Below, piece by piece: positions 1 through 55,571 of a stretch of DNA of 55,571 nt. The stretch comes from Escherichia phage vB_EcoM_JL1. The stretch lies in the sequence record OR791690.1; one strand, written 5' to 3'. Positions within the stretch are counted from its first letter, which is position 1. Every line of letters begins with the position of its first letter. A model generated the notes under the pieces. It did not search any database and was not told the origin of the DNA. It saw nothing but the letters and a program-made list of their open reading frames with translations. Both the position numbers and the translations under genes were made by a program.

Positions 1-324
1 GACTTCTTCTCTTCTTTCGAATTCTGATTGAAAGAAAGAAGCATGTCCAAAAGTTCCAATATTACAAAGTTATCTCCCGGCTTGTGGGTGGGCCTTTATA
101 ATAGGAGATGGAGCAATATTGTTGCAATTGAACATGCTTTAGTTGAAGAACAGTTTCGAATGGTAATCCTACTTCACACATGGTTGTTGGAACTTTGTCC
201 GGCCAAAGACAGGGAGTTCAATGATTGCCACATCATTACAACACTGTATGTTTAGTTGACATGCTGAAATGTTTCTAGAATGATTTCAACATGACATGCG
301 GAATACTTCTCCGTATTCTGTTAC

Positions 325-344
325 TTCACATCCAACTAATGTTA
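325..344 (-). promoter_or_regulatory. Phage-promoter-like conserved motif (copy P1)
   Basis: plus ttcacatccaactaatgtta; minus-strand consensus AACATTAGTTGGATTTGAAG shared by about 12 sites. Confidence 0.4.
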
Positions 345-416
345 CAGGTGGCTACAATATTGAAGCCAGCTCTAAGATTAATTGAAACAAGAAAAGGGAG
401 CCGAAGCTCCCAAATA

Positions 417-617
417 TCAGAACGGTATCTCTGTATCGAAATAACCAGAATTGTGCAAATATGCATGCAGTAATACATGCGACTCTTGTTTATATTCTGC
501 TAACAACTCTAAGAAGTCTTTAGTCTCCTCCACTGTAGGACGAGATAAGTTGCTCATGTCACAGGTGTGATGAGGGTTGAAACAGTTTTCGATTTGATTG
601 ATTTGCATGGTATTCAT
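417..617 (-). CDS. Small hypothetical protein (66 aa) ending in SSB-tip-like DTEIPF
   Basis: minus-strand ORF downstream of RNAP gene; C-terminus ...GYFDTEIPF resembles the E. coli SSB tip DDDIPF. Confidence 0.5.
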   Translation of the reverse strand: MNTMQINQIENCFNPHHTCDMSNLSRPTVEETKDFLELLAEYKQESHVLLHAYLHNSGYFDTEIPF

Positions 618-665
618 TATAAGTCTCCAAGTTTGTGGTCATCCTTGACCAATTAGTGTTACTGA

Positions 666-2780
666 TTATTGACAGAAGTAGTAAGCGTGTTCGCTCATCA
701 GAAGCTCTTCAGTTACGATGTTCTCATGATACATCTTGATGCCACCAAGTTGCTTAGACAGATTCTCGAATTGATTGTTGGTTACAAAGATTTCAACATA
801 TGCTGCACGAATAACTTCCATCATACGTGGAGCATCTGCCAAACAGCAACGGAAACAATCATGGATTGAAGTGAAGCCACGAAGACCAGCTTCTTTAGCT
901 TTAACTGCAACAGTACGAGCAACAAGTGCATCAATGCCCTGAATGTAGTTAACAACGAAAGTACGCTTGAATTCTTCTTTAGTTGGATTGGATTCACGAA
1001 TGGTCCAAGGCTTATTCTCCTGAATCTGACCAAAGATAACACGAGTTTGGGAGTCAACACGAATGCTGAATGCCTCACAGATTTCACGAGATGGGAAGCA
1101 AGGCTTCATTACAACCTGACCATCAGTGTGACGATATGTGATGTACTCTTTACCAAGTTCAACACAACGGTTGTATGCAGCATCAGCAGCTTTCTCAATG
1201 AACATGTTAATCTTAGCACCCAATGCGTTATGGATTGCTTCCACACACAGTTCAGCAAATGCCTCAGCTTTCTCCATAGGAATCTGGAGTGCTTCTGTCA
1301 TGTAGCTGATGAAGTCAGAAGAACCAGTCAATGCAGCTTTACCACCACCGTATTGGATAGCCATGTACGGAGTTTTGATAAACTTACGACCAGCTTTCGG
1401 ATTCAAGAATTCATCCATGATTTCAGGAGATGGTTTCATTGAAGACTTGTCCAGCAGCTTCAACAGTTCACGAAGACTCAACTGGTATGGGTCAGATGCT
1501 TTAGTCTCAGAATCAACCAGACCTGTTGCACGAGCCATTTCCATATTACCAGCAATGAATGCCAGATATTGAGTACCAGAACATTTAGCATCTAAGCCAA
1601 AGCCTACACGAGAATCACATTCACCTGTAGTCTCGAACTTGAACCAATCCAGAGCCAGACGAACATAAGTGAATGGCTTGGAAGGACGTTCAGCTTTAGG
1701 CATGTTCATCATGCGAGCAAGTGAACCAGCTGGATTCTGAGCAACATAAGTTAAACGCTTAGCACTGCACCATTCACCACCAGAAATATCTTCCAGCTCT
1801 GCCATAAACATGTTGTATGCAATGGTAGTAGAACCATCTTCGTTAAACTTCTTAACGATGTTCTCAACATTGTGAGAATACAAGCAACGAGCAAAGTCAG
1901 ATGATTGTGGGTTAGGACCAGCACATGCTACATGATACAGACGACCACGGTTATCAGCAAAGTAGTCAGAATACAGTGTGTCCTGATTCATCATTGCTAC
2001 AGCATTGTTCCAAACATGGAGTTCAGTCTGGATTGCTTCTGGCATCTGCAAGCCACCATAGGTACGTTGTTCAAGCATGGACTGAATGATGCGAACCATC
2101 TCAGTCTCCACATGGTACTCAGTATCTTGCAGGAATTCGATTGCAGCTTTCAGAGTTTTGGATGGCTTAACTTTGCCACCTTTAACGAAAGGCTTGCGAC
2201 GAGATTCAGATGTAACACGCTCAGTGAATGGCACTGCGGTATCTTTGGTTGTAACCAGCTCAACCCATGTGTCAGTTTGTTGGAACGACTTATCTTCGTT
2301 CATGGTGATGAAGCCAAAGTGCTTAGCCAGGCCAATGAGGTTGATAGCTGGGTCAACATAGTGCATTGCTTTCAAATCATTGTTGTAACGGTTGGCATCA
2401 GCAATTGAAGCAGAAGCCAGCTCAACCATTGCAATTGCAGGAACAACATCATCACGAGTGAATGAGGTCATCATCTTAAAGATTGCAAGAGCAGCAATAG
2501 CACAGGTCTGAGGTTGCATGTAGTTCTGTTTCTCTTTGGCACGATATACCAGAGCAGTGATAGCAGGGACAACGGATTTGATAGTTTGAGTTGAGATAGT
2601 TGCCATTTTGCGAGTCTCCAATTTAGTTTCGGTTTTAGTTTCGGATTGTGTAGCGGAGGTGATTTCATCTACCATCTGGTTGCAACGGTCCATCGTATCG
2701 AGCACGTCTTTCCAACCGTGGCCTTCTTCTTTTAAGCGAGCACCATCAGCAGCCAGTGTACGATATTCTTCATTAGTCAT
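666..2780 (-). CDS. T7-like single-subunit DNA-dependent RNA polymerase (704 aa, compact)
   Basis: motifs DAKCSGTQYLAF (T7 DGSCSGIQHFSA), KTPYMAIQYGGG, SIHDCF (T7 HDSFGT); ATG at 2780 with GGAGA RBS. Confidence 0.85.
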   Translation of the reverse strand: MTNEEYRTLAADGARLKEEGHGWKDVLDTMDRCNQMVDEITSATQSETKTETKLETRKMATISTQTIKSVVPAITALVYRAKEKQNYMQPQTCAIAALAIFKMMTSFTRDDVVPAIAMVELASASIADANRYNNDLKAMHYVDPAINLIGLAKHFGFITMNEDKSFQQTDTWVELVTTKDTAVPFTERVTSESRRKPFVKGGKVKPSKTLKAAIEFLQDTEYHVETEMVRIIQSMLEQRTYGGLQMPEAIQTELHVWNNAVAMMNQDTLYSDYFADNRGRLYHVACAGPNPQSSDFARCLYSHNVENIVKKFNEDGSTTIAYNMFMAELEDISGGEWCSAKRLTYVAQNPAGSLARMMNMPKAERPSKPFTYVRLALDWFKFETTGECDSRVGFGLDAKCSGTQYLAFIAGNMEMARATGLVDSETKASDPYQLSLRELLKLLDKSSMKPSPEIMDEFLNPKAGRKFIKTPYMAIQYGGGKAALTGSSDFISYMTEALQIPMEKAEAFAELCVEAIHNALGAKINMFIEKAADAAYNRCVELGKEYITYRHTDGQVVMKPCFPSREICEAFSIRVDSQTRVIFGQIQENKPWTIRESNPTKEEFKRTFVVNYIQGIDALVARTVAVKAKEAGLRGFTSIHDCFRCCLADAPRMMEVIRAAYVEIFVTNNQFENLSKQLGGIKMYHENIVTEELLMSEHAYYFCQ

Positions 2781-2842
2781 GATAAAGTCTCCAATTGATT
2801 ATGATTTAACTGAAACGGATTAGACTTGCGTAGCCTATTCAT

Positions 2843-2862
2843 AATCACAACCAACTAATGGT
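2843..2862 (-). promoter_or_regulatory. Phage-promoter-like conserved motif (copy P2), 63 nt upstream of RNAP start
   Basis: plus aatcacaaccaactaatggt. Confidence 0.4.
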
Positions 2863-2995
2863 GAGGTGAGCACACTACAACAGCGTACTCTGATTGCCTT
2901 TGACCTTGACTTATAAGCGAAGCGCCTAACTTGGTGTTGTTTGAAAGCCGATAGGCTGTAGGAAAAAGTTGGAGTAGGGACCGTATTTAAGTCCG

Positions 2996-3424
2996 ATAGG
3001 ACGTTGGGCTTCTGCTCCCCGGCCCCCTAAAAATAAAATTAATATTGCCACAATTCGAGTCTCGTTAATATCGAACAAATTCGAGTCTCCAATATCGTAA
3101 CAATTTTAGTCTCATTAATTCTGTAGCAATATTGAAAATAAAAAAAAAATTATAAAAAAATTATTTCATAGCCAGACAACTGTTCGAACAAATTTCGGCG
3201 AGATAACTTCTCCGAAGGAGATACAGCTGACCGACCATGAACGAATTACTATCCAGGTACAGTTGACCGACCATGTACCATTTGGTTTTGAACTTTACGC
3301 ATTCCTAATATTACTCTTAATATTGTAGCAATATTGGGAATAAATAAATATTTAATTTACTTGTCTTATTCTAGCTCAAAGAGAAACGACGCTAACGCAT
3401 CGAATCTCTTCTCGCATATAATCG
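2996..3424 (-). promoter_or_regulatory. AT-rich non-coding control region between nrdB and RNAP gene, with direct repeats
   Basis: no ORF; three ~25-bp direct repeats (GAGACTCGAATTTGTTCGATATT-like, minus strand), two copies of CATGGTCGGTCARCTGTAYCT, long A/T tract 3131..3170, repeated CAATATTGCTACA. Confidence 0.6.
3149..3179 (-). promoter_or_regulatory. Candidate sigma70-type promoter upstream of RNAP gene
   Basis: minus strand TTGTCT then about 18-19 nt then TATAAT; spacer slightly long. Confidence 0.3.
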
Positions 3425-4525
3425 TTAAAGCTCAAATCCGCCCAGAGCATTGGTGTCCACTTCGGAATCAATCTGCCCGACAAGGTACGAACTAATCTCC
3501 GTTTCTTGTGGAGCAACTTGTACAGCATCCGAATTCAACCATGCGTTAATCCAAGGAATCGGGTTAGTAGCACCTTTGAATGGAGCATCTAATCCAACTG
3601 CTTGCATACGAATATTCGTGATATATTCCACATATCCGCATAGAATTTGCTTGTTTAAGCCAATCATTGAGCCATCTTTGAACAAATAATCAGCCCAATC
3701 TTTCTCTTGTTGGGCCACATTTTCGAACATGAGTTGGCATTCTTGGCGGCATTCTTTAGCAATTTCGGCCATTTCTGGGTCATCAACACCACTTGCAAGA
3801 AGGTTCAGCATGTGTTGAGTTCCAGTCAAATGGAGTGCTTCATCACGAGCAATTAAGCGAATAATCTTGGCATTTCCTTCCATCAACTTGCGTTCAGCGA
3901 AGGCAAATGAACAAGCAAAACTGACATAAAAGCGGATTGCTTCTAGTGCATTAATGGACATGAGGCATAAATATAGCTTCTTCTTAAGCTCACGAATAGA
4001 AACCTCATCTTCATGCAGATGCCACATGGAAGTTAGGTGTTGAAGTTCGTCATAATATTGGGAGATGCCGATTGCACGCATTTTAATATGCTCATTCTCC
4101 ACAATTTCATCGAAAATGACACTCGGGTCTGTAACAATATTACGAATAATATGCGTGTAAGAACGGGAGTGAATTGTCTCTGAGAAGGACCAAGTTTCAA
4201 TCCAAGTTTCCAGCTCAGGAATGCTCACAATTGGCAGCAAAACTGTGGTTGGTCCACGTCCCTGAATGGAGTCAAGCAAGATTTGATAGCGCAAATTGCT
4301 GGTGAAGATGTGCTTCTCACATTCAGGCAGACCAGCATAGTCAATTCGGTCCTGGCTAACATCAACCTCTTCAGGTCGCCAAAAGAAAGATAACTGCTTT
4401 TCGATTAACTTCTCGAAGATGCTATACTTCTGTTGGTCATATCGAGCAACGTTAACGTTCTGACCAAAGAACATTGGCTCTAGTAGTTGGTTATTCTTGG
4501 TTTGTGAAAAGGTAGTGTAAGCCAT
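3425..4525 (-). CDS. nrdB: Ribonucleotide reductase class Ia small subunit (NrdB), host-like
   Basis: near-colinear with E. coli NrdB as I recall it ([11 protein letters not shown]..., [32 protein letters not shown]); no NrdA in the window. Confidence 0.9.
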
Positions 4526-5079
4526 TACAGATTTCCTAGATACTCATAGAATTTATGGCCACCATAACGCCCCAAACCTTTAACATTCTTGAAGTTGCAC
4601 TTCTCCGATGCTGTACAAAAGTGGGTTGCTTTGGTGACAGAGGGTTGATTAAATAGTACAAAAGAGATTGCAACATTAATGGTGTCCAGAACTTGTTGTT
4701 GTTCTGTGGCATAATTAATCTTTGCTACATGCTTCCATTGAGCATTCTTCTTCTTTGCTTCTCGTGTCCATGCAAATTGATTGCGTTGATAGACAACATC
4801 ACAAACGGTGTTAGCGAATGGCTTCCCGAACTCAGTTCTATTACGGACGACATTAGCTACCAGAATCTTTCCATGTTTGTCTTCTCCGCGAGCTTCATAC
4901 CAGATAACTTTAGTATAGCATTCTAGCTCTTTGCGTTGTGAAGAAGATAGTTTCAGACTTCCATTTAAATAAGAATGACTTGCAAAATCTGTAATAGCAG
5001 AATTCACTGCCCCAACCGAAGCTGGGGCGTTGATGTGAACTAAAGCTGCCAGAACTGCAAGGACTTTGAATGATAGCAT
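4525..5079 (-). CDS. SleB/CwlJ-like cell-wall hydrolase with N-terminal signal sequence (candidate endolysin)
   Basis: VIWYEARGE and VVRNR motifs typical of the Hydrolase_2 family; hydrophobic N-terminus [20 protein letters not shown]; next to holin; stop overlaps nrdB start (TAATG). Confidence 0.65.
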
Positions 5080-5096
5080 TCGAGTTCCTTATCATT

Positions 5097-5438
5097 TCAT
5101 CGTGCCTTCTTGAACCACGTCAAAGGATTAAGTTGTTTGATTGCGCCAGAGAAACTTTCCCTGACAGTTGTGATAATGAGGTTTGCACCGATGACACCAA
5201 TCACGATAGCCAATACTAACTGCATAGTGACGTTAGTCGTGAAGGTTTCAAATGTGCCAGCAACATGAAAGGCAAACAGGCCGATTAAGCTGCACAGCGC
5301 CGCATCCAGCAGCGCCTTGCTTAAGCCTTCACTCTCATATGCCCCACGAATTAAAGCCGTAAGACCAGCCAATAATCCGTGCCATACGCCATATTGGTGC
5401 ATCAGGTCCACAAACATCTGAATGGATAGTCGTTCCAT
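5097..5438 (-). CDS. Holin (putative)
   Basis: 113 aa, multiple hydrophobic segments, charged C-terminus WFKKAR, directly upstream of hydrolase. Confidence 0.55.
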   Translation of the reverse strand: MERLSIQMFVDLMHQYGVWHGLLAGLTALIRGAYESEGLSKALLDAALCSLIGLFAFHVAGTFETFTTNVTMQLVLAIVIGVIGANLIITTVRESFSGAIKQLNPLTWFKKAR

Positions 5439-5446
5439 TGTTTTCC

Positions 5447-6487
5447 TTAAGCCACCCGTTTCCAGAAGGCGTAATAGTGTGAAGAGTTGCGCACATTGAG
5501 TGCGGTCCCGCCACCAGTTGAGGTTGTTTCGTTATTGCTGGGGCCACCAGTGGTCAGAGCCGTGCCACCAGTGCTGCCTGCACTAGAGCCTCCACTTGTA
5601 CCTGTGTAGTTTGGCAAGTCCACTGTGTGGGTGTGAGCGCCGGAGGAGTTGGCAGTCCCACTTACGTGATGGGTGTGAGCACCAGCACCACCAGTGTTTG
5701 TGGACCATGCTTCTATATCGTTTCGACCTGAGCGGAGCGGTATGACGCCACCTTGATTACCACCGTTAACCGACGGCACAGAGTGAGTGTGGTTGCCATT
5801 GCTCTCGGCAGTGCCCGATAAGGAGTGAGTATGCGCACCACTGGAACTTGATGTAACTGCTGGGTGGTCGTGGTTGATGGTGTGGGTGTGAGCCATCGTG
5901 TGCGAGTGGGCTGCAATACCGTGAGTGTGGTTTTGCATTCCGTGCGTGTGACCTGGCAGGTTGGCTACAGCAATGGTGGCTGTATCTGACCCAGCTACTG
6001 AACCAATCTGACCATCAGCCGTCCCAGCTTCTGGGCCAGTTGCAGCACGGGCAGCGCGACCATCGGTAATTTGTTCCCACACAGTTCCTGGGAACGAGTT
6101 GTTCGGGTTTGTGGCATCATCAAACTGCAATACAATACCGATTGGGTATATAGTATTAAATATGTTTGAGGCATCTATTTGAAGCTTCCACGGACCCCAG
6201 TCCACAGTTGGGGACTCCTTCGTGCGAACATATAGTCTGGCAAAGTTGTATGTAGTGTATCTCTGAATGCTTAGCCCTGTTGATGTCCAGGGCATTACCT
6301 CAAGCACACCAGCAACCTTTTCTGGAATGTTCAGCAATGTGGTGGCTATATTATTGGCAGCAACCATGTATATGCCAGACTTTTCCACACCGTAGAAGTC
6401 ATTAAAGTCCAGCCCACTGGTTAGGGATTCGGCATATCTCGACCACTTCTCCTTAACCAACGCATCTAAAGAATAACCTTTAGCCAT
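5447..6487 (-). CDS. Tail fibre protein with HxH repeats and Gly/Ser/Thr-rich C-terminus
   Basis: repeated GHTHG / AHTHT / NHTHS motifs resembling metal-binding HxH repeats of phage fibre tips; follows other fibre genes. Confidence 0.65.
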   Translation of the reverse strand: MAKGYSLDALVKEKWSRYAESLTSGLDFNDFYGVEKSGIYMVAANNIATTLLNIPEKVAGVLEVMPWTSTGLSIQRYTTYNFARLYVRTKESPTVDWGPWKLQIDASNIFNTIYPIGIVLQFDDATNPNNSFPGTVWEQITDGRAARAATGPEAGTADGQIGSVAGSDTATIAVANLPGHTHGMQNHTHGIAAHSHTMAHTHTINHDHPAVTSSSSGAHTHSLSGTAESNGNHTHSVPSVNGGNQGGVIPLRSGRNDIEAWSTNTGGAGAHTHHVSGTANSSGAHTHTVDLPNYTGTSGGSSAGSTGGTALTTGGPSNNETTSTGGGTALNVRNSSHYYAFWKRVA

Positions 6488-6496
6488 TTTTGAATC

Positions 6497-7855
6497 CTAT
6501 AAAGTTGAAATCTGTTTGGCAGTTAGCGCGGAAGGCCACAGCCTAAAGTTTCTGATACGAACTGTATCAGGATACTTTGGAATATAGATGCTTGGTGCAG
6601 AGCTGTCGGCAGGAGGTGCCCCAGCCTGTGATGCAGCCAATACGCCGTTTATATACAACCTGTATGTAGACCCATCGTATAAGCCGACTATTCGAACAAT
6701 TGTTCCGCTAAGGGACGCTGGAATTGTCGCAGAAGCAAAAATTGCATTTTTACTGGTAGATGGGATATACACATATATAGCCAATGAACCGTTTTTACGA
6801 ACCAGGATTCTGGCAAGGTTTGTCCCTGCGGCAATACTCCAATCGGAGCGTTCTGGCAGAAATGTGTGGAGGTAGTCGAAACAAATGGTGAATTCAGAGT
6901 TGCTGGGAAGTCGAACAATATCGGACATCTCCAACTTAAACTCCACATTGTTAATACCTAACATACCGGTACTTGGGTCGAATGCTGGCTCGCCTGTGGT
7001 GGATGCAGTACCAGTCCCGCGCTGGATGTTTATCGAATTGATAAGCCCCATTTGAAACGACTCAAGTGGTGTGGCATACTCAGGCTCTTGTGCAGCCTTA
7101 ACATCTGGGAAGTTTAGTTCCGTTACAATACGCGACTTACTTGCAGCAGTACCTGCCTCTGGATTTCCTGTGGTTCCATTGATTCCAAGGTAGTAGCTTC
7201 CATTACGAAGATACAGCCCACCGTCGTTAACAATCTGGGCAGTTTTGGAATCATTCAGGTACACAGCTGTGAAGGTGACTTCACCAGTGTATGCACCACC
7301 AGTTACAGGAACAGCACCAACCTGGACCGCAGTAAGTTTGTGTGGGTTGTTGTAGTCCGTTACGTGTGCTTGAACCATTGCACGATAGTTGGCAACAATA
7401 GAATCAAGTTCAGACTTGTTGTATGCACCAATTTGTGCAGCAGTTACTTTGTGTGGGTTTGTGGTTACGTCTGCAATGTGCGCATTGATTGCTGCAACAA
7501 TTGAGTCGTAGTTTGCACGAGAAACTTGGATGGAGCTTGGACTCCACTGTGCAGAGTTTGCACTTGGGCGTAAGGTTTTGTTAGGACTGGCGACAGTACA
7601 AACATAAATCGTTTTGTTTGTTTCGTCCCAAGCCAAACTACCAACGCCATAACTTACATCACTGCCCCACTCAAAGATTCCACGTTCTGCTTGTGCAAGC
7701 ATTGTGGTGTCAATCTTATATTGCAGGTAGTTAAGAACCTGATAGGTCGGAATCTCCGCAACCCAACCCTTGAGATATTTTTCATCCCCTGGGTCACGTC
7801 TTGCGACAGAGTTGTTTGAAGTCCAGACTCGGTTCAGTTTAGGACGAATCGCCAT
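6497..7855 (-). CDS. Tail fibre / tail protein
   Basis: 452 aa; internal repeat NPHKVTAAQIGAY / NPHKLTAVQVGAV; position in fibre cluster. Confidence 0.55.
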   Translation of the reverse strand: MAIRPKLNRVWTSNNSVARRDPGDEKYLKGWVAEIPTYQVLNYLQYKIDTTMLAQAERGIFEWGSDVSYGVGSLAWDETNKTIYVCTVASPNKTLRPSANSAQWSPSSIQVSRANYDSIVAAINAHIADVTTNPHKVTAAQIGAYNKSELDSIVANYRAMVQAHVTDYNNPHKLTAVQVGAVPVTGGAYTGEVTFTAVYLNDSKTAQIVNDGGLYLRNGSYYLGINGTTGNPEAGTAASKSRIVTELNFPDVKAAQEPEYATPLESFQMGLINSINIQRGTGTASTTGEPAFDPSTGMLGINNVEFKLEMSDIVRLPSNSEFTICFDYLHTFLPERSDWSIAAGTNLARILVRKNGSLAIYVYIPSTSKNAIFASATIPASLSGTIVRIVGLYDGSTYRLYINGVLAASQAGAPPADSSAPSIYIPKYPDTVRIRNFRLWPSALTAKQISTL

Positions 7856-9004
7856 TTATACGCTCGCTAACATTGATTTATTGTAGGCTGTCAGTCTTGG
7901 GTAGTATGTAATCCTTGATACATACGTTGCATTTGTCAAGCCCAGGTTTGTTAGAAGTGTGCTCATTGATGTGTAGTTTCCACTAGGGGCGTCTACCACA
8001 GCTCGCAACTTCTTGCCTGCACCATCCATAGCATAAACCACAAAAGTTCCTGGTGCTGCAACCTGAAAGCCTTCGAAAGTTACTGTGTTGTTATCTACCC
8101 TAAGTCCTCCGTCTACAGCTTGGAAAACAGGAGGGGCAGATGTTGTAATAGTCCAGCCATTTACGGAGGATGCGTCGTTTAAGGTTTTGGTAATGTTCAT
8201 GTCAAGGTATGGCACAGGAAGTGCGAACCTGTTTCCCCAACGAATCTGGAATTCTGAATAATTCAGTTCCGTCATCACCGGATACTCTTCGCCACCAACT
8301 ATGCTCCACAGAACATTGCCAAGTGCATCAATGGACAGAATCCTGTTGCCAGCGCGCATCTCAATTCTGCCGTTACCGGTATTCATTCGGATTGAGATGT
8401 CTGTTCCAAACTTCATCCCACCTAGAAGCGACACAGGGCCAGAGAACTTGCCACCAGATGTTGGAAGTGTTCCAAGCTGTTGAGGAGTTTCTTGGTGTAC
8501 ACGACCAGTTTGTAGCTTGTGATATGCGATAGTCCTTGGGTCTGTAGTGCTTCCGAAGGCATTATCTATATCAGTTTTGCTATAAGTTTTATCCGTGATG
8601 GTGTCCACAGTTTCTTTATGAGGATTGGTTGCAGCCAAGTGTCCATCGTAAATAGACTTCAAGTTGCTGACGTTGTTAAGATAATCAACCTTTTTGAGGT
8701 CCAATATCTCTTCCCAACCTTTGGGAGTGTAGACACGAACAACACCATCAAGTGAGGAAACTGCGCCAACCTGATAAGTTACACTCGAATCAAACTCAGC
8801 AATACCACTGAATAGGAGTGAGATAATCTTCAAGTCACTAATCTGCGACAAGAAGTTTTGCCACTCATTAGGTGGCTTCTCAACTTCCCAACCTACGTCG
8901 GCATATCTGTCTGCAATAAAACTTGGTGCAGAGGTGTCCAAGTCCGGGTCTTTAACATCACCATCTTGCGCCCAGGGAAAATTAAACTTAAGACGTTGGG
9001 TCAT
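7856..9004 (-). CDS. Tail fibre or baseplate-attached protein
   Basis: 382 aa ORF between baseplate genes and fibre genes; shares NPHKET motif with neighbour. Confidence 0.5.
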   Translation of the reverse strand: MTQRLKFNFPWAQDGDVKDPDLDTSAPSFIADRYADVGWEVEKPPNEWQNFLSQISDLKIISLLFSGIAEFDSSVTYQVGAVSSLDGVVRVYTPKGWEEILDLKKVDYLNNVSNLKSIYDGHLAATNPHKETVDTITDKTYSKTDIDNAFGSTTDPRTIAYHKLQTGRVHQETPQQLGTLPTSGGKFSGPVSLLGGMKFGTDISIRMNTGNGRIEMRAGNRILSIDALGNVLWSIVGGEEYPVMTELNYSEFQIRWGNRFALPVPYLDMNITKTLNDASSVNGWTITTSAPPVFQAVDGGLRVDNNTVTFEGFQVAAPGTFVVYAMDGAGKKLRAVVDAPSGNYTSMSTLLTNLGLTNATYVSRITYYPRLTAYNKSMLASV

Positions 9005-9645
9005 TATTTCTCCGGAGGATAATCTTTGGAACCATAAACCAGGGCGATATTACCTCCAGCATCTTTAAGAGTAATACTAACCCCAACAGGTTTAAAGTTT
9101 GGAAGCATGTGTGCCATAAGAACTTTCTCAGGTACAGACAACATTTCATGAACAACATAATCCATTGTCTGAAATCCTTCGACGATTTGAAGTTTTAGTT
9201 CCCTTCCCACAACTAACTCAATGTACGTGATGATTTGTTCGATAGTGCAGTTGCCAGTTATCTTAATGATTCGGGCACGTATTGCAGCCTTCAACTGTGC
9301 ATCTGTTCGAATAAAGTCCCCAGAGTCCCTGTCGTAATCTGATTTCAGAATACCACCAACATTTGGGTTATTATCATCACCAGCAGAGAATGCACCTGGG
9401 TTGGCATAGAAGCCAAAGTACCCAAGTGCTGCGGCACCATGTATTACACGAGAAGCCCCTACAATATATGCAAGGTCATCAACCATGATGCCGAATGAAT
9501 CTGCCAAGTATCTATACTTAATTGAGTCGGTCATGGCTTGTTTAACTTCTGCAAACTCTTCCAAGAAAATGGAGATATACTTGCGAAGGTTTGGTGAAAG
9601 TGCATACTGCGAAAGCAGCATGTCTAAGCCATGTTTACCAGCCAT
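9004..9645 (-). CDS. Baseplate protein (Mu gp48 / P2 gpI-like by position)
   Basis: 213 aa; follows J-like gene in Mu-like order. Confidence 0.4.
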   Translation of the reverse strand: MAGKHGLDMLLSQYALSPNLRKYISIFLEEFAEVKQAMTDSIKYRYLADSFGIMVDDLAYIVGASRVIHGAAALGYFGFYANPGAFSAGDDNNPNVGGILKSDYDRDSGDFIRTDAQLKAAIRARIIKITGNCTIEQIITYIELVVGRELKLQIVEGFQTMDYVVHEMLSVPEKVLMAHMLPNFKPVGVSITLKDAGGNIALVYGSKDYPPEK

Positions 9646-9646
9646 A

Positions 9647-10804
9647 TTATACCGTTACGTCAGTGTAAGTTATGTTGGCAGCAACACCACGAGCACGCTT
9701 ATCAATATCCAAATCAATGGTTGCTGTTCCAGTTGGGTTTGGAGCAATACCAATAAACAGGGAATCAATTTCAAGCGACTGTGTTGCAGCCATGATAGGA
9801 GCAAACATGTTAGACCATACTACACTCTGCCCTGGTTGCAGGGAGTTGAGATAGTTAACAGTTGCTTCGGTCAATTGACGAATAGCATCGTTAGAACTCA
9901 AGTTGGCATTTGCACGTCGACGGAACGTACCTTTGACATAAATGTCAGTGTAAGTTGGTCGGCTGAAATGAATATCGTGCGGATAGCCTTTTGAGTCTGC
10001 CACAGTGATTGTGATATTGCCGTGCGTAGGAACGCCACCAGTTTTGGCATTATAGATTCGACGTGCAATATCGTTATTGGTGCCGCCATCAACTACAACA
10101 AATACAGTGCCCGAAGGCTGATTGCCAATAGGAGAGCCGGTATCATTATCACGAACACGAATGTAATCAATATCGAGGTCAGCGAGTGAAGCATAGATTG
10201 CTTCGACTGTGGCTGTGCTACTAACTGCCGTGGTCCTTTCTCGACGCGCACGGAGTTGTGGGTCTGGTTCGTAGTTAACACCTGTTTCTCCAGCTGTTTC
10301 ATTGTTAACAGAAGTCCAACCAGCAACAGGAGTTACGATTTTGTTGATGGTCTTTGGTGCGATATAATACTCACCTGGCTCTTCTGCAATAACAGTTACG
10401 TCACCTGGGAGTGTTACGTCTGTGTCCAGTACGAAGCGCATGGTCCCATCTGTTACAACAGAGCCAGCAGGAACAACAGTTCCCACATCACCATTACATA
10501 GAACAGTTGCTTGTGAAGGCTTGTCAACATATCGGACAGTGTTTGTTAACTCACAAACGTTATCCAATCCAACACCAGATACAGCACCTGGACGGAATGC
10601 GTTGAACACCTGCTCAGCCTGTTCCCAGCACGAAGCTATTTCGTCTGCCATAATTCCAATGTATTGCCCATCAGGGGATTCCGGACTTATATCAAAGTTG
10701 GAACCAAATGCGGCAATAAATTTATTATTAAGGCTTGATACAACGTCGGCCACAGGCTTACGAACAAAGCCGTTCTCTGTTACGCCGTATTTGATTGTTG
10801 CCAT
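9647..10804 (-). CDS. Baseplate J-like protein (Mu gp47-like)
   Basis: 385 aa; size and position after W-like and spike genes. Confidence 0.45.
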   Translation of the reverse strand: MATIKYGVTENGFVRKPVADVVSSLNNKFIAAFGSNFDISPESPDGQYIGIMADEIASCWEQAEQVFNAFRPGAVSGVGLDNVCELTNTVRYVDKPSQATVLCNGDVGTVVPAGSVVTDGTMRFVLDTDVTLPGDVTVIAEEPGEYYIAPKTINKIVTPVAGWTSVNNETAGETGVNYEPDPQLRARRERTTAVSSTATVEAIYASLADLDIDYIRVRDNDTGSPIGNQPSGTVFVVVDGGTNNDIARRIYNAKTGGVPTHGNITITVADSKGYPHDIHFSRPTYTDIYVKGTFRRRANANLSSNDAIRQLTEATVNYLNSLQPGQSVVWSNMFAPIMAATQSLEIDSLFIGIAPNPTGTATIDLDIDKRARGVAANITYTDVTV

Positions 10805-11151
10805 GTTAAGAATTCCGTAATGTCGCCATAGTCAGACAAGGCAGTAAAGGAGATTCCAAGTTTTCTATCTCGGTAGTCTGCATCAATATCTATGGATATT
10901 AGTTGCTGAACACCAGCAGTTCCTCGGATAATATTGGCTATTGCTGCCTCAATATCCGAAGGACGAACTTGCTTGGTAAAGATTGCTTCGAACCACGGTA
11001 AGCCCAACGAATTGTCGAGCTTCCATTCGCCGAATATTGTCAGCAATCTGCATTTAACCAATTGAGCGACTTGAGCAGCACCTGAAATACGAGTTGTTCC
11101 CCGACCAATGATAATGTCGTGGTTTGAATCAAGAGCTAAATTTCCAGCCAT
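10780..11151 (-). CDS. Baseplate protein (gp25/W or Mu gp46-like)
   Basis: 123 aa; position between spike and J-like genes. Confidence 0.4.
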   Translation of the reverse strand: MAGNLALDSNHDIIIGRGTTRISGAAQVAQLVKCRLLTIFGEWKLDNSLGLPWFEAIFTKQVRPSDIEAAIANIIRGTAGVQQLISIDIDADYRDRKLGISFTALSDYGDITEFLTWQQSNTA

Positions 11152-11966
11152 TATTTCATCGGCCCAACATCGCCGCCTTCTGGGTTAGTGTGAGTGTGGC
11201 CATCAACCTTAATACCATTAAGAGTGAGGGAACCAGTTTGAACCATGTTACCATCCATCTTAAAGTTGCCAGTGAACGTTGCAGTGGAGCCATCTTTAGT
11301 CCCAGATACAGCCATGCCGCCCATCACTGTTAAGGATTTTGTAACGGTCGTGTCGCCATCCAATGTAATCTGCGGCGCTTTAACTGTAGCTTGCGACGTA
11401 ACTTCAACAAGAATCTCCGAATCTTTTGTGATTTGAATCTTCGCAGCGCCAGTAATGATTTCAATTAAACCGTCACCGTGCAGTGTCAGTCTTTGGCTTC
11501 TGTCTGCATTACGCAGTTCTGCTACTCCACCATTAAATCCTGGAATAACTTTGGTCAAAGGTTGAGTCCCGATAGTGCATACAGCAGCATTGTGGGAAAA
11601 CAATTGGCTAAATTCTGGAGCAGGTCGCCCATTTACTAAGCCAGCACTACTCTTGTTCTGTGAAAGCCAATGGTCTATTCCTCGCTGTGAGAAATGGACA
11701 TAGCATGGGGTTCCATCTGGAACTGGATGAGTTAAACTCCAGCCGCCACCCTGAATAAACTGAACAGGAACACCCTGCAACCGTTGTTTTGGATGCAAGG
11801 TATAGGCTTCGGCATAACCCACGAACAAGTTTTCGATTGCAAGCTGGACTTCGCAAGTCTGTGTTACGGCATCGAAATTGTAGATGTGTCCTGGATAACT
11901 TGTGTTAATGTCAGGAGCATTTTGGTTATTGTTATGACTAGCCACGTTCGAGTACACTCTCGTCAA
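11151..11966 (-). CDS. Baseplate central spike (P2 gpV / Mu gp45-like)
   Basis: C-terminal apex motif VDGHTHTNPEGGDVGP typical of spike tips. Confidence 0.55.
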   Translation of the reverse strand: MTRVYSNVASHNNNQNAPDINTSYPGHIYNFDAVTQTCEVQLAIENLFVGYAEAYTLHPKQRLQGVPVQFIQGGGWSLTHPVPDGTPCYVHFSQRGIDHWLSQNKSSAGLVNGRPAPEFSQLFSHNAAVCTIGTQPLTKVIPGFNGGVAELRNADRSQRLTLHGDGLIEIITGAAKIQITKDSEILVEVTSQATVKAPQITLDGDTTVTKSLTVMGGMAVSGTKDGSTATFTGNFKMDGNMVQTGSLTLNGIKVDGHTHTNPEGGDVGPMK

Positions 11967-12300
11967 TAATGAATAGGTAGAGTTGTCGGTAGCTTGTTAC
12001 TTCTTCGCCAGGGAATACTGTGTTGGCTGCATACATGTTTGGGAGCGGAGTCTTGTATTGCTTAAGAATATCAATACCGCATCGAATAGGGATTCCGAAT
12101 ATCTTATTCGTGGCTCCCCAAGCTAAGTCAAACATGTAGCAGTTTAAGGGTTCGTTTAAGTACAGTGCAGACATTTTAACTGTCACACCATTAAACTCAA
12201 ACGACACATCTTTCCTTATATTGTAAGGAACACTCTTAACGTATCCGGTGGGCAGAAGGTCAGCAATTTGCTTTAGAGCTTGTTGTTCCTGCTCAATCAT
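11938..12300 (-). CDS. Hypothetical tail/baseplate protein
   Basis: 120 aa minus-strand ORF in baseplate cluster. Confidence 0.4.
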   Translation of the reverse strand: MIEQEQQALKQIADLLPTGYVKSVPYNIRKDVSFEFNGVTVKMSALYLNEPLNCYMFDLAWGATNKIFGIPIRCGIDILKQYKTPLPNMYAANTVFPGEEVTSYRQLYLFIIDESVLERG

Positions 12301-13184
12301 AAGATACGCCCCTTGATAGAAGAAAGTGGAGAAGCAAGTTCACTCAACTTACCTTTCAAGTTGGATAACTGTTTGGTTGGAAGAGTGCCAAGAGCACCGA
12401 GTCCTGGAAGTGGAACACCACCAAGAACACCCATACCCAAACTTTGAGCAACCTTCGCAAATTCAGAATAGTCAGACATTGATTCCATTGCTTTACGAGC
12501 TTCGCTGGCAAGAGCATCTTCATCAACTGTCTGCAATTCTTCAAACAAGATTTCAACTGACAACATTGCAGAAGTCATCTTATCATGTTTGGTTTTGATT
12601 GAGGTTACTACACAATTCAAATAAGGTCCCAGAATGGTGGAGATGTATAACTTCTGCCCCGTAACACGGAAGCTGTTAAACAAATCGTAGGTAGACTGGA
12701 TTCGGTTGCTTGTTTCAAATGCAGAAGCAACGCCACCAGCAATTCCACCAAGGATGGGAATGATTGGGCTATTGAAGATTGCGCCAGAAGCAACAGATAA
12801 ACCTTGTACAGATGCAGACCACATGGAGGAGTTCTGCATGTTGACAGCAACAGCGGTCAGCTTAAGTACCCTGTTCTGGTTAATAACATGGTCACTAACC
12901 ATGAAGCCAGAACTAACAGGGAACTTGGTTACAGTTGTTTCAGACGCATGTTCTTCACTAACCATTGCATCAAATTTAAAAGAGTTAAAACTTTCGGTGG
13001 CAGCTTCACCAACAATAGGCAAGCTCTCAAGCGATTTCGCAAATCCACCAAACAGCCCAGATTCCTCTTCCTTCTGAGATGCAGGTCCATTGGACCACAT
13101 GACAATAGATGGATGATGCCCGTAGCTGAAATTCTTCAAGCCGGAGGACACACCACCAATGAGGTCGGTATCAAAGATAGACAT
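12297..13184 (-). CDS. Baseplate hub / tail protein (putative)
   Basis: 295 aa; position downstream of tape measure. Confidence 0.4.
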   Translation of the reverse strand: MSIFDTDLIGGVSSGLKNFSYGHHPSIVMWSNGPASQKEEESGLFGGFAKSLESLPIVGEAATESFNSFKFDAMVSEEHASETTVTKFPVSSGFMVSDHVINQNRVLKLTAVAVNMQNSSMWSASVQGLSVASGAIFNSPIIPILGGIAGGVASAFETSNRIQSTYDLFNSFRVTGQKLYISTILGPYLNCVVTSIKTKHDKMTSAMLSVEILFEELQTVDEDALASEARKAMESMSDYSEFAKVAQSLGMGVLGGVPLPGLGALGTLPTKQLSNLKGKLSELASPLSSIKGRIL

Positions 13185-14296
13185 TAAAATGACTCCATTG
13201 CCATTCCACTGTTAGCATACATTTCCTGCCACGCAGCTTCCTTACCACCCATCATTGTATTGCCACCCAATATTGCAGTGATTGATGTTTGATAAATGGT
13301 TGAGTGGGTCGAGCCTTTATGCACAACTTCCATGATAAAATATTTGTCTTCAACAGCCCACCGGAATACGGACTGGTCTGTGTTAAGAACAATACCTTCC
13401 CCTGAAACAGAAGTTACACCGTTAGCAAGCAACTTCTTCTTACCGAGCAAAGGAGATACATCAAGAATCATACCTGGTTGGAAAGATGGGTTTAGGAATG
13501 TATTTAAAGTGTAGGTGCAGATTCCAGCAACAGGGTTGCCAATAACAGAGTCTTCATCCAGCTGGACTGGCTCTCTGTCTTTAGACATTCTGTTTACAGC
13601 ATCTTTATCACCAAAGGTATCTGGGAAGATTTGCACTTCACCAGTTGTAACAGTGTATAACAAATTGTATTCGCCAAGCATGTTGCGAAATTCGTGTAAG
13701 AATGTGTCATGGAACACACGCCCACGAGGCATCACTGTTTCAAGGACCGAATCTTCAACACCAAATGTAGAGATGGTATTGAACCCATAGTCAGAACACA
13801 TTGAGCGCATTGCATCAATGAGTTTGGTTCCAGGCTTGATTGCAGTCAACTGTTTGAAATCAGTGGATGCACCATATGCCTTGGAAATACAAAACAATTG
13901 TGTTACATGTTCAGGAGGCTTTCTATAACCAACTGCGTTTGTAATAATCCCGGAGAAGATGGTTGGTAGTGATGTAGACATTGTTACGCGGTCACTCTGT
14001 TCAGCCTTCTGGCCAAACTTCTTAGCACCGCCACTAGAAGTCCCGCCACTAGAGTCTGAACGTTCATCTTCTGCATACCCTGCACGAATTTCAATATACA
14101 TATCTCCGTAGGACTTGTCTTGGAGGAACTTAACTTCTTCTAACGACAAGTTAAACAGAGTTATGTTTGCTGTATCGGCGGGCCACCCAACAGTAGAACG
14201 GACTTCAAAATCAATACGATGTGATTTAAATACCGTCCGAATACTTGGGTCTTCTTTACGTGAAACTATTACTTCAACTCTGCGAAGCCACGGCAT
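13184..14296 (-). CDS. Tail protein (DNA-circulation-protein-like by position)
   Basis: 370 aa; immediately downstream of tape measure gene. Confidence 0.4.
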   Translation of the reverse strand: MPWLRRVEVIVSRKEDPSIRTVFKSHRIDFEVRSTVGWPADTANITLFNLSLEEVKFLQDKSYGDMYIEIRAGYAEDERSDSSGGTSSGGAKKFGQKAEQSDRVTMSTSLPTIFSGIITNAVGYRKPPEHVTQLFCISKAYGASTDFKQLTAIKPGTKLIDAMRSMCSDYGFNTISTFGVEDSVLETVMPRGRVFHDTFLHEFRNMLGEYNLLYTVTTGEVQIFPDTFGDKDAVNRMSKDREPVQLDEDSVIGNPVAGICTYTLNTFLNPSFQPGMILDVSPLLGKKKLLANGVTSVSGEGIVLNTDQSVFRWAVEDKYFIMEVVHKGSTHSTIYQTSITAILGGNTMMGGKEAAWQEMYANSGMAMESF

Positions 14297-14369
14297 TGCA
14301 ATATACCTATTGAAATTAATACATATTCAACTAATGTAAAAGGAAAGCTGGGGATTTCTCCCCAACTCC

Positions 14370-17300
14370 TTACCTTCTTTGTTGCGCACCGTTGTTCATG
14401 TTCATTTGTTGGGTCACAGTCTGACCACCAGGAATTGCCACTGTAGCAGAAGCAGTCTGGTTGTTGACCTTAGCATCAATCTTGACATTAACAACAGTTT
14501 GGGTTTGACCGTATGACATTCCATTACGGGTAAACCCTGTAGCACCTTCATCCAAGCCTTTGGAAGACTTAGCCCACTCACGATATGCTTTAACTCGCTT
14601 CTGAGCCTGAGCTGGAACAGCATTAAGCCAATCCATCCCAAACTTATCGACAGCCTTGTCAACAGTTCTGGGGCCATCCGTGTAAGCAGCCATTGCTTTC
14701 TCGTGGTCGCCACCATAACGCTTGTACATTGCATCGTACAATTCACGACCAACACGAGCATCTTCTTCAGGACTTCCATCAGAAGGTTTGATTCCATAAC
14801 CTGGGTCACGAGCAGTGGAAGGAAGAACCTGCATGATTCCACGAGCACCAGTTGGGCTTGTAACTCGTGTGCCATCCTTGTTGTATTCCCTCCCACCAGA
14901 TTCTTCCTTGGCTATGAAGTCATACACATTTGCAGCAACTTGGCGAGCTTGGCTGTAACCAGAGTTGGCAGCACCAGCAGCAGTGCTTCCAGCTTCGAAC
15001 AGTGCAGCACCGTGAGATAACACACTTTGTGGCACGTTATGCCCTGGCAGGAGCTGTGCGCGCTCCACCTGCAACATTTCTGACTGAGCCATACCTTCGG
15101 CAAAGTCAGAGTTTCTACCCGCTTCTACCACCGAACCTGCTCGCTCATGGCTGTATTCCGTGCGGTCGTAGGCTCGCGCCATCCCATTCAGGCCAGCCAT
15201 TTCGGCAGCACCTGCGATACGGGCCTGACTCCAGCCACGCTCCTTGCCCCTTTCCTGCATGATGCGAGCTAGGGCCACAGGGTCGCCGCCTGTCGCACGA
15301 ATATCGCCTATGGTGAGCAATCCCCTACTGCCGCGAACGATGTTCACAGCGGCGCTGGGGTCGCCGTTAAGCATGGTATTGTAGGCACTATGTGTGGTTT
15401 GATTCAGACGCGCAGCTTGTTGTGAGTTAAGCCCTAACATCTCCAAGCCTTGCGACATGGAGGAGTATTCATTAGGATTCATAACACCAGCATCAAGCGA
15501 GTTGCCGATAAAGTCATTCATGTATTCAGCAGCTTCATTGCCAATCTGAATAGCACCAATGCCTACAGCAGCCATACGTCCAGCAGGAGTTGCCATCAAT
15601 GCTTGCATAACTCCGTTGGTTGCTGAACCAATACTGCCGCCAGCAATTCCAGCAGCTAGTGAACCACCCATGCGACCATAGTCATCATAGTAGTTGCCAC
15701 CACTTGTGAAGTTACCGCCACGACCACCACCACCGCCAGAATATCCACCGCCATTGGCAGCATCAAATCTTTCGCGGTCCCAACCCATTGAATCGGCTTT
15801 GCCGTTAAAGTCTGCGTCTGCACTAATACCCTTCTGCCTGTTTTCTTCCTGAGCAGCAAGGATACCTTTCTTAACAGACAATGCCATAGAGTCATTTCCA
15901 GTATCACCGTTTCCTGTGGTTGCTGGAAAGTTTTGCTCGTGCATTACAAAGTTTGGCTTGTAGTCAGAATAAGATGCTTCTGGATTGTACGAGGAGCGTG
16001 AACCAATAAACGGGTCTTCTGGAGTACCAGCAGCAGCAGAATAGCCACGAGTGGACTTTTGACGAATATCCTTCCAGATTCCATCGCCAGTCATTGCACT
16101 TCTTGCACCAGCAATTAGCTCTTCTCGCTCTAATCCAGCATTGTTTCTAACAAACTCTCGCCCAGCATCAAGACGACCAAGCACAGAATCAAGGCGATTT
16201 CGGTTTCTTTCGTACCATCCCTCGTCCTTCTCAATCCATTGTGAACGTGTTTCGTCGTTGATGGTTTGTGAGAACAAAGCACGAGAACGGCCAGAAACGT
16301 GCATACCAAATTGAATTTGGTCCATGTAGTCTGGATGGTCGCCTTTAAGAAGGTCAGCAAACTTACCAGCCCTTTGCGGATTCTTGTGCTCCCAAATGGC
16401 ATCATCCCCAATAAGACCATCAGGAGAATACATGAAGGCGGGATAGTTGTCATTTGTTATAGCGCCAGTTTGTTTGATATCGAATCCAAATTCCTTACCA
16501 ACACGAGCGCGTGCTTCTTCTTCCGTCCTGTGACCATCAGCGAACATCTTCTTAGTGAAATCGCTGTGCTCTTTACTGCGGGATAGGCCAATCTTATCAA
16601 TCATCCCAGCCCAAGGTCGGGTATATGGGTTGTTTCCTAAGAAGGTTCCAACAGTTGAGCCAGTTATGTCATAATTTTTACGGAAGTCCAGCCACTCTTG
16701 GCTGCCCTGTTCTAAGTCATGGAATCGGACGGGGGACTCGGAACGTCCTGTACCATAGTCTGATACATCACGGAATCCAGCACTATCCATATTTGCAATC
16801 GCAAGTTCCTCACGACGCATTCTTGCAGAGTTCCAATTGGTGGCCTCTCCAAGTTGTGCTGTAAAATCTGTAGATGTTGACAGTGAATCTTTATCGACTC
16901 GCTGTGAAGCTCCCTTCATCTTTGGAATGCGAACAGGTTCGGCATCCATTTTGTCGTAAGTGTTTTCGAGAATAGCTCGAACACTTGATGCAGAATAAGC
17001 TGGCTCATCTGCAAGTTCAGAACGAAGGTTTTCGTATCCGCTTCTGGCTTCTTCCAAATCTGTGTAGCGTGTTGCACTATCCATAATCATGTCACGGTCA
17101 GATACTTCGTGACGAGTATTCAGCATCCCTTTGGAGCCAGAATAAACTTTGGCAGCAGATTTAACAGCTTCACTAATAGAAGAATACAAAGCCTTGCTCG
17201 GCTCGCTCCAACCTGTGCCACCAGTTAGTGATGCAGTGAGGGAGTATTCTGGGTTTATGCCAGAACCATAAGAGCCAAGAGGAAGTCCAGATGCGTTAAG

Positions 17301-18098
17301 TGGTGCACGAGGATGTGCAATGCCAGAAACAATTGAAGGAGAACCAATCTGAGGGAGTGCATCCATGTAAGAAATATGTGGGGCCGATTTATTTCCTACA
17401 TTAGATGCAGAGGTATACCCAACTTCCTTAAAGGCTGCGGGTAACTCTTGTTCCAGACGTTTGGCAACTCGACTAATGTCTCTTGCGTATTGTTCATGAT
17501 TGCTGTATTGCTCACGGTCAACATACATGTGGGCCATGTAGTTATAGGAGTCAGCAATGTTTCCACGGTTGGTGGAGTATTCTGCCATAATATCGCCAGC
17601 ATAATGGCCTGGGATTTCCGGCATAATGTCTTGATGCCCTTGCAAAGTATCTCGCATATAGGCATTAAGCATATTGAAACTACCTTGCGGTAAGTTCGGA
17701 TTTGGCTTTGGCATGTGCATCCACACATCATCTGTGCTAACGCCAAGCCTTTCCATGTATGCGTGAACAGCTTCTACATGGTGTGATGGGCCATTCATTG
17801 CTGCATGAAATGCTTCTGTGTAGCCTGCACTTGAAAGCACTTGTGCAATGTGGGCAGCGTCTGAAATCATGGAAGAGTCACCCAAAGATTCAGTAATTAA
17901 ACTGTCATCTTCGAACGACCCGCCCATTAATTCTGCATTTGTATCCAGCCATCCCGAAGCAGCGCTCGCACTAAGTTGTTGAACCATGTGCGACTTCTTC
18001 ATACCAGCGTGGAAAGTCAGACCGCTTTGAGAGCCTAATGCAATTAACTCATTAACGCTCAACTTCATTAAATCTTTTTGATTAGCCATTGTCTTCAT
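14370..18098 (-). CDS. Tape-measure-like tail protein (1242 aa) with embedded YqaJ-type PD-(D/E)XK nuclease domain and C-terminal lytic transglycosylase (SLT) domain
   Basis: position between chaperone and baseplate genes; QGSQEWLDFRKNYDITGS ... SPDGLIGDDAIWEHKNP (YqaJ-like); Gly-rich and hydrophobic segments; ESGG ... GIMQV near C-terminus (SLT). Confidence 0.7.
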   Translation of the reverse strand: MKTMANQKDLMKLSVNELIALGSQSGLTFHAGMKKSHMVQQLSASAASGWLDTNAELMGGSFEDDSLITESLGDSSMISDAAHIAQVLSSAGYTEAFHAAMNGPSHHVEAVHAYMERLGVSTDDVWMHMPKPNPNLPQGSFNMLNAYMRDTLQGHQDIMPEIPGHYAGDIMAEYSTNRGNIADSYNYMAHMYVDREQYSNHEQYARDISRVAKRLEQELPAAFKEVGYTSASNVGNKSAPHISYMDALPQIGSPSIVSGIAHPRAPLNASGLPLGSYGSGINPEYSLTASLTGGTGWSEPSKALYSSISEAVKSAAKVYSGSKGMLNTRHEVSDRDMIMDSATRYTDLEEARSGYENLRSELADEPAYSASSVRAILENTYDKMDAEPVRIPKMKGASQRVDKDSLSTSTDFTAQLGEATNWNSARMRREELAIANMDSAGFRDVSDYGTGRSESPVRFHDLEQGSQEWLDFRKNYDITGSTVGTFLGNNPYTRPWAGMIDKIGLSRSKEHSDFTKKMFADGHRTEEEARARVGKEFGFDIKQTGAITNDNYPAFMYSPDGLIGDDAIWEHKNPQRAGKFADLLKGDHPDYMDQIQFGMHVSGRSRALFSQTINDETRSQWIEKDEGWYERNRNRLDSVLGRLDAGREFVRNNAGLEREELIAGARSAMTGDGIWKDIRQKSTRGYSAAAGTPEDPFIGSRSSYNPEASYSDYKPNFVMHEQNFPATTGNGDTGNDSMALSVKKGILAAQEENRQKGISADADFNGKADSMGWDRERFDAANGGGYSGGGGGRGGNFTSGGNYYDDYGRMGGSLAAGIAGGSIGSATNGVMQALMATPAGRMAAVGIGAIQIGNEAAEYMNDFIGNSLDAGVMNPNEYSSMSQGLEMLGLNSQQAARLNQTTHSAYNTMLNGDPSAAVNIVRGSRGLLTIGDIRATGGDPVALARIMQERGKERGWSQARIAGAAEMAGLNGMARAYDRTEYSHERAGSVVEAGRNSDFAEGMAQSEMLQVERAQLLPGHNVPQSVLSHGAALFEAGSTAAGAANSGYSQARQVAANVYDFIAKEESGGREYNKDGTRVTSPTGARGIMQVLPSTARDPGYGIKPSDGSPEEDARVGRELYDAMYKRYGGDHEKAMAAYTDGPRTVDKAVDKFGMDWLNAVPAQAQKRVKAYREWAKSSKGLDEGATGFTRNGMSYGQTQTVVNVKIDAKVNNQTASATVAIPGGQTVTQQMNMNNGAQQRR

Positions 18099-18257
18099 CT
18101 ACTGGTTCGAGTTTCTTACGCAAATCGAGAATGTCGTGGAATAGCAATAAGTCCATAATCGAATAGGTTCCATCTTGCAATTCATGTAACTTGCAGAGAG
18201 AACTGTCTTCGATTATAGGACGATGCAGAAAATATTTTATGTCGGGGAACAGGGATA

Positions 18258-18716
18258 CTAAACTGTCTCCGGACTCGAATTCTTCTGCTCTGCCAGCTTG
18301 GATGCTTCCTCCGCCTCCAATCGTCTCTGTTCGTTGATTTCGAGCCCTTGCTTGAAAAAATCAAGGAAGTTTGCTTCGAGCACGAAAGCAAAGACATGGC
18401 AAGACAACATCAATTCGCCATTAAACTGCATATCATATAATGCAGGTTTGATTTCTTGTCCATCTATGGACGAGTGCATGCTGATAACACGCTTAAACAA
18501 TTCTGTGAATACGGTATGCTCCACTTGCTGCATCAAGTATATAATATCAGCGAAGTTATATTTACCTTCGATGAATGGGAATACTCGTGAGCCTAGCTTG
18601 CTTACCAACTCCGCGTGAAGAGACAGTGCAGCCGAAGCCGACAATTGTCGAACAACGACTAACACTGTTTCGCCTTTGGAGTTTGTGAATTCACGTTGAA
18701 GCAATTCACAAGCCAT
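18258..18716 (-). CDS. Tail assembly chaperone (putative)
   Basis: 152 aa between tube and tape measure genes. Confidence 0.4.
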   Translation of the reverse strand: MACELLQREFTNSKGETVLVVVRQLSASAALSLHAELVSKLGSRVFPFIEGKYNFADIIYLMQQVEHTVFTELFKRVISMHSSIDGQEIKPALYDMQFNGELMLSCHVFAFVLEANFLDFFKQGLEINEQRRLEAEEASKLAEQKNSSPETV

Positions 18717-18727
18717 ACTTACTCCAA

Positions 18728-19183
18728 TTAAACGCCAATCTCCGGATAAGAGCCAGTCTTAATCTGGAGGCGCTCTACAAAGATAGACCACACGTTAGAC
18801 GTGAAGGACACACCACGCTGAATTGCAGGTTGCTGCAAGATAGCGCCGTTTACACCATTGACCAGCACATCACCCATCTTGTCAACAATCTGAATCTGGA
18901 GCGGTTGCCACAGAGATTTGTTGCCAGACAGACCAGTTGCCTGAGTTAACTGAGCACGGCTGTACAGGATTTCGTTCCAGTCTGCGGTTTGCAGAAGCGG
19001 GAAAGTAATAGTACCAGACAAGTCCGCCGTAGTAGCTACAGCCAACTTACCATACGCGTCAATAACAGGCAGGTGTTGAGGTGCGTTACGACGGGCAGTG
19101 ATGATGGAGTTACCAGAAGTAAAACCATCTACACGAGCACCGTCGATAATGAGGTCGGTATTATAGAAAGAATATTGTTTCAC
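18728..19183 (-). CDS. Tail tube protein (putative)
   Basis: 151 aa directly downstream of sheath gene. Confidence 0.45.
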   Translation of the reverse strand: MKQYSFYNTDLIIDGARVDGFTSGNSIITARRNAPQHLPVIDAYGKLAVATTADLSGTITFPLLQTADWNEILYSRAQLTQATGLSGNKSLWQPLQIQIVDKMGDVLVNGVNGAILQQPAIQRGVSFTSNVWSIFVERLQIKTGSYPEIGV

Positions 19184-19193
19184 TTATCGCACC

Positions 19194-20642
19194 TTACTGA
19201 ACGAAGTTGCCGGAGATAACTGCACCCTGCAATGCGCCAGAGCCAATTGCAATGAAGGAAGTGCCTTCCCAGATACGAGCACCTTTCTGAGATTGCATCA
19301 GAGCCAAGTCAGTAGACAAGACTTTGTAACCATCAGGGTAGAAGTTGCCTTCATTGTCGTAACCTGGGGCAATCAGACCATTGGTCACTGCCAGTTCCAG
19401 AGCCAGAGTTACTTGCTGGTTAACCAGTGCAACACCAGTGTCCGTCCAAGGAATCTTGGTAGTGGAAGTGTAGAACAGGTTGAACACGTTAGCACGAATC
19501 TTGGAGGTTAACCAAGAAACACCCTGCACGGTATCGAACCAAGTGCCGTCAGCCATCTTGCCGTTGTAGAACATGGTGTTCCCACCAACGTTGATGAATG
19601 CGTTACCATTCACACGCTCAAGTGCAGCAAGCTGGTTCGGGGACAAGTCAGCAGTCTTAATAGCTGGACCTTGCTTAAACGCCAGAACGAGCGAGGAGTT
19701 TGCAACGTTGAAGTTAACAGTCGATGCACGACCCAGGATAGAAACTTCTGGATATTCGTCACCATTGTCGGACGCATCATACACCAACAGAGTACGTTGG
19801 AGGTTCTGCTCTTTGGCACGCTTAAAGCTAGACTCAGCACCAGGAACCAGAATCTGCGGGTCGCTGTCAGCCCAACCAAACACTTTGCCGTTTGCTTCTG
19901 CCCACTTGGCAACAGTCATCTGGTTATTACCTTCAGCACTGCCACGATATTTGCGGTCAATAGCAACAAAGAAGAAGTCGAACGCAGAGTTCAAAATTGC
20001 ATTCAGGTCGGTGCCGATAGACACTTCATCAGTACCTTGAACATGTACAGGGCTTGAAGCAGAATCTAACTCAAATGCCTCAGCAGCAGAACCATACACG
20101 TTACCAATGATGGCATTAGAACCAGTATCGTTGGTAGTGATTTTGAAAGTGCCTGTGGTCTGCGAAGCAGTTGCAGGAATGTCAGCAGCAACAAATGCAG
20201 CATTAATCATTGATGCAGCAGCAGCAAAATCTTTTGCAGACGAGAAGTTGATAGGTGCGGTAGACTTATCAACGCCATTAATATTAATGGACAGAACACC
20301 ATTAGTCACTGCATTGATGGTTTCCAGTGTCGCAGCAGAAGATGCAGTTACAGTACCAGGAGTTGCCAGAGTAACATCTTCATGAGTGATAGCACCCACG
20401 AGGAAATACTTTGGAGTTGGCTTCTGAGAGAACCACGCTAATGCAGCTTGATAGATTTCACCAGATGGGAAATCAGCAGATACAGCAGCCATGCTGGTAT
20501 ACTGGCGAACAGGAACAGCTTCGCCCGGAGTTGGAGTAAACTCTTTACTCAGAAACAGAAGAGGACCAAAACCTTCCACGGCAACAGCGTTAGGACTTAC
20601 CGCGATGTTGACCTGGATGATGTCGGAAATTGGAATTGCCAT
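19194..20642 (-). CDS. Contractile tail sheath protein (putative)
   Basis: 482 aa; size and position in Mu-like tail module. Confidence 0.5.
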   Translation of the reverse strand: MAIPISDIIQVNIAVSPNAVAVEGFGPLLFLSKEFTPTPGEAVPVRQYTSMAAVSADFPSGEIYQAALAWFSQKPTPKYFLVGAITHEDVTLATPGTVTASSAATLETINAVTNGVLSININGVDKSTAPINFSSAKDFAAAASMINAAFVAADIPATASQTTGTFKITTNDTGSNAIIGNVYGSAAEAFELDSASSPVHVQGTDEVSIGTDLNAILNSAFDFFFVAIDRKYRGSAEGNNQMTVAKWAEANGKVFGWADSDPQILVPGAESSFKRAKEQNLQRTLLVYDASDNGDEYPEVSILGRASTVNFNVANSSLVLAFKQGPAIKTADLSPNQLAALERVNGNAFINVGGNTMFYNGKMADGTWFDTVQGVSWLTSKIRANVFNLFYTSTTKIPWTDTGVALVNQQVTLALELAVTNGLIAPGYDNEGNFYPDGYKVLSTDLALMQSQKGARIWEGTSFIAIGSGALQGAVISGNFVQ

Positions 20643-21155
20643 TTAGATTCCCTTAATTAGGATGGGTTCACCACCGTCGTAGAATTTGCCGCCAACACTG
20701 GCGTCAGACATTGTTCCAATGCTCATTACGTCTTCACGCAGAACATTGAATTTGATTTGGATTCCTTCTCGGAATTCCCAATTCGTCTCAAGAGTTAACG
20801 AGGCAAGATTCAGTGGATTTTTGTCGAGTGTTGCAAAGCCTTTGCTCTTAAGCATGGCCTGAACATCTGGACGGAAGAAGGAATTATCAAACTTAACATA
20901 CTCACTCCCACGACGTGAGAAGAGAATATAGAAAGTTAGAATTCGAATCCCTCTCGTAACAAATACTTCCTCACCATTACGGACTTCGATTCGAGTTTCA
21001 TCAAAGCCTGGATTAACTGACGACACACACTTTATTGCGGCATAGTTATCAGATGGTCGAGGTGCGTTTACCTGCATCTCATAGGAGAAGCGTGGGACGC
21101 CCACACAGACGTCCACAATATCCTTAATCGCCTGAATATCTTCATCGTAAATCAT
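20643..21155 (-). CDS. Head-tail joining / tail completion protein (hypothetical)
   Basis: 170 aa; tightly packed between capsid and sheath genes. Confidence 0.4.
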   Translation of the reverse strand: MIYDEDIQAIKDIVDVCVGVPRFSYEMQVNAPRPSDNYAAIKCVSSVNPGFDETRIEVRNGEEVFVTRGIRILTFYILFSRRGSEYVKFDNSFFRPDVQAMLKSKGFATLDKNPLNLASLTLETNWEFREGIQIKFNVLREDVMSIGTMSDASVGGKFYDGGEPILIKGI

Positions 21156-21514
21156 TTCTCTAACTCCTTAGCAGCAATGACTTCAAAGAACCCAGCCGCC
21201 TTGTAGTCAGAAACAGAAATAACTTTATAACGAAGGCCGTAGATAGTAAGGATAGACTTCATCGGCATTTCAGTTCGGGAGTGTACTTGCATGAATGCAG
21301 GTTGGCGCTCTCCGACTTCTGTAGCTTTAAGCGATTGACCGCTTACGCCAGAATCCCTGTCACCATAAGGTATGGGAGTACATCGGATGGGTTTCTTTGG
21401 AGCATATGAATCACCAACCCAATTATTTTTGTCATCGTAGTAACCTTCTTGATATACCTCAAGATACATACGAGTGGTTGTGTAGCGGTTGAATGCTCGA
21501 CGCTGGTTAATCAA
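21152..21514 (-). CDS. Head-tail connector protein (hypothetical)
   Basis: 120 aa; overlapping start/stop with neighbours. Confidence 0.4.
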   Translation of the reverse strand: MINQRRAFNRYTTTRMYLEVYQEGYYDDKNNWVGDSYAPKKPIRCTPIPYGDRDSGVSGQSLKATEVGERQPAFMQVHSRTEMPMKSILTIYGLRYKVISVSDYKAAGFFEVIAAKELEK

Positions 21515-21900
21515 AACTGCGACCCAGGGCTAACCCTCGGCCCAGCAAATGCCATTCGCCGCCATTGCAAGTAACGTTGACCGTACACAGTAGACATGAA
21601 ATCAGCTTCAACATAAGGAATTGTTGAAATGATTCGGTCGCTAAACTCTACCTGAACATCGTCCACATCGGTACGACTAACAGGCATAGCTGGCATTGCG
21701 GCATCACCAGGCATTAGGTCATCAATTGTTGCAGACCAATGCGCTACTAGTGATGCCATAGCTGGGTCATAAAACCCACACCAACGCGATTCGATTGTCC
21801 CCATGATAAGTTTCGCATCTTCAACTAATATGTCAAAACGCTCTGGGGTCATGTCAGCCATTGCCGGATAACGTTTAACCAAATCGGTTAGTGTTATCAT
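21511..21900 (-). CDS. Head-tail connector protein (hypothetical)
   Basis: 129 aa. Confidence 0.4.
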   Translation of the reverse strand: MITLTDLVKRYPAMADMTPERFDILVEDAKLIMGTIESRWCGFYDPAMASLVAHWSATIDDLMPGDAAMPAMPVSRTDVDDVQVEFSDRIISTIPYVEADFMSTVYGQRYLQWRRMAFAGPRVSPGSQF

Positions 21901-22341
21901 TTACGCCAACTTATCGTAGAGTGCCAGTTTAACGTCTTCCGGCATGCCCTTAATATCAATACCATTCTTAGTCAGAATAGCATCAATGTCAGACATACCA
22001 ACTTTCACACGTTCAACAATGGTAAGAGAACCAGCTTTGATTGCTTCTTTAACCAGGTTGACTTTGCGAGTTTTGCCGGTGCTGTAATACTCTTTAATGA
22101 CAAGAGCTTCTTTACCGGTCTTAACAGAAGCACCGATATTCTCGTCATCAAGCGGAACCACTTCTTCGCGCAGTTCTTCAACTTCCGTCAGAGATGCCGT
22201 AAGAGATTTGTAGATTTCATCGTCGATTTCTACAGTTGCGCCACCAGGAATGTGAACAAAGTCCAGCTCAGCTTTGCCAGACTTTCCCTTCTTATAGAAG
22301 AAGAATTGAAGGTTGCGTGATTCGTTGTTCTTAATCTGCAT
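21901..22341 (-). CDS. Hypothetical structural protein
   Basis: 146 aa; downstream of major capsid gene. Confidence 0.4.
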   Translation of the reverse strand: MQIKNNESRNLQFFFYKKGKSGKAELDFVHIPGGATVEIDDEIYKSLTASLTEVEELREEVVPLDDENIGASVKTGKEALVIKEYYSTGKTRKVNLVKEAIKAGSLTIVERVKVGMSDIDAILTKNGIDIKGMPEDVKLALYDKLA

Positions 22342-22361
22342 TACTATTTCTCTTAAGTTAT

Positions 22362-22381
22362 GGGCGAGAACAGTCCCGCCC
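22362..22381 (-). terminator. GC-rich hairpin after major capsid gene (possible attenuator; no U-tract)
   Basis: minus GGGCGGGACTGTTCTCGCCC between 22388 and 22341. Confidence 0.25.
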
Positions 22382-22387
22382 TATTTA

Positions 22388-23428
22388 TCAGATGCCGGAG
22401 TTGATGGAGATTGCTGCCGGATACATCGCTTGGAAGCCAGCGAAACGACCACGGCCAGGAACTTCATAAACCAGGCCATGAAGCTGTACCGGTTGCCAGG
22501 TCAGCGGCAGAGGTTCACGCAGACGGAAAGTGCGGTTGCCCATTGCATTGCGGCAAACAACAACGAAGCAATCGGAACCAGCGTCGCCGTGACCTTTGAT
22601 TGCGTTCAGACCCTTGATTTTATCGCGGGAGTTAATGAACTGGTTGTTGTCAATGAAGAACTGACCAATCGTCTTGTCAGACTGCTCAGAACGTGCAGTG
22701 TTGAAGATGTACTGCTCATGCTCAACAGGCATCCAGATTTCATCCGGGCGCATGATTTTCAGAGTAGAGGCATACATTGCAGACACAGCAGTGGTCAGGT
22801 CGGCAATAACTTCGGTCGGAGTCTTCTCAGCCCACTTGGTAGAACCACCAGCACCAGCAGCAACAGTTGCTTTGGTAATGTCTGGGTTTTCGAAGAAGCC
22901 AACAAAGCCGTTAGCTTTATCGCCGTACCATGCAGCAGAGTTAACATACTGTTCGTAACCACGAATAGCAGCATTTGCTTTACGGGTTTCCAGCGGTAGG
23001 CCAGTAACAGCAGCAGACGCTACTTCGTCAATATCGTAGTCGAATGCAGTACCAACTGATTTAACAGGGATGCTGTATTCTTTACCAGAAATGCTGGACT
23101 TCGGCAGGTCGGTTGCACGGGCGTTAATTACCTGGGCTTTACCAACATGGTTGTAAGAACGGTAGGTCAGAGTGTTTACGCCAGCACCACCAGTAGTGTC
23201 CACACCGAAAGCAGCACGAGCTTCCAGTTCTGGATACAGAGTGTCGTAAGTTTGAGCTTCAATGTACTCAAGCTGGCGTTGAAAGAATACTGCATCGTCG
23301 TCATTCAGGACAACAGTGCCAGAATCCTGAATACGGGTGATAGCGTCGTTCAGTTCGAATTCAGAACCGTCCGCCAGTTTAATCATCTTAGGCATGTAAA
23401 TTAATCCGTTTTGTTTGGTGAGGCGCAA
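22388..23428 (-). CDS. Major capsid protein (putative)
   Basis: 346 aa; position after protease/scaffold and decoration genes. Confidence 0.5.
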   Translation of the reverse strand: MRLTKQNGLIYMPKMIKLADGSEFELNDAITRIQDSGTVVLNDDDAVFFQRQLEYIEAQTYDTLYPELEARAAFGVDTTGGAGVNTLTYRSYNHVGKAQVINARATDLPKSSISGKEYSIPVKSVGTAFDYDIDEVASAAVTGLPLETRKANAAIRGYEQYVNSAAWYGDKANGFVGFFENPDITKATVAAGAGGSTKWAEKTPTEVIADLTTAVSAMYASTLKIMRPDEIWMPVEHEQYIFNTARSEQSDKTIGQFFIDNNQFINSRDKIKGLNAIKGHGDAGSDCFVVVCRNAMGNRTFRLREPLPLTWQPVQLHGLVYEVPGRGRFAGFQAMYPAAISINSGI

Positions 23429-23450
23429 CTATTAATTGCGCCATCACAAC

Positions 23451-24038
23451 TTAAGACTTCGGCGTAATAGCAATTTCTTTAGTTGCAGTCACGCTGGAGG
23501 TTGTTTTGTTTGTTGCCTTAATCGTGGCAGAGGTATCAGTGGTCGTCTCATTCAGAACAGTTACAGTACCATTTGCAGCCACAGAAACGCCAGTCACAGG
23601 AGGTGTAACAGTGTAGGCATAATCTGTTGCTGTAGAATTACCAAACTTGAACAGCTTGTCTACAGTTACAGTGGCATCAGCAGAAGACGCATCAGCCGTT
23701 ACAACTCCAGCTACAGCAGACACCGTAGGTGCAGGAGGTTTAGGCTTAATCGTAATCACTTTAGATGCAGTTACACCAGGCTCTGTTTTATTCGTTGCCT
23801 TGATTGTCGCAGAAGTGGCTGTAGTCGTTGCACTTAGTACAGTCACAGTGCCGTTTGCCGCCACAGAAACACCAGCTACAGCAGGAGTAACGGCGAAGTT
23901 GTAATCTGTTGCTGTAGAGTTCTCAAACGTAAACAGTTTGTCTACAGTTACAGTGGCATCAGATGCAGATGCGTCCGCAGTTACAGTACCTGCTACAGCA
24001 GACACCGCAGGAGCTGGAGGTGGCGTTACGGCTTTGGG
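23451..24038 (-). CDS. -1 frame C-terminal extension with two Ig-like (Big_2-type) repeats, reached by programmed frameshift
   Basis: -1 frame open from slippery site 24032..24038 to TAA at 23451; encodes tandem ~90-aa repeats (SAVAGTVTADASASDATVTVDKLF...). Confidence 0.55.
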   Translation of the reverse strand, partial: PKAVTPPPAPAVSAVAGTVTADASASDATVTVDKLFTFENSTATDYNFAVTPAVAGVSVAANGTVTVLSATTTATSATIKATNKTEPGVTASKVITIKPKPPAPTVSAVAGVVTADASSADATVTVDKLFKFGNSTATDYAYTVTPPVTGVSVAANGTVTVLNETTTDTSATIKATNKTTSSVTATKEIAITPKS

Positions 24039-24499
24039 ACTACGTTAATCATGACCGGAACAACATCACCAGCAGCAGCCGGATAACGCAGGGCAGTCAG
24101 GTTGGTTGCCTTAGTATAGCCAGCACCAACGCCACCGAACTGACCAGTGGCAGATACGCCAATGTCTTTATCGGTGATTGCAGTTACAAGTTTAACCATG
24201 ATTGGGCCAGACAGCATGACGCCCAGAGGCCAGCCAACTTTAATAGCAACAGTACCGTCACCAGGACGAGTAGCAGATTCGATGTTAATCTGGCGCATGG
24301 TAATGCCCAGAACAGTGCCATCAGATTCAATACCAGGTTTAACCTGATTAGAAGCCGTGCCTTGAACAACAGCCAGACCAAAGTTTGCCATTTCTTCTTC
24401 GGCAACGTAGGTCAGGCGCTGGGAGTTGGTGGTAGCCAGGCCGTATTGTTCACCTGCATATGCTTCACCAGTATTAATAGACCAATCTTGCTTTGGCAT
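24026..24499 (-). CDS. Head protein (157 aa), 0-frame product of a frameshifting gene (decoration/auxiliary capsid protein)
   Basis: between scaffold/protease and major capsid gene; ends ...VVPKP with slippery C_CCA_AAG just before TAA. Confidence 0.55.
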   Translation of the reverse strand: MPKQDWSINTGEAYAGEQYGLATTNSQRLTYVAEEEMANFGLAVVQGTASNQVKPGIESDGTVLGITMRQINIESATRPGDGTVAIKVGWPLGVMLSGPIMVKLVTAITDKDIGVSATGQFGGVGAGYTKATNLTALRYPAAAGDVVPVMINVVPKP

Positions 24500-24508
24500 T
24501 GTCTTACC

Positions 24509-25528
24509 TTATAAAGAGTTGAAGCGTTCTAAACGACGTTTGTTAGCTTCTTCGGAAATAGAAACTTTAGGTTTACGAGCTTCTGAATCTTTCTTAGCAG
24601 CGAATTGCATAGACTGATTCAGGGCATCTCCCAAAGTAATGGAATCGCAATCTTCAAGAGCTGCATCGAAACGGGCGGAGATATAGTCTTCGCTCTTATC
24701 GCTGAAATCCTTGTCATGCAATTTATTAACTACAGCCAACTTAATTTCTGCATCGGTCTTGCCGGAGAAATCGAGGTTGGAGAACTCGTCGCCAAGACGT
24801 GCCACATCAACAAGCAGCGCTGTACGAGCAACTACACGTTTGTCTACCTCAGCCTGAATGGCTTCATCGGATAGTCGTGCAGTTTCTGCATCAGCAAGTT
24901 TCTGCTCAAGGACACTAATCTTGTCAAGCGCTGCATCACGCTCTGCTTCAACAACATCAAAGGTTGCCTTATCAACAATGGCAATCTCCTCACCAGAGTC
25001 ACCAATGCGAGTAGTCTGAGCACGACCACGAACAACAATTGCAGCATGGTTAGGGATAATGCGAACTTTATCGAAGTCAGCTTCATCATCTTCTGATACA
25101 GCCAGTTCAGCATTATGGCCCAAGGAGATTTGGTCAACACCAGAATCAACTAATCGAATAGCTTGCTCGTCATTCAAAACGATTGATGCAGCCAAGAAAG
25201 AACCGTCTGCAACTGGACGCCCTTCGATGAACCCTTTCTGGAGTTCTTTGTTGTTCTTGATGTTAACATCATTTTTCGGATGGCCGATAGTAACCGGAAT
25301 TGAACGACAACCTTCGATGGTTGCTTCGTCAAATAATACTTCCGGCTTGGTACGAACACGGCAAATAGATTCTGGGTCCAGATGTTTTGCAATTTCACCA
25401 AGTTCTTTCGCCTTGTACAGCATGATGCCAGTACGAGCGATGGTGCATTCTGCAATCATTTCGCCAGAGTCACGTAAACGACGGGTCGTTAAAGTAGCCT
25501 TGTCGTTCAACAAAACTACTTCATTCAC
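24509..25528 (-). CDS. Prohead protease / scaffolding protein (putative fusion); start uncertain
   Basis: ORF open to 25750 but overlaps portal by ~200 nt; candidate starts GTG 25528 or ATG 25459; acidic coiled-coil C-terminal half. Confidence 0.45.
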   Translation of the reverse strand: MNEVVLLNDKATLTTRRLRDSGEMIAECTIARTGIMLYKAKELGEIAKHLDPESICRVRTKPEVLFDEATIEGCRSIPVTIGHPKNDVNIKNNKELQKGFIEGRPVADGSFLAASIVLNDEQAIRLVDSGVDQISLGHNAELAVSEDDEADFDKVRIIPNHAAIVVRGRAQTTRIGDSGEEIAIVDKATFDVVEAERDAALDKISVLEQKLADAETARLSDEAIQAEVDKRVVARTALLVDVARLGDEFSNLDFSGKTDAEIKLAVVNKLHDKDFSDKSEDYISARFDAALEDCDSITLGDALNQSMQFAAKKDSEARKPKVSISEEANKRRLERFNSL

Positions 25529-25541
25529 GGTATCTTCGTCG

Positions 25542-26858
25542 TTAAGCTGAACCAGGTTTTGGTTTTGCTTCACTTGCGTTACCCTTTTGGATGTTAGGAG
25601 GATTAGGATTTGGTTTGCCAAGGTCACAAGTTCCGAACACGCCCGAATGGAACATGACTTCGTTTGCAACTTCGGTAGTGATAGTACCGTTGTTAACCAG
25701 CAGGTCAACAGCAAATGCCAAATCTTTAGCTCGCTTCGCTTTCTCAACATTGGATTCAGGGAAGATGTCTAACCATTCGTAGTTATATTCTTCAATGCCA
25801 AAGTGCGCTTGGACAATCTTGTCTACCACATCTAAACGAGGGTCGAACACAGAAGTCTGCAAGCCAGTCAACAAGTCGATATAGTTTACGAGGTCAGATT
25901 CGCCCGTAGCATTCATACCGTCTGGAGATGCAGAAAGGAAACGTGTAGCCGGAATACCAACTGCGGCAGCAACTATCTTCAAATATTCCCAAATCAAATC
26001 TTTCACACCAGACAGTGCAATTGATTTGGTGTCATACTTCTCAGTATTGTCGAGAATTAAGACGTTATAAATACTCTTTGCCAGCTTCATGAGTTTGAAG
26101 CGCTTCATCACAGCAGCTTCACCTTCCGGTGATGTAAGCAGAGATTGTAAGCCTTCAACAGTTACCACATCAATGGTGGCTTCTTGGGCAAGGCTGGCAG
26201 CAGCAGCAGCAGTTGTATAGAATTGGTCAATCGTTTTCAACAGTGGAATAAGTACCGAATCAGAATACCACATGTTACGTTGGAATTCGAACAGTGGCAG
26301 TTCAGTACCCTCGAACCGAAGGAAACGAGTGTAATGGATATAGCCGGGATACCCAGCCAAAGTGTAATACTCTGGCAAACCATAGTGAGGACTCAAAGGG
26401 TCCAGAACCATAGTCCCTGCGGCAAATAAGCGTGAGCGGTCAATAACTCTCATGGATTTAATACATCCAGTCTTCAAGTTATCCAGTCGCAATGGTGTAT
26501 CAAGTTTACCCGTACCTTTTAGGTCGAGCAGAACAAATGAAGTCCCATACAATCTGGCCCATTGATATGCCTCACGGAACAGCTTACGAATACGAAGTTT
26601 CTTATCCGCTTTGCGTCCCTCTTCGGTATCAATATGTCGCCACTTACGCGTCATATCTTGAGGAATAACGGTGCACACTTTCTGTGCCACCCAATCCTCA
26701 CGGAAGCGGTTCATAAGTTCGCGATAGTTCGCGTTCTTGTTTGAGAAAGTCCACTGGTTGAAAGTAGACTTATCTGCCTGGCCGCCCAACCCCGTTACAA
26801 GGTTTTCTAACCCATCTGCAACTTTAACAGAAAGATTGTTTTTCTTCTTGGAAGTCAT
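25542..26858 (-). CDS. Portal protein (putative)
   Basis: 438 aa directly downstream of terminase region. Confidence 0.5.
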   Translation of the reverse strand: MTSKKKNNLSVKVADGLENLVTGLGGQADKSTFNQWTFSNKNANYRELMNRFREDWVAQKVCTVIPQDMTRKWRHIDTEEGRKADKKLRIRKLFREAYQWARLYGTSFVLLDLKGTGKLDTPLRLDNLKTGCIKSMRVIDRSRLFAAGTMVLDPLSPHYGLPEYYTLAGYPGYIHYTRFLRFEGTELPLFEFQRNMWYSDSVLIPLLKTIDQFYTTAAAAASLAQEATIDVVTVEGLQSLLTSPEGEAAVMKRFKLMKLAKSIYNVLILDNTEKYDTKSIALSGVKDLIWEYLKIVAAAVGIPATRFLSASPDGMNATGESDLVNYIDLLTGLQTSVFDPRLDVVDKIVQAHFGIEEYNYEWLDIFPESNVEKAKRAKDLAFAVDLLVNNGTITTEVANEVMFHSGVFGTCDLGKPNPNPPNIQKGNASEAKPKPGSA

Positions 26859-27082
26859 TATTTCTTCCTTAGAATAGTTCCATTACCCTTAACAATTTGA
26901 ATGTTGTCGGAGGTGTGGAGTCGCAGATTTGACTCGTGTTTTAACTTAACACAGTCGCTCTCTGTGGTAGAAACTGCCTCAACCACGCACAAAATGTTCC
27001 CTTCCAAATCTTGAATCTGGAAGGAATTGTTCTTGCGTGAGCGGGCATCTAATCGAGTGATAACCGCCATATTTACATCCAT
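26858..27082 (-). CDS. Hypothetical protein
   Basis: 74 aa between terminase and portal. Confidence 0.35.
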   Translation of the reverse strand: MDVNMAVITRLDARSRKNNSFQIQDLEGNILCVVEAVSTTESDCVKLKHESNLRLHTSDNIQIVKGNGTILRKK

Positions 27083-29091
27083 GCGGAGTAGTTGGCACTT
27101 GGGCCAGAGAATTCGATTGCAACCATATCTGAAACGTTATCGACACAATCGTCGTGTCCAGTACCACTACCCAAAGAAGTGAATCCAAGTATTTCACGTC
27201 TAACATGGTCAATGTGTTCATGACCAGCAGGGAAGAATATTCTCTTTTGCGAGAAATATGGGATTGCGTTAAGGAATCGAGTTACCTTGTCATTACCATT
27301 AATGCCATCACGAGGCAGTGGTAAAACTCGGACACTCCCATCTCTAATGAATTGTTGGTTCAAGAATTGTCCAGCAGACTTGTCTTCCATGTACAGTGCA
27401 CGAGGAATACAACCTACACATTTCAAGTCCAACTTGTTGCATTTGTTCCAGAAGTCGATAATAGCAGTCTTGAGTTCTGGAGTTTCAAACTTACCGAGCA
27501 TAATATCTAAACAATAAACATCACGCTCTTTAGTCACGCCCCAATGCTTGAGGACCGAATAATCAGAATAGGATTTGGCAGTTGATGCCGTATCCGCTGT
27601 AATAAAACTTCTGACTATGCGACTTCTGTCGAAAACGTCTGGCTCATACTCCTGCCACCAATCTTCTTTGATAAGGCCGTGGCCTTGTGCAGATGGGTCG
27701 CCAGCATACTGTGAATTGTATGTGTATGGGTTAGACTCTTTCATTGCCTCCAGAGATTCTAAACTCTTACGTGAAGGCCATAGTGCAGACTTCTCTTCCT
27801 TCCTGTTCAAATTGTACAGAATGGGAATGGCATGAGTGTAGTTCTGCTTCTTGATTAACTTATCATACCATTCGGCACTTCCAACGCCTTTCTCAATAAT
27901 CGCTGGGATATTGAGATAATGGTACTTGTCGGAAGAGCCACCACGGAGTATGTAACCAACTAAATCCTGGTCATGTACTCGCTGCATGATGATAACCATT
28001 GGTGTACGGGCACACTTAATTTGGTTTCCGTATGAATCAGTTATGCAACCATCGTTGGCAAGACGGGACATAAAGGTGTTATCGAATCGGTCGTTGATTT
28101 CTGCTCGAACTGTGTCAGAGTAGGCATCTTTCGGTTTGATAACGTCATCCACCACGAAACAGCCTGAGTATTTTGCAACAAGAAGACCAGCACCTTTACC
28201 AGTTAGCTTACCACCAGTAGGTACTGCGTGCATAACTCCAGCTTTGGTTGTACCCCAGCGTTCAAGAGAACGTTTGTTAGGGTCGATTCTCACCTTCGGG
28301 AATATGCGTTGGAATAGTGGGTCCATCATTACAGCACGGATGTAACCGCTCGATTCAAGAACAACGTCTTCTGCATACGAGGTGATAATGTTATGGCTCG
28401 ATTCATTGTGGCAAAATGAATACAAGGGCAATGCAATACTCATGAGCTGAGTCTTAGAGTGTCGTGGGGGAATGGTCACTATTAAGCGGTCAATCTCACC
28501 ATCAACAACCTTCTGGCCAACACTGAATATTACATCGTGAAAGTCTTGTGCTTGAAATGGAAATCCCATCTGGATATGGAACTGCCATTTACCAAAGGCT
28601 TCGAAACTTTTCATCAAGATTTTGCGAACACGTTCTGCAACCTTGGCAGGGATTACAGTCGGGTCCACGTTATGTGGGTCATGCAGAATCTTGTCTACGA
28701 GTTCATCGGTGTTATCATGCTCCGAGTTTGGTTCCTCCAAAGTGGAACCTGCAACACGGTCAGTAACACCTGCTTGAATACCTTTCTTCAACTCGTCTGC
28801 ATAGGCAGTTGAGTCTTTCTTGTCGCCAGAGCGAAGACGCTCAAGTTGTGCTCTGAAAACTGAACGCAGTACAGCATCGTTTTCAAGACCCTGGCCTTCT
28901 AACTCTGCTTGAATTTGTTCTTCATAGCTGTCAACTATTGCAGTATTTTCTGAAATATATCGACGGAGCAATGGCAAAGATAGAATACAGAATCTTTCTC
29001 TTGAGACTTTTAATACGTCACCGTAGTGTTTGGCAAGATACGAGGCTACTGTATCATTAAACTCCGGCCCGAGGTCATCAGTCTTTGACAT
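27073..29091 (-). CDS. Terminase large subunit
   Basis: Walker A-like PPRHSKTQ, Walker B CFVVDDV, C-terminal nuclease region SFITADTAST; likely ATG at 29091 (track start GTG 29118). Confidence 0.75.
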   Translation of the reverse strand: MSKTDDLGPEFNDTVASYLAKHYGDVLKVSRERFCILSLPLLRRYISENTAIVDSYEEQIQAELEGQGLENDAVLRSVFRAQLERLRSGDKKDSTAYADELKKGIQAGVTDRVAGSTLEEPNSEHDNTDELVDKILHDPHNVDPTVIPAKVAERVRKILMKSFEAFGKWQFHIQMGFPFQAQDFHDVIFSVGQKVVDGEIDRLIVTIPPRHSKTQLMSIALPLYSFCHNESSHNIITSYAEDVVLESSGYIRAVMMDPLFQRIFPKVRIDPNKRSLERWGTTKAGVMHAVPTGGKLTGKGAGLLVAKYSGCFVVDDVIKPKDAYSDTVRAEINDRFDNTFMSRLANDGCITDSYGNQIKCARTPMVIIMQRVHDQDLVGYILRGGSSDKYHYLNIPAIIEKGVGSAEWYDKLIKKQNYTHAIPILYNLNRKEEKSALWPSRKSLESLEAMKESNPYTYNSQYAGDPSAQGHGLIKEDWWQEYEPDVFDRSRIVRSFITADTASTAKSYSDYSVLKHWGVTKERDVYCLDIMLGKFETPELKTAIIDFWNKCNKLDLKCVGCIPRALYMEDKSAGQFLNQQFIRDGSVRVLPLPRDGINGNDKVTRFLNAIPYFSQKRIFFPAGHEHIDHVRREILGFTSLGSGTGHDDCVDNVSDMVAIEFSGPSANYSAWM

Positions 29092-29110
29092 TGATTCGTT
29101 CTCTTTGTTT

Positions 29111-29296
29111 TTAATCACAATCCACTAATGGTTGAGTTTGCACGGGATTGATGCGAATGATGCTGCCTAAACCAGAATCGGCCTTTAAATACAGGCGGTT
29201 TAGTGGCATATATGAATCACAGATAGGACATTGCTGCGTTATGAAATCATCTTCTGCAATTTCATAGTGGCAGTTAGGACATTGTATTGTGCGCAT
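29111..29296 (-). CDS. Zinc-ribbon protein (61 aa)
   Basis: CPNC ... CPIC pairs. Confidence 0.45.
   Translation of the reverse strand: MRTIQCPNCHYEIAEDDFITQQCPICDSYMPLNRLYLKADSGLGSIIRINPVQTQPLVDCD
29113..29132 (-). promoter_or_regulatory. Phage-promoter-like conserved motif (copy P3), ~22 nt upstream of terminase ATG
   Basis: plus aatcacaatccactaatggt; overlaps 3' end of upstream small ORF. Confidence 0.4.
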
Positions 29297-29351
29297 AAGC
29301 GACTCCGAATAAGATAGGAGGCCAGATAGCCTCCCTAATTACGCGTGTCGC

Positions 29352-29681
29352 TTAATATTTAATATCGCTCCAGGCCATATCTTTATAGAAATCTTCCAGA
29401 TATGCTTGGGCAGAACCAACAACCACCACAATCTTAAATGGCAGTATCAGCGGCTTAACAGCCGACATTAAATCTTCGCGCCCACGCTTGATACGTTCGA
29501 CGTTCTTGATTGTGTTTTCACCATGTGGGAGCATGAAAACAATAACATCCGCACCTGTTTCGTTGCGAACTGCAAGTGCACGGGTGAGATAAGTCCCGCC
29601 ACCAGTAGAGGTGACATTAGACTTGAGGTATGCAAATTTAACTTTGCGGTTATTTACTACAACAGGTGAGGACAGTTTCAT
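29352..29681 (-). CDS. Hypothetical protein
   Basis: 109 aa minus-strand ORF. Confidence 0.4.
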   Translation of the reverse strand: MKLSSPVVVNNRKVKFAYLKSNVTSTGGGTYLTRALAVRNETGADVIVFMLPHGENTIKNVERIKRGREDLMSAVKPLILPFKIVVVVGSAQAYLEDFYKDMAWSDIKY

Positions 29682-29699
29682 TTCAGATAGGTTCCAGAT

Positions 29700-30296
29700 T
29701 TATTTGTAACGTTCGGCCCCGTGAGTGTGGGCACCAATTTCAACAGTTCCTGGCACAGACACTTTCACACTGCCATCGCCAACAACAGAGATGCTGTGTG
29801 AGTGTGAACCGTCAGGAATATATGGCCTTTCATGCGGTCCAAGTTCCACACGACCAGTTGAGCCAAAGCCACCTTCGCCACGACCAGTTGCATTCAAGCG
29901 GTCAACTTCAACGAAATGGTGTTGAGTAGCTTTACTAACTTGCACCTGACAAATACGTTCACCTGGCTGAACCACAAAGGCTGTGTCCGAGTCGTTGTGC
30001 AGCTTAACCATAAGATTGCCACGATAATCGGAGTCCAGAATTCCTGTGCAATTTGCCAAGCGAATACCAGACTTAAAGCCATGACCAGAACGGCTATGAA
30101 CTTTGAGTTCGTATCCAACTGGAATCTCGAACTGGAGGCCAGTATCGAAAACAGCAGAGCAGCCGGGATTGATAACAACAGTGCTATCGGAGATAGTGCA
30201 AACGTCAGCAGCAGCAGCGCCAGCAGTAGCGTACACAGGTAATTTCGCATTAGGATGCACTCGCTTTACAGCAACAACTTGAGTCATACAAGACAT
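29700..30296 (-). CDS. dut: dUTP diphosphatase with ~45-aa C-terminal extension
   Basis: motifs SRSGHG, GILDSDYRG, GERICQ, GEGGFGSTG; extension carries SHSHS and GAHTHG. Confidence 0.8.
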   Translation of the reverse strand: MSCMTQVVAVKRVHPNAKLPVYATAGAAAADVCTISDSTVVINPGCSAVFDTGLQFEIPVGYELKVHSRSGHGFKSGIRLANCTGILDSDYRGNLMVKLHNDSDTAFVVQPGERICQVQVSKATQHHFVEVDRLNATGRGEGGFGSTGRVELGPHERPYIPDGSHSHSISVVGDGSVKVSVPGTVEIGAHTHGAERYK

Positions 30297-30298
30297 GA

Positions 30299-30928
30299 TT
30301 ATTTCTCTACTTGATAGGTTACGCGTTCAATCCAGTTGAACACTTTGAATACAGAATCACCCACTTTACCATCAACTAAATGTTCGTCCACTGTTACGCG
30401 GGTAGGTGTGTCTGGGAGGTTGATGTATCTGCGAGAATCGCCCGTGAAATCAAAACCATCACGATGCAAACGCACAATGAGGACAAAATCATAAGCAGAC
30501 TCAATGGCAACGACTTCATCACCAAAACCGCCATCGGGATAAATGACATTAATAATGCCACCCATACGCCCCGCGAGTTCTTTAACACGAGCAGCTTCAA
30601 CCTTACCGAAGTAGTCTTGTCCGTGGCGAGGCTTATACACATCTTCGCTAACGTGAATAAGAGCCTGACGAGGTGTTCTGCCACCAAGACCTGCAAGGGA
30701 GATAGAGTCTTTGAGGTCACGGTCCGAAGCGTAGTGAATAAACTTGTCCACATCAACTTGAAAGTGTTTGGCAGTATGCTCATACAGTGCATCCTTAAAC
30801 TGGTGTTTAATGAATTTGCGTTTGCCGAGGAAGTAAGGTTCCTCCGCAGCAACAATCTTATTTGCAATGGTGTCTTTGCCGCAGCCAGGAGGTCCATTGA
30901 GAATAACAGCTAATCGCTTAATCAAAAC
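30299..30928 (-). CDS. P-loop nucleotide kinase (dNMP kinase-like); start uncertain
   Basis: Walker A GPPGCGKDT; ORF open to 31027 but likely TTG/ATT start near 30928 after GAGGAA RBS. Confidence 0.5.
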   Translation of the reverse strand, partial: VLIKRLAVILNGPPGCGKDTIANKIVAAEEPYFLGKRKFIKHQFKDALYEHTAKHFQVDVDKFIHYASDRDLKDSISLAGLGGRTPRQALIHVSEDVYKPRHGQDYFGKVEAARVKELAGRMGGIINVIYPDGGFGDEVVAIESAYDFVLIVRLHRDGFDFTGDSRRYINLPDTPTRVTVDEHLVDGKVGDSVFKVFNWIERVTYQVEK

Positions 30929-31673
30929 TTTCCTCACTTTTGTCTGCACGTAAACGAACGAGTGACGGGAACCGGAACTTACCAGCTTCTGTCTTCTCAC
31001 GATATCGAACTTGCATAATCGAACCAATTAGCTCGTGGCGATGTTCCCACAACCACTTACGAATCAATGTGTTAGATTCTGGGACACCGTGGTCTGCCAG
31101 ACAATCTTTCACCATTGAGCCAGCACTGCCGTAGTTCGAAGAGATAGAACCACACATACCTTTAAGAGCACCAGTACCTTCTTTCATACCAGTAATCTTC
31201 ACATCGGCATATTTATATGGTACAATCTTCCACCATTTACCTTTTGCATCACGGACAATGATACCTTCATGACCAAGCGCCAAATATTTATCCATCAATG
31301 CCTTAAGGTTTTCATTGCTTGGGTCTTTGCACCAGCCGATGTACAAGCGTGGGTCAACAGCACCATCACTAAGCTCATACACATTGTCCTGGGTTAGAGG
31401 GACGCTTGGCGGGTCAATACGTCCGAGGATGCTAGAAGTCTCATTCCAACTATTACGGAATATCTCAGCATCTCTGAACTGTAAGTGGTCCAAATGAGGT
31501 AGGGGTTTGGAATTACGACTCCAGACACTACCTGATTTATTACGGATAGCTCGAATTCCGTCAATCTTGATGAAGAGTTCACAGCGCCCTTTGATACGGC
31601 AATCTGGGTCTTCCCAATCATGTGCGTGAGCCTTTGTGTAGCGTGTACCATCATCGAGGAGCTTAATAGACAT
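30918..31673 (-). CDS. ATP-dependent DNA ligase, minimal (251 aa)
   Basis: motif I KIDGIR, motif IV EGIIVRD, motif V WWKIVPYK, motif VI FRFPSLVRLRADK. Confidence 0.7.
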   Translation of the reverse strand: MSIKLLDDGTRYTKAHAHDWEDPDCRIKGRCELFIKIDGIRAIRNKSGSVWSRNSKPLPHLDHLQFRDAEIFRNSWNETSSILGRIDPPSVPLTQDNVYELSDGAVDPRLYIGWCKDPSNENLKALMDKYLALGHEGIIVRDAKGKWWKIVPYKYADVKITGMKEGTGALKGMCGSISSNYGSAGSMVKDCLADHGVPESNTLIRKWLWEHRHELIGSIMQVRYREKTEAGKFRFPSLVRLRADKSEESFD

Positions 31674-32187
31674 TAAGATTCTTTCTCAGGTATTCTCGAA
31701 CAGCATTCTTGCGTCCGATTTTGGTTTTAGGAACTGGCTCTATTTTAGCAAGATTGCACTTGGCAATTTGCTCTTCGTCAGATAATTTGGCAAATGCAAT
31801 ACACTTCTTCTCAATGACTGCATCACGTCGTGATACACCATATCGTTCCATGTATGTAATAATGCCGTGACAATCTTTACACAGCAATTCCAAATCTTCT
31901 GGCTGAACCAGTAGAAGGTTGTCCACAAAGCGGTGCAGGTCTTCCAATTTGAGGAGGCCACCAACTTGAACTTTGTGGTTTACTTCAATATCTTTGAGCT
32001 TATACAACTTCTTGCAATGGTAGCATTGAATGTGGAAGATTGGTTTCTTTGAGTCACCGACCTTCAATGCAATACGTCGAGATTGTATTAGCGCAAGTTT
32101 GCTTGGGTGTTTAGACCAAACACTTCGAATAGCAGATTGGAGCCAAGATACGAACTTGGCTTCCGTTCCACAATAACCGTAAGCCAT
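31663..32187 (-). CDS. HNH endonuclease
   Basis: CYHCKK ... VNHKV ... CKDCHG. Confidence 0.6.
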   Translation of the reverse strand: MAYGYCGTEAKFVSWLQSAIRSVWSKHPSKLALIQSRRIALKVGDSKKPIFHIQCYHCKKLYKLKDIEVNHKVQVGGLLKLEDLHRFVDNLLLVQPEDLELLCKDCHGIITYMERYGVSRRDAVIEKKCIAFAKLSDEEQIAKCNLAKIEPVPKTKIGRKNAVREYLRKNLNVY

Positions 32188-32198
32188 TCCAACTCCAA

Positions 32199-33260
32199 TT
32201 ATTTCTGGAGGTACTCTTCTTGAGTGAGGATACGATTCTCTTTAAGGTCAAAGTATTCGTTAATGTTCTTGTAATGCCACAAGCGAACACAATTACCCTT
32301 TTCAATTTGATGGTGCATGTAAACAAGACGGCCCACTTTGAGCAGCTCTTGTTCCCAACCATCTCCGAAGCGCACAATATATGCACCAATAACTTTCTTC
32401 AAACCTTCTGCATAGGAGGTTGTACCATCCAGCATTTCGAATGAAGCAACTGCACCAATGCCATCACGACGGAAATAAGTTTCTCCGGCTTTGGCACCAG
32501 TTTTGTAAATTCTTTCTTCAAGAACTCCGCAACCCATAACGTTATCCGTTGAGTCGCCGATAAGCAATTGATGCAAGAAGAATTTAGGGCCATTGCCTTT
32601 AACTTCTTTCTTCTTCGATTTGCCATTGTCCTTGATTATTAGTTTGAGTTCGCCGTAATCCTTTGGAGTTACAACCTTCTCCCCAATACCCTGGGTTTCT
32701 CGTTCCCATTGGTAATGTTTAATTACCGGACCAGCACTACCGTTCTGCCCGATTTGTCGCAAGTCTTTGTCCAGCGACGCAATCCAGACTTCATCATATG
32801 TGCAAGGACCAATGCGCTTGAGGCTCTTAATCTCATTACGTTTACCCATTGTCATTTCGTATTCATGACGTGCGAATACAGCAAGTAGGTCATCTGCTTC
32901 CAGACCTTTCATCCACACACCGTTCCAGGCAACCATAAGATGTGCTTTCGCATTCTTCAAGTTTTCTGGTCGCCAAACATCATCACGATTGCCTTTGTAA
33001 TTCTCGGCAAGAACGTTACGGAATGTTTTGGATGGTGAAATGCAGGTAACTACTTCTGTAGCTCCTACACGTTTCGCAAGGAATTCCATCTTGGAATCCA
33101 TTGACATTTGAATCTTAGCAAAGTTAATATCTTCTGAATCTTTGCCGTATTCCTCAGCAGCACAGTGACTGAATGCAACCATGTCGCCGTCAACCAGCAA
33201 CAAAACTCGTTTCTTACTCACTTTGGTAAGCTCCAAATTAAAGGCTCCCGAAGGAGCCAT
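32199..33260 (-). CDS. 5'-3' exonuclease / flap endonuclease
   Basis: LLLVDGDMVAF, LEADDLLA, IGDSTDNVMG. Confidence 0.75.
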   Translation of the reverse strand: MAPSGAFNLELTKVSKKRVLLLVDGDMVAFSHCAAEEYGKDSEDINFAKIQMSMDSKMEFLAKRVGATEVVTCISPSKTFRNVLAENYKGNRDDVWRPENLKNAKAHLMVAWNGVWMKGLEADDLLAVFARHEYEMTMGKRNEIKSLKRIGPCTYDEVWIASLDKDLRQIGQNGSAGPVIKHYQWERETQGIGEKVVTPKDYGELKLIIKDNGKSKKKEVKGNGPKFFLHQLLIGDSTDNVMGCGVLEERIYKTGAKAGETYFRRDGIGAVASFEMLDGTTSYAEGLKKVIGAYIVRFGDGWEQELLKVGRLVYMHHQIEKGNCVRLWHYKNINEYFDLKENRILTQEEYLQK

Positions 33261-33268
33261 ATTTATAA

Positions 33269-34135
33269 TTAGAACGGCATACCCGTACCGCCAGCAGCGC
33301 CACCTTCTGCTTCACGCTGTGCTTTTGCAGCAGCCTGTGCTTCCAGTTCAGCTTTCATAGCTGCATCAACTTCTTCATCAGAAGCCTGATTCGGTACAGC
33401 GCCTTCATCGGCAGGTTTACCGCCTAACAGTGCAGACAGCTTAGTCTTGTAGAAATCAACACCGGAAGTAATGCGGTTCTTGATTGCATACGGAGATTCG
33501 CCACCTGGCAGTTTGTTGAATACTTCCAGGTCCGGCTCAGACATGTCGAAGAAGACAGTCGGGTTAACCAGTGCTTTAGCTTCTTTCTTCTCTTTGGATT
33601 TCATCGGGGAGAAGGTAGCAACTTTGTTTGCAACCTGGCCAGCATTCTTACCGGACTGCTTGGTATACTGAACAATGCCAACAATCAGAGGTTCGCCCAA
33701 CCAATCCGGCAGGTTCTTGGCAGGATGGCCCTGAATGCCTTGTTCCAGATTAGGTTTAACTTCCAGTGCATCAATCGCCTTAGCGAATTTGTAGATGTGG
33801 GAGTTCTCGCCCATGAAGCCGTCAGCATTATAGGTAAACTCAAAGTCAAACCAACGCGGCTTGTCTTCAAGATTCTTCGCCATCATGATGCCGTCATCTT
33901 CGTCTGGGTCTTGAACCATGACCATTTTACCTTCACTGTCAACCTCTTTCATGTACTCGTCGAGCAGTTCGAAAGTAACCAGAAGTTTCAAGGACGGGGT
34001 AGGATATTTAGCAGAACCAGGCTGTAAGCCCAGGTCGATAATACGGCAAACACGAGCAGGATAACCACCCGCTTCCAGTAATGGTGCAGCAGAAGGAGTC
34101 TTGTTCGAGGCCAGTGTAGGAGCAGCAAATGCCAT
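33269..34135 (-). CDS. Putative ssDNA-binding protein with C-terminal tail ending MPF
   Basis: 288 aa between exonuclease and polymerase genes; acidic/Ala-rich tail ...GGTGMPF. Confidence 0.4.
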   Translation of the reverse strand: MAFAAPTLASNKTPSAAPLLEAGGYPARVCRIIDLGLQPGSAKYPTPSLKLLVTFELLDEYMKEVDSEGKMVMVQDPDEDDGIMMAKNLEDKPRWFDFEFTYNADGFMGENSHIYKFAKAIDALEVKPNLEQGIQGHPAKNLPDWLGEPLIVGIVQYTKQSGKNAGQVANKVATFSPMKSKEKKEAKALVNPTVFFDMSEPDLEVFNKLPGGESPYAIKNRITSGVDFYKTKLSALLGGKPADEGAVPNQASDEEVDAAMKAELEAQAAAKAQREAEGGAAGGTGMPF

Positions 34136-34165
34136 TTTGAGTACCTTTAAATTTCAGTTTAGGAG

Positions 34166-34438
34166 TTAGTCGACCTGCAACATAGCAAGTCGGAAGTCAT
34201 ATCCAACTAATGCTTCGGACAGCTCTTCAAATGAAGACGTTGCCGAAATTAAAGTTTGGATGTTTTTGAATGTCTCATCATTGAATGCTTGAGACTGTGT
34301 GTCGGACGAATAGAATACTTTGTCCTTAATCTTTTCAAGGAACGCCATTACAGCGTCCTTTGCGAGAACTTCGGAATCGGTAGCAAACATGTGGTGCTCT
34401 GATTCCTGTACATCAAAAATAGAATATACAGTTTTCAT
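34166..34438 (-). CDS. Hypothetical acidic protein
   Basis: 90 aa; start overlaps polymerase stop. Confidence 0.45.
   Translation of the reverse strand: MKTVYSIFDVQESEHHMFATDSEVLAKDAVMAFLEKIKDKVFYSSDTQSQAFNDETFKNIQTLISATSSFEELSEALVGYDFRLAMLQVD
34196..34215 (-). promoter_or_regulatory. Phage-promoter-like conserved motif (copy P4, inside upstream ORF)
   Basis: plus gtcatatccaactaatgctt, ~61 nt upstream of 34135. Confidence 0.3.
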
Positions 34439-36372
34439 TAGTGAATCTCTGCGTAGTTATCACCGAACTGCACATCACATGCACAATCACGGTTAAGTTT
34501 AAGTTCTTTGTTGGTTCGGTCCATTGCCTCATTAAGCAAGTCCGTCCACAAATCACGGAAGCCTTTCTTAACTTGGAGAATCAATTCATCATGGAATTGC
34601 CCGGACAGAAGTGGGTCACAGCCCCAACGCTCATTACAAATTGCAATGATGTTGTTACACCAAATATCAAACACATATGCACCAGTACCCTGACACAATG
34701 TGGAGAAGCGGTCTTTCTCTGTGCGCAATGAATACCAGAATTTGTTTACTGGATTCTGTTGCCACATCTGACCATCAACTGTAATAACTTTGGTGTTTGC
34801 AGCAATCTCTTTAATGGACCAGTTCAAGTCCCAATATGCTTTATGCAGTCGTGCAGCAGTAGTCTGGTCACAGCCAGCAGAGCGGGCTACAGTTGGTATG
34901 CCAGCGCCATACTGACAAGCATAGTTTGTGGTCTTAAACATTGGACGTTGTTTACACTTCTTAATTCCGTCCTTGTGGTCCTGAGATTCTTGTTCAGTAA
35001 TAAATCCACCAATTACGCCGATTGCAAGGTGAGCATCATAGTCTGGTGCCAACTGCTTCTTAACGTATTCAGGGTCATACATCCACTGGAAGTGGTGCTT
35101 ACAACGGTCTTCCAGTGAGCACAAGTCAGAGCCTAACTGTTCATAGTCTTCACGCCACGCTTCCAGCATTGAACGCAGTTCTTCACCGCCAAATACACGA
35201 ATAGAAGGGAGGTTAACAAGTTCGCGATGTTTAAGGCGTAAAGTATTGGTAAGGCCACCACATCGTGCAGTAAGGTATCCGTCTTCATCGACGTCGCGAA
35301 GAAAACCGTTAACAACAGACAGACGGTGTTTATACACGCCCATCCCAATAAGATGTTGAATACCAGAGTCGGGGTTTCTTTCCGCCAGCTTATGCAAGCT
35401 CGGACATATTTCAGGATTGCCATCTTCATCCTTCACAGTGATTTGTGGAATCTGGCGGGTTTCACCTGTTTCCTTATTACGGTCAAACTTAAAGGTTTCT
35501 GGTTCCCAACCCAGGCTGAACAACCAATCTTTGATTTGAACATGTGAACCAGCATTAGGCTTCTTATAACCTTTAAGAACTTTGATAGCCAGGTCTGGGT
35601 CTTTCCAGTCCAAACCGTTCGCATCACAAATAGCCTTCCACTTAATTCCAGTGGAAGACAGTTGCCCGTTCATCTTGTGGCATTTAGCTGGACGGGTTTT
35701 GATAACATATTCCGGAACACGCGGCATTGATGCTTCCAACGCGTCCGTCTTCTCTTTAATCATTGGCTCCAGCTTGGCCTTAAATGCCAATGCCTTCTCA
35801 ATGTTCAGCTTCCAGCGAGTACGTTGTTGAATAACTTGCTGACGAGCTTTTGTCATCAGGTATTCAACGAAGCGTTTAACTTCGCTAGGAGATTTATAAA
35901 TCTTCAAGAGTTGGATATATTGCTGTTCCCACAGCTTCAACTGAATCTTGCAGTCTTCCATCACACGATGGTTGTACTCTTCTTGAGTTTGATTTTCCCA
36001 ATCTTCAATGACTGGTTTTGGCACACCAAACTCTTCGCCGTAACCTTCCAGGCCGTGCTTAACACGACGAGGTTGCAGATACCAACTGATAAACAAAGTA
36101 TCAATCAGTGTACATTTTGAAACGTCGTAACCAAGGAACCTCAGTGCTTCAAAGTCAAAGGTTGCGCCGTTGTGCATGATTAATGTTGGGCCTGTATCCA
36201 GAAATGCCTGGATAGATTTTCTGTCGGTCCACTCTATCACAGTTTCTTCACGAGTCAGAACATCAATATACCCGATGTTGTGAAGACGCGGTGCAGCTTG
36301 CTTACGCATTTGCTCCAACAGGCCAGTTGTTTCAATGTCACTGGCATACATATTTTCCCAAGGATACAACAC
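34438..36372 (-). CDS. DNA polymerase, family A (T7-like)
   Basis: exo motif DIETTGL; KTTNYACQYGAG; QFHDE. Confidence 0.85.
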   Translation of the reverse strand: MLYPWENMYASDIETTGLLEQMRKQAAPRLHNIGYIDVLTREETVIEWTDRKSIQAFLDTGPTLIMHNGATFDFEALRFLGYDVSKCTLIDTLFISWYLQPRRVKHGLEGYGEEFGVPKPVIEDWENQTQEEYNHRVMEDCKIQLKLWEQQYIQLLKIYKSPSEVKRFVEYLMTKARQQVIQQRTRWKLNIEKALAFKAKLEPMIKEKTDALEASMPRVPEYVIKTRPAKCHKMNGQLSSTGIKWKAICDANGLDWKDPDLAIKVLKGYKKPNAGSHVQIKDWLFSLGWEPETFKFDRNKETGETRQIPQITVKDEDGNPEICPSLHKLAERNPDSGIQHLIGMGVYKHRLSVVNGFLRDVDEDGYLTARCGGLTNTLRLKHRELVNLPSIRVFGGEELRSMLEAWREDYEQLGSDLCSLEDRCKHHFQWMYDPEYVKKQLAPDYDAHLAIGVIGGFITEQESQDHKDGIKKCKQRPMFKTTNYACQYGAGIPTVARSAGCDQTTAARLHKAYWDLNWSIKEIAANTKVITVDGQMWQQNPVNKFWYSLRTEKDRFSTLCQGTGAYVFDIWCNNIIAICNERWGCDPLLSGQFHDELILQVKKGFRDLWTDLLNEAMDRTNKELKLNRDCACDVQFGDNYAEIH

Positions 36373-36437
36373 AGTATGGCTCCAATGGATTGGTGAGGAC
36401 TACGCTGGTGGGCGAACCATGCAGCGTAGTAGCTCTG

Positions 36438-38204
36438 TTATTGGTGTGGACCGTTCTTCTTAGTAAGCTGAACAATCTCTTTGGTTTCGAACAGCGAGTC
36501 ATCCCAAGAACGTTGAATGATTCGACCAGATTCGGTGTCGTAATATGTCTTGAAGCCTTCTGTTTTACCACTCTTACGAGCCTTAATGGAACGAATGATA
36601 GAACAGTTTGGGTCAACTGCCTGACTATTACGCTCAAAGCCGAACATGCCATGGGAATATTTAGCAGCAGCACGGGAGCCAGTAAAGTCTGACTTCTTAA
36701 TACGTCCACCATCCTCATGAGGTCGTTGACCTTTTGCCACAGGGTTAAGGTGCGACAGGATGTTTACATGGAACTGGTATTGGTCTGCCAGCTTAGTAAT
36801 ATCTGCATACAGCTTACCTAAGAAGTCGTTCTTCTCTGAGGCAGAAATCCCTTCCGATAAGTAGGTTAAGTTATCAAGGACAAACATATCAATGTCTGGT
36901 CCAATCTGACGAAGAATCGTCTTTAACCCATCCCAGGTTTCATAAGGGTCTTCTCCAGCTTGCTTGCGGTCCCAAATCTCCATGTTACGAAGCATCTTCG
37001 CAGCAGTTTGACGGAACTTAGCTTCATCATATCGAGGGTCTTCACGAGTAAACGCAGGTTCCCAATATGGCAAGTTGTCATTAAGGCCAGCCATTCGGCG
37101 CAGTGTTTCTGTAGGAGTTTCCTCCATGTATGCAGTAAACACTCCCCAATCATGCTTGGTAATGTTGTGATGCACAATCTGACGGGACAGCGTAGTTTTA
37201 CCACCACCTTCTGCACCACCGATTGTAATAACTTCGGCTCGACGTTGACCAAACATTAAGTCGGTTAACTTGGGCCAAGGATAGTCCACACCCTGTTCAA
37301 CTTCGTCATCAAGCTCTTCCATAAGAAGTTCTTTGTTGACAAGTGCTGTAGGCAGAGGACGAGCAGCACGGAACACAACAGCAGATTGAGTAGCTTTGAG
37401 CAAGCCACGCTTCAAACAATCGTTGGCATCGTTAGCTGGAAGTGTTGCAATCATTGCACCAGGCAATAATCGACACGCTTCTTTTGCAGCTTTACGTCCA
37501 GGTTCGTCATCATCAAATACGATAACAATCTGCTCCCAACGTTGCTTAATTTCTTCTGCAACTGGTGACAAACATTTGTGTACGGAATCACTCCCGTCAC
37601 TCAAACTAATTACAGCAAAATCCAAATCTTCATATGCACCACCACGGTTCATAGTTTTGAGGATTTGACGCAATGCGATACAGTCTTCTTCACCTTCTGT
37701 GATGAACAGTGTCTTACCGCCAATTGCTTTTGCAGCCATCCAGTTGTAAGGGTCGTTACCCTGGGTGTCGCCAACTGACCACATAACTTTCTTGTTCAGA
37801 AGTTTAATCTTCCATCGAACAAGTTTACCATTTTTGGTGTAGCCATGTGCCAGAGCATTTGGAGTCTTCCCATCATACTCTGAATACAGAAGTCGAACAC
37901 CAGCAGCTTTCCAAAATTCTGGCTCAATGCTGCGATGGGTTAAATCAAACGGAGGACAAGCAGTGATTTCATCAACTTCTTCCTGAATTTCTTCTGGAGT
38001 TTTGACTTTAATCTCTGGAATGTTCTCCGGATTATTGCCATAAGGATTTGGTACTAGAACGCCACATGCAAAACAGTAACCAGAAAAATTCTTATTACCA
38101 GCTTCATCGACATTCAACCAAACCTGTAAAGACTTGCCAGATGTGGATTTACAGTCTGGTACATCGTGCTTAATCTTAGCCACACATTGCTTAACGTTCA
38201 TCAT
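36438..38204 (-). CDS. Primase-helicase (T7 gp4-like)
   Basis: N-terminal Cys4 zinc finger, TOPRIM EGEEDCIAL, Walker A GGAEGGGKTT. Confidence 0.8.
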   Translation of the reverse strand: MMNVKQCVAKIKHDVPDCKSTSGKSLQVWLNVDEAGNKNFSGYCFACGVLVPNPYGNNPENIPEIKVKTPEEIQEEVDEITACPPFDLTHRSIEPEFWKAAGVRLLYSEYDGKTPNALAHGYTKNGKLVRWKIKLLNKKVMWSVGDTQGNDPYNWMAAKAIGGKTLFITEGEEDCIALRQILKTMNRGGAYEDLDFAVISLSDGSDSVHKCLSPVAEEIKQRWEQIVIVFDDDEPGRKAAKEACRLLPGAMIATLPANDANDCLKRGLLKATQSAVVFRAARPLPTALVNKELLMEELDDEVEQGVDYPWPKLTDLMFGQRRAEVITIGGAEGGGKTTLSRQIVHHNITKHDWGVFTAYMEETPTETLRRMAGLNDNLPYWEPAFTREDPRYDEAKFRQTAAKMLRNMEIWDRKQAGEDPYETWDGLKTILRQIGPDIDMFVLDNLTYLSEGISASEKNDFLGKLYADITKLADQYQFHVNILSHLNPVAKGQRPHEDGGRIKKSDFTGSRAAAKYSHGMFGFERNSQAVDPNCSIIRSIKARKSGKTEGFKTYYDTESGRIIQRSWDDSLFETKEIVQLTKKNGPHQ

Positions 38205-38855
38205 TTATTCCTGTTTAATGAGTGCCTCCCAGCAAACAGGAAACAACTCTGACATAATTTTATTGACTTCTTCTGCAAACAAACGTGCCTCATATTGGGC
38301 GTGCTCTGTAGAGCGTTGCTTGTACATATTAGCCCAGCCCAGTAAAGAGCCAGTCCAAATCCATGTAGTCATCATGGATTGTGGCAACACCATTCGGGCT
38401 TGCTCTGGAGCAATCCCCAAACCAATTAACGTTTCATATTCTGCAATGCAAGCCTTGTTGTGGCTTTCCATGCGATAATGAATATCGTCAGCAAAATCCT
38501 GTGGCAATGGTTGTGCAGTCTGAGTCATCAACTTTTCAGGACGACCAAACACCACATCAGGTACAAAGCATTCAATTTCGATTGCTTCGCCATCTTTGTA
38601 ACGACGGCTAACTTCGTTCCAACGAAAGCCCACCTGGTGCTTACCCAGTTGGCGTGCAACAAAGATTGGTGCAGTGCAGCGTAATGTTACATACGCATGG
38701 GCAAAAGGTGTATTGTGCTTATGCCTTGCGAGAAATTCAATGAGCTTTTCGTCGCGCAATGTCATCTCGTGGGACTCTGCACCATAAGAAGCTCGTGCAG
38801 CATTAACAGTTGTAAGGTCGCTGCCCATGTGGTCAACGAGTGTTGCAGTAATCAT
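38205..38855 (-). CDS. thyX: ThyX-like flavin-dependent thymidylate synthase homologue with altered RHR motif
   Basis: MGSDLTTVNAARASY, APIFVARQL, RSTEHAQYE match ThyX as I recall it; canonical RHR replaced by KHQ. Confidence 0.6.
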   Translation of the reverse strand: MITATLVDHMGSDLTTVNAARASYGAESHEMTLRDEKLIEFLARHKHNTPFAHAYVTLRCTAPIFVARQLGKHQVGFRWNEVSRRYKDGEAIEIECFVPDVVFGRPEKLMTQTAQPLPQDFADDIHYRMESHNKACIAEYETLIGLGIAPEQARMVLPQSMMTTWIWTGSLLGWANMYKQRSTEHAQYEARLFAEEVNKIMSELFPVCWEALIKQE

Positions 38856-38911
38856 TTGCTCTCCGGTTCATATGGTGGGAGATTAATTAGCTCCGCACCA
38901 TGATAATGGTA

Positions 38912-39142
38912 TTATTTTAATGACGCCTGAATTTCTTTCATCGACGCATTTAGTACAGAACGCTTTTCATATTCGCGTTGATTGTACGTGCTTGTCAGTG
39001 CTTCCGCAGCTTCTATTGACAAGATTGCAAAACCACCAAAGGCATTGCGAACTTCTTCAATATCCATGTGCAGGACTTCACTTGTAATTTGGCTTGCTAT
39101 TACGGCCTTATAAATCTCTTCGGCAATTTCAGCAGTTTTCAT
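38912..39142 (-). CDS. Hypothetical protein
   Basis: 76 aa minus-strand ORF. Confidence 0.4.
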   Translation of the reverse strand: MKTAEIAEEIYKAVIASQITSEVLHMDIEEVRNAFGGFAILSIEAAEALTSTYNQREYEKRSVLNASMKEIQASLK

Positions 39143-39644
39143 GTTTCTCTCCAGTTAAAATTTAAGTAAGTGTCCTGACGTGAACTGTTACAAAACACTT
39201 ATTAAATTTGATTCGAACCGCCCAAGTGAATCAGCCTTGTTTATGGGGACCATCGGGGAAAAGTATAAACCCGCTTAATGCTCGCATCATGTTTGAACAT
39301 TAAGAACCCTCGACTTGCATATTTCATGTGTATAGGAACATAGTCTGGATTTTGAATCCAGCTAACTTCGGGATGAGGAGTAACCCAAACGAAAGCCTGA
39401 ACTTTCTTTCTGCACAACACAATCAGCGCAACTAAGCCGTATCGCTACGGTATGCCAGACGCTCGCATGAGCCTTTTGAACAGAGGCATAACTGTTGGAG
39501 GTAAAGTGGCGGATTCGGCGAACGTTAGTTCACAATTACACAGTCGGCCTCGGATGCTTCATCCCTATCCCATCGTGCAGGTTTCATTAACTCTACGAAT
39601 CCATTGAATTTGGTGGCCGATACGTTGGCCAGACGCTGTGATAT

Positions 39645-39845
39645 TTAACAAGGGTCGCTGTCAGGTTCTGTCAACTTCTTGCGAAGGAATGCATCCCCTG
39701 CGTTATACAGAAATGCGAAGTAAAGTTGCTTTGCCTTATGTCGGCTACAACCCAAGGCTACCTGAATTTCTTGATACTGATATGTACGCACCTCATTATT
39801 AATGATTGCGTTGCGAATGATTGCACGAATGCTGATTTTGTCCAT
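39645..39845 (-). CDS. Hypothetical protein
   Basis: 66 aa minus-strand ORF. Confidence 0.35.
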   Translation of the reverse strand: MDKISIRAIIRNAIINNEVRTYQYQEIQVALGCSRHKAKQLYFAFLYNAGDAFLRKKLTEPDSDPC

Positions 39846-40228
39846 AGAAGACTACCTTATACAGTTGAGGTTGCGGCCTTTACGCGGCCAACGTGCCATT
39901 AATGCTGGCAAGACAGAGCTAACGTTCTCAAGCACTTTTGTCTAGGTCTGTTCCCGGCCACTGTTCTAGGAAGTGACTACCTGAACTTTCTCGCGTTCAA
40001 TGCGAGGCAGCAATTTTAATTGTTATGCCCAGAGCAACTTGCAGGTTTGTTTGAGTTGGAGTCCTGCTTCCAAACGCATGGGCTTACACCATCATCGCAA
40101 CAAGTTGCTAGAGTCTCGTTATTTAAAGTCGCGCACTCCCTCGACTTTTGGGTAGTTATAGACGTCCGTCTTGGCTGTCGTCACCTTGGTCAGTCTTTTA
40201 CACCACCAACTAGCTAGGCCATGTTCAC

Positions 40229-40438
40229 TCACTGTCGGGTAAGTTTCGAACACTTTTGTGCCCACGTTTCATTGTGGACTAAAATCTGTGTTTTGGTTTC
40301 GCGTGATAAGATTTTCACTTCTGCAACATCCAAATAGATTGGTTGTGCAATTAAGCAGTAATCACTTACGAACCCACTTTGAGAGCAACTCACTATCGAC
40401 ATTGCTATCAGAACTGCTAGACACTTCTTTCTGAACAT
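40229..40438 (-). CDS. Lipoprotein, o-spanin-like, partly embedded in upstream gene
   Basis: MFRKKCLAVLIAMSIVSC lipobox; starts inside 40362..40598 in another frame; no clear RBS. Confidence 0.3.
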   Translation of the reverse strand: MFRKKCLAVLIAMSIVSCSQSGFVSDYCLIAQPIYLDVAEVKILSRETKTQILVHNETWAQKCSKLTRQ

Positions 40439-40598
40439 GCGTTTTAATCTCGATAGATTCTTTAATGGAGTCGAATTGCTTCTCTTTGGCTTCCTGACGC
40501 TCCTCGGCTTTGCCTGAGCTTTTGCCTTTGAGGAACACTGCAATAAGAATACCAAATGCAGTCAGGACGCCAAGAACTATTGATTTAAGCTGTTGCAT
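40362..40598 (-). CDS. Membrane protein, i-spanin-like
   Basis: N-terminal TM helix, charged periplasmic-type remainder; AGGTGA RBS. Confidence 0.4.
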   Translation of the reverse strand: MQQLKSIVLGVLTAFGILIAVFLKGKSSGKAEERQEAKEKQFDSIKESIEIKTHVQKEVSSSSDSNVDSELLSKWVRK

Positions 40599-40779
40599 AA
40601 ATCACCTTAGATGGCGCACGCACCACTTGAGCAGTCGTTATCGCCCTCACCAGGAACGATTGCTTCTTCGTCCTGCTTCTTCTTAAGTTCTTCAATTGCT
40701 TCTTCGGCAGCACCGAAGTCTAAATTATCAAGTGCATCAAAATCCATAAGGACTCCAGTATTGCGGTTATTAAAGTGGG

Positions 40780-40872
40780 TGGACGAGGTTGGATTCGAAC
40801 CAACGACACATCTGCCTAACAGATTGCTCTACCTGACTAAGCTCTGGAGCAGACCTTCTGAGCTACTCGTCC
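40780..40872 (-). tRNA. tRNA gene with ~20-nt insertion; anticodon probably UAG (Leu) by manual fold
   Basis: acceptor stem GGACGAG/CTCGTCC, T-arm GTTGG-TTCGAAT-CCAAC, D-arm GCTT-AGTCAGGTA-GAGC, anticodon loop GUUAGGC; extra TAGCTCAGAAGGTCTGCTCCAGA between acceptor strand and D-arm. Confidence 0.6.
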
Positions 40873-41860
40873 AAAGAATAAGAGGGTTTTGATAACGCAG
40901 GTTTTCCCGAACTGCGAGGCTTGTAGAATCCGTGAGCCGCCTACTGTGTTTTGACATAACGTGGGATTGATGGTCCCGACTCACTTCATCTCAGGTACGA
41001 GGCACTACTTTGCGAGTGCAAGCAGGTGTTGAACCCAAGTACCAACAGGCAACCTGATTTAATCTACCTTTGTAGATACCATCGGTTATGAGCAGTTTAT
41101 TTCCATACTCAGGGCAACTCACTTTAGGGTGAATTTAGGTTACGCAGTGCAGCTTCGAAGTCGCTGCCACAGGCTTGAGATTCCTGTGTGGAGGGAAATC
41201 CAGAGGAGCACTTCCCCAAGGAGTTACGTTTCATATTGGCATAGCTTCTCACACTAAGCCAATTGAAGACATTCCAGTGTGCTCGTCCGTCCTCTAGAAA
41301 TATCCAACTGCATAATTAAGTTTGTACTCTGTCACATCCCCACGCGCACTGAGGGACTTAAGCCTGCATTGCATCGCAGAATACAAATTAATTATTGCTC
41401 CGATTTATTAATCACATCTCGAAGCCACAATGCGCCAAATTTGGTTACGTGGGATTGGAAGACCACGGAGAGGACTTAAATTTAATTAAGCCGCAACTCG
41501 CATTTCAGAATCATTTGCATTTATTTTAAATGAATAAAACAGTCGCAATAACTCCAGGCAGTTTAGGCCCGTCGTAAGACTCAGAAAACTACTTCAATTT
41601 GTACACAACAAATTTCCCAACATTGCCTTCCGTCGAAGGCTCATGCACTGGTGTTTGAATTATGCACAAATTGAAATAACTTCAATGAACACTCTTGTCT
41701 GGGCCATGAGATTGGGCATCGGCCTACCTCCCAACTCTAATCACAAGAATGCTCATTGAAGCCCACTCTTCCTTTCAGAATGGGTTCAAGGCAGCACCGG
41801 AAATATTCCAGTGCATGCCAGATCGATTTAGCTTAGTCTCTCAAGTTTGCCATCGGCAAC

Positions 41861-42199
41861 TTAGAATACCGGAGCTTCTTCAACAGCAGCTTCGGCAGCT
41901 TCGGCAACACTTGCGTCAGCAACTTTAGCTTCTTTCGGAGTATCGAACTTAGTACGCTCAACTTCCGGCTCACCAGCTTCAACCCACGGCAGGTAGAATG
42001 CCAGGAACTGCTCGATGGTGTTCTTCTGCATGGAGCGAGAACGGTCGATAGCGCCAACGGTGTTCAGGTACGCTTCGGCAGCTTTCTCAATTTTAGCACC
42101 GTTTTCCAGTTTGAAGTCATGTGCATTACACTCTGCTTCGGTCAGGAACAGGGAACCATCGTTAGCTTCGTACTGAGTTACGGTTACAATCTTAGCCAT
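41861..42199 (-). CDS. Hypothetical protein
   Basis: 112 aa; downstream of promoter-like motif P5. Confidence 0.5.
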   Translation of the reverse strand: MAKIVTVTQYEANDGSLFLTEAECNAHDFKLENGAKIEKAAEAYLNTVGAIDRSRSMQKNTIEQFLAFYLPWVEAGEPEVERTKFDTPKEAKVADASVAEAAEAAVEEAPVF

Positions 42200-42272
42200 T
42201 TGTATATACCTTATATTGAATAGTTTTGCACGCCACGGTGACGCGACTTAGATAAAATTAAAGAGCCTTTCT

Positions 42273-42295
42273 CTTTCCACATCCAACTAATGTTT
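42273..42295 (-). promoter_or_regulatory. Phage-promoter-like conserved motif (copy P5)
   Basis: plus ctttccacatccaactaatgttt. Confidence 0.4.
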
Positions 42296-42322
42296 CAGAA
42301 CTGCTCTGATTCGACAAACGAC

Positions 42323-42997
42323 TCAATATCTATTGAATCGTTCTAGTGTTTTATTTACTAAATCCTTTGTCTCAGCGACAGTGAGTTCAGTGATGATTGA
42401 TTCGTCATAACCCTCAATCTGGATTGCTACAAAACGCCCAACTCCAGTTACAGTAAGTCGGTTTGTTCTGTCACGAACAACTACACCAGCTTCTTGCGCG
42501 ACTGCTCGCAGCAATTTCCAGCGTAAAGTTCGATTTGGCACAGCAAAGCCCTTTGCCGAGAACAACTCTTTCATGAGTTCTCCAAGACAAACAGCTTCAA
42601 TGTTTTGTCCTCTTCCAACTAATTCTTGCAACAGGCACAGTGTCAACATTTCTAAATTGTTGAAGTGCCCAGCGCGCTCCAAATTAAAGAACTCTGGAGG
42701 AACAGTTGAACGAGATTTAACAGCTTGCTTATATGCACGTTCTTCTTCCTGTGCAGCAAGCATCAGCATCTCTGGCTTAATGTACTTCATAGCAGAGAAG
42801 CCAGCGCGTGTGGCTTTAATTATGCGACAAGCCTCTTTCATCTTGTAGCGTTGCCACTCACCGCGCTTCGATTCTGGATTAAAATGGACCCACATAATGA
42901 TAACATCTTCCTTGGCAAGATAGACGGCATCATTATCATTGAGCCATTGCTTACACGTTGATAGTGCAATCTCTTTGTCATCATCATGATAAGACAT
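42323..42997 (-). CDS. Hypothetical protein
   Basis: ORF open to 43054; likely ATG at 42997 (MSYHDDD...). Confidence 0.45.
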   Translation of the reverse strand: MSYHDDDKEIALSTCKQWLNDNDAVYLAKEDVIIMWVHFNPESKRGEWQRYKMKEACRIIKATRAGFSAMKYIKPEMLMLAAQEEERAYKQAVKSRSTVPPEFFNLERAGHFNNLEMLTLCLLQELVGRGQNIEAVCLGELMKELFSAKGFAVPNRTLRWKLLRAVAQEAGVVVRDRTNRLTVTGVGRFVAIQIEGYDESIITELTVAETKDLVNKTLERFNRY

Positions 42998-42998
42998 T

Positions 42999-43325
42999 TT
43001 AGTGGCCTTGTAGGATACGTTTGTTCGCAGTTTCTGCGTCGATTCCCAAATCAACTAATGTCACCAAGCACTGCGAAATCCGCTCTTGCGCAGCTTTCTC
43101 CAGAATTTGGTATTTTTCGTTGTCAACGCCTAACACATTCTTGGCATGAATGAGTGTAGCCATCAGACCGTGCCCCAAAGCAACAGCTTGCATTGCCTGG
43201 AGTTCAAAGTTAATTGTGATGCCAGCGAGTTCGTGCTCTTTCTGGATAATCTCAATCAACTCTTCTTTAGATTTGTCCTGTAAGTTCAAAATGGAACTCC
43301 GTAAATCGGTTGGTTTGTTGTCCAA
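42999..43325 (-). CDS. Hypothetical protein
   Basis: 108 aa. Confidence 0.45.
   Translation of the reverse strand: MDNKPTDLRSSILNLQDKSKEELIEIIQKEHELAGITINFELQAMQAVALGHGLMATLIHAKNVLGVDNEKYQILEKAAQERISQCLVTLVDLGIDAETANKRILQGH
43045..43062 (-). promoter_or_regulatory. Phage-promoter-like motif (copy P6, inside upstream ORF)
   Basis: plus cccaaatcaactaatgtc. Confidence 0.3.
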
Positions 43326-43606
43326 TTGCGAGTTGCGATTTGCATGGACTTGTTTGGGCCGCAGTAGAAATATTTCTTAACTTCGGCAAGGGTGTAGTTG
43401 GCACTGCTTTCAAGCAACTCCTTAAAGGTGTGCTTCCAGAATCCATCTTTCTCCGACAAACTTACGTGGAAAGAATTGGTGCCGTTATAGTACCAACGCC
43501 CACCAACGAGAACGAAGTGGATTGTTTCTTCCTCTCCTTCCCCACTCGACGGAAACATTAGTACATTTCTCAACGTCAAAACTTTAGCAGAATGCTTGCG
43601 AATCAT
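43286..43606 (-). CDS. Hypothetical protein
   Basis: 106 aa; GGAGAG RBS. Confidence 0.45.
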   Translation of the reverse strand: MIRKHSAKVLTLRNVLMFPSSGEGEEETIHFVLVGGRWYYNGTNSFHVSLSEKDGFWKHTFKELLESSANYTLAEVKKYFYCGPNKSMQIATRNWTTNQPIYGVPF

Positions 43607-44157
43607 AGGAACTCTCCAATTTTCGATTCAGTGTTTGTGACTTCTCTTCTCATCTTTTGGCCCAGGAACAGGCCACAGGGTAGCGCAGGAAGGCCGAAAA
43701 TCGGGCCACTGCCTACCGTTTGTGTCAATTCTGGATAACTGCATTGGCGAAGGGTTACTCCCGTTAGGGTGCGATACGCTAATCACATGAGTGTCGTCGC
43801 CTTGCGGCTCAGGCGTGTCACAGAGGCTTTGCAACCCTTCCCAATACATTCACCCAATCCACCCGCTTTGGCATAGCTGGTGGCGCGGTTTTGTGCGGAT
43901 TATGCCACTCTAAGCCCTGTTTGTCCGACTTCCTCAGAGCACCAGCAGCTTGTGGCACAAACCTATTTTCGAATGACTAACATAAGCATGAGGCATAACC
44001 CTCTAATTATTCAGCCCTAACAGCTTGCTTATTTAGTTCCAATTCATCCCAATACATCGCCTATAACAAGTGAATAGCTTTCTGTGGATAAGTATTCCGG
44101 CCCTTTGGCCTATGTTAAAAGATAAATGTATATGATGGAAACATTCCATCGAAAAGA

Positions 44158-44222
44158 ACTTTGTAGAACGAATCGAACGTTCTCACACGTCTTGGTACCA
44201 GACGGACTACCTAGTTACAAAG
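44158..44222 (-). ncRNA. tRNA-like minihelix (D-arm-less)
   Basis: acceptor CTTTGTA/TACAAAG, T-arm GAACG-TTCGATT-CGTTC, one internal hairpin; 65 nt; 20 nt downstream of motif P7. Confidence 0.3.
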
Positions 44223-44241
44223 CTCTTATCTGATGTTGTTT

Positions 44242-44260
44242 CTTCAATTCCAACTAATGT
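44242..44260 (-). promoter_or_regulatory. Phage-promoter-like conserved motif (copy P7)
   Basis: plus cttcaattccaactaatgt. Confidence 0.4.
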
Positions 44261-44271
44261 AATTTTGTGCT

Positions 44272-44362
44272 GTACTCTCTTCCCAAGTTGTCCAGACTTG
44301 GTTGTTTGAGGCTGCGCTTATTGCAGTGGACTTCCTCTACAATTGCTAGTGGAAAAGAGTAC
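44272..44362 (-). ncRNA. Candidate structured small RNA between motifs P8 and P7
   Basis: 12-bp inverted repeat arms (gtactctcttcc / ggaaaagagtac) enclosing ~67 nt with an internal hairpin; no ORF. Confidence 0.25.
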
Positions 44363-44379
44363 AGACAGAATTACACTAA

Positions 44380-44399
44380 TTCAATTCCAATTAATGTTT
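44380..44399 (-). promoter_or_regulatory. Phage-promoter-like conserved motif (copy P8)
   Basis: plus ttcaattccaattaatgttt. Confidence 0.35.
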
Positions 44400-44465
44400 C
44401 AGAATTATTCCAATATTCCAAACAAAAAGAATAATAAGAATAAATTAAATAAATGAAGAAAGTGC

Positions 44466-44495
44466 TTGACACCCATTTGGCGATAAGTGTATAAT
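44466..44495 (+). promoter_or_regulatory. Near-consensus sigma70 promoter on the non-coding strand
   Basis: TTGACA (44466..44471), 18-nt spacer, TATAAT (44490..44495), TG immediately upstream of the -10. Confidence 0.5.
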
Positions 44496-44520
44496 GCCTT
44501 TCTTCCCTAAGTGGTCAGAA

Positions 44521-44539
44521 TCAAATCCCACTAATGTTT
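44521..44539 (-). promoter_or_regulatory. Phage-promoter-like conserved motif (copy P9)
   Basis: plus tcaaatcccactaatgttt. Confidence 0.4.
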
Positions 44540-44606
44540 CAGACTAAAGCCGAAGGCCAATGCGAGCACAAAACCCGCTTGGCACTTCGAAGAAACCCGC
44601 CTGGAA

Positions 44607-44846
44607 CTATAGTGTTTTCCAGTCCGAGTCAAATAGCTCTTTCGGTCGTGTGTAGATAGTAGAAGAATCAATACTTAAGAAAGTATGGTCCCCGTACTTC
44701 TTCACTTCTTGGTAAGCAAACCCATCTACCCAACTTCCGCAGTGAGTTTTAATCTTTGTAGGCCCAAGAATACGATAGAAAGTGTTTCGAGGCTGGTGGT
44801 GAACAATCAATCCAGCCTCAAGTTCAGCAATATTTAAATCACGCAT
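44607..44846 (-). CDS. Hypothetical protein
   Basis: 79 aa. Confidence 0.45.
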   Translation of the reverse strand: MRDLNIAELEAGLIVHHQPRNTFYRILGPTKIKTHCGSWVDGFAYQEVKKYGDHTFLSIDSSTIYTRPKELFDSDWKTL

Positions 44847-45396
44847 TTAAGAATAATATTCCCTCAGAGAAAATGTAGTCACTTCCATAATCTCTGGTGA
44901 TTGCATCCCAATCAATATATGGTGCAAGTCGGTCTGGAATATCCAGTGCCTCACTTTGCTTCAAATATTCTGTAATTGAGTCGCAACGTGTAATGAACAT
45001 ATCGTTCAAATCATCCACAGTGAAAATATCAATCTCACCACTGCGGAATGCTGCAAGAATTACATCCAAATCGGTGTCAACAAGCAGCTCATTGAACTTA
45101 TCATATTTACGAATGCTGAATAGCCCATTGGCAAAGCAAACTTCGGTAACATCTTCTTCATTTGACTCAATTACGTCGTATGTACCGGTTTCTGGATATT
45201 CAATGCCATATTCTTCATGCAAATAATCTCGCATGTTGAAATCATAGTGACGCCAAGACAGGCCATCAATCCACGCATCTACAAATTCAGAATTAGTTTC
45301 GCCTGTGTAGAAACGAACCAATAAGGTTTCATCTCTACGCCAGGACTTAAGCTGTTCTACTGCTTGAGTAATTTGGTTTTCCATCGGATTCTCCAT
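44839..45396 (-). CDS. ArdA-like acidic protein (candidate anti-restriction DNA mimic)
   Basis: 185 aa, strongly acidic; C-terminal YIDWDAITRDYGSDYIFSEGILF resembles ArdA as I recall it. Confidence 0.45.
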   Translation of the reverse strand: MENPMENQITQAVEQLKSWRRDETLLVRFYTGETNSEFVDAWIDGLSWRHYDFNMRDYLHEEYGIEYPETGTYDVIESNEEDVTEVCFANGLFSIRKYDKFNELLVDTDLDVILAAFRSGEIDIFTVDDLNDMFITRCDSITEYLKQSEALDIPDRLAPYIDWDAITRDYGSDYIFSEGILFLNA

Positions 45397-45404
45397 TGAT
45401 GAAG

Positions 45405-45803
45405 TTATGCTGGAAGTTCGAAGTGCGGTGCATCAAGGAACTTAGCCCATTTCACTGGCTTAGTGAAGGTCCGTTCCCATGTTCCACCCCAGCGAATGAC
45501 AACTCCAAGCTCTTCTGCGGCTTTGAACATGTGTTCAGCCACAATTTGGAATCGTTCGAGGTCATTCCAGTCAATCGGATATGGTGCAATGTCTAAAGCA
45601 TTGCCTGACATGTGTCGGCTAACTGAAACTTTGGTTGCACCTTGCTTTAAAAGCTCTTGTTGACGCTCATGAGTGCGCAATCCTTCAAGAACAGTTACGT
45701 CAAACGGCATTGTTTCACATGCACGCTTGAAAACTGCCACCAATGAAGGATTTACGCCTTTGAGTCGGTCAATGGAGCGTTGGCCCAGCTTAACGTTAGA
45801 CAT
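45405..45803 (-). CDS. Peptidase M15-type (L-alanyl-D-glutamate peptidase / VanY-like) peptidoglycan hydrolase
   Basis: SRHMSGNALDIAP zinc-binding motif; 132 aa. Confidence 0.6.
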   Translation of the reverse strand: MSNVKLGQRSIDRLKGVNPSLVAVFKRACETMPFDVTVLEGLRTHERQQELLKQGATKVSVSRHMSGNALDIAPYPIDWNDLERFQIVAEHMFKAAEELGVVIRWGGTWERTFTKPVKWAKFLDAPHFELPA

Positions 45804-46065
45804 TTTTCAACTCCTGGTCCAGAGTTTCTTGCAATGTTACAAGCAAGTTCTCAAGTGTTTCTACACGCTTTTCCAGTTCAGTAAGGCGTTCTTCCTGAAT
45901 CTCGATAAATTGCGCACGATTCATTGAAAACCAGATATTATCTGTAAATAACTGGATTTCTTCGGACGTTGAGCCTTGCCCTTTCAGTTTTGCAACGCGT
46001 TCTGATTGATTTGCAGACTCTCGTTTTGCTGCCTTAAGTTGGTCAGCCAGTTCTTCAACTTTCAC
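45796..46065 (-). CDS. Hypothetical coiled-coil protein
   Basis: 89 aa. Confidence 0.45.
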   Translation of the reverse strand: MKVEELADQLKAAKRESANQSERVAKLKGQGSTSEEIQLFTDNIWFSMNRAQFIEIQEERLTELEKRVETLENLLVTLQETLDQELKNV

Positions 46066-46288
46066 GGAATGGATTTCCTGTTGGGTTGATGGTTAATTTA
46101 AAAGATACAAGCTCCCGATTGATTTCGGTTGTCCCTTCTACTGTGGCTGTAGTCAGAATAGCTGCATCTTTCCCTACTCGTTCCAAGAATTTAACTACTC
46201 GGTCACGAATTACTGACCAGTGACGATATTCGCAACTGGATTCAAGTAAGTACGGTACTCCATCAATGGTAAATTCGGATGACGTCAT
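46055..46288 (-). CDS. Hypothetical protein
   Basis: 77 aa. Confidence 0.45.
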   Translation of the reverse strand: MTSSEFTIDGVPYLLESSCEYRHWSVIRDRVVKFLERVGKDAAILTTATVEGTTEINRELVSFKLTINPTGNPFRES

Positions 46289-46635
46289 TTGACTTCCTTA
46301 CAATATGTTGATAACAGTGGGAATTTGGCATGAAAGAAGTCAATGTCACGATAAATCTGTAGCACTAAACGTTCCTCAGCGTCAACACCAACTAAAGCCA
46401 GCTTACTGCTCTGTGTGTTATAGAACACTGTGGACATTGGGTTAGGATTTCCGTTATCTGGAATCTCAATCCAAGTACCTTCGTGCAAAGAAATTGTTGC
46501 AATGAGTGGCTGGCTCATTGTAATTGTTTCAACGGACATTTTGTATCCGCCACACTGGAAGTTTCGAACAGACGCTTCCGATTTAAATGCGAATACTCCG
46601 AACAGGATTGTTAGTGCAATGTATAAAGTTTTCAC
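46285..46635 (-). CDS. Secreted protein with signal peptide
   Basis: N-terminal MKTLYIALTILFGVFAFKSEA. Confidence 0.5.
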   Translation of the reverse strand: MKTLYIALTILFGVFAFKSEASVRNFQCGGYKMSVETITMSQPLIATISLHEGTWIEIPDNGNPNPMSTVFYNTQSSKLALVGVDAEERLVLQIYRDIDFFHAKFPLLSTYCKEVK

Positions 46636-46823
46636 GGAATTAGTGCCTCTGGACTATTTTAGATACAGTGTGTAACTTACCCTTATAAAGAATTGCACAC
46701 CCAACCATAATAAATTGTGTATTAAGTGTTGAAATTGGTTCATCAACACCTTCAAGATAAATATCCCACATAAATCCTCCAATAATTAATCGAGGCCACT
46801 CGAAGTGGAATGACCTCTGTTAA

Positions 46824-47741
46824 TTACAGCTTCTTGATAAGCTCTGCGGATTTGCTTGCGGCAGCTTTCATTTCATCGCGTACGGCTTTAACAACTGTTG
46901 CCTTGTCCACACGAATGTTGCAGTTGCCTATTGCAATCTTGCCATCTTCTGTCGGTGCAAGTTGCTGTAAGTCCAGCATTTGCTCTAGCTTTTGCAGAAG
47001 AATACGCTGTGCTTCGATTGCATTTTGAATATTTAAAGTTTCCATTTTTGCTCTTACCTTTCTTGAATAGGTTCCATATAATGTCAGGCGCACTTGCAAA
47101 CCTTTTACACCATCATGGTCAATATTGACTTTATTGTATGGTGAGTATGGATGCTTGTACGTATTTGTAACAGTTGCCCAATTGCCCTTGTACCAAATAA
47201 CATCGCCAACTTCTACATCAGCACCTTTAACATCCTCTTCGTCTGAGAGTGGTTTCACTGCTTCCTCATATGGAAGGAATACTGGCTTTATTTGAGTATC
47301 GAACTTCACCGTAGGAGTTTCCTGTGCTGGTGGCGTATTAACAATGTGGACTATGCGGTTGGGTGAAAAGTCAAAGTATCCTGTTACATGGGTTAATCGA
47401 ACCACATTTTCAGGTATTTCCCCAAGGTCTTTAACTTCCTTTATCTCAAAGAATCTGATTCCGTAAGATAAGATGTTTCCAGGTCGTACTTCATGCGCCA
47501 ATACTGCACGGGTTGTGGTAGGCTTTGTAAAAGATTCTGTAGTGGGACGTTTTTCCAATACTCTGACTATACGGCCCAACTCAAAATTAAAGAACCCGCC
47601 AGAGTGTTGTAGCTGAACTACATCACTAAGTCTGTTGATGTGTACAATCGGATACCCTCTACCATCATGAAATACAACATCGCCAGTTTTAACCAAATTG
47701 GCAGGTAATTCGACAACCTTATTGTCCATGATATTCCTCAC
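46824..47741 (-). CDS. Hypothetical protein with internal repeats
   Basis: 305 aa; repeated GDVVFHDGRGYPIV / GDVIWYKGNWATV-type segments. Confidence 0.5.
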   Translation of the reverse strand: MRNIMDNKVVELPANLVKTGDVVFHDGRGYPIVHINRLSDVVQLQHSGGFFNFELGRIVRVLEKRPTTESFTKPTTTRAVLAHEVRPGNILSYGIRFFEIKEVKDLGEIPENVVRLTHVTGYFDFSPNRIVHIVNTPPAQETPTVKFDTQIKPVFLPYEEAVKPLSDEEDVKGADVEVGDVIWYKGNWATVTNTYKHPYSPYNKVNIDHDGVKGLQVRLTLYGTYSRKVRAKMETLNIQNAIEAQRILLQKLEQMLDLQQLAPTEDGKIAIGNCNIRVDKATVVKAVRDEMKAAASKSAELIKKL

Positions 47742-47850
47742 GCATTGCTGAACAGTGCTTACACACCCAAATGGTTACATAATTGTTTTCGTGTGAAATT
47801 TCCCAATTATGTAGCCCTATAAAACATAAAATTTTCATAGGGCATCTCCA

Positions 47851-48222
47851 TTAGAACGGAATGTCGTCGTCGAAGTCTTTCGGTTCGTTCGGGTTATAGT
47901 TGCTCTGCTGTTGCTGGGTAGGTGCTTGCTGTTGTGCAGAAGGTTGCTGGCGTTGCTGTTGCTGTTGAGCGGCAGCTTGAGGTTGAGCTTTAGCTTTAGC
48001 TTTCTCTTCACGCTTACGCATCATTTCATCAACCTGTTCCTGAGTCATGATGGTTAATGCAAGTGAGGTAAACTCATTACCATTTGCTTGCTTGTTCCAG
48101 CCAGACACCCAATACCAGATTCCGTCAACGTTAATACGCCCACGAATGTCGGGATGTTTTGGGTCTTTCTTGAAGCCGTTAGGACCGATGATGCCAGTGT
48201 TTACATCTGAATATTGTTCCAT
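47851..48222 (-). CDS. Small protein with SSB-like linker and C-terminal tip (...NEPKDFDDDIPF)
   Basis: C-terminal 25 aa closely resemble the E. coli SSB tail (Q-rich linker, DFDDDIPF); N-terminal ~70 aa unrelated to the SSB OB fold. Confidence 0.6.
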   Translation of the reverse strand: MEQYSDVNTGIIGPNGFKKDPKHPDIRGRINVDGIWYWVSGWNKQANGNEFTSLALTIMTQEQVDEMMRKREEKAKAKAQPQAAAQQQQQRQQPSAQQQAPTQQQQSNYNPNEPKDFDDDIPF

Positions 48223-48295
48223 GATTAAGATTCTCTTAAGTTAATTACAGTTTAAGTTTCAGTGACATTGCTAACCACGGAATAGCTTTGTCCCT

Positions 48296-48315
48296 CTTCA
48301 AATCCAACTAATGTT
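48296..48315 (-). promoter_or_regulatory. Phage-promoter-like conserved motif (copy P10)
   Basis: plus cttcaaatccaactaatgtt; shares ~30 nt with P11. Confidence 0.45.
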
Positions 48316-48354
48316 AGATTAATCAGGAACACTCAATGAATGCTCCTTGTTAAT

Positions 48355-48666
48355 TTAACGTTGCTTCTTCGCCCACTCTATTGCGGCCATTATTGTATCG
48401 CCATGACAGCGTGCTGGGGCACACCAACAAACTAAATCTTTGCCATCTAATGCCAGCAAATCATCTATTGTTACTTCACCAGATTTAATTTGTTTCCACA
48501 AATACTTGCGATACTCTTCGCACACGTAGTCTCTCTGACTTTCTTTAAACATTTTAAAAGGATTGTGGAATTTCTTGTTTCCAGCGATTCCCTTCATATC
48601 TCGACCGATATATACTGCGTTGTTGTGAACACCTTTAACTTTCGAATAGTTCAAAACTCTTGCCAT
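48355..48666 (-). CDS. DUF4326-like protein
   Basis: C-terminal DLVCWCAPARCHGD motif; ATG at 48666 with GGAG RBS (track start 48696). Confidence 0.5.
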   Translation of the reverse strand: MARVLNYSKVKGVHNNAVYIGRDMKGIAGNKKFHNPFKMFKESQRDYVCEEYRKYLWKQIKSGEVTIDDLLALDGKDLVCWCAPARCHGDTIMAAIEWAKKQR

Positions 48667-48685
48667 CTTTATTCTCCAATTATTA

Positions 48686-48704
48686 CTCACAATCAACTAA
48701 TGTT
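48686..48704 (-). promoter_or_regulatory. Phage-promoter-like conserved motif (copy P11), ~20 nt upstream of gene start
   Basis: plus ctcacaatcaactaatgtt. Confidence 0.45.
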
Positions 48705-48744
48705 AGATTAATCATGGACACCTACAGGAGATGCCCATTGTTAA

Positions 48745-49032
48745 TCACATAGATTTGGAAATAGGAATTGGGTCGATTGATGATTCAGGTTTATACCAAC
48801 TAACTTCACCAGAATCTTTCACAAGTTCCCAATTATCGGAGAATGTACGATAACATAAATTGCGGTTATCGTCATTAACGACAAAACCCAAAGGAGATTG
48901 AATATACGCACCGAGTGTACCGTTGTTACGAGGAACTCCGTCACCACGACCTGCGACGATTTTGTACTTCTTACCGTAGGTAAAGCTGTAATTTGTTTTA
49001 CCAACATAACGTAAGATTGAATTTTTGTTCAT
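48745..49032 (-). CDS. Hypothetical protein
   Basis: 95 aa. Confidence 0.45.
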   Translation of the reverse strand: MNKNSILRYVGKTNYSFTYGKKYKIVAGRGDGVPRNNGTLGAYIQSPLGFVVNDDNRNLCYRTFSDNWELVKDSGEVSWYKPESSIDPIPISKSM

Positions 49033-49262
49033 TGCTTTAGTTTCTCCAAAGCTTCTAAGACTGAGTTTCCAGAACCACTAATTACAAGCGTCTCTTCTGG
49101 AATGTTCAAGGATATGTAAGAGAACGTCCACTTTACAATTGTCTTTTGGGCGAAATACGAATACTTGTCAGACAATTCAATATCCTGTCTGGCATCATTT
49201 AGCAAGAACTCCCGCCCATTTATAGAGAGTCGCTTAAACATTTCTATGTAATTCTTACCCAC
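49029..49262 (-). CDS. Hypothetical protein
   Basis: 77 aa. Confidence 0.45.
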   Translation of the reverse strand: MGKNYIEMFKRLSINGREFLLNDARQDIELSDKYSYFAQKTIVKWTFSYISLNIPEETLVISGSGNSVLEALEKLKQ

Positions 49263-49545
49263 GTTTCACCTTCTCCCACTTGGATAAGCCGCCTTCGAGG
49301 TTGAAGATACGGTTGCAACCAGATTCGTCTTTAATGACAAACTGAGTTCCGGTTAATTGAATTGGCTCAAGTGCACCGAATATCACCTTAGGACCAGACA
49401 AGCTGGTGGCAAGAACTTCATATGCTTTGCTTGGGCAAATGTCAAAAGCAAAGTCACGAGTGTAAACTAAGTCACCAACTTTTAAGTATGCTGGCAACAA
49501 GCGACCTGTGGCTGGGTCACGTTGTAAACGAGTACGTTGTTTCAT
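49255..49545 (-). CDS. Hypothetical protein
   Basis: 96 aa. Confidence 0.45.
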   Translation of the reverse strand: MKQRTRLQRDPATGRLLPAYLKVGDLVYTRDFAFDICPSKAYEVLATSLSGPKVIFGALEPIQLTGTQFVIKDESGCNRIFNLEGGLSKWEKVKRG

Positions 49546-49608
49546 AAATGCTCCAAGTTAATTAATAATATTCAGCAACCACTCTCATTACAAAAGTGGT
49601 TGAGGAAA

Positions 49609-49815
49609 TTATTTAACTTCTTCCCAGGACCAGATACTGCCTTTTAACGGAACTTTTTCACCAATTCTCCAATATGGCCTTCCGTTTGCGTACGTTCGGT
49701 CGCCAATGTCCGAGATAATTATTAAGTTGCCTACAAGCTCTCCTCCAATCACGTCACCAACTTTCGGAGAGTGTTCAGACGAAGAAGTTGATTTAATACA
49801 TTTAAACTTTGTCAT
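49609..49815 (-). CDS. Hypothetical protein, paralogue of next gene
   Basis: starts MTKFKCIKS, like neighbour MKFKCVAS. Confidence 0.45.
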   Translation of the reverse strand: MTKFKCIKSTSSSEHSPKVGDVIGGELVGNLIIISDIGDRTYANGRPYWRIGEKVPLKGSIWSWEEVK

Positions 49816-50039
49816 TGCAATAAACCTTGTTCACAAATATCTGCAAATTCTGCTTCATGGTCACGCTGCCATGTCCAGAATGCACCATTCATAGGAACTA
49901 CAGCACCTTTACGGAATGCTGGAGAAACATTCTCAGCAGATTTAGTCACTTTAAATTCCAAAGGTGAGATAGCCTCACCCTCAACAATGAATCCAACTGG
50001 AACATAATCTTTGGTTGAAGCAACACATTTAAATTTCAT
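49812..50039 (-). CDS. Hypothetical protein, paralogue of previous gene
   Basis: likely start at internal ATG 50039 (MKFKCVAS...). Confidence 0.4.
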   Translation of the reverse strand: MKFKCVASTKDYVPVGFIVEGEAISPLEFKVTKSAENVSPAFRKGAVVPMNGAFWTWQRDHEAEFADICEQGLLQ

Positions 50040-50292
50040 GATATAAAACACCGATTTCAGATTTAAGATTAAATTCACGAAAGAAATCCATTGTTACAAA
50101 ACGGATTTTACCTTCATCATCAACTACGTTACAGGAGATTTCGGAGTGGACCATACGGCCCAACTTCAAAGCAACTTCTGACAGGTTTGCTTCACCAGTG
50201 CCAGAAATAACTTCATAGATTTTATATGGTGTAAAGCCGCTTAAAGAGTTATTACGGCTTGGGACAATCATCATGCCTGTTCTAGTAGCCAT
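50029..50292 (-). CDS. Hypothetical protein
   Basis: 87 aa. Confidence 0.45.
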   Translation of the reverse strand: MATRTGMMIVPSRNNSLSGFTPYKIYEVISGTGEANLSEVALKLGRMVHSEISCNVVDDEGKIRFVTMDFFREFNLKSEIGVLYHEI

Positions 50293-50310
50293 AATAACTC
50301 CTAAGTTTGA

Positions 50311-50619
50311 TTATTTGGTTGATTCTGCTGGTGGCTTCATGTCTTCAATTTGTTGAAGTGCGTCTGCCAACTGTTCTTGGAGCTTGTTCTTCTGCTCCAT
50401 CAATTCATCGTAGGCGTTTTGTTCTGCCTCACGAAGTTCACGAAGAGTGTCAATTGTTTCATTAGCCTGAGACAACTGCTCTTCAACAAGATTGATGTGG
50501 TCCATTACAAAAGCCAACAGACTCACATCAACACGCATATATGCAATTACATCAGCATTTTCCGGAATGGAATTCTTAGCAACATTTGCAATATTTGAGA
50601 ATTCGAGTAAAGAAGCCAT
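50311..50619 (-). CDS. Hypothetical acidic coiled-coil protein
   Basis: 102 aa. Confidence 0.45.
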   Translation of the reverse strand: MASLLEFSNIANVAKNSIPENADVIAYMRVDVSLLAFVMDHINLVEEQLSQANETIDTLRELREAEQNAYDELMEQKNKLQEQLADALQQIEDMKPPAESTK

Positions 50620-50633
50620 TTAATTACCTTAGT

Positions 50634-50714
50634 TTAGATTATGAAGCTGCCCACAACGAGCAGCACCAAAGGGAACATTAAAGCACAGAATACTAATTTC
50701 TTGATAATAGACAT
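50634..50714 (-). CDS. Small hydrophobic peptide (26 aa)
   Basis: MSIIKKLVFCALMFPLVLLVVGSFII; start overlaps upstream stop (TAATG); below ORF-track length cutoff. Confidence 0.35.
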   Translation of the reverse strand: MSIIKKLVFCALMFPLVLLVVGSFII

Positions 50715-50887
50715 TATTTCACCAGGAAGTAGAGAGCAATCAGGAATCCAACACATGCAATGATTGTTGGCATATAATTATCAATTTTACGATATTGACG
50801 TTCGACTGGCTTCTTGCCTTTGATGGCATCCATCAGTTCTTGATGATTTATTTGCTGCATGAATGTGTTGAATTGCTGGTCGTTCAT
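50714..50887 (-). CDS. Small membrane protein (57 aa)
   Basis: GGAGG RBS; C-terminal hydrophobic helix IIACVGFLIALYFLV. Confidence 0.4.
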   Translation of the reverse strand: MNDQQFNTFMQQINHQELMDAIKGKKPVERQYRKIDNYMPTIIACVGFLIALYFLVK

Positions 50888-50900
50888 TTTGCCTCCGGAA

Positions 50901-51068
50901 TTAATACAACACGTTTCTACAGAACTTTAGGATTTCGCCCGCTTTCTTAACTTCTTTGGCAACAGTTCGCGCAGGTAGTCGGGAAAATCGTTTCTCCTGA
51001 CGCTTTACTGTAGCGTAGCTAAATCCGAAATGTAGGCTGTACATTGCTGACTCTAGAATCTTGCTCAT
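50901..51068 (-). CDS. Small protein (55 aa)
   Basis: GGAG RBS; ATGA overlap with upstream ORF. Confidence 0.35.
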   Translation of the reverse strand: MSKILESAMYSLHFGFSYATVKRQEKRFSRLPARTVAKEVKKAGEILKFCRNVLY

Positions 51069-51229
51069 TTAACACTCCAATTGCCAAATACCAGATTAAC
51101 GATTTTGGCCACCTTACGTGCTGGCATACGAGGATTTGCAGCTCTTGCCAATTTCTTAGCCTTACGCTTTGAAGCACCGTACATAGCCATATACGTGACC
51201 GTTTTGGTCATATATTTTAATTTCTTCAT
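51065..51229 (-). CDS. Small basic protein (54 aa)
   Basis: Lys/Arg-rich; ATGA overlap with stop of 51226..51492. Confidence 0.35.
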   Translation of the reverse strand: MKKLKYMTKTVTYMAMYGASKRKAKKLARAANPRMPARKVAKIVNLVFGNWSVK

Positions 51230-51492
51230 TTTAAGTGTGGCCCACCTTCCATAAAGCTGGACATGAAATTGTTTGTGATGCCTCGGATTACCTTATCTGT
51301 GAGAACATCTTCATAAAACTGTTTGTTAGTGATTTCAATACCAAACTCCTCCTTGATACGAACCACTAACTCATTTGTTGAAACATCAATCCAACCACCG
51401 TAGTTGACAACCAAACGCTCTTGGATGAATTCAATCTTTTCTTCATAGGAGGCCAGCTCGATTAAGTCAGGCTTCAATTTAAACTGTGTCAC
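51226..51492 (-). CDS. Hypothetical protein
   Basis: 88 aa. Confidence 0.45.
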   Translation of the reverse strand: MTQFKLKPDLIELASYEEKIEFIQERLVVNYGGWIDVSTNELVVRIKEEFGIEITNKQFYEDVLTDKVIRGITNNFMSSFMEGGPHLK

Positions 51493-51677
51493 TTGGCCCC
51501 CAGAATTTGGCTTAATGAACTGAACACGATTTCCTCATGTTCGTCAGGTGTACATGCATTGATGTATTCAAAGTCGTAACCAACAAACTTCTCCGCCCAC
51601 TGTTGCAAACGAAGTAAAGAATTGAAGTACAATCTTTGCTCCACACCATTTAACTTAAAGTAGACGATGAAGTCCAT
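51489..51677 (-). CDS. Hypothetical protein
   Basis: 62 aa. Confidence 0.4.
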   Translation of the reverse strand: MDFIVYFKLNGVEQRLYFNSLLRLQQWAEKFVGYDFEYINACTPDEHEEIVFSSLSQILGAK

Positions 51678-51692
51678 GTTTACTCCTATGTA

Positions 51693-51911
51693 TTAAACTT
51701 CAATTGGCTCTTGAACTAAATCAGAGGCTGAGATTTCTTTAAACTCCTCCTCGGTAAAAGTTCTCTCATTGTCATTTAATAAAACACCAATGTTAGAATC
51801 ACCAACGAATACAGCATTTACATTAATGTCATCTTCCAAAACTTTTTGCAGGTGTTCTCCACCACGCGTAAAGAAGATTGCACCATCTTCCAAATCTTTA
51901 AAACGAGTCAT
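51693..51911 (-). CDS. Hypothetical protein, first gene after the control region
   Basis: AGGAG RBS; preceded by hairpin. Confidence 0.45.
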   Translation of the reverse strand: MTRFKDLEDGAIFFTRGGEHLQKVLEDDINVNAVFVGDSNIGVLLNDNERTFTEEEFKEISASDLVQEPIEV

Positions 51912-51932
51912 TTTATTCTCCTAAGTTAAAAG

Positions 51933-51960
51933 AAATAGCCCACAAGATTGCAGGCTATTT
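51933..51960 (-). promoter_or_regulatory. 5' leader hairpin (terminator-like) just upstream of first early gene RBS
   Basis: minus AATAGCC-N12-GGCTATT followed by TCTTTT then AGGAG and ATG. Confidence 0.3.
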
Positions 51961-52052
51961 GTGACACAGCAAGTGCCGAAGAACTACAATGATTAGCTTG
52001 GAGACATAATCTCTCTAAAATCTGTCACAGAATTTACAGAGATTTGGTCTTA

Positions 52053-52070
52053 TTCACATGCAACTAATCG
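52053..52070 (-). promoter_or_regulatory. Degenerate copy of phage-promoter-like motif (P12)
   Basis: plus ttcacatgcaactaatcg. Confidence 0.25.
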
Positions 52071-52259
52071 AAATAATGACGCGCCAATCTAATACAATAT
52101 TACCCCGCCAAATGAGATAAATTGCAGCAGATTGGCACGAACATTTGTAGCACTGGAGTTCTGTAGAAGCAGCCAACTTGTTTGTATTTGGCACAAACAG
52201 TTGAATACCTATGTACAGAAAACCGACCATTTAATTAATAAACTAAATGATTTAAATAA

Positions 52260-52520
52260 AGGGTTTTATCCCAATATTGTCACAATATTACATGCGATGA
52301 TAAAGCCTTCGCTTGGCTGGAAGCCAGTATTCATGCGGGTTGCAAGAATATTGGGTTAAATACTACATGCGAATTTGGCACAAATACTGTTACAAAATTA
52401 ACATGCCAGATTGGTAGACGATTGTATCTTCGAGGTGATTAGTCCTCTAACAATTCTGCCACATTCCAACATGCCAATTTGTAGCAATATTTACATGCCA
52501 TACTGCGACAATATTGTCAC
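52260..52520 (-). repeat. Cluster of short repeats in the control region
   Basis: at least five minus-strand copies of YGGCATGTWAATATTG-like motif and two AATATTGTCACAATATT near-palindromes; no ORF. Confidence 0.5.
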
Positions 52521-52992
52521 AATATTTGTTGCTCAAAATCGGGGCGGCAAACGATATTAAATTCGATGCTTTGTCCGACTTCTTCTCTTCTTTCGAATTC
52601 TGATTGAAAGAAAGAAGCATGTCCAAAAGTTCCAATATTACAAAGTTATCTCCCGGCTTGTGGGTGGGCCTTTATAATAGGAGATGGAGCAATATTGTTG
52701 CAATTGAACATGCTTTAGTTGAAGAACAGTTTCGAATGGTAATCCTACTTCACACATGGTTGTTGGAACTTTGTCCGGCCAAAGACAGGGAGTTCAATGA
52801 TTGCCACATCATTACAACACTGTATGTTTAGTTGACATGCTGAAATGTTTCTAGAATGATTTCAACATGACATGCGGAATACTTCTCCGTATTCTGTTAC
52901 TTCACATCCAACTAATGTTACAGGTGGCTACAATATTGAAGCCAGCTCTAAGATTAATTGAAACAAGAAAAGGGAGCCGAAGCTCCCAAATA

Positions 52993-53193
52993 TCAGAACG
53001 GTATCTCTGTATCGAAATAACCAGAATTGTGCAAATATGCATGCAGTAATACATGCGACTCTTGTTTATATTCTGCTAACAACTCTAAGAAGTCTTTAGT
53101 CTCCTCCACTGTAGGACGAGATAAGTTGCTCATGTCACAGGTGTGATGAGGGTTGAAACAGTTTTCGATTTGATTGATTTGCATGGTATTCAT
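52993..53193 (-). CDS. Copy of 417..617 (small protein ending DTEIPF)
   Basis: sequence identity with 417..617. Confidence 0.5.
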   Translation of the reverse strand: MNTMQINQIENCFNPHHTCDMSNLSRPTVEETKDFLELLAEYKQESHVLLHAYLHNSGYFDTEIPF

Positions 53194-53241
53194 TATAAGT
53201 CTCCAAGTTTGTGGTCATCCTTGACCAATTAGTGTTACTGA

Positions 53242-55356
53242 TTATTGACAGAAGTAGTAAGCGTGTTCGCTCATCAGAAGCTCTTCAGTTACGATGTTCT
53301 CATGATACATCTTGATGCCACCAAGTTGCTTAGACAGATTCTCGAATTGATTGTTGGTTACAAAGATTTCAACATATGCTGCACGAATAACTTCCATCAT
53401 ACGTGGAGCATCTGCCAAACAGCAACGGAAACAATCATGGATTGAAGTGAAGCCACGAAGACCAGCTTCTTTAGCTTTAACTGCAACAGTACGAGCAACA
53501 AGTGCATCAATGCCCTGAATGTAGTTAACAACGAAAGTACGCTTGAATTCTTCTTTAGTTGGATTGGATTCACGAATGGTCCAAGGCTTATTCTCCTGAA
53601 TCTGACCAAAGATAACACGAGTTTGGGAGTCAACACGAATGCTGAATGCCTCACAGATTTCACGAGATGGGAAGCAAGGCTTCATTACAACCTGACCATC
53701 AGTGTGACGATATGTGATGTACTCTTTACCAAGTTCAACACAACGGTTGTATGCAGCATCAGCAGCTTTCTCAATGAACATGTTAATCTTAGCACCCAAT
53801 GCGTTATGGATTGCTTCCACACACAGTTCAGCAAATGCCTCAGCTTTCTCCATAGGAATCTGGAGTGCTTCTGTCATGTAGCTGATGAAGTCAGAAGAAC
53901 CAGTCAATGCAGCTTTACCACCACCGTATTGGATAGCCATGTACGGAGTTTTGATAAACTTACGACCAGCTTTCGGATTCAAGAATTCATCCATGATTTC
54001 AGGAGATGGTTTCATTGAAGACTTGTCCAGCAGCTTCAACAGTTCACGAAGACTCAACTGGTATGGGTCAGATGCTTTAGTCTCAGAATCAACCAGACCT
54101 GTTGCACGAGCCATTTCCATATTACCAGCAATGAATGCCAGATATTGAGTACCAGAACATTTAGCATCTAAGCCAAAGCCTACACGAGAATCACATTCAC
54201 CTGTAGTCTCGAACTTGAACCAATCCAGAGCCAGACGAACATAAGTGAATGGCTTGGAAGGACGTTCAGCTTTAGGCATGTTCATCATGCGAGCAAGTGA
54301 ACCAGCTGGATTCTGAGCAACATAAGTTAAACGCTTAGCACTGCACCATTCACCACCAGAAATATCTTCCAGCTCTGCCATAAACATGTTGTATGCAATG
54401 GTAGTAGAACCATCTTCGTTAAACTTCTTAACGATGTTCTCAACATTGTGAGAATACAAGCAACGAGCAAAGTCAGATGATTGTGGGTTAGGACCAGCAC
54501 ATGCTACATGATACAGACGACCACGGTTATCAGCAAAGTAGTCAGAATACAGTGTGTCCTGATTCATCATTGCTACAGCATTGTTCCAAACATGGAGTTC
54601 AGTCTGGATTGCTTCTGGCATCTGCAAGCCACCATAGGTACGTTGTTCAAGCATGGACTGAATGATGCGAACCATCTCAGTCTCCACATGGTACTCAGTA
54701 TCTTGCAGGAATTCGATTGCAGCTTTCAGAGTTTTGGATGGCTTAACTTTGCCACCTTTAACGAAAGGCTTGCGACGAGATTCAGATGTAACACGCTCAG
54801 TGAATGGCACTGCGGTATCTTTGGTTGTAACCAGCTCAACCCATGTGTCAGTTTGTTGGAACGACTTATCTTCGTTCATGGTGATGAAGCCAAAGTGCTT
54901 AGCCAGGCCAATGAGGTTGATAGCTGGGTCAACATAGTGCATTGCTTTCAAATCATTGTTGTAACGGTTGGCATCAGCAATTGAAGCAGAAGCCAGCTCA
55001 ACCATTGCAATTGCAGGAACAACATCATCACGAGTGAATGAGGTCATCATCTTAAAGATTGCAAGAGCAGCAATAGCACAGGTCTGAGGTTGCATGTAGT
55101 TCTGTTTCTCTTTGGCACGATATACCAGAGCAGTGATAGCAGGGACAACGGATTTGATAGTTTGAGTTGAGATAGTTGCCATTTTGCGAGTCTCCAATTT
55201 AGTTTCGGTTTTAGTTTCGGATTGTGTAGCGGAGGTGATTTCATCTACCATCTGGTTGCAACGGTCCATCGTATCGAGCACGTCTTTCCAACCGTGGCCT
55301 TCTTCTTTTAAGCGAGCACCATCAGCAGCCAGTGTACGATATTCTTCATTAGTCAT
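53242..55356 (-). CDS. Copy of T7-like single-subunit RNA polymerase gene
   Basis: identical to 666..2780. Confidence 0.85.
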   Translation of the reverse strand: MTNEEYRTLAADGARLKEEGHGWKDVLDTMDRCNQMVDEITSATQSETKTETKLETRKMATISTQTIKSVVPAITALVYRAKEKQNYMQPQTCAIAALAIFKMMTSFTRDDVVPAIAMVELASASIADANRYNNDLKAMHYVDPAINLIGLAKHFGFITMNEDKSFQQTDTWVELVTTKDTAVPFTERVTSESRRKPFVKGGKVKPSKTLKAAIEFLQDTEYHVETEMVRIIQSMLEQRTYGGLQMPEAIQTELHVWNNAVAMMNQDTLYSDYFADNRGRLYHVACAGPNPQSSDFARCLYSHNVENIVKKFNEDGSTTIAYNMFMAELEDISGGEWCSAKRLTYVAQNPAGSLARMMNMPKAERPSKPFTYVRLALDWFKFETTGECDSRVGFGLDAKCSGTQYLAFIAGNMEMARATGLVDSETKASDPYQLSLRELLKLLDKSSMKPSPEIMDEFLNPKAGRKFIKTPYMAIQYGGGKAALTGSSDFISYMTEALQIPMEKAEAFAELCVEAIHNALGAKINMFIEKAADAAYNRCVELGKEYITYRHTDGQVVMKPCFPSREICEAFSIRVDSQTRVIFGQIQENKPWTIRESNPTKEEFKRTFVVNYIQGIDALVARTVAVKAKEAGLRGFTSIHDCFRCCLADAPRMMEVIRAAYVEIFVTNNQFENLSKQLGGIKMYHENIVTEELLMSEHAYYFCQ

Positions 55357-55571
55357 GATAAAGTCTCCAATTGATTATGATTTAACTGAAACGGATTAGA
55401 CTTGCGTAGCCTATTCATAATCACAACCAACTAATGGTGAGGTGAGCACACTACAACAGCGTACTCTGATTGCCTTTGACCTTGACTTATAAGCGAAGCG
55501 CCTAACTTGGTGTTGTTTGAAAGCCGATAGGCTGTAGGAAAAAGTTGGAGTAGGGACCGTATTTAAGTCCG

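Follow-up and report, generated by a model that had tools for sequence, protein, structure and literature searches.

A repeated coding-strand motif in Escherichia phage vB_EcoM_JL1 as the putative promoter of its single-subunit RNA polymerase

Copies of one short motif stand ahead of unrelated genes along the genome of Escherichia phage vB_EcoM_JL1, which raises the question of what reads them. The window, by which we mean the whole stretch of 55,571 nucleotides analysed (OR791690.1), is the complete genome of a phiEcoM-GJ1-like coliphage (Carltongylesvirus, Chaseviridae) in reverse-complemented form. It carries a direct terminal repeat of 2,995 bp (1..2995 = 52577-55571, 0 mismatches), whose ends agree within ~5 nt with those that PhageTerm gave for the repeats of Mangalitsa and 4HA13; terminal repeats have been demonstrated experimentally in a related phage (PMC8762354). 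Inside the repeat sits the gene for a single-subunit RNA polymerase of 704 aa (666..2780, minus strand, second copy 53242-55356; Pfam PF00940, E 3e-19). A single-sequence search of the PDB with this polymerase found nothing; its family profile matches T7 RNAP at E ~1e-7. Alignment to T7 RNAP identifies the catalytic motifs (DxRGR, the motif A Asp in LDAKCSG and the motif C Asp in IHDCF) and places the specificity-loop stretch SQTRVIFGQ against T7 IQTRLNLMFLGQ. We consider it very probable, from the sequence, that the motif is the promoter read by this T7-like polymerase. The enzyme is very distant from that of T7 and so details based on analogy may transfer poorly.

A position-weight scan of the whole window gave the motif as (t/a)AACATTAGTTGGATnTG A. 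With up to three mismatches allowed, the 20-mer AACATTAGTTGGATTTGAAG has seven matches where 0.02 are expected, and all seven are minus-strand. A 20-nt weight matrix derived from CATTAGTTGG core sites detects 13 distinct sites, every one on the minus (coding) strand, of 21.8-32.6 bits, where 100 shuffles reached a maximum of 20.5 bits; two sites occur twice, which brings the count with the terminal-repeat copies to 15. The C of CATTAG lies at 341 (=52917), 2860 (=55436), 14336, 29130, 34212, 42292, 43060, 44259, 44396, 44536, 48313, 48702 and 52069. The original prediction had proposed about 12 coding-strand copies and a motif search against background; the matrix recovers all 12, the site before the terminase gene by this route only, and adds one that had been missed, before the baseplate-hub gene (14336).

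The sites are placed with respect to genes. The invariant G near the 3' end of the motif, 14 nt 3' of the C of CATTAG, is 22-79 nt from the next start codon at eight genes and 144 nt at one, while four of the 13 sites have no ORF close downstream; the spacing of 20-75 nt first suggested was thus roughly right. By the annotation of relatives, ten of the 13 sites are intergenic and the other three are within the final 80 nt of the gene upstream, no more than 80 nt before the next start codon. Mechanical ORFs cover all but 15% of the genome, yet eight of the 13 sites fall outside them (P = 2e-4). Terminator-like hairpin/T-run elements are found upstream of several sites, and an AATATTG element recurs ~11 nt upstream of several.

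Within the terminal repeat, P1 (TAACATTAGTTGGATGTGAA; 325..344, minus strand, identical copy 52901-52920; 32.6 bits) is orthologous to 'putative phage promoter 1' of GJ1 and is followed by ~850 nt with no annotated gene. A terminator-like hairpin, GGGAGCTTCGGCTCCC plus a T-run (52962..52987, copy 386-411, minus strand), separates it from the polymerase region, ~45 nt upstream. P2 (CACCATTAGTTGGTTGTGAT; 2844..2863, minus strand, identical copy 55420-55439; 24.7 bits) precedes the RNA polymerase gene, with the invariant G 66 nt ahead of the ATG; its copy is 135 bp from the physical left end. It is kept in Mangalitsa, GJ1, TH25 and 4HA13, although the GJ1 record carries no annotation for it. The site before the baseplate-hub gene (14320..14339, minus strand, 25.8 bits; GJ1 promoter 9) has its G 26 nt from ATG 14296 and a GGGGA/TCCCC hairpin with T-run just upstream. 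P3, before the terminase large subunit (29114..29133, minus strand, 21.9 bits), has its G 25 nt from ATG 29091, overlaps the 3' end of an upstream 61-aa ORF, and is kept in Mangalitsa and TH25 and more weakly in 4HA13.

P4 (34196..34215, minus strand, 25.0 bits; GJ1 promoter 8) lies within the 3' end of ORF 34166-34438, 63 nt before ATG 34135. The gene after it, initially labelled SSB-like, encodes a 288-aa protein of unknown function, and that label was wrong: the SSB gene is 47851-48222 (PHROG SSB family, E 6e-42), which follows P10. P4 is missing in Okapia and Ep031, so its conservation may partly reflect coding constraint, and it is not conserved in Suwonvirus or Loessnervirus. P5 (42276..42295, minus strand, 29.8 bits; GJ1 promoter 7), 79 nt before ATG 42199, is present in all seven genomes (15.5-30.5 bits, Ep031 weakest), with diverged upstream flanks. 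P6 (TGACATTAGTTGATTTGGGA; 43044..43063, minus strand) is the least secure member of the set: its 21.8 bits barely exceed the shuffle maximum of 20.5, it lacks the T of the usual TG, and it is inside the upstream ORF, 49 nt before ATG 42997. P3, P4 and P6 all overlap upstream coding sequence, and some of the sites, these three being in view, may be non-functional. P10 (48297..48316, minus strand; GJ1 promoter 3) is a perfect consensus of 32.6 bits, 77 nt before the SSB gene, and P11 (48686..48705, minus strand, 27.1 bits) stands 22 nt before a DUF4326 gene (ATG 48666; DUF4326 at E 7e-22). These two have ~30 nt in common, as had been noticed from the outset, with 21 bases identical (tgattaatctaacattagttg). 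P12 (TTCGATTAGTTGCATGTGAA; 52053..52072, minus strand, 23.4 bits; GJ1 promoter 2) is 144 nt before ATG 51911, with a hairpin and T-run (51960-51923) between.

The information in the aligned sites forms one continuous, asymmetric and non-palindromic block of 17-18 bp (C A T T A G T t G ... T G), running from position -1 to +15 and ending in the invariant G. This G is present in 58 of 58 sites, with A-T-n-T before it and A after it, and conserved RNA structures start 0-3 nt past it. A block of ~17 bp ending in G corresponds to the span of T7-type promoters from -17 to +1. The class II/III promoters of T7, T3, SP6 and K11, whose polymerases belong to the same Pfam family as that of JL1, likewise consist of one asymmetric motif of ~17-23 bp in many copies co-oriented with genes, with an A/T-rich 5' part, often after terminator or processing hairpins. 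They have an A/T-rich melting segment before the +1 G, for which the ATnT and the invariant G of JL1 are the candidates. K11 AATTAGGG and SP6 ATTTAGG resemble cATTAGTT. In contrast, the specificity region shows no sequence identity, and the JL1-type polymerases are far diverged and shorter (646-704 aa versus 883 aa). Strict orientation, location before genes and a 17-18-bp block ending in an invariant G all argue for promoters. By analogy with T7, we infer that the polymerase would bind the duplex upstream part AACATTAGTTGG through its specificity-loop hairpin and would melt the A/T-rich ATnT that immediately precedes the invariant G; initiation is predicted at, or 1-3 nt from, that G.

Conservation across relatives points the same way. 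At thresholds of at least 19 bits, seven genomes from four genera (Carltongylesvirus, Sabourvirus, Suwonvirus and Loessnervirus) hold 65 coding-strand sites and none on the other strand. In searches of orthologous positions anchored on downstream sequence, the best matrix match was at offset 0 to +/-21 nt for ten of 12 sites (GJ1, Mangalitsa, TH25), and the phylogenetic footprint is one of a motif that stays at orthologous positions while the upstream flanks diverge. The polymerases of all four motif-bearing genera have the loop FSIR(V/I)DSxTRVIFG in common. The Aeromonas phage pAh6-C (Nefertitivirinae) has a polymerase 34% identical with a different loop, and its genome contains no motif (best matrix match 9.6 bits). 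Cross-genus orthologous conservation, together with the absence of the motif from this distant subfamily member, whose polymerase loop differs, fits recognition by the phage polymerase; a de novo search found no promoter of pAh6-C's own, so only half of this co-variation is shown.

The promoter interpretation is not new, being already the published prediction for the close relative phiEcoM-GJ1, in which "putative phage promoters" 1-9 were described (Jamalludeen et al. 2008, Appl Environ Microbiol 74:516; GenBank NC_010106). SA91KD (NC_079183) is annotated "similar to promoter of phiEcoM-GJ1", an annotation copied from GJ1. The ICTV (2022) still calls the promoters unidentified, and in the literature we found no published mapping of initiation by the phage polymerase at the motif. 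The GJ1 putative promoters have the same sequence (for example CGACATTAGTTGGATGTGAA and AAACATTAGTTGGAATTGAA), the same strand and orthologous positions: after the polymerase region, before gp03, before SSB, as a tandem non-coding pair, and before gp29, gp39 and the baseplate hub. Of the nine 20-mers annotated in GJ1, eight have the core CATTAGTTGG...TG and score 24.7-29.8 bits with the matrix derived from the window. The ninth, 'promoter 6' (AAGAATTAGTTGGAAGAGGA), is intragenic, lacks the leading C and the TG, and scores 13.8 bits; it is probably a false positive. Against the nine sites listed in GJ1, JL1 has 13; the extras are those before the polymerase, terminase and DUF4326 genes, a third tandem unit and a weak gp28 site. 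Unannotated GJ1 matches exist for the polymerase, terminase and gp28 sites but not for the DUF4326 and third-tandem ones. That the same sequences had been independently annotated as putative phage promoters (NC_010106, NC_079183) adds to the case.

Three sites stand in tandem in a region with no ORF close downstream. P7 (44520..44539, minus strand, 26.8 bits; GJ1 promoter 4) heads a unit whose predicted RNA ends in a hairpin and T-rich tract and folds with z = -3.1; in the SA91KD record a terminator is annotated just upstream of its counterpart. P8 (44380..44399, minus strand, 26.5 bits), the middle unit, is present in some relatives only, and its unit folds with z = -4.3. Many relatives, GJ1 included, have two tandem sites rather than three, and their coverage of the cluster is 63-84% of the query in two pieces. 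P9 (44243..44262, minus strand, 29.1 bits; GJ1 promoter 5) is directly followed by a conserved tRNA-like structured RNA of ~105 nt (44130..44245, minus strand, z = -4.4), which starts 3 nt past the invariant G where there is no ORF. Its fold comprises a long stem resembling a tRNA acceptor, a T-arm whose loop reads UUCGAUU, and a hairpin whose self-complementary loop is variable; compensatory changes affect 10 of 34 pairs among six phages, and neither ARAGORN nor Rfam makes a call. In each of the three tandem units the fold is significantly better than that of shuffled sequence. A site without an ORF that adjoins a covariation-supported structured RNA, in a series of tandem units that fold, is consistent with promoters for small RNAs.

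Of the alternatives, the one that fares best is that a phage-encoded activator or sigma-like factor binds the motif and redirects the host RNA polymerase, in the manner of T4 MotA-box middle or late promoters. Orientation, placement upstream of genes and the recurrent AATATTG element would also fit an activator-dependent host promoter, and a coding strand poor in sigma-70 promoters (no match of at least 10/12 in the window) might mean that the host polymerase needs help. We regard it as unlikely: there is no -10-like TAnnnT box at a fixed distance downstream of the motif, the sigma-70 scan finds no promoter at the sites bar one weak match, a continuous 17-bp block closed by an invariant G is what single-subunit polymerases typically recognise, the presence of the motif tracks the specificity-loop sequence of the polymerase across subfamilies, and an unsystematic look identified no MotA-like or sigma-like gene.

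A second possibility, already offered as the alternative in the original prediction, is that the motif acts in RNA, as an RNase III/RNase E-type processing site or as a translation or stability element in polycistronic transcripts. The motif is on the transcribed strand near gene starts, and hairpins adjoin several sites. Yet the 100-nt folds share no structure involving the motif, nine of 13 z-scores are above -2, and its pairing differs at every site, contrary to an RNase III-type stem-loop. Start codons follow at anything from 22 to 144 nt, four sites lack a close ORF, each site has a separate GGAG-type ribosome-binding site, and the conserved RNA structure at P9 leaves the motif out, starting downstream of it. 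An RNA-level role is therefore very improbable.

Equally improbable is a DNA signal unrelated to initiation, such as a pause or termination signal (T7 class II ATCTGTT type), a replication iteron or a packaging repeat. The terminal repeat contains two of the sites, and 135 bp separate one of these from the end of the genome; three tandem copies flank a non-coding AT-rich tract in an origin-like arrangement; but most copies are single, dispersed over 52 kb and immediately upstream of unrelated genes, whereas iterons and pac sites are normally clustered, and the terminator-like hairpin/T-runs lie upstream of the sites, not downstream, which is the order of terminator then promoter. Ordinary sigma-70 host promoters were rejected, since among the matches listed the only -35/-10 hexamers 16-18 bp apart at the motif are one weak 9/12 pair (CTAACA-16-AATAAT, 48706-48679) at 48702.

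Promoters of the phage single-subunit polymerase, as originally predicted, are supported by all the sequence-level evidence and would divide the genome into units, punctuated by the hairpin or T-run elements before several sites. The predicted units comprise the polymerase gene, whose expression would be self-reinforcing; a ~1-kb non-coding leader that spans the repeat's inner boundary; the small early genes; the DUF4326 and SSB genes; the replication module; the three tandem units; and two very long late operons, from the terminase and baseplate-hub genes. Two points count against this reading: a phage-type promoter ahead of the polymerase gene leaves the origin of the first polymerase unexplained, and ~26 kb of late genes are served by two sites only. 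JL1 also departs from T7 in being a myovirus whose 3-kb terminal repeats contain the polymerase gene, and in that this gene carries its own putative phage-type promoter; in T7, only the host polymerase transcribes gene 1.

The tandem cluster (44243-44539) resembles the T7 primary origin (phi1.1A/phi1.1B plus an AT-rich tract) in combining tandem phage-type promoters, here two to three putative ones that lack a close downstream ORF, with an AT-rich tract, here of 55 nt (44400-44460), and in lying at ~20% of genome length from the left end. By this analogy, an origin role would be compatible with the sites being promoters. Unlike at the T7 origin, each unit encodes a structured small RNA, and a sigma-70 promoter with no T7 counterpart is embedded in the cluster. 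This by-product merits follow-up: the consensus TTGACA-18-TATAAT (44466..44495, plus strand) lies between P7 and P8, antisense to all genes, and is the only 12/12 match in the genome. Both hexamers and their spacing persist across six phages from three genera despite divergence of the spacer sequence.

Three or fewer mismatches to the 20-mer of the original prediction occur at seven places, on the minus strand only, against 0.02 expected. Alignment of the CATTAGTTGG core sites gives an unbroken information block from about -1 to +15, with the consensus (t/a)AACATTAGTTGGATnTGA, in which the G located 14 nt past the C is invariant. A 20-nt weight matrix identifies 13 distinct sites (21.8-32.6 bits), all of them on the coding strand, that is the minus strand, which carries all window genes. 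The best score among 100 shuffled genomes was 20.5 and the opposite strand never scored above 12.9. The claimed motif family on the coding strand is thus borne out and its 12 sites (P1-P12) are all among the 13; one site, before the baseplate-hub gene (C coordinate 14336), had been missed. The terminase site P3 (29130) is genuine, but was detected by the matrix alone. Only 15% of the genome is free of mechanical ORFs, and eight of the 13 sites fall there (P = 2e-4); by the annotation of relatives 10 are intergenic and the other three lie within the final 80 nt of the gene upstream. Sites in the late region are furthest from the consensus (21.9 and 25.8 bits), and the weakest ones, 43060 and, except in Carltongylesvirus and Sabourvirus, 34212, may lack function. 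A palindromic AATATT(G) precedes the motif by about 11 nt at sites 341 and 44396 and at the gp29 sites of phages Okapia and Ep031; it recurs across genera at a subset of sites only and could serve as an upstream promoter element or as the binding site of a regulator.

The GenBank record of phiEcoM-GJ1 (NC_010106; Jamalludeen et al. 2008) holds nine 20-bp 'putative phage promoter' features, and the published consensus was read from these. They have the same motif sequences at positions orthologous to the window sites, and phage SA91KD has these sites annotated 'similar to promoter of phiEcoM-GJ1'. What has been found is therefore a rediscovery, in a sister genome, of the promoters predicted for phiEcoM-GJ1, and neither the kind of element nor its sequence is new; since the motif was predicted in 2008, the present work consolidates the prediction and sharpens the map rather than making a discovery. 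The searchable literature yielded no transcript mapping or biochemical test of the sites, and the core sequence, searched in full text, matched unrelated primers only; promoter status is a long-standing, propagated prediction and is putative. The family Chaseviridae consists of myoviruses with a T7-like polymerase, and the 2022 ICTV profile still lists its promoters as ones that 'have not yet been identified' (PMC12842549). What is added to phiEcoM-GJ1 can be summarised as (i) sites beyond its annotation, namely those before the polymerase gene, terminase and DUF4326 and the third tandem unit; (ii) doubt over its 'promoter 6', which scores 13.8 bits with the window matrix and is likely a false positive; (iii) strand statistics over four genera; (iv) a link to a conserved structured RNA. 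A well-supported consensus, built on 13 window sites and on 65 sites in the seven genomes of four genera compared, with explicit predicted start sites, makes the Chaseviridae promoter question directly testable, and a new orthogonal polymerase/promoter pair for biotechnology could result.

Measured from the invariant G to the next start codon, the motif lies 66 nt from the polymerase gene, 144 nt from the gp03-like gene, 22 nt from the DUF4326 gene, 77 nt from the SSB gene, 63 nt from the gene for a 288-aa protein of unknown function, 25 nt from the terminase gene and 26 nt from the baseplate-hub gene; for two genes that the original prediction had given as coordinates the distances are 49 and 79 nt. 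The SSB gene (47851-48222) belongs to P10, so the 'SSB-like' label once given to the gene of P4 was misplaced. Four sites have no ORF close downstream.

The motif has also been considered as an RNA-level element. A processing element, part of the alternative offered with the original prediction, is rejected on the folding results: in 100-nt folds around each site the motif pairs differently at every site, no pairing is common to them and z-scores are mostly insignificant. Stable hairpins, some with T-runs, do often occur just upstream of sites, an arrangement that is the order of terminator then promoter. For the units that lack a close downstream ORF, identity as a tRNA or Rfam family was rejected, with no ARAGORN tRNA and no Rfam match at gathering level. 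A host sigma-70 promoter at the motif is rejected by scans: among the matches listed a single weak 9/12 one overlaps a site (48702), and the window coding strand has no match of at least 10/12.

In the whole window ARAGORN finds no tRNA. The sole sub-threshold Rfam match, to tRNA at 40788-40843, is away from the sites and scores 27 bits, short of the gathering score of 29. It covers the D, anticodon and T arms within some 3 kb of sparsely coding DNA (38900-41860, minus strand) and may be the counterpart of the 95-bp tRNA-Arg of phiEcoM-GJ1 annotated 'may contain an intron'.

Promoters of T7, T3, SP6 and K11 polymerases have a -17 to +1 architecture. The window motif fits this layout, with some 16-17 conserved bp, an A/T-rich ATnT directly before the invariant G and purines after it. 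From this likeness to T7-type promoters we infer that the upstream duplex would be recognised by the specificity loop of the polymerase, ATnT melted and transcription initiated at or just after the invariant G. This puts the predicted starts at or within 3 nt of minus-strand positions 55422/2846, 52903/327, 52055, 48688, 48299, 44522, 44382, 44245, 42278, 29116 and 14322, with 43046 and 34198 as the positions for the two intragenic sites.

The candidate polymerase is encoded at 666-2780 on the minus strand by an ORF of 704 aa, which Pfam PF00940 (E 3e-19) places in the T7 family of single-subunit RNA polymerases. At the DNA level the gene shares 95-97% identity with Escherichia phages Bp10, SKA49, Mangalitsa and ST32 and is also related to phiEcoM-GJ1, all members of the genus Carltongylesvirus, family Chaseviridae. 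A single-sequence search of the PDB gave no match and a six-member Chaseviridae profile was needed to reach T7 RNAP (E ~1e-7). In the profile alignment DxRGR and the aspartates of motifs A and C match, and SQTRVIFGQ is aligned with T7 IQTRLNLMFLGQ, where the specificity loop starts. The ORF has two candidate starts, 2606 and 2780 (minus strand), with AATTGGAGACT ahead of each. The 58 N-terminal residues of the 704-aa form can be aligned in some relatives only (e.g. Bp10, SKA49, Mangalitsa), the forms of phiEcoM-GJ1, ST32, 4HA13, Okapia and Ep031 being about 630-650 aa; in the window a motif site lies upstream of the long form.

Across seven genomes, Carltongylesvirus (the window, phiEcoM-GJ1, Mangalitsa), TH25 (a close relative with no assigned genus), Sabourvirus 4HA13, Suwonvirus Okapia and Loessnervirus Ep031, the matrix at a threshold of at least 19 bits finds 65 sites on the coding strand and 0 on the opposite strand. 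Motif positions A1-T2-T3-A4-G5-T6, G8, T13 and G14 are essentially invariant and positions 9-12 variable. Searches anchored downstream show the motif kept at orthologous places where the upstream flanks have diverged, for example at the sites preceding SSB and gp29 and at the one that follows the polymerase region. The SQTRVIFGQ stretch is conserved in every motif-bearing genus. It is replaced in the polymerase (34% identity) of Aeromonas phage pAh6-C, a distant member in the Nefertitivirinae, whose genome lacks the CATTAGTTGG motif and has no matrix match above 9.6 bits. De novo searches of pAh6-C returned coding repeats and a GGCTCTnCGAGCC hairpin family and no clear promoter, so the co-variation argument is one-sided. 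Members of that family, GGCTCTnCGAGCC(A)AAAG, recur at 23740, 24497, 24531, 25084 and 28885, downstream of the polymerase gene in the pAh6-C early region, and are candidates for terminators or for promoters of hairpin type.

Within the genome, the strongest sign that transcription starts at the motif comes from the tandem non-coding cluster, in which a conserved RNA unaccompanied by any ORF begins right where the motif ends on its 3' side. Folding gives z = -3.1, -4.3 and -4.4 for the units that follow 44522, 44382 and 44245, respectively, and the three predicted RNAs are about 75, 105 and 105 nt long. The third-unit RNA (44130-44245, minus strand, ~105 nt) starts its structure 3 nt after the invariant G of P9, and 10 of its 34 predicted pairs are compensatory in a six-phage alignment. 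It forms a tRNA-like cloverleaf with the T-loop UUCGAUU, which neither ARAGORN nor Rfam calls. Its anticodon-like loop varies, yet always contains a self-complementary palindrome (GGUACC, CGGCCG, GCGGCCGC or GGCGCC), and this constancy suggests loop-loop dimerisation.

Between P7 and P8, antisense to every gene, lies the only perfect 12/12 sigma-70 consensus of the genome (TTGACA-18-TATAAT, 44466-44495, plus strand). Six phages of three genera (the window, phiEcoM-GJ1, Mangalitsa, TH25, 4HA13 and Okapia) retain it at the orthologous position, with the two hexamers and the 18-nt spacing unchanged; it is absent in Ep031. The spacer has diverged while the hexamers were kept, a clear footprint of selection. 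Transcription from this promoter is predicted to start near 44503 and would read through P7. A 55-nt AT-rich tract adjoins the tandem phage promoters in the same cluster; together with the sigma-70 promoter this recalls, and exceeds, the transcription-activated primary origin of T7 (phi1.1A/B). It is possible, if doubtful, that 44130-44600 is a composite control/origin module conserved across Chaseviridae genera, either a putative origin primed from both polymerases or a sense/antisense switch. Two to three tandem phage-polymerase promoters would then drive small structured RNAs, one of them tRNA-like with a self-complementary loop, and the sigma-70 promoter would fire antisense into the first phage promoter. 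As an origin the module would be transcription-activated, analogous to T7 phi1.1A/B and going beyond it; as a switch it would pass transcription from host to phage polymerase.

Window positions 1-2995 are identical to 52577-55571, and both ends of the duplication fall within ~5 nt of PhageTerm-predicted repeat ends (Mangalitsa 3,234 bp; 4HA13 3,120 bp). For the related phage PYps23T there is experimental proof of terminal repeats (PMC8762354). The whole window is therefore one linear genome, complete and reverse-complemented, with genuine 2,995-bp direct terminal repeats. Each repeat holds the complete polymerase gene and two motif sites, giving two copies of the gene and two extra promoter copies per virion DNA.

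With the motif taken as the phage promoter, the predicted transcription map, left end first, would run from a promoter through the polymerase gene and a small ORF to a terminator-like hairpin (52987-52962), then P1 with ~850 nt of non-coding DNA spanning the repeat boundary, P12 with early small genes, and P11 (DUF4326) and P10 (SSB). A terminator would precede P7, P8 and P9, the tandem units without a close downstream ORF; P6 and P5 would come next, followed by the replication genes and P4. P3 would drive terminase and head/tail genes (~15 kb), and the hub promoter baseplate, fibres, lysis and nrdB (~11 kb) up to a terminator-like hairpin at 3402-3377. The ~1 kb after P1 (51912-52900, minus strand) has no annotated gene in phiEcoM-GJ1, Mangalitsa or 4HA13; it spans the inner repeat boundary (52577) and holds P12, and a hairpin with a T-run (51960-51923) separates P12 from the first early gene.

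The predicted promoter ahead of the polymerase gene is inside the repeat, 135 bp from the physical left end. This repeat-borne, phage-type promoter sets the phage apart from T7, and it leads one to ask how expression begins. Just outside the repeat, the intergenic region 3040-3340 (minus strand) has three tandem sigma-70-like repeats (GAGACTnnAATTnGTnnnnATATT) at 3040-3130; the counterpart of one is annotated in phiEcoM-GJ1 as a host promoter. Placed there, they are upstream of the right-end copy of the polymerase gene only. The same region contains repeated CAATATTGCTACA and GGTCGGTCA(A/G)CTGTA elements and long A/T runs, and its elements may relate to early expression or packaging.

Follow-up and report, generated by a model that had tools for sequence, protein, structure and literature searches.

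Identity, N-terminal architecture and likely promoter of the small T7-type RNA polymerase encoded in the terminal repeat of Escherichia phage vB_EcoM_JL1

The 55,571-nt sequence of Escherichia phage vB_EcoM_JL1 (OR791690.1; hereafter the window, meaning the whole stretch of DNA that was analysed) carries near one end an open reading frame for a single-subunit RNA polymerase (RNAP) of only 704 aa. Such a gene raises the question of whether the protein is complete, where it has been shortened, and which promoter it would serve. The ORF, gene 1 of Carltongylesvirus, occupies 666..2780(-), exactly as in the initial annotation, and begins with ATG; an identical second copy lies at 53242..55356(-). 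The shortfall against T7 RNAP, which had been put at 180 aa, comes to 179 (883 - 704). A missed N-terminal part was looked for and none was found: an in-frame TAA at 2801..2799, 19 nt 5' of the M1 ATG, closes the frame, and only 215 nt lie between that ATG and the physical genome end.

The catalytic motifs claimed for the protein bear scrutiny. Pfam RNA_pol (PF00940) matches residues 381–679 with 69.5 bits (cut-off 22), a match that spans only positions 75–369 of the 448 in the profile, and PHROG 414 'RNA polymerase' matches residues 40–703 (E = 1.2e-97). T7 residues D537, R627, K631, Y639, G640 and H811-D812 are paired with D397, R465, K469, Y477, G478 and H640-D641 (hhalign, 98.4% to T7); in an alignment of 47 family members D397, R465, K469, Y477, H640 and D641 are invariant and G478 nearly so. 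These residues span 858..1592(-), with D397 at 1592..1590, R465/K469/Y477 at 1388..1350 and H640-D641 at 863..858. An AF2 model is confidently folded (pLDDT 89.1, pTM 0.81), and Foldseek ranks chains of T7 RNAP highest against it (E = 1.4e-19, probability 1.00, TM about 0.55), followed by the yeast and human mitochondrial RNAPs. By Pfam and PHROG domain, catalytic residues and right-hand fold alike, the protein falls in the T7-like single-subunit class. It has a complete palm and fingers catalytic apparatus and, in the model, a T7-RNAP-like fold, and is predicted to be active.

By sequence identity this is an already known protein, 96–99% identical to annotated 'RNA polymerase' genes of Carltongylesvirus (Chaseviridae). 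Using tblastn, identity is 99.0% to Shigella phage 2KOFFS, 98.9% to Bp10 and 96.4% to Mangalitsa, and 99.5% to ST32 over residues 59–704. Chaseviridae have been defined by the RNAP gene since 2008, and the gene, its likeness to T7 and its place in a repeat of about 3 kb are all published. As a genomic feature it is ordinary: a recognised family has it as its hallmark gene, and dozens of near-identical genomes carry it annotated. The literature searched contained no biochemical, transcriptomic or N-terminal proteomic study of any chasevirus RNAP, which makes activity, promoter use, start sites and isoforms matters of prediction in what follows. Taken as a whole, the locus very probably encodes the Carltongylesvirus gene-1 T7-type RNAP, placed in the terminal repeat, extended at its N-terminus, reduced in its N-terminal domain (NTD) and served by a cognate promoter of about 20 bp; the product would be the T7-type single-subunit DNA-dependent RNA polymerase that is gene 1 of the phiEcoM-GJ1/ST32/Mangalitsa group.

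The size of the protein needs to be restated. The enzyme is indeed a small one of the T7 type, but 704 aa is the length of a clade-specific extended form; the conserved enzyme has about 646 aa, starting at M59 (666..2606(-), ATG at 2606..2604), and this ancestral form is the one annotated in ST32, PYps23T and phiEcoM-GJ1. Nor is compactness unusual within the family, as all Chaseviridae and about 120 metagenomic clusters at 50% identity are similar in size; the norm for Chaseviridae is about 630–650 aa, and most of 114 homolog clusters fall between 626 and 665 aa. The conserved core, as delimited by these comparisons, is about 237 aa shorter than T7 RNAP. The additional 58 codons form a 174-nt in-frame insertion (2607..2780(-)) confined to a small E. 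coli/Shigella clade and flanked, in nucleotide alignment, by a duplicated TTGGAGACT..ATG. The extension is absent from 113/114 homolog clusters and is carried by 12 phage records, fused to the RNAP every time; Mangalitsa, SKA49, Bp10 and 2KOFFS are annotated with the 704-aa form, and ST32, PYps23T and phiEcoM-GJ1, which lack the insertion, have a form of 646–648 aa. On this comparative evidence the extreme N-terminus of the 704-aa form is an add-on, not a remnant, and the clade gained the 58 codons in frame through an insertion that duplicated the Shine-Dalgarno (SD)-ATG module.

Both starts are equipped for translation. M1 is preceded by GGAG at 2789..2792(-) with an 8-nt spacer, which is part of the duplicated TTGGAGACT module, and M59 retains its own GGAG at 2616..2619(-), inside the 704-aa ORF, with a 9-nt spacer. 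The M59 SD is identical in 6/6 carriers examined, and Table 2 of the ST32 paper lists TGGAGACttacaaATG. Conceivably, only the 646-aa protein is made; the 58 codons would be a leader that goes untranslated or is open by chance, and the 704 aa an annotation artefact of choosing the longest ORF. The family norm, the annotation of ST32, PYps23T and phiEcoM-GJ1 from the equivalent of M59 and the perfect SD kept at that codon all favour such a reading, as does the AF2 model, in which the well-folded core starts at about residue 61 after a disordered linker (residues 43–60); moreover, in 4HA13 this slot is taken by a separate mini-ORF that ends in a stop of its own. We nevertheless consider it unlikely, as the SD of M1 is equally good and the 58 codons are open in 6/6 carriers. 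These codons hold 10 synonymous and 7 non-synonymous variants and no stops in the RNAP frame, against 3/14 and 2/15 with 15–36 stops in the other two frames, an excess of synonymous change that rests on 17 variants in six closely related carriers. By this pattern of substitution, the added codons behave as protein-coding sequence subject to purifying selection in the RNAP frame. In addition, as no stop codon closes the stretch, whatever is translated from M1 must be a fusion. Two isoforms would thus be possible, one of 704 aa from M1 and one of 646 aa from the retained internal SD and M59.

The extension itself offers few clues from homology. It has no Pfam match and only a weak PHROG match (phrog_14095, E = 0.008), no free-standing homolog was found in phage genomes at E <= 1, and it shows no sequence relationship to the 4HA13 mini-ORF. 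AF2 models residues 1–42 as a two-helix hairpin with only moderate confidence (pLDDT 65–73), and values fall below 50 in the linker. The extension may be a tethered helical hairpin, flexible and accessory in role, not catalytic.

The initial annotation had also placed the gene between two control regions, and each of these proved to hold one copy of a 22-nt motif. Because a mismatch-tolerant k-mer search of the whole genome was swamped by codon-periodic words, the search was restricted to non-coding sequence, in which the motif is the top word of an unbiased search. The 22-nt/20-bp motif AACATTAGTTGGATgTGAA scores 14 bits or more at 14 sites on the transcribed strand and at 0 on the other, with 0.13 expected. 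The weight matrix scores the very sites used to build it, a circularity only partly offset by leave-one-out scores (12.5–30.7), by the strand asymmetry and by tests in other genomes. A tandem word upstream of the RNAP gene, GAGACTCGAAT, was considered as a genome-wide control motif and rejected: it has 20 matches with up to 2 mismatches against 12.95 expected, and 4/100 shuffles reach 20; it repeats only locally, close to the repeat boundary. The genome also holds a second repeated element, GCATGTAAtATTG, with palindromes.

Two of the sites flank the gene. P1 (TCACCATTAGTTGGTTGTGATT, 25.5 bits; 2843..2864(-), also 55419–55440) precedes the M1 ATG by 62 nt, and its core does not vary among Mangalitsa, ST32, PYps23T and 4HA13, while the flanks diverge. 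P2 (GTAACATTAGTTGGATGTGAAG, 32 bits; 324..345(-), also 52900–52921) is the best match in the genome and lies in the repeat 3' of the RNAP gene, of a 66-aa ORF (417..617(-); PHROG 20790, function not assigned; Mangalitsa, ST32 and 4HA13 have annotated homologs) and of a terminator-like hairpin, GGGAGCTTCGGCTCCC followed by a T-run, at 386..411(-). Syntenic copies of P2 are present in 4HA13 (2702), PP101 (2467) and Myduc (2201). The remaining sites follow in the direction of transcription at 52052..52073(-) (24 bits), 48685..48706(-) (26 bits) and 48296..48317(-) (30 bits), then as a tandem three at 44519..44540(-) (27 bits), 44379..44400(-) (25 bits) and 44242..44263(-) (27 bits), and at 43043..43064(-) (21.5 bits) and 42275..42296(-) (28.5 bits; syntenic in 4HA13 (12632), PP101 (14249) and Myduc (14702)). 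One site falls in the final 51 nt of an ORF (34195..34216(-), 25 bits) and another just upstream of a 681-aa ORF (29113..29134(-), 22 bits), where the syntenic site of 4HA13 precedes the terminase large subunit. The last two are at 25138..25159(-) (19 bits) and, before the first baseplate gene, at 14319..14340(-) (25 bits; syntenic in 4HA13 (42327), PP101 (42392) and Myduc (41609)).

The 20-bp motifs noted at the outset are real. Beyond the window, 4HA13, PP101 and Myduc have 10–13 forward against 0–1 reverse sites, syntenically placed, and a Hafnia prophage has 10 against 0. In VPs20 (Nefertitivirinae) the motif is absent and a different, forward-only motif is found instead; the specificity loop of its polymerase is also different, a co-variation that rests on one Nefertitivirinae genome and about 7 sites. 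The authors of the PP101 report independently hypothesised eight RNAP promoters in 2020, with the consensus given in a figure only (PMC6989608). A full-text literature search for ATTAGTTGG returned unrelated papers only, and chaseviruses are absent from two recent surveys that cover T7-like RNAPs and their promoters (PMC11880802, PMC11475235).

We regard the motif sites as the likely cognate promoters of the RNAP, as judged by comparative genomics. The 22-nt CATTAGTTGG motif might instead be another strand-specific signal, for RNA processing, for binding of a phage regulator or host factor, or for pausing or termination. The ICTV profile of 2022 lists the Chaseviridae RNAP promoters as unidentified (PMC12842549), the GCATGTAAtATTG element, with its own palindromes, is a reminder that repeats need not all be RNAP promoters, and a copy directly upstream of the RNAP gene is atypical for T7, in which gene 1 is transcribed by the host. 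We rate this alternative as improbable, since the sites are strictly co-oriented, mostly intergenic and 5–100 nt before gene blocks, one of them comes immediately after the terminator hairpin, and synteny extends across four genera and a prophage. Further, a length of about 20 bp with no dyad symmetry is typical of single-subunit RNAP promoters, unlike operators, the motif has no sigma-70 -10/-35 structure, and where RNAP and specificity loop are divergent, another motif, whose CCCACTAG core is T7-like, takes its place. As cognate promoters, the sites would share the form 5'-(c/g)t(a/g)AACATTAGTTGGAT(g/t)TGAA-3', about 20 bp long, and the 14 predicted per genome (at least 14 bits) would all be co-oriented with the genes. 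P1 would give positive autoregulation, and P2, after the hairpin terminator, would start transcripts that leave the repeat and enter the early region. The first round of RNAP expression would have to depend on host RNAP; no consensus sigma-70 promoter was found on the minus strand of the 215-bp leader, and sigma-70 consensus scans of 1–3600 and 49500–55571 gave fewer promoter-like sites than shuffled sequence.

The placement of the gene in an interval present at both window ends holds without a mismatch: the first copy (1..2995, the right end in conventional orientation) is identical to the second (52577..55571) at 2,995/2,995 positions, so that the sequence consists of a unit length of 52,576 bp plus an exact 2,995-bp direct terminal repeat. 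Exact end repeats are also expected from circular or concatemeric assembly, and phiEcoM-GJ1 was first described as circularly permuted, as cited in the PYps23T report (PMC8762354). It is very unlikely, though, that the duplication is an artefact of assembly or circular permutation and the RNAP gene present once per genome. In Mangalitsa and 4HA13, PhageTerm has the termini starting at TTAAA(A)TACGG, no more than 5 nt from the repeat boundary in the window, and the PhageTerm repeats that cover the RNAP gene and begin within this distance measure 3,234 bp in Mangalitsa, 3,120 bp in 4HA13 and 3,202 bp in Myduc. Repeats of 2.3–3.2 kb over the gene have been reported for Mangalitsa, 4HA13, Myduc, Y2 and PM1, the repeat of PYps23T was shown experimentally by restriction mapping, ligation-PCR and direct sequencing (PMC8762354), and the ICTV profile describes non-permuted Chaseviridae genomes with terminal repeats of about 3 kb (PMC12842549). 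The window has the linear genome of 52–56 kb, with repeats of about 3 kb containing the RNAP gene, that marks Chaseviridae. Its position inside the repeat gives the RNAP gene two identical copies per packaged genome.

The gene order is also that of the family, with essentially all genes on one strand, the RNAP first and the ribonucleotide reductase (RNR) beta subunit last in the ORF map, an order likewise described for ST32. A 366-aa ORF (3425..4525) directly upstream of the repeat corresponds in position to the annotated RNR beta subunit of PYps23T. At the physical genome end, alignment of relatives shows a near-invariant leader (2865..2995(-), beginning CGGACTTAAATACGGTCCC), which is probably a DNA-level end or packaging signal because it lies upstream of P1. 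No tRNA genes or Rfam families were found in the window.

The inferred loss from the N-terminal promoter-binding domain agrees with the domain searches. RPOL_N (PF14700) is recognised in T7 (E = 1.2e-34) and in Syn5 (2.2e-15, residues 8–257), and gives no match at E <= 10 in the 646-aa form and three other family members. The hhalign match to T7 starts at query residue 211, opposite T7 317, and in a representative search conventional phage RNAPs of 780–850 aa align only from profile position about 150–170 onward. By these alignments the NTD is strongly reduced, to about 150 residues against about 316 in T7. The shortening is not N-terminal alone, which amends the initial account: the thumb is about 38 and one fingers insertion about 35 residues shorter than in T7 (hhalign). 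Global hhalign sets M59 opposite T7 residue ~98 and leaves no counterpart for the AT-rich recognition loop (T7 93–101). An NTD-only hhalign against T7 is not significant (probability 1%, E = 0.055), so the loss of this loop and of subdomain H is an inference; the T7-side profile was shallow, because among the matches listed for it the T7 homologs were only close relatives (at least 66% identity).

Two promoter-contacting elements may have been kept. A beta-hairpin at residues 156–168 (2277..2315(-); AF2 strands E158–160 and E165–168) is a candidate equivalent of the T7 intercalating hairpin, about 9 residues shorter; it is placed opposite T7 220–267 in both global and local hhalign, by itself not significantly (the T7 hairpin is at about 230–245). 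A second beta-hairpin, at residues about 571–597 (990..1070(-)), is aligned by hhalign to the T7 specificity loop (739–770); with the AF2 model taken in, the hairpin extends over residues 564–595, opposite T7 ~741–767. Cleopatravirinae share its sequence, which differs in the group at about 30% identity, the subfamily that has the other motif. Alignments and model together suggest an NTD made up of a five-helix bundle and a short beta-hairpin, which would lack counterparts of T7 1–97, including the AT-rich recognition loop, and of most of the refolding subdomain H, and would retain the shortened intercalating-hairpin candidate along with the specificity-loop hairpin. That the protein is a degenerate, inactive T7-like remnant whose promoter-binding domain was lost is hardly credible, despite the lack of a recognisable RPOL_N domain and the partial PF00940 coverage, given that the catalytic residues are all kept, with no variation among 47 diverse members, that 123 clusters at 50% identity share the architecture, that RNAP is one of the core genes that define Chaseviridae (ICTV profile, PMC12842549) and that the AF2 model is confidently folded.

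More tentatively, and with considerable doubt, chasevirus RNAPs might be minimal promoter-specific members of the T7 superfamily (about 72 kDa) that dispense with the AT-rich loop and subdomain H, with the N-terminus as a recurrent point of accretion and the 704- and 646-aa isoforms as a built-in regulatory pair. Additions at the N-terminus are seen as the fused 58-aa module here, as the free-standing mini-ORF in 4HA13 and as possible 100–270-aa additions in metagenomic relatives. If loop and subdomain are indeed lost, promoter recognition would proceed via a short upstream element and conserved initially transcribed or downstream bases (CATTAGTTG and then GATgTGAA), and the transition from initiation to elongation and the formation of the RNA exit channel must differ from T7. 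Such an enzyme could show which parts of the T7 NTD promoter melting and the elongation switch really need, and a 72-kDa orthogonal polymerase–promoter pair would hold practical interest, both for expression systems and for RNA synthesis. The motif, being strand-exclusive, syntenic and co-varying with the loop, makes the promoter question directly testable.

An N4-type virion RNAP was considered and rejected on size (646–704 aa) and because the closest sequence and structure are those of T7, not N4. N4 mini-vRNAP, the 1,106-aa domain of gp50, belongs only distantly to the T7-like single-subunit superfamily, and its NTD has diverged greatly; it is much larger, packaged in the virion and directed to hairpin promoters on single-stranded DNA. 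It was not among the PDB-chain sequence matches (T7 RNAP only) or the best 50 Foldseek matches (T7 and mitochondrial enzymes), and one 4HA13 supplementary file, possibly not the proteome table, contains no mention of 'RNA polymerase', a weak sign against virion packaging. The RNAP of cyanophage Syn5, at 779 aa, is a smaller T7-type enzyme that has been characterised and uses a short promoter of about 15 bp. It resembles the present protein as a shortened T7-type phage enzyme that would drive middle and late transcription, and differs in keeping a recognisable RPOL_N. Despite the label of 'large' T7-like RNAP given to it in the literature, the chasevirus enzyme is about 130 residues smaller than Syn5 RNAP and about 240 smaller than T7 RNAP.

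T7 RNAP itself (883 aa; PDB 1CEZ, 1QLN, 1MSW, 3E2E) shares the palm, fingers and thumb fold, the catalytic residues, a candidate specificity-loop hairpin and a C-terminal aromatic tail (YYFCQ here, FAFA in T7), and probably also the use of one promoter type of about 20 bp across a unidirectionally transcribed genome. Identity to it is only about 15–19%, T7 1–97 and most of subdomain H (153–205) appear to have no counterpart here, and the gene lies in the long terminal repeat of a myovirus, with a phage-type motif upstream instead of strong host promoters. The gene-1 RNAPs of Carltongylesvirus and Chaseviridae, by comparison, have the same first-gene place in a repeat of about 3 kb, the same leader and the same motif. 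With phiEcoM-GJ1 gp01, ST32 gp1, Mangalitsa gp1 and 4HA13 gp2 at 96–99% identity, over the full length or residues 59–704, there is no substantive difference from the Carltongylesvirus enzymes, and the window represents another isolate of the group.

The open reading frame at 666..2780 on the minus strand begins with ATG and has 704 codons, with the place and length claimed in the initial annotation. It lies, as had also been claimed, within a 2,995-bp interval present at both ends of the window: bases 1–2,995 equal 52577–55571 with 0 mismatches, which implies a unit genome of 52,576 bp, with the RNA polymerase (RNAP) gene occurring again, unchanged, at 53242..55356. Pfam RNA_pol (PF00940) scores 69.5 bits on the protein (cut-off, 22), and PHROG 414 'RNA polymerase' gives E = 1e-97. 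By tblastn against phage genomes, it was found at 96–99% identity, annotated as 'RNA polymerase', in Shigella phage 2KOFFS and Escherichia phages Bp10, SKA49 and Mangalitsa, and its residues 59–704 were found at 99.5% identity in ST32, Bp7, flopper and others. The matching phages are classified as Chaseviridae; Cleopatravirinae; Carltongylesvirus, and the protein is unambiguously the gene-1 RNAP of Chaseviridae. Repeats annotated using PhageTerm span this gene in Mangalitsa (3,234 bp), Escherichia phage 4HA13 (3,120 bp) and Proteus phage Myduc (3,202 bp), and the terminal repeat of PYps23T was demonstrated by experiment (PMC8762354). As the Mangalitsa and 4HA13 records start with TTAAA(A)TACGG no more than 5 nt from the repeat boundary of the window, the window repeat represents genuine terminal redundancy. 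Relative to the conventional orientation, the window is reverse-complemented, and nearly all its ORFs are on the minus strand. The polymerase is an unremarkable member of an established family, and since public records and papers already contain the gene, its likeness to T7 RNAP, its location within the repeat and the 704-aa annotation, we considered the feature already known. One further record, PP952070.1 ('Staphylococcus phage Pel53'; host: Staphylococcus hyicus), is a 53.7-kb genome with an RNAP 92.7% identical to the E. coli-type carltongylesvirus enzyme, and its host assignment looks doubtful.

Profile comparison with T7 RNAP (98.4% probability) aligned residues 211–674 with T7 residues 317–845, pairing D397, R465, K469, Y477 and H640-D641 with T7 D537, R627, K631, Y639 and H811-D812. 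None of these residues varies among 47 diverse family members, so the catalytic motifs noted from the sequence are indeed present. About 38 residues are absent from the thumb and ~35 from the fingers insertion (T7 ~586–620). A Foldseek search of the PDB with the AF2 model (pLDDT 89.1, pTM 0.81) placed T7 RNAP chains on top (E = 1.4e-19), followed by mitochondrial RNAPs. In its polymerase domain, its catalytic residues and its fold, the protein is a T7-like single-subunit RNAP; a canonical N-terminal domain is not recognised. The 646-aa form of the enzyme (starting at M59) has ~150 residues before residue 211, vs ~316 in T7, and Pfam RPOL_N, which matches T7 (1e-34) and Syn5 (2e-15), matched 0/4 chasevirus RNAPs even at E <= 10. 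The reduced N-terminal domain proposed in the initial annotation is thus upheld, and two of the checks it suggested, structure prediction and T7 alignment, agree on a small enzyme with a T7-type fold and a short N-terminal domain. A missed N-terminal exon, which would have made the protein full length, is not borne out, as an in-frame TAA (2801..2799) shuts the frame 19 nt upstream of the start. A forced global alignment set M59 opposite T7 residue ~98, suggesting that T7 residues 1–97 (including the AT-rich recognition loop) have no counterpart and that most of subdomain H is deleted. When N-terminal domains alone were compared, the sole local similarity was between residues 151–189 and T7 220–267, the intercalating-hairpin segment (E = 0.055, not significant alone). 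This stretch is 9 residues shorter than that of T7 and coincides with an AF2 hairpin (158–168), which may be the counterpart of the T7 segment. When 1.84 billion representatives were searched exhaustively, 123 clusters (50% identity) matched at E <= 1e-30, with full-length members mostly of 610–760 aa; conventional 780–850-aa phage RNAPs reached only E ~1e-25 to 1e-28 and aligned only from profile position ~150–170, corresponding to their residue ~255–295.

The description of the 704-aa protein as unusually compact held in part: the enzyme is small, with a core of 646 aa, but by comparison with its homologs 704 aa is the extended form and not the compact one. The N-terminal 58 residues are present only in the query's own cluster (1/114 homolog clusters), and homologs at <=83% identity begin at ~residue 59, most of them being 626–665 aa long. 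DNA alignment identified a clean 174-nt in-frame insertion that the window and Mangalitsa have and ST32 and PYps23T lack. A module present in two copies encloses it, as TTGGAGACTTTATC-ATGACTA where the longer ORF starts and as TTGGAGACTCGCAAA-ATGGCAA at the former start. Because the module is duplicated around the insertion, the ancestral start M59 (ATG 2606..2604, minus) and its Shine-Dalgarno GGAG (2619..2616, minus; 9-nt spacer) survive inside the longer ORF, and this internal pair is identical in 6/6 carriers. The insertion occurs in 12 phage records, each time fused to RNAP, and a phage-genome search found no free-standing homolog of it. Among the six carriers compared, variants in the 58 codons are 10 synonymous vs 7 non-synonymous with 0 stops in the RNAP frame, against 3/14 and 2/15 and many stops in the other two frames. 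This pattern argues that the extension is translated and, as it has no stop of its own, must read into the polymerase as a fusion; we infer that both 704-aa and 646-aa products, of ~79 and ~72 kDa, can be made. AlphaFold predicts a two-helix hairpin for residues 1–42 (pLDDT 65–73) and a disordered linker for 43–60 (pLDDT <50), with the confidently folded enzyme starting at ~residue 61. In 4HA13, the same slot holds a free-standing acidic 55-aa ORF (194–361) between duplicated SD-ATGACT modules; as its sequence is unrelated to the 58-aa extension, the RNAP-start junction is a recurrent insertion point for small cassettes. Separately, five metagenomic members of the compact clade, P0082 (901 aa), P0249 (845 aa), P0238 (779 aa), P0236 (757 aa) and P0243 (725 aa), match the family profile only from residue ~100–270 on and may have extra N-terminal sequence, either as gene-call artefacts or as common N-terminal accretion in the clade.

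Counting exact words on the transcribed strand yielded ACATTAGTTGGA, with near-matches at ~13 intergenic sites and information over ~20 nt, (c/g)t(a/g)AACATTAGTTGGAT(g/t)TGAA. A 22-nt matrix at >=14 bits finds 14 sites on the transcribed strand and 0 on the other (leave-one-out scores, 12.5–30.7 bits), where 0.13 sites are expected from Markov-1 random sequences using the genome's dinucleotide transitions; the 20-bp motifs of the initial annotation are therefore real. Non-coding sequence makes up only ~11% of the genome, yet most sites are intergenic or in the last 51 nt of an ORF. The two control regions said to flank the polymerase correspond to sites at 2864..2843 (minus), 62 nt ahead of the ATG of RNAP, and at 345..324 (minus), which scores higher than the former and is the best in the genome (GTAACATTAGTTGGATGTGAAG). 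The latter lies past RNAP, a 66-aa ORF and a hairpin-plus-T-run (411..386, minus), still within the repeat. In an unbiased non-coding word search, CATTAGTTG was the top word in the window and 4HA13 and the top 10-mer in Myduc. A ~650-nt stretch (43960–44607, minus) without a convincing ORF, tRNA or Rfam family carries three tandem promoter-like motifs at 44540, 44400 and 44263 (spacing, 140 and 137 nt) and may yield short non-coding transcripts or very small peptides.

The matrix also finds 10–13 forward vs 0–1 reverse sites in 4HA13, PP101 and Myduc (RNAPs 66–76% identical), in syntenic positions on both sides of RNAP and ahead of ssb, the terminase large subunit and the first baseplate gene. 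An integrated element in Hafnia alvei GCA_002206365.2, whose RNAP is 53% identical, has CATTAGTTG 10 times forward and 0 reverse, only within the element. The motif is absent from Vibrio phage VPs20 (Nefertitivirinae; RNAP ~35% identical), which has a different forward-only intergenic motif, GGGCTCG-N4-5-TCGCCCACTAgaaaTTGGTa, in ~7 copies (2319, 2353, 2474, 3556, 5108, 8239 and 20998). Its CCCACTAG core recalls T7-group CTCACTATAG, making it a candidate promoter of the Nefertitivirinae RNAP. The motif difference is tracked by the specificity-loop region, which reads SIRVDsqTR-VIFGq...KPWtIRE in Cleopatravirinae vs SIRYTQNTI-ISFGSQ...TGLTVSD in the ~30%-identity group. Considering strict orientation, position, synteny, length, absent dyad symmetry and polymerase co-variation together, the motif is best read, with good probability, as the cognate promoter of RNAP. 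This idea is not wholly new, as eight RNAP promoters were hypothesised in PP101 (Lukianova et al; PMC6989608); the literature searched yielded no transcription-start or biochemical data on a chasevirus RNAP.

The repeat thus supplies two copies of a T7-type RNAP gene with all its catalytic residues, with one motif ahead of the gene and the strongest behind it. Under the cognate-promoter reading, the enzyme would transcribe the unidirectional genome from ~14 predicted promoters. The upstream motif would give positive feedback, and the downstream terminator-promoter pair would restart transcription leaving the repeat for the early region. At the physical left end, the RNAP copy has only 215 bp upstream, and this leader contains no consensus sigma-70 promoter. 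Its first ~130 nt (2865–2995 = 55441–55571, minus), at the physical genome end, are nearly invariant in the window, Mangalitsa, ST32, PYps23T and 4HA13, more conserved than the adjoining coding sequence, and hold CCTATCGG twice; given this conservation and its place upstream of the promoter-like motif, the segment probably acts at the DNA level, as an end or packaging signal. The RNAP copy at the right end is downstream of the whole co-directional genome, and first expression could come from read-through or from host promoters that escaped recognition in the AT-rich region 3050–3340.

Two other conserved elements adjoin the repeat. Just past its inner boundary (52576/52577), a GCATGTAAT cluster at 52260–52560 (minus) contains GCATGTAAtATTG in ~7 co-oriented copies, among which lie the palindrome AATATTGTGACAATATT (52527–52511, 52288–52272) and AATATTGCTACA half-sites. 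It occupies a ~1.2-kb gene-poor stretch whose position is kept in Mangalitsa, 4HA13, PP101 and Myduc, and TGCATGTAA(T) is the top non-coding 9-mer in Myduc; the cluster could represent host promoters of the extended -10 type together with operators, or else iterons of an origin. At 3040–3340 (minus), 50–350 bp outside the 2995/2996 boundary, three tandem ~26-bp repeats with GAGACT(C/A)(G/A)AAT (3113–3053) lie between the two arms of the inverted pair AATATTGCTACA / TGTGGCAATATT, with a long A/T run before them. This element is kept in ST32 and PYps23T and does not fit sigma-70 spacing; it may be where terminase or end processing acts, or where a regulator binds. Elsewhere, the structural-gene region has a 282-bp tandem duplication (23458–24021; copies 77% identical), mostly in a 184-aa ORF (23451..24005, minus).

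The Hafnia alvei locus (contig NJFP02000002.1, 2778075–2800021; genes 6881–11947) encodes its 648-aa RNAP in a 4.8-Mb bacterial contig, in the order host genes, integrase (DUF6538/Phage_integrase), holin, hydrolase, RNAP and small ORFs including ArdA, and appears to be an integrated (temperate) relative of the phage family, which has been described as strictly lytic. Large Pseudomonas contigs (P0099, P0108) also encode RNAPs of this kind. In 4HA13, the DNA polymerase gene (18904–21493) is annotated as two joined pieces around an HNH endonuclease ORF (20431–20868), which suggests an intron or intein-type interruption; its apparent positional equivalent in the window, a 644-aa ORF (34438..36372, minus), is uninterrupted.

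Overall, the initial observation is confirmed and its interpretation partly supported. Three points are absent from the literature searched: a minimal-size single-subunit RNAP without a recognisable promoter-binding domain, an SD-ATG-duplicating insertion as the source of the 704-aa form, and a promoter consensus that holds across genera and co-varies with the polymerase. The residual interest is moderate and lies in an uncharacterised minimal T7-type polymerase-promoter pair. Among known systems, the chasevirus enzyme would work like T7 RNAP with a core form ~237 residues smaller, and this core is also ~130 residues smaller than Syn5 RNAP (779 aa), which has an RPOL_N match.

Follow-up and report, generated by a model that had tools for sequence, protein, structure and literature searches.

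What is the non-coding DNA between nrdB and the phage RNA polymerase (RNAP) gene for? An earlier note on this DNA had marked positions 2996–3424 as a control region and offered three functions for it: replication origin, packaging site, or host promoter region. We addressed the question in the whole 55,571-nucleotide stretch (the window), which is a complete chasevirus genome of the genus Carltongylesvirus, phiEcoM-GJ1-like (GJ1 below) and in reverse orientation. All coordinates refer to the + strand, and the motifs of the interval are read on the − strand. Members of this group are myoviruses that encode a T7-like RNA polymerase and carry terminal repeats of 3 kb. The interval is where the late operon ends, where the transcription programme would start by host transcription of the RNAP gene, and where the genome end is cut.

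The Interval Joins the Late Operon to the Terminal Repeat

Self-comparison of the window reveals an exact terminal repeat (DTR) of 2,995 bp: Positions 1–2995 and 52577–55571 agree at 2995/2995 positions. The inner boundary of this repeat, 2995/2996, is the exact start of the interval. The literature searched contained no account of how the long repeats of chaseviruses are formed; their length is given as ~3 kb in the ICTV profile (PMC12842549). Two features frame the interval:

1–2995, − strand: DTR, containing a phage promoter (2844–2860), the RNAP gene (666–2780), a 66-aa ORF (417–617), and phage promoter P1 (325–341)
3387–3402, − strand: terminator-like hairpin CGATGCGTTAGCGTCG, then TTTCTCTTT, immediately past the nrdB stop (terminator scan)

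The first gene in the DTR is thus a T7-like phage RNAP, with a Pfam RNA_pol match. The hairpin at 3387–3402 is where the late operon ends; it is almost invariant among 12 relatives, with a single substitution, in 2KOFFS. The interval is therefore the non-coding junction between the late-operon end (nrdB plus terminator) and the right-hand DTR copy. No structured RNA or tRNA was detected anywhere in the window (Rfam at gathering thresholds; ARAGORN).

The boundary holds across genera. Its homologue lies at most 5 bp from the termini of Mangalitsa, 4HA13, PM1, Y2, and Myduc (five phages, five genera), the termini of relatives being PhageTerm-annotated or record-derived DTR ends. The published 2,339-bp repeat of PYps23T was not taken as a terminus: Its boundaries differ from those of the other phages, and it is the span between two phage-promoter copies.

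A 17-bp Dyad Recurs on Each Side of the Terminal Repeat

The repeats of the interval belong to one family, built on the dyad AATATTG-N3-CAATATT:

3304–3341, unstranded: block a1, the perfect dyad AATATTG-CTA-CAATATT at 3319–3335 (0 mismatches; inverted repeat I5) plus a third AATATT
3117–3133, unstranded: dyad a2, AATATTGCTACAGAATT on the − strand, with two mismatches to the dyad
3039–3063, 3065–3089, and 3089–3113, − strand: three tandem iterons, a3, a4, and a5 (direct-repeat family D3)
52213–52535, − strand: cluster B, on the other DTR flank, with perfect dyads at 52510–52526 and 52273–52289 and degenerate dyads between them

With up to three mismatches allowed, 18 sites match the dyad where 5.1 are expected, a count that none of the shuffles attained. 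Exact copies are limited to 3319, 52273, and 52510. All three lie outside the DTR, in its two non-coding flanks: The first is 324 bp from one cut, and the others are 51 and 288 bp from the opposite one. The hexamer AATATT shows the same distribution, at 16 per kb in cluster B and 14 per kb in 2996–3424 as against 0.6 per kb elsewhere (~25-fold enrichment), and the two flanks are the two AATATT-richest 400-bp windows of the genome. These hexamers are often paired at 11 bp, one helical turn. The dyad clustering of the GJ1 genome is the same. The array recurs past the other DTR end, ahead of the early genes, so the pair resemble paralogous control regions that bracket the repeat. The earlier note had seen neither the dyad core within the iterons, nor the exact DTR end, nor the recurrence of the dyad beyond the far side of the DTR.

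Block a1 forms a longer inverted repeat, TTCCcAATATT...AATATTaGGAA, and its DNA fold has z = −3.09, with 3/200 shuffles folding as well. Among 12 relatives whose neighbouring sequence varies, the dyad is invariant and the block nearly so; 4HA13, Y2, and PM1 have perfect dyads at the corresponding position, and perfect 17-bp dyads are kept across four genera with different hosts. The orientation of the central triplet of a1 differs between genera, being flipped in 4HA13 and Y2, which argues against the dyad itself as a directional promoter.

The three ~25-bp iterons that the earlier note had described, at 3039–3113, are real and non-random. They show 72–80% identity to the reference copy at spacings of 26 and 24 bp, and neighbouring copies have at least 18/24 bases in common, a level reached in 0/1000 first-order Markov simulations of the 644-bp spacer (maximum, 15). 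The unit is GAGACT-NN-AATTGT-NN-CRATATT; read against the dyad, each iteron appears as a degenerate 17-bp copy preceded by an invariant GAGACT. The iterons have internal dyad symmetry, and they lie next to a 33-bp pure A/T tract. In an alignment of 12 close relatives, iteron copy number is 2–4, and GAGACT, which falls inside the would-be promoter spacer, is invariant; MLP1, EcoM1, and Bp10 have 55 bp duplicated between iterons and cut, which shifts the distance of the iterons from the terminus. Across genera the GAGACT module is swapped—ACGGCTC in PM1, AGATTCG in Y2, and TAAGTCGTAAG in Myduc and 4HA13—with CAATATT kept. GAGACT-type iterons are confined to one DTR flank. In phage flopper they are annotated merely as "repeat_region."

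These patterns bear on the simplest explanation, that no dedicated factor is involved: The spacer would be curved AT-rich DNA, perhaps a target of an H-NS-type nucleoid protein, with repeats generated by slippage or duplication. The plastic copy number and local duplications are in its favour, as is an apparent resemblance of the iteron stretch TCGATATTAA to the H-NS high-affinity motif TCGATAAATT. Conservation speaks the other way, since the dyads stay perfect in four genera with different hosts, a1 persists in 12 phages amid variable sequence, and GAGACT does not vary within the iterons. We rank this explanation as the least probable of those considered.

The dyads are found beyond the two flanks as well. 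In GJ1, Mangalitsa, and SA91KD a dyad adjoins phage promoter P1, inside the DTR and far from the cuts, and the dyads track early non-coding DNA generally.

A Separate Candidate Signal Lies at the Cut

The packaging option of the earlier note gains from the position of the interval, which adjoins a genome-end cut, but the best cut-site signals are not the iterons. They form another element:

2991–3026, − strand: terminus-proximal signal, a purine-rich GC box GGGGGCCGGGGAGCAGAAGCCC at 3026–3005 followed by the hairpin GTCC-TATC-GGAC at 3002–2991

The DTR boundary falls within this hairpin, and PM1 and Myduc carry a compensatory stem, CTCCC-TATC-GGGAG. A purine tract with C|GGAC or the hairpin is present at both cuts in all seven phages compared (14/14 boundaries). 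The best cut-site signals are the hairpin and purine tract at 2991–3026.

A packaging function for the repeats has to be weighed against this result. Under such a scheme the iterons and dyads would bind the small terminase subunit or an accessory protein, much as in lambda cosB, and the bound protein would position the nuclease at the DTR ends, the two flank arrays acting as a bipartite bracket that defines the duplicated 3 kb. Several observations are in line with it. The iterons lie 44–118 bp from the conserved left cut, beside an A/T tract that could bend the DNA; perfect dyads stand outside both cuts, at the distances given above; dyads a1 and b6 have a common flank, CAATATTGGGA(A)TAA, in inverted orientation; and the genus-specific iteron module is of a kind usual for packaging-specificity elements. 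When the T7 polymerase reaches the concatemer junction, it pauses there and recruits gp18/gp19 (PMC3276506).

Geometry and distribution count against it. The interval adjoins the DTR end, as a terminase site would, but a fixed arrangement is not what we observe: There are 2–4 iterons, and their distance to the cut moves by ~55 bp in MLP1, EcoM1, and Bp10. The signal common to both cuts is the simpler purine tract with C|GGAC or hairpin, which lies directly at them in seven phages, whereas the GAGACT-type iterons occupy a single flank and dyads also occur beside P1. No small terminase subunit was recognisable among ten small early or pre-terminase proteins scanned with Pfam and PHROGs. We regard packaging or DTR-boundary recognition by these repeats as possible but doubtful. 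The variable iteron number and the 55-bp duplication fit regulation better than a fixed-geometry cutting site.

A composite form of this idea seems to us unlikely. The dyad arrays would be DTR boundary elements, and a phage protein bound on both flanks (3039–3341 and 52273–52526) would enclose the 3-kb segment with the RNAP gene and direct the nuclease to the purine tract and hairpin at each end; the same sites would couple early RNAP transcription to concatemer resolution and repeat duplication. If so, they would constitute a bipartite packaging-specificity module for long-DTR phages.

The Iterons Are Not Phage-RNAP Promoters

Chasevirus promoters have not been identified according to the ICTV profile (PMC12842549). 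In the window, a phage-polymerase consensus, CATTAGTTGGATGTGAA, has 13 matches with up to three mismatches, at 11 distinct sites (two are duplicated in the DTR), against 0.26 expected; all lie on the − (coding) strand before gene blocks. The genome-wide scan places none in 2996–3424, the nearest being at 2844–2860 and 14320–14336. We therefore rejected the iterons as phage-RNAP promoters: The genome-wide consensus differs from them and is absent from the interval.

The phage polymerase might still read the dyads as secondary promoter-like or pause sites (of the T7 phiOR/phiOL or concatemer-junction type) that serve replication or packaging, not expression. Cluster B offers the arguments for this. 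On the coding strand, b1 and b6 have the sequence AATATTGTGACAATATT, with GTCG next in b1 and GGGA next in b6, which resembles the SP6-type promoter core (ATTTAGGTGACACTATAG) with a G-start. The cluster also holds an AT-rich stretch and six GCATGT-type repeats, all on the coding strand, that resemble the GGATGT part of the phage promoter; a seventh GCATG lies within phage promoter P2 (52053–52069), and the strand bias of GCATG in cluster B is strict in five genera (7–10 copies on the coding strand, 0 on the other). Set against these points are the different and far better distributed consensus CATTAGTTGGATGTGAA, the lack of GCATGT and of a G-start in the iterons of the interval, and the orientation of a1, which would fire antisense. 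We consider this highly improbable.

Weak Candidate Host Promoters Overlap the Repeats

The spacer 2781–3424 (644 bp) is the sole non-coding DNA upstream of the RNAP gene, so a host promoter for that gene would be needed within it. The nearest upstream phage promoter is at 14320. Two candidate sigma70 sites overlap the repeats and the A/T tract:

3179–3174 / 3154–3149, − (coding) strand: weak sigma70-like site TTGTCT-19-TATAAT, 8.8–9.7 bits by weight matrix
3135–3167, unstranded: A/T-only tract, containing the coding-strand TATAAT at 3154–3149
3068–3063 / 3044–3039, − strand: homologue of the GJ1 putative sigma70 promoter, TTAACG-18-TATTAA, on the last iteron

The weak sigma70-like site of the earlier note is thus present, and its placing of a control region between nrdB and the RNAP gene is correct: In the GJ1 record the homologous DNA is annotated as a putative host sigma70 promoter. 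The A/T tract also stands, with narrower limits: The span first given, 3131–3170, includes one G and one C, and pure A/T runs from about 3135 to 3167.

The TTGTCT-19-TATAAT site ranks 11th in the genome in the weight-matrix scan, where the coding-strand maximum is 11.06 bits; a consensus scan for sigma70 sites returned none on the − strand. Its TATAAT is embedded in T runs in 12/12 relatives and in Y2, and reads TATAAA in PM1 and Myduc. The last-iteron site is weaker in the window than in GJ1 (TTGACG-18-TATTAT), its −10 TATTAA lacking the conserved final T. By weight matrix the GJ1 and YSF copies reach 11.5 bits—more than any coding-strand site in the genome of the window—and those of five relatives 7.5 bits; the site falls below threshold in the window, 2KOFFS, and flopper. 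Most relatives retain a −10-like hexamer at iteron a5, with a perfect TATAAT in Y2 and TAAAAT in PM1, and the −35 varies (TTGACG, TTAACG, TTAATG, TTGGAG).

Together with the clustering of several ~17-bp dyad sites in two regions, as in an operator array, these observations lead us to favour, tentatively and with somewhat less than even confidence, an early control region: Weak host promoters would drive the RNAP gene, dyads overlapping them would bind a protein, and a terminus-cutting signal would lie alongside, at 2991–3026. The dyads and iterons (3039–3341) would most likely be sites for a sequence-specific dimeric protein, probably phage-encoded because the outer module of the iteron changes by genus. 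These sites overlap candidate −35/−10 elements, one being the TATAAT in the A/T tract and the other the last-iteron promoter of GJ1 type. From these, host RNA polymerase would initiate and transcribe onward into the phage RNAP gene, an early activity that the bound protein may modulate or shut off. The purine box and hairpin would act separately, as the genome-end cutting signal. Among the ten small proteins, Pfam and PHROGs returned no DNA-binding or initiator family, only "unknown function." A literature search found no chasevirus transcription-start, transcriptome, or binding data and no study of promoter or repeat function.

Several observations run against a promoter reading. The candidate sites are weak in the window, and the RNAP gene copy at the left end has 215 bp upstream only and does not include 2996–3424. 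On the other flank, phage promoter 52053–52069 already serves the early genes that follow cluster B, so host promoters are not obviously needed there.

Other regulatory readings of the motifs were tried and set aside. On the coding strand, an extended −10 (TGnNNCAAT) fits a1 (TGCTACAAT) and, less well, b1 and b6; it is not robust, because 4HA13 and Y2 have the central triplet reversed. A sigma54 reading of TGGCATG...TTGC in cluster B, made by eye, gives a GG-to-GC spacing of 12 nt as against 10. In an informal comparison by eye, no CRP, LexA, NrdR, DnaA, FadR, LacI-family, or MatP site fits both half-sites.

The Case for an Origin

The origin option had been argued solely from the resemblance of iterons beside an AT tract to known origins. 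That anatomy is present, with at least three direct repeats (3039–3113) next to the A/T tract (3135–3167), and formally it matches an origin of the lambda iteron type (four iterons with dyad symmetry and an AT-rich region of 40 bp). Iterons would bind an initiator and the tract would unwind, either as in lambda ori or as in an end-proximal secondary origin of T7 type. The 3–4 direct repeats with internal symmetry, the AATATT pairs spaced by one helical turn, and the conservation of the region are all compatible with this proposal.

The replication machinery counts against it. The replication genes, by the GJ1 annotation, are of T7 type (primase-helicase, DNA polymerase, and SSB), and T7 origins consist of phage promoters followed by AT-rich DNA, not of iterons; here no phage promoter lies upstream in the spacer. 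The iteron number is variable, unlike that of the lambda-type origin, and no initiator-like family was returned for the ten small proteins scanned. Cumulative GC skew falls monotonically with no sign switch at the interval, and is uninformative for an origin because every gene lies on one strand. We judge an origin very unlikely.

Comparison with Known Systems

The closest counterpart is phiEcoM-GJ1 itself (EF460875), whose positions 1–654 are the same locus, with 79% identity over the 644-bp spacer. The order of elements is shared: a1 dyad, M2 repeats, A/T tract, GAGACT iterons, GC box, and terminus sequence. On its last iteron sits the annotated "putative host (E. coli) sigma70 promoter" (364–393). 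GJ1 differs in its iteron count (four, including a disrupted copy) and in its much better promoter. The record does not mention iterons, dyads, or a terminal repeat, and GJ1 was earlier thought to be circularly permuted (PMC8762354).

The setting also recalls T7 and T3, which have the same type of RNAP, a linear genome with a DTR, and repeat-rich, promoter-bearing non-coding DNA on both sides of the repeat. Dunn and Studier (1983) reportedly described arrays of short repeats beside the 160-bp terminal repeat, whose flanks also bear the phage promoters phiOL and phiOR. In T3 and T7, E. coli promoters A0–A3 and a phage promoter lie beside the terminal repeat, and the repeat-flanking regions of T7 serve early transcription and concatemer processing (PMC3276506). 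The present repeat, in contrast, is 3 kb long and carries the RNAP gene itself; its flanking repeats are 17-bp dyads and 25-bp iterons rather than 7-bp units, and the left flank has no phage promoter.

In lambda, cosB comprises the R1–R3 sites and an IHF bend next to cosN. The likeness here lies in 3–4 repeated candidate binding elements and an A/T-rich, bendable stretch ~50–150 bp from the genome-end site. Unlike in cosB, the distance from elements to cut varies, a 3-kb repeat takes the place of a 12-nt cohesive end, and relative to the left cut the elements are on the side opposite the repeat; no small terminase subunit was recognised among the ten small proteins scanned.

The interval is a phage control region of an expected type, not a new kind of system. 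It offers testable elements—the 17-bp dyad on both flanks, the genus-specific iterons, and the conserved hairpin and purine tract at both cuts—that would be of use for terminus annotation and for engineering therapeutic-candidate phages.

Minor Elements of the Interval

Between a1 and the A/T tract lie three further features, two of which, the repeated CATGGTCGGTCARCTGTAY and the TTCG hairpin, the earlier note had correctly reported:

3257–3274 and 3221–3238, − strand: M2 repeats, ATGGTCGGTCARCTGTAY (the CATGGTCGGTCARCTGTAY copies; direct-repeat family D2)
3161–3274, − strand: candidate 37-aa ORF, MVGQLYL...AEICSNSCLAMK, starting in M2 copy 1; coding uncertain
3210–3220, unstranded: hairpin CTCC-TTCG-GGAG

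A weaker third M2 copy is found in cluster B at 52213–52230, ~43 bp downstream of dyad b6, which brings M2 to three copies against 0.10 expected by chance, and the M2 core GGTCGGTYNNCNGT is present on both DTR flanks in five genera. The small ORF is open in 12/12 Carltongylesvirus-type relatives, at 19–37 aa with in-frame indels, and is annotated as hypothetical in flopper and 2KOFFS; its ATG is not conserved in other genera. In the alignment the CTCC-TTCG-GGAG hairpin occurs in the window and Bp10 only, and SA91KD has it at a different M2 copy. Its fold is unexceptional (z = −0.78), and TATCTC direct repeats flank the 18-bp in-frame insertion to which it belongs.

The Interval Borders the Terminal Repeat of a Complete Genome

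Bases 1–2995 of the window are identical to its final 2,995, and chasevirus genomes are described as linear and non-permuted, with terminal repeats of ~3 kb (ICTV profile, PMC12842549). The window is therefore a whole chasevirus genome with both copies of the direct terminal repeat (DTR) and a unit length of 52,576 bp, written as the reverse complement of convention. Position 2996, the left coordinate of the noncoding interval 2996–3424, is the first base beyond the DTR. A database similarity search with the surrounding 644-bp spacer (2781–3424) matched 70 phage records; almost all of the best 30 are chaseviruses (of Escherichia, Yersinia, Erwinia, and Pectobacterium), led by Shigella phage 2KOFFS (91%), with phiEcoM-GJ1 (GJ1) at 79%.

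Principal features of the window (minus, the coding strand)
1–2995 and 52577–55571: exact 2,995-bp DTR, containing the RNAP gene, a 66-aa ORF, and two phage promoters
666–2780, minus: single-subunit RNA polymerase (RNAP) gene (Pfam RNA_pol), adjoining the spacer
3425–4525, minus: nrdB, the other ORF adjoining the spacer
325, 2844, 14320, 34196, 42276, 44243, 44380, 44520, 48297, 48686, and 52053, minus: phage promoter sites, extended consensus tctgAAaCATTAGTTGGATGTGAAg
52213–52535, minus: cluster B, which separates the left DTR copy, at its right end, from the phage promoter at 52053–52069
Within cluster B: degenerate dyads, framed by the perfect dyads b1 and b6 at 51 bp and 288 bp from the cut
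Within cluster B: an AT-rich stretch

Among close relatives, the RNAP leader (2781–2995) occurs as two sequence types, one in the window, 2KOFFS, Bp10, and Mangalitsa versus a GJ1 type carrying TATTATAAT; two N-terminal lengths, 704 aa and about 646 aa, exist for the RNAP gene itself. After the 66-aa ORF and just upstream of P1, the phage promoter at 325–341, comes a strong terminator-like hairpin, GGGAGCTTCGGCTCCC with TTTTCTT behind it (342–412, minus).

The Iterons Are Imperfect Versions of a Dyad Common to Both DTR Flanks

Every element that the earlier note had listed is present in 2996–3424: three ~25-bp iterons (3039–3063, 3065–3089, and 3089–3113), two copies of CATGGTCGGTCARCTGTAY (motif M2; 3221–3238 and 3257–3274; 0.10 expected), a CTCC-TTCG-GGAG hairpin (3210–3220), an A/T run (about 3135–3167), and a weak sigma70-like site, TTGTCT-19-TATAAT (3179–3149, minus). 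A tandem triple as good as the iterons arose in 0 of 1000 Markov simulations of the spacer. Searches of the window for Rfam families and tRNAs returned none.

What the note overlooked is a 17-bp dyad, AATATTG-N3-CAATATT, of which the iterons are degenerate copies. With up to three mismatches allowed, this pattern has 18 matches in the window against 5.1 expected; perfect copies number three, at 3319 (a1), 52273 (b6), and 52510 (b1). The self-complementary core AATATT reaches 14 per kb in 2996–3424 and 16 per kb in 52200–52576, the genome's two richest 400-bp windows; in the rest its density is 0.6 per kb. A spacing of 11 bp recurs. An M2 copy lies 42 bp past b6, much as 44 bp separate a1 from M2. 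Cluster B is strongly conserved in close relatives, and GCATGT precedes most of its dyads; across five genera, the 650–770 bp after the repeat hold 7–10 GCATG on the coding strand and 0 on the other.

Of the 19 GCATGT that the genome has on its coding strand, 10 lie in ~1.1 kb of noncoding sequence across the right DTR boundary (52213–52535 plus 52577–53060, minus). Five genera show strict strand specificity for the motif GCATGT-N6-GTGACA-ATATT, which resembles an SP6-type promoter core. GJ1 has an extra perfect a1 dyad, AATATTGCTACAATATT, at 49579–49595 within a tail-fibre-region gene, with no counterpart in the window.

Alignment of the spacer from 12 Carltongylesvirus-type phages showed the terminator hairpin, the a1 dyad block, the first M2 copy, and the terminus GAAGCCCAACGTCCTATCGGACTT(A)AAATACGGTCCCTA to be invariant or nearly so, with TATAAT always inside the A/T tract. 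Iteron number ranges from 2 (flopper, PYps23T) to 4 (GJ1); in MLP1, EcoM1, and Bp10, a 55-bp segment with the T-run and GC box is duplicated between iterons and cut. Inside the iterons GAGACT and RATATT are invariant and the inter-unit triplet varies. Other genera have a different outer module (ACGGCTC in PM1, AGATTCG in Y2, TAAGTCG(G)TAAG in both Myduc and 4HA13) and keep the M2 core, the CAATATT half-site, and perfect dyads of the a1 type. The perfect dyads, the invariant module in a would-be promoter spacer, and the genus-specific variation together point to predicted binding sites of a sequence-specific dimeric protein, probably phage-encoded.

A Purine Box and Hairpin Are the Probable End-Cutting Signal

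In conventional orientation (the minus strand of the window), the left DTR end reads GAAGCCCAACGTCCTAT up to the cut and CGGACTTAAATACGGTCCC after it, and the cut sits within a small hairpin, GTCC-TATC-GGAC (2991–3002). PM1 and Myduc have CTCCC-TATC-GGGAG there, i.e., two compensatory pair changes. In Mangalitsa (3,234 bp) and 4HA13 (3,120 bp), the repeat annotated with PhageTerm begins 5 bp further along the same sequence; for PM1 (2,665 bp, its record containing both copies), Y2 (2,608 bp), and Myduc (3,202 bp; from PhageTerm), the start is at most 2 bp from the homologous position. The right end, GAAGAGAAGAAGTC followed by GGAC, is likewise homologous across the compared phages. On the coding strand, 14 of 14 boundaries in seven phages have a purine-rich tract (at least 0.75 purine over 20 nt, the 90th percentile of genome background) in the 40 nt upstream of the cut; 11 reach 0.80, the top 4% of background. 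Given this tract at every boundary and the hairpin at the cut, the most plausible end-cutting signal is purine box plus hairpin, here 2996–3026 plus 2991–2995. The exception is Yersinia phage PYps23T (MW147598), whose published 2,339-bp repeat starts away from this conserved terminus, with ATTAGTTGGA immediately before the boundary at both ends, inside two phage-promoter copies; it is possibly a PCR or template-switch artefact of method.

A second hairpin with the same loop, AGCC-TATC-GGCT (2946–2957), lies 45 bp from the one containing the genome end, both being at the very beginning of the DTR, and is unchanged in four of five genera examined (PM1 position not read). An inverted repeat with a 12-bp stem (GCTTCTTTCTTTC...GAAAGAAGAGAAG; window 1–45; DNA fold z = −1.74) ends at the right DTR terminus. 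The distant chasevirus Aeromonas phage ZPAH14 (OM810291) also has purine tracts before the ends of its 3,373-bp repeat, and both flanks carry another repeated motif, CATAG(T/G)TA; flank repeats may thus be a family-wide feature with lineage-specific sequence.

Early Transcription Control Is the Favored Reading

Chasevirus promoters are as yet unidentified according to the ICTV profile (PMC12842549). The promoter consensus predicted in GJ1, CATTAGTTGGATGTGAA, has 13 matches in the window with up to three mismatches (11 distinct sites; 0.26 expected), all on the coding strand before gene blocks, including 2844–2860 within the DTR just upstream of the RNAP gene. None falls in 2996–3424, so the iterons were rejected as a phage-RNAP promoter.

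A terminator-like hairpin ends nrdB, upstream the closest phage promoter is 11 kb distant, and, if the virion carries no RNAP, the polymerase presumably cannot make its own first transcript; on that partly inferential footing, a host promoter must therefore lie somewhere in 2781–3386. Against this, the left-end RNAP copy has only 215 bp upstream, with no convincing promoter there. Where the last iteron has its homologue, the GJ1 annotation places a putative host sigma70 promoter, TTGACG-18-TATTAT. Weight-matrix scans give this site 11.5 bits in GJ1 and YSF, which exceeds the coding-strand maximum of the window genome (11.06 bits), and 7.5 bits in five other relatives; in 2KOFFS, flopper, and the window, whose −10 is TATTAA, it stays below threshold. 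The same −10 spot is a perfect TATAAT in Y2 and TAAAAT in PM1.

We tentatively favor early control: operator-like dyads would overlap weak host promoters from which the RNAP gene would be transcribed. This reading follows from the predicted binding-site character and from the flexible copy number and spacing, which, with the dyads adjoining P1 in GJ1, Mangalitsa, and SA91KD, suit transcription control better than they suit a cutting site of fixed geometry. A packaging or boundary role is less likely but serious, because the arrays bracket the DTR; in T7, polymerase paused at the concatemer junction recruits terminase (PMC3276506). A replication origin, suggested by resemblance of form, is improbable. 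Limited protein scans revealed no initiator, and GC skew is uninformative.

Relation to Prior Annotation

The locus and putative host promoter are already annotated in GJ1, the iterons are tagged "repeat_region" without comment in flopper, and terminal repeats of several relatives are published. Our literature search returned no description of a dyad common to both DTR flanks, of genus-specific iterons, or of a signal with hairpin and purine tract that both cuts have in common. The flanks of the T7 terminal repeat offer a parallel to the interval, which is a better-resolved phage control region of that sort.

The interval also contains a 37-aa ORF (MVGQLYL...; 3161–3274, minus), lacking a Shine-Dalgarno sequence and, in other genera, the ATG. 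It is open in 12 of 12 close relatives despite indels, and the peptide (M/T)(V/I)GQLYL is repeated in its product through two CATGGTCGG... repeats.

Follow-up and report, generated by a model that had tools for sequence, protein, structure and literature searches.

The window analysed here, 55,571 nucleotides of Escherichia phage vB_EcoM_JL1 (OR791690.1), carries an nrdB gene for the beta subunit of a class Ia ribonucleotide reductase, which directly follows the endolysin gene (Table 1). Bases 1-2995 of the window are identical to bases 52577-55571, and the window thus represents a complete genome of 52,576 bp plus a terminal redundancy of 2,995 bp. The redundancy holds the gene of a single-subunit RNA polymerase, found at 666-2780 and again at 53242-55356. 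As the polymerase gene is also present twice in other Chaseviridae records, and as in phage 4HA13 the polymerase match is covered by an annotated direct terminal repeat that PhageTerm predicted, the repeat is probably real. All genes of the genome lie on the minus strand, and the GC content is 44%. A megablast search with positions 3000-5000 retrieved 46 phage records with 83-96% identity, all of them Escherichia, Shigella or Yersinia phages, and these records represent the phiEcoM-GJ1 / ST32 / flopper group, i.e. the genus Carltongylesvirus (Chaseviridae, Cleopatravirinae).

Table 1. Features of the nrdB locus and genes of the replication module; positions are those of the window.
Feature	Position	Strand	Basis or remark
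AT-rich unique intergenic region, nrdB to right terminal repeat	2996..3424	.	sequence, repeat boundaries
Stem-loop just past the nrdB stop	3374..3415	-	-23.8 kcal/mol, z -3.6; terminator-like hit
nrdB CDS, class Ia ribonucleotide reductase beta subunit	3425..4525	-	366 aa, ATG start, stop codon included
C-terminal tail, corresponding to E. coli D342-L375, with Y356 and E350	3428..3529	-	contact tables, conservation
Deletion junction, codons D173/E174	4004..4009	-	global alignment; 10 residues missing relative to E. coli
Radical tyrosine codon (E. coli Y122)	4157..4159	-	residue mapping, alignment
RBS AGGAAA (4537-4532) and TAATG overlap of endolysin stop and nrdB start	4523..4537	-	sequence
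Endolysin gene, immediately upstream of nrdB	4525..5079	-	PF07486
Nearest upstream phage-RNA-polymerase promoter motif, TTACATTAGTTGAATATGTA	14320..14339	-	weight-matrix scan
dUTPase	29700-30296	-	replication module
dNMP kinase	about 30299-31027	-	replication module
ThyX thymidylate synthase	38205-38855	-	replication module

When a weight matrix made from the nine promoters annotated in phiEcoM-GJ1 was scanned over the window, the motif ACATTAGTTGGATGTGAA was found to recur on the minus strand only. The nearest motif upstream of nrdB, at 14339-14320, precedes the baseplate hub gene, and the scan detected no promoter motif between 14320 and 4525. Therefore, nrdB is predicted to be the last gene of a late unit of about 11 kb that comprises baseplate, tail fibre, holin and endolysin genes and finally nrdB itself. 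Sequence motifs thus predict a co-transcription of nrdB with late and lysis genes, and the stem-loop that follows the nrdB stop codon is a candidate for the end of the late transcript.

The gene product matches the Pfam family PF00268 (E 2.5e-48; 165 bits at a threshold of 33.6), PHROG 86 and, over profile positions 1-376, the NCBIfam equivalog NF006576 (“class Ia RNR subunit beta”), the latter with 697 bits at a cut-off of 346. The class Ib NrdF profile reaches 98 bits, as compared to these 697 bits of the class Ia equivalog, and the match to NF006198 (“R2-like ligand-binding oxidase”) is weak, with 26.5 bits at a cut-off of 274. Among solved structures, entries of E. coli R2 come nearest to it. 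In BLASTP, the protein aligns end to end and with one gap to NrdB of E. coli K-12 (NC_000913), with 299 of 376 positions being identical (79.5%), and this identity of 80% over the full length agrees with the preliminary description, which had regarded the protein as host-like and near-colinear with E. coli NrdB. All six di-iron ligands (D84, E115, H118, E204, E238, H241) are as in E. coli, and the radical tyrosine Y122 with its hydrophobic pocket (F208, F212, I234), the radical-transfer residues W48, D237, E52, E350 and Y356, as well as R236 are unchanged. The Y122 motif (15 residues, letters withheld), which also includes the iron ligands E115 and H118, is fully conserved, and the catalytic residues are invariant across 13 members of the clade. 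The concern that key catalytic residues might be missing and the gene might be an inactive remnant is thereby removed.

A large subunit is not encoded in this genome. Searches of the window by tblastn with the NrdA proteins of E. coli, T2 and Privateervirus did not reveal any NrdA (best E 0.36-0.8), and the nine distinct ORFs of more than 400 aa all have other identities, with Pfam among the bases for their assignment. These ORFs include RNA polymerase, tail fibre, a 1242-aa tail protein, sheath and protease, and also portal, terminase, DNA polymerase and primase-helicase. Neither in phiEcoM-GJ1 nor in the first 50,000 of the 52,092 bases of flopper is an NrdA annotated. The initial claim that there is no large subunit thus holds for the complete genome, and an nrdA gene just outside the window, which had been considered as a caveat, is excluded, as the window contains the whole genome with both terminal repeats and therefore nothing can be hidden beyond its ends. 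The nrdB gene of this phage has no cognate nrdA alongside it, and such a state is rare: in a census of 80 IMG/VR loci with relatives of the window NrdB, 51 of which include at least 3 kb of upstream sequence, nrdA lies directly upstream of nrdB in 48 of the 51 viral contigs, and the gap between both genes is 88 nt in the median. Only three contigs deviate from this arrangement, namely the two of Carltongylesvirus and one of 77.7 kb (L028). Among 20 early and middle ORFs of the window phage, no accessory redox proteins (glutaredoxin, thioredoxin, NrdI or YfaE-like proteins) were detected, and the same ORF search found no redoxin, flavodoxin or ferredoxin.

The nrdB-only state of this phage group is already on record, and the phage analysed here is one more isolate. 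In essentially all relatives (more than 40 GenBank records), nrdB is annotated as RNR beta, and gp75 of phiEcoM-GJ1, ORF79 of ST32 and gp26 of flopper represent this gene in their genomes, at an unchanged position and with 91-99.5% protein identity. In case of ST32, the RNR beta gene has been noted as the last ORF (PMC6266442), and Dwivedi et al. (2013) stated that “two phages only contain nrdB”, which according to their Table S1 are phiEcoM-GJ1 and the Campylobacter phage CPt10, and called the functionality of incomplete RNR sets unknown (PMC3653736). In the literature that we searched, we found no account of a phage NrdB that acts with a host NrdA.

The contacts of beta with alpha in the active E. 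coli complex have been tabulated in a 2.6-Å cryo-EM study, which attributes most of them to the beta tail D342-L375 (PMC11551348). This tail has the same length in the window NrdB, and 29 of the 32 beta residues in direct contact with alpha are identical to E. coli, the changes being N131T, N343A and D368N. Water-bridged contacts are identical at 14 of 15 positions, with R57Q as the changed one. When scored in the same way against E. coli, the direct contacts amount to 29/32 in genuine Vibrio NrdB and to 24/32 in T2 NrdB. The identity at contact residues is not significantly enriched in comparison to the rest of the window NrdB (Fisher p 0.23). We used 115 cellular NrdBs from Enterobacterales and Vibrio as reference for conservation, and the tail positions that are invariant therein are all kept in the phage protein (Y356, L357, G359, Q360, I361, D362, F373, L375). 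The preliminary description had quoted the C-terminus correctly (the host protein ends with DSEVDTDDLSNFQL; the 14 letters of the phage end are withheld) and had pointed to it as changed, and it is this latter judgement that did not stand, as all five substitutions are natural in cellular NrdBs: N368 occurs in 8, A369 in 6 and G371 in 6 of the 115 proteins, and G372 (48/115) and E374 (93/115) are even the commonest residues at their positions. Since the five substitutions occur in cellular NrdBs and the invariant tail positions are kept, the C-terminus has to be regarded as ordinary, and for the same reasons we rejected the idea that an altered C-terminus might cause an altered partner specificity. 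Tail and interface, with sequence taken as a proxy, appear to be compatible with the host large subunit.

Comparisons with relatives shed light on the origin of the gene. In the sister genera that we compared, i.e. Faunusvirus, Sabourvirus (phage 4HA13, also an E. coli phage) and Suwonvirus (phage PM1), the late operon ends with holin and endolysin, the intergenic region and the polymerase gene come next and nrdB is lacking, and tblastn detected no NrdB at the Faunus, 4HA13 and PM1 loci. The insertion behind the endolysin gene therefore took place in the Carltongylesvirus lineage. A recent capture from the host, for which a phylogeny had been proposed as a check, is not borne out: nucleotide identity to E. 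coli nrdB is 69-70% across 5,426 complete genomes, none of which reaches 80% or more, synonymous sites are saturated in comparison with E. coli nrdB (proportion of differences 0.89), and GC3 has drifted to phage values (42% in the phage nrdB versus 63% in E. coli nrdB). We thus rejected a recent capture from E. coli, and as judged by these sequence comparisons, a modern E. coli is excluded as donor. At the protein level, the identity of the window NrdB amounts to 81.7% with the E. coli protein, 77-79% with NrdBs of other Enterobacterales and 77% with those of Vibrio, while Enterobacterales proteins compared with each other reach 87-95%. An NJ tree recovers the phage NrdBs as a monophyletic clade with 100% bootstrap and places this clade outside of both cellular clusters, Enterobacterales and Vibrio, but its exact position is unreliable because of the long branch and the distant T2 outgroup.

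Within the clade, the gene has been kept intact. It has been retained in phages of E. coli, Shigella and Yersinia (45 database records), and for a codon comparison we selected ten members of the clade (the window phage, flopper, Mangalitsa, FXie-2024a, GJ1, Pel53, MLP1 and three Yersinia phages). In all ten genomes nrdB is full length and without stops, and pairwise dN/dS ranges from 0.016 to 0.093, with dS up to 0.8. When regions are compared between the window phage and PYps3T, dN/dS is 0.03 in codons 1-60, 0.18 around the hairpin that is discussed below, and 0.01 in the last 86 codons.

A radical subunit alone cannot reduce nucleotides. We therefore consider it probable that the phage beta2 is active and forms a hybrid reductase together with host NrdA, and this is also the most economical reading, as the gene is intact and under strong selection, as a phage alpha is absent, and as the alpha-binding surface is E. 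coli-like. Mechanistically, the phage NrdB would assemble its diferric-tyrosyl-radical cofactor in the infected cell, and the resulting phage beta2 would then dock via its conserved C-terminal tail on alpha2, most likely the NrdA of the host. The hybrid of host alpha2 and phage beta2 would be expected to sustain the conversion of NDPs to dNDPs during phage DNA synthesis, and it would work alongside the phage dUTPase, ThyX and dNMP kinase. The benefit for the phage may be an extra or longer-lasting radical subunit after the shut-off of host gene expression. That beta rather than alpha is carried might relate to the smaller size of the beta gene and to the radical cofactor, which would be the labile part once host expression stops. 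As such, the finding is mechanistically unsurprising. There are arguments against the hybrid: E. coli co-expresses nrdA and nrdB, and it is therefore not obvious that beta would be the limiting subunit. Also, the end of a late/lysis unit is an odd place for an enzyme of DNA precursor synthesis, although in phages with T7-type polymerases, late transcription overlaps with the bulk of DNA synthesis. The changed direct contacts N131T and N343A, by which the interface may be slightly remodelled, and the lack of a significant enrichment of identity at contact residues count against the hybrid as well.

What alternatives exist for a hybrid reductase that simply supplies dNTPs? We considered a regulatory hijack, another partner or role, a decoy function and a neutral passenger, and all of them are less likely than the hybrid with host NrdA. 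In case of a regulatory hijack, the phage beta2 would bind host NrdA mainly to change its regulation and thereby deregulate dNTP synthesis, for example by an escape from dATP feedback, i.e. from the inactive alpha4beta4 ring, or by an altered gating of radical transfer. This idea draws on ten substitutions that are fixed in the clade at positions that are at least 97% conserved in the 115 cellular NrdBs, namely K78R, T81I, V93T, A94V, N131T, D139E, I161Q, V200I, Q306G and N343A. N131T and N343A are two of the three changed direct contacts and concern positions that are invariant in the cellular proteins, so that the interface may be slightly remodelled, and Q306G adjoins the contact residue Y307. 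It further draws on the loss of a hairpin that has a length of exactly 19 aa in all 115 cellular NrdBs and that is cut stepwise by 4, 7 and 10 residues within the clade, resulting in proteins of 372 aa (GJ1-type alleles), 369 aa (FXie-2024a) and 366 aa (the window phage, flopper, ST32 and Bp10), respectively.

In the window NrdB, the residues GTHTVNGKTV are missing, which correspond to positions 173-182 of E. coli NrdB in the mature numbering used in the literature. The preliminary description thus was right about a short deletion, and only its position, which had been given as about 150-165, needs to be corrected on the basis of the global alignment. AlphaFold2 models, which have an overall pLDDT of 62-64 and were used only for the secondary structure of the high-confidence region 160-200, indicate strands at 174-178 and 181-185 in an E. 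coli-like homologue (pLDDT of the segment 86-90), and the deletion therefore removes a beta-hairpin. The phage NrdB has a helix-turn-helix where the E. coli-like homologue has these strands, and this region belongs to the high-confidence part of both models. The hairpin is located at the start of a 34-residue helix, the opposite end of which (E220) faces alpha, and residues 135 to 219 do not have any alpha contact in the active complex. Among the 80 IMG/VR loci, viral NrdBs with an adjacent NrdA have loop lengths of 4 to 37 aa. A shortened loop is thus no particularity of NrdBs that lack an NrdA of their own, and we regard the deletion as the loss of a dispensable, lineage-specific loop.

For a regulatory hijack, it would be required that these changes influence the control of the enzyme. 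N131T, N343A, Q306G and the loss of the hairpin would in this case give the hybrid an altered control by which the phage deregulates host NrdA, and such an effect could take the form of a weaker substrate/effector gating of tail binding, of a lack of mixing with host beta monomers, or of a reduced trapping in the dATP-inhibited alpha4beta4 ring. However, the residues of beta that touch the ATP-cone are all unchanged in the window NrdB, both I297, which makes this contact in the inhibited alpha4beta4 ring (PMC11447812), and N300, E220, S295 and M296, which make it in alpha2beta2. An abolishment of the dATP-inhibited ring by the hairpin loss or by other changes is thus unsupported. The hairpin lies in a segment without alpha contacts and at the far end of its helix from the side that faces alpha, and shortened loops are not specific for lone NrdBs. 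We therefore regard it as unlikely that the phage beta2 serves mainly to change the regulation of host NrdA, and a deregulation of NrdA by the named substitutions together with the hairpin loss appears equally doubtful.

A similarly low probability is assigned to another partner of the phage NrdB, be it NrdE of the class Ib enzyme of the host or a phage protein that has escaped recognition, or to a non-reductase function as ferritin-like di-iron protein. Several phage ORFs do not have a recognisable family, and R2-like proteins with other functions do exist, but the match to the respective profile NF006198 is far below its cut-off and the class Ia equivalog is far ahead of the NrdF profile, tail and contact residues are specific for an E. 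coli-type NrdA, and none of the phage ORFs has the size or the similarity that an alpha subunit would require.

It would be more surprising still if the phage NrdB was a decoy, i.e. a dominant-negative subunit that sequesters host NrdA and thereby stops the dNTP synthesis of the host. In favour of a decoy, the NrdA-binding tail is intact in the absence of a phage NrdA, and in vaccinia, an R2 that is inactive but retains its binding to R1 acts in a dominant-negative manner (PMC2900304). For such a purpose the tail alone would suffice, yet the iron ligands, Y122 and the radical-transfer path are invariant at a dS of up to 0.8, dN/dS is 0.03-0.08 over the body of the protein, and the phage, which carries dUTPase, ThyX and dNMP kinase, needs dNTPs itself. 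The earlier suggestion that the protein might modulate the host reductase is thus unlikely in the sense of an inhibitor, as strong purifying selection acts on the radical site. Least probable is a gene that was picked up from a host and is carried along neutrally or in decay: its position at the extreme genome end beside the terminal repeat, its absence from the sister genera and its shrinking loop could be seen in this way, but the selection analysis contradicts it, with full-length genes without stops in 10/10 genomes, the dN/dS of 0.016-0.093, a fully phage-like composition (GC3 of 42% versus 63% in E. coli, in a genome with 44% GC) and its maintenance in 45 database records.

The proposed hybrid of host NrdA and phage NrdB can be compared to known systems. 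Relative to E. coli NrdB (PDB 1MXR, 6W4X chain C), the phage protein is colinear with 80% identity and has the same catalytic residues and tail anchors, but it lacks the hairpin 173-182 and has the ten changes at otherwise invariant positions, and its gene is found without adjacent nrdA or yfaE behind an endolysin gene and under the predicted control of phage promoters. T4/T2 NrdAB and the other phage nrdA-nrdB operons are likewise phage genes of class Ia reductases that boost the dNTP supply, but those phages carry both subunits, which is a main difference to the window phage. T2 NrdB is only 54% identical, and 8 of its 32 alpha contacts differ, including the C-terminal residue.

A documented parallel is found in poxviruses. 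Most chordopoxviruses encode R2 only, and the vaccinia R2 protein F4, which is needed for replication, binds host R1 through its C-terminus and forms functional hybrids with it (PMC2900304). In both cases, the virus encodes the small radical subunit only. The poxvirus hybrid supplies dNTPs for viral replication, and its formation and phenotype have been demonstrated by experiment, whereas the phage case is read from sequence, and the poxvirus system is eukaryotic, with a cell-cycle-limited host R2 as rationale, which differs from the phage. Should the phage hybrid exist, the poxvirus strategy would have its equivalent in bacteria, and a 52-kb phage would raise its dNTP supply with a single gene of 1.1 kb by borrowing the 761-aa catalytic subunit of its host. 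For studies of subunit interactions, the phage protein would then represent a natural variant of a highly E. coli-like beta2 that has no hairpin and ten substitutions at sites that are otherwise invariant.

Lone nrdB genes also exist in other phages. Candidates are the ~270-kb jumbo phages pEt-SU, Survivor and AH04: the gene of their host-like NrdB has no adjacent nrdA, and they are absent from the best 60 NrdA matches. Like the window phage, the Campylobacter phage CPt10 (PMC3653736) and the Serratia jumbo phage PCH45 have an nrdB without nrdA, but they belong to unrelated lineages and acquired the gene independently. In case of PCH45, tblastn with three NrdA queries revealed no NrdA in all 212,807 bp. 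The PCH45 NrdB has 80% identity to its E. coli counterpart, and its hairpin has independently been shortened by 8 residues, which suggested that lone NrdBs might be marked by a loss of the hairpin; the loop lengths of 4-37 aa despite an adjacent NrdA do not support this. In the NJ tree, PCH45 NrdB is placed within the Enterobacterales cluster and thus apart from the Carltongylesvirus clade.

A host-like NrdB is also encoded by the jumbo phage PCH45 of Serratia (NC_091964.1; 212.8 kb; compared loci L011, positions 4001-5107, and L019-L023), and this protein shares 80% identity with that of E. coli, while the beta-hairpin at residues 173-182 of the E. coli protein, which is missing from the window NrdB, is shortened by 8 residues. 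With three NrdA queries, tblastn found no NrdA in the whole PCH45 genome. PCH45 is a second phage lineage with a lone nrdB, unrelated to the first. Host-like NrdBs with 75-78% identity and an intact hairpin are furthermore present in Edwardsiella phage pEt-SU (L013) and in the 77.7-kb viral sequence IMGVR_UViG_3300045988_117772 (L028). No nrdA adjoins the nrdB gene in either of them, in case of the latter within 6 kb on both sides, and the 60 best NrdA matches include none of the ~270-kb jumbo phages pEt-SU, Survivor, AH04 and SXP01. The occurrence of lone nrdB genes may extend beyond phiEcoM-GJ1 and Campylobacter phage CPt10, which were tabulated as such in 2013.

Partial matches to the phage nrdB were also found in 202 E. 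coli plasmid records of the E. coli genome collection, with ~78% identity over ~150 nt that are annotated as class Ia nrdB, and these plasmids may be phage-plasmids with reductase genes of their own. The record PP952070.1, "Staphylococcus phage Pel53" (L006), represents a Carltongylesvirus-like genome in which holin, endolysin, nrdB and polymerase follow each other in the same order as in the window and the DNA around nrdB is 87% identical; its host label, Staphylococcus hyicus, looks doubtful.

Positions of the features in the window and their setting
Feature	Position	Strand	Remarks
Single-subunit RNA polymerase gene, whole	666-2780 and 53242-55356		inside terminal duplication
Phage-promoter-like motif CACCATTAGTTGGTTGTGAT	2844-2863 (and 55420-55439)	-	score 20
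Repeated CAATATTGCTACA and GAGACTCGAATTTGTT-like motifs	about 3040-3340		unique AT-rich spacer, nrdB to right terminal repeat
1242-aa tail or virion protein	14370-18098	-	
184-aa ORF	23451-24005	-	between head protease region and major capsid gene
282-nt direct repeat	23458-23739 and 23740-24021		copies 77% identical

Positions 1-2995 are exactly duplicated at 52577-55571, i.e. 2,995 bp are found at both ends. The polymerase gene is likewise present twice in the Chaseviridae records PM1, Y2, PYps23T and ZPAH14, and in 4HA13 the polymerase match falls under an annotated direct terminal repeat that was predicted by PhageTerm. Probably, the duplication is a true long terminal repeat, and each virion DNA carries two polymerase genes. 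About 65 nt upstream of the polymerase start codon lies the phage-promoter-like motif, which scores lower than the annotated phiEcoM-GJ1 phage promoters (20 against 22-30), so that the phage polymerase may transcribe its own gene from there, whereas in phiEcoM-GJ1 the only promoter annotated upstream of this gene is a host sigma-70 promoter. The repeated spacer motifs may serve as early promoters, or they may mark an origin or a packaging signal; at the equivalent position, two "repeat_region" features are annotated in flopper.

ARAGORN detected no tRNA gene in the whole window, whereas the phiEcoM-GJ1 record has in the equivalent genome part an annotated tRNA-Arg "that may contain an intron". 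The 184-aa ORF consists of two tandem ~94-aa repeats, which correspond to the 282-nt direct repeat; T, A and V are abundant in it, and it resembles an Ig-like decoration domain that has been duplicated. The 1242-aa protein contains at its C-terminal end an SLT lytic transglycosylase domain and, at residues 468-604, a YqaJ-like recombinase/exonuclease domain (PF09588, E 1.9e-13); a nuclease-type domain is not expected in a virion protein.
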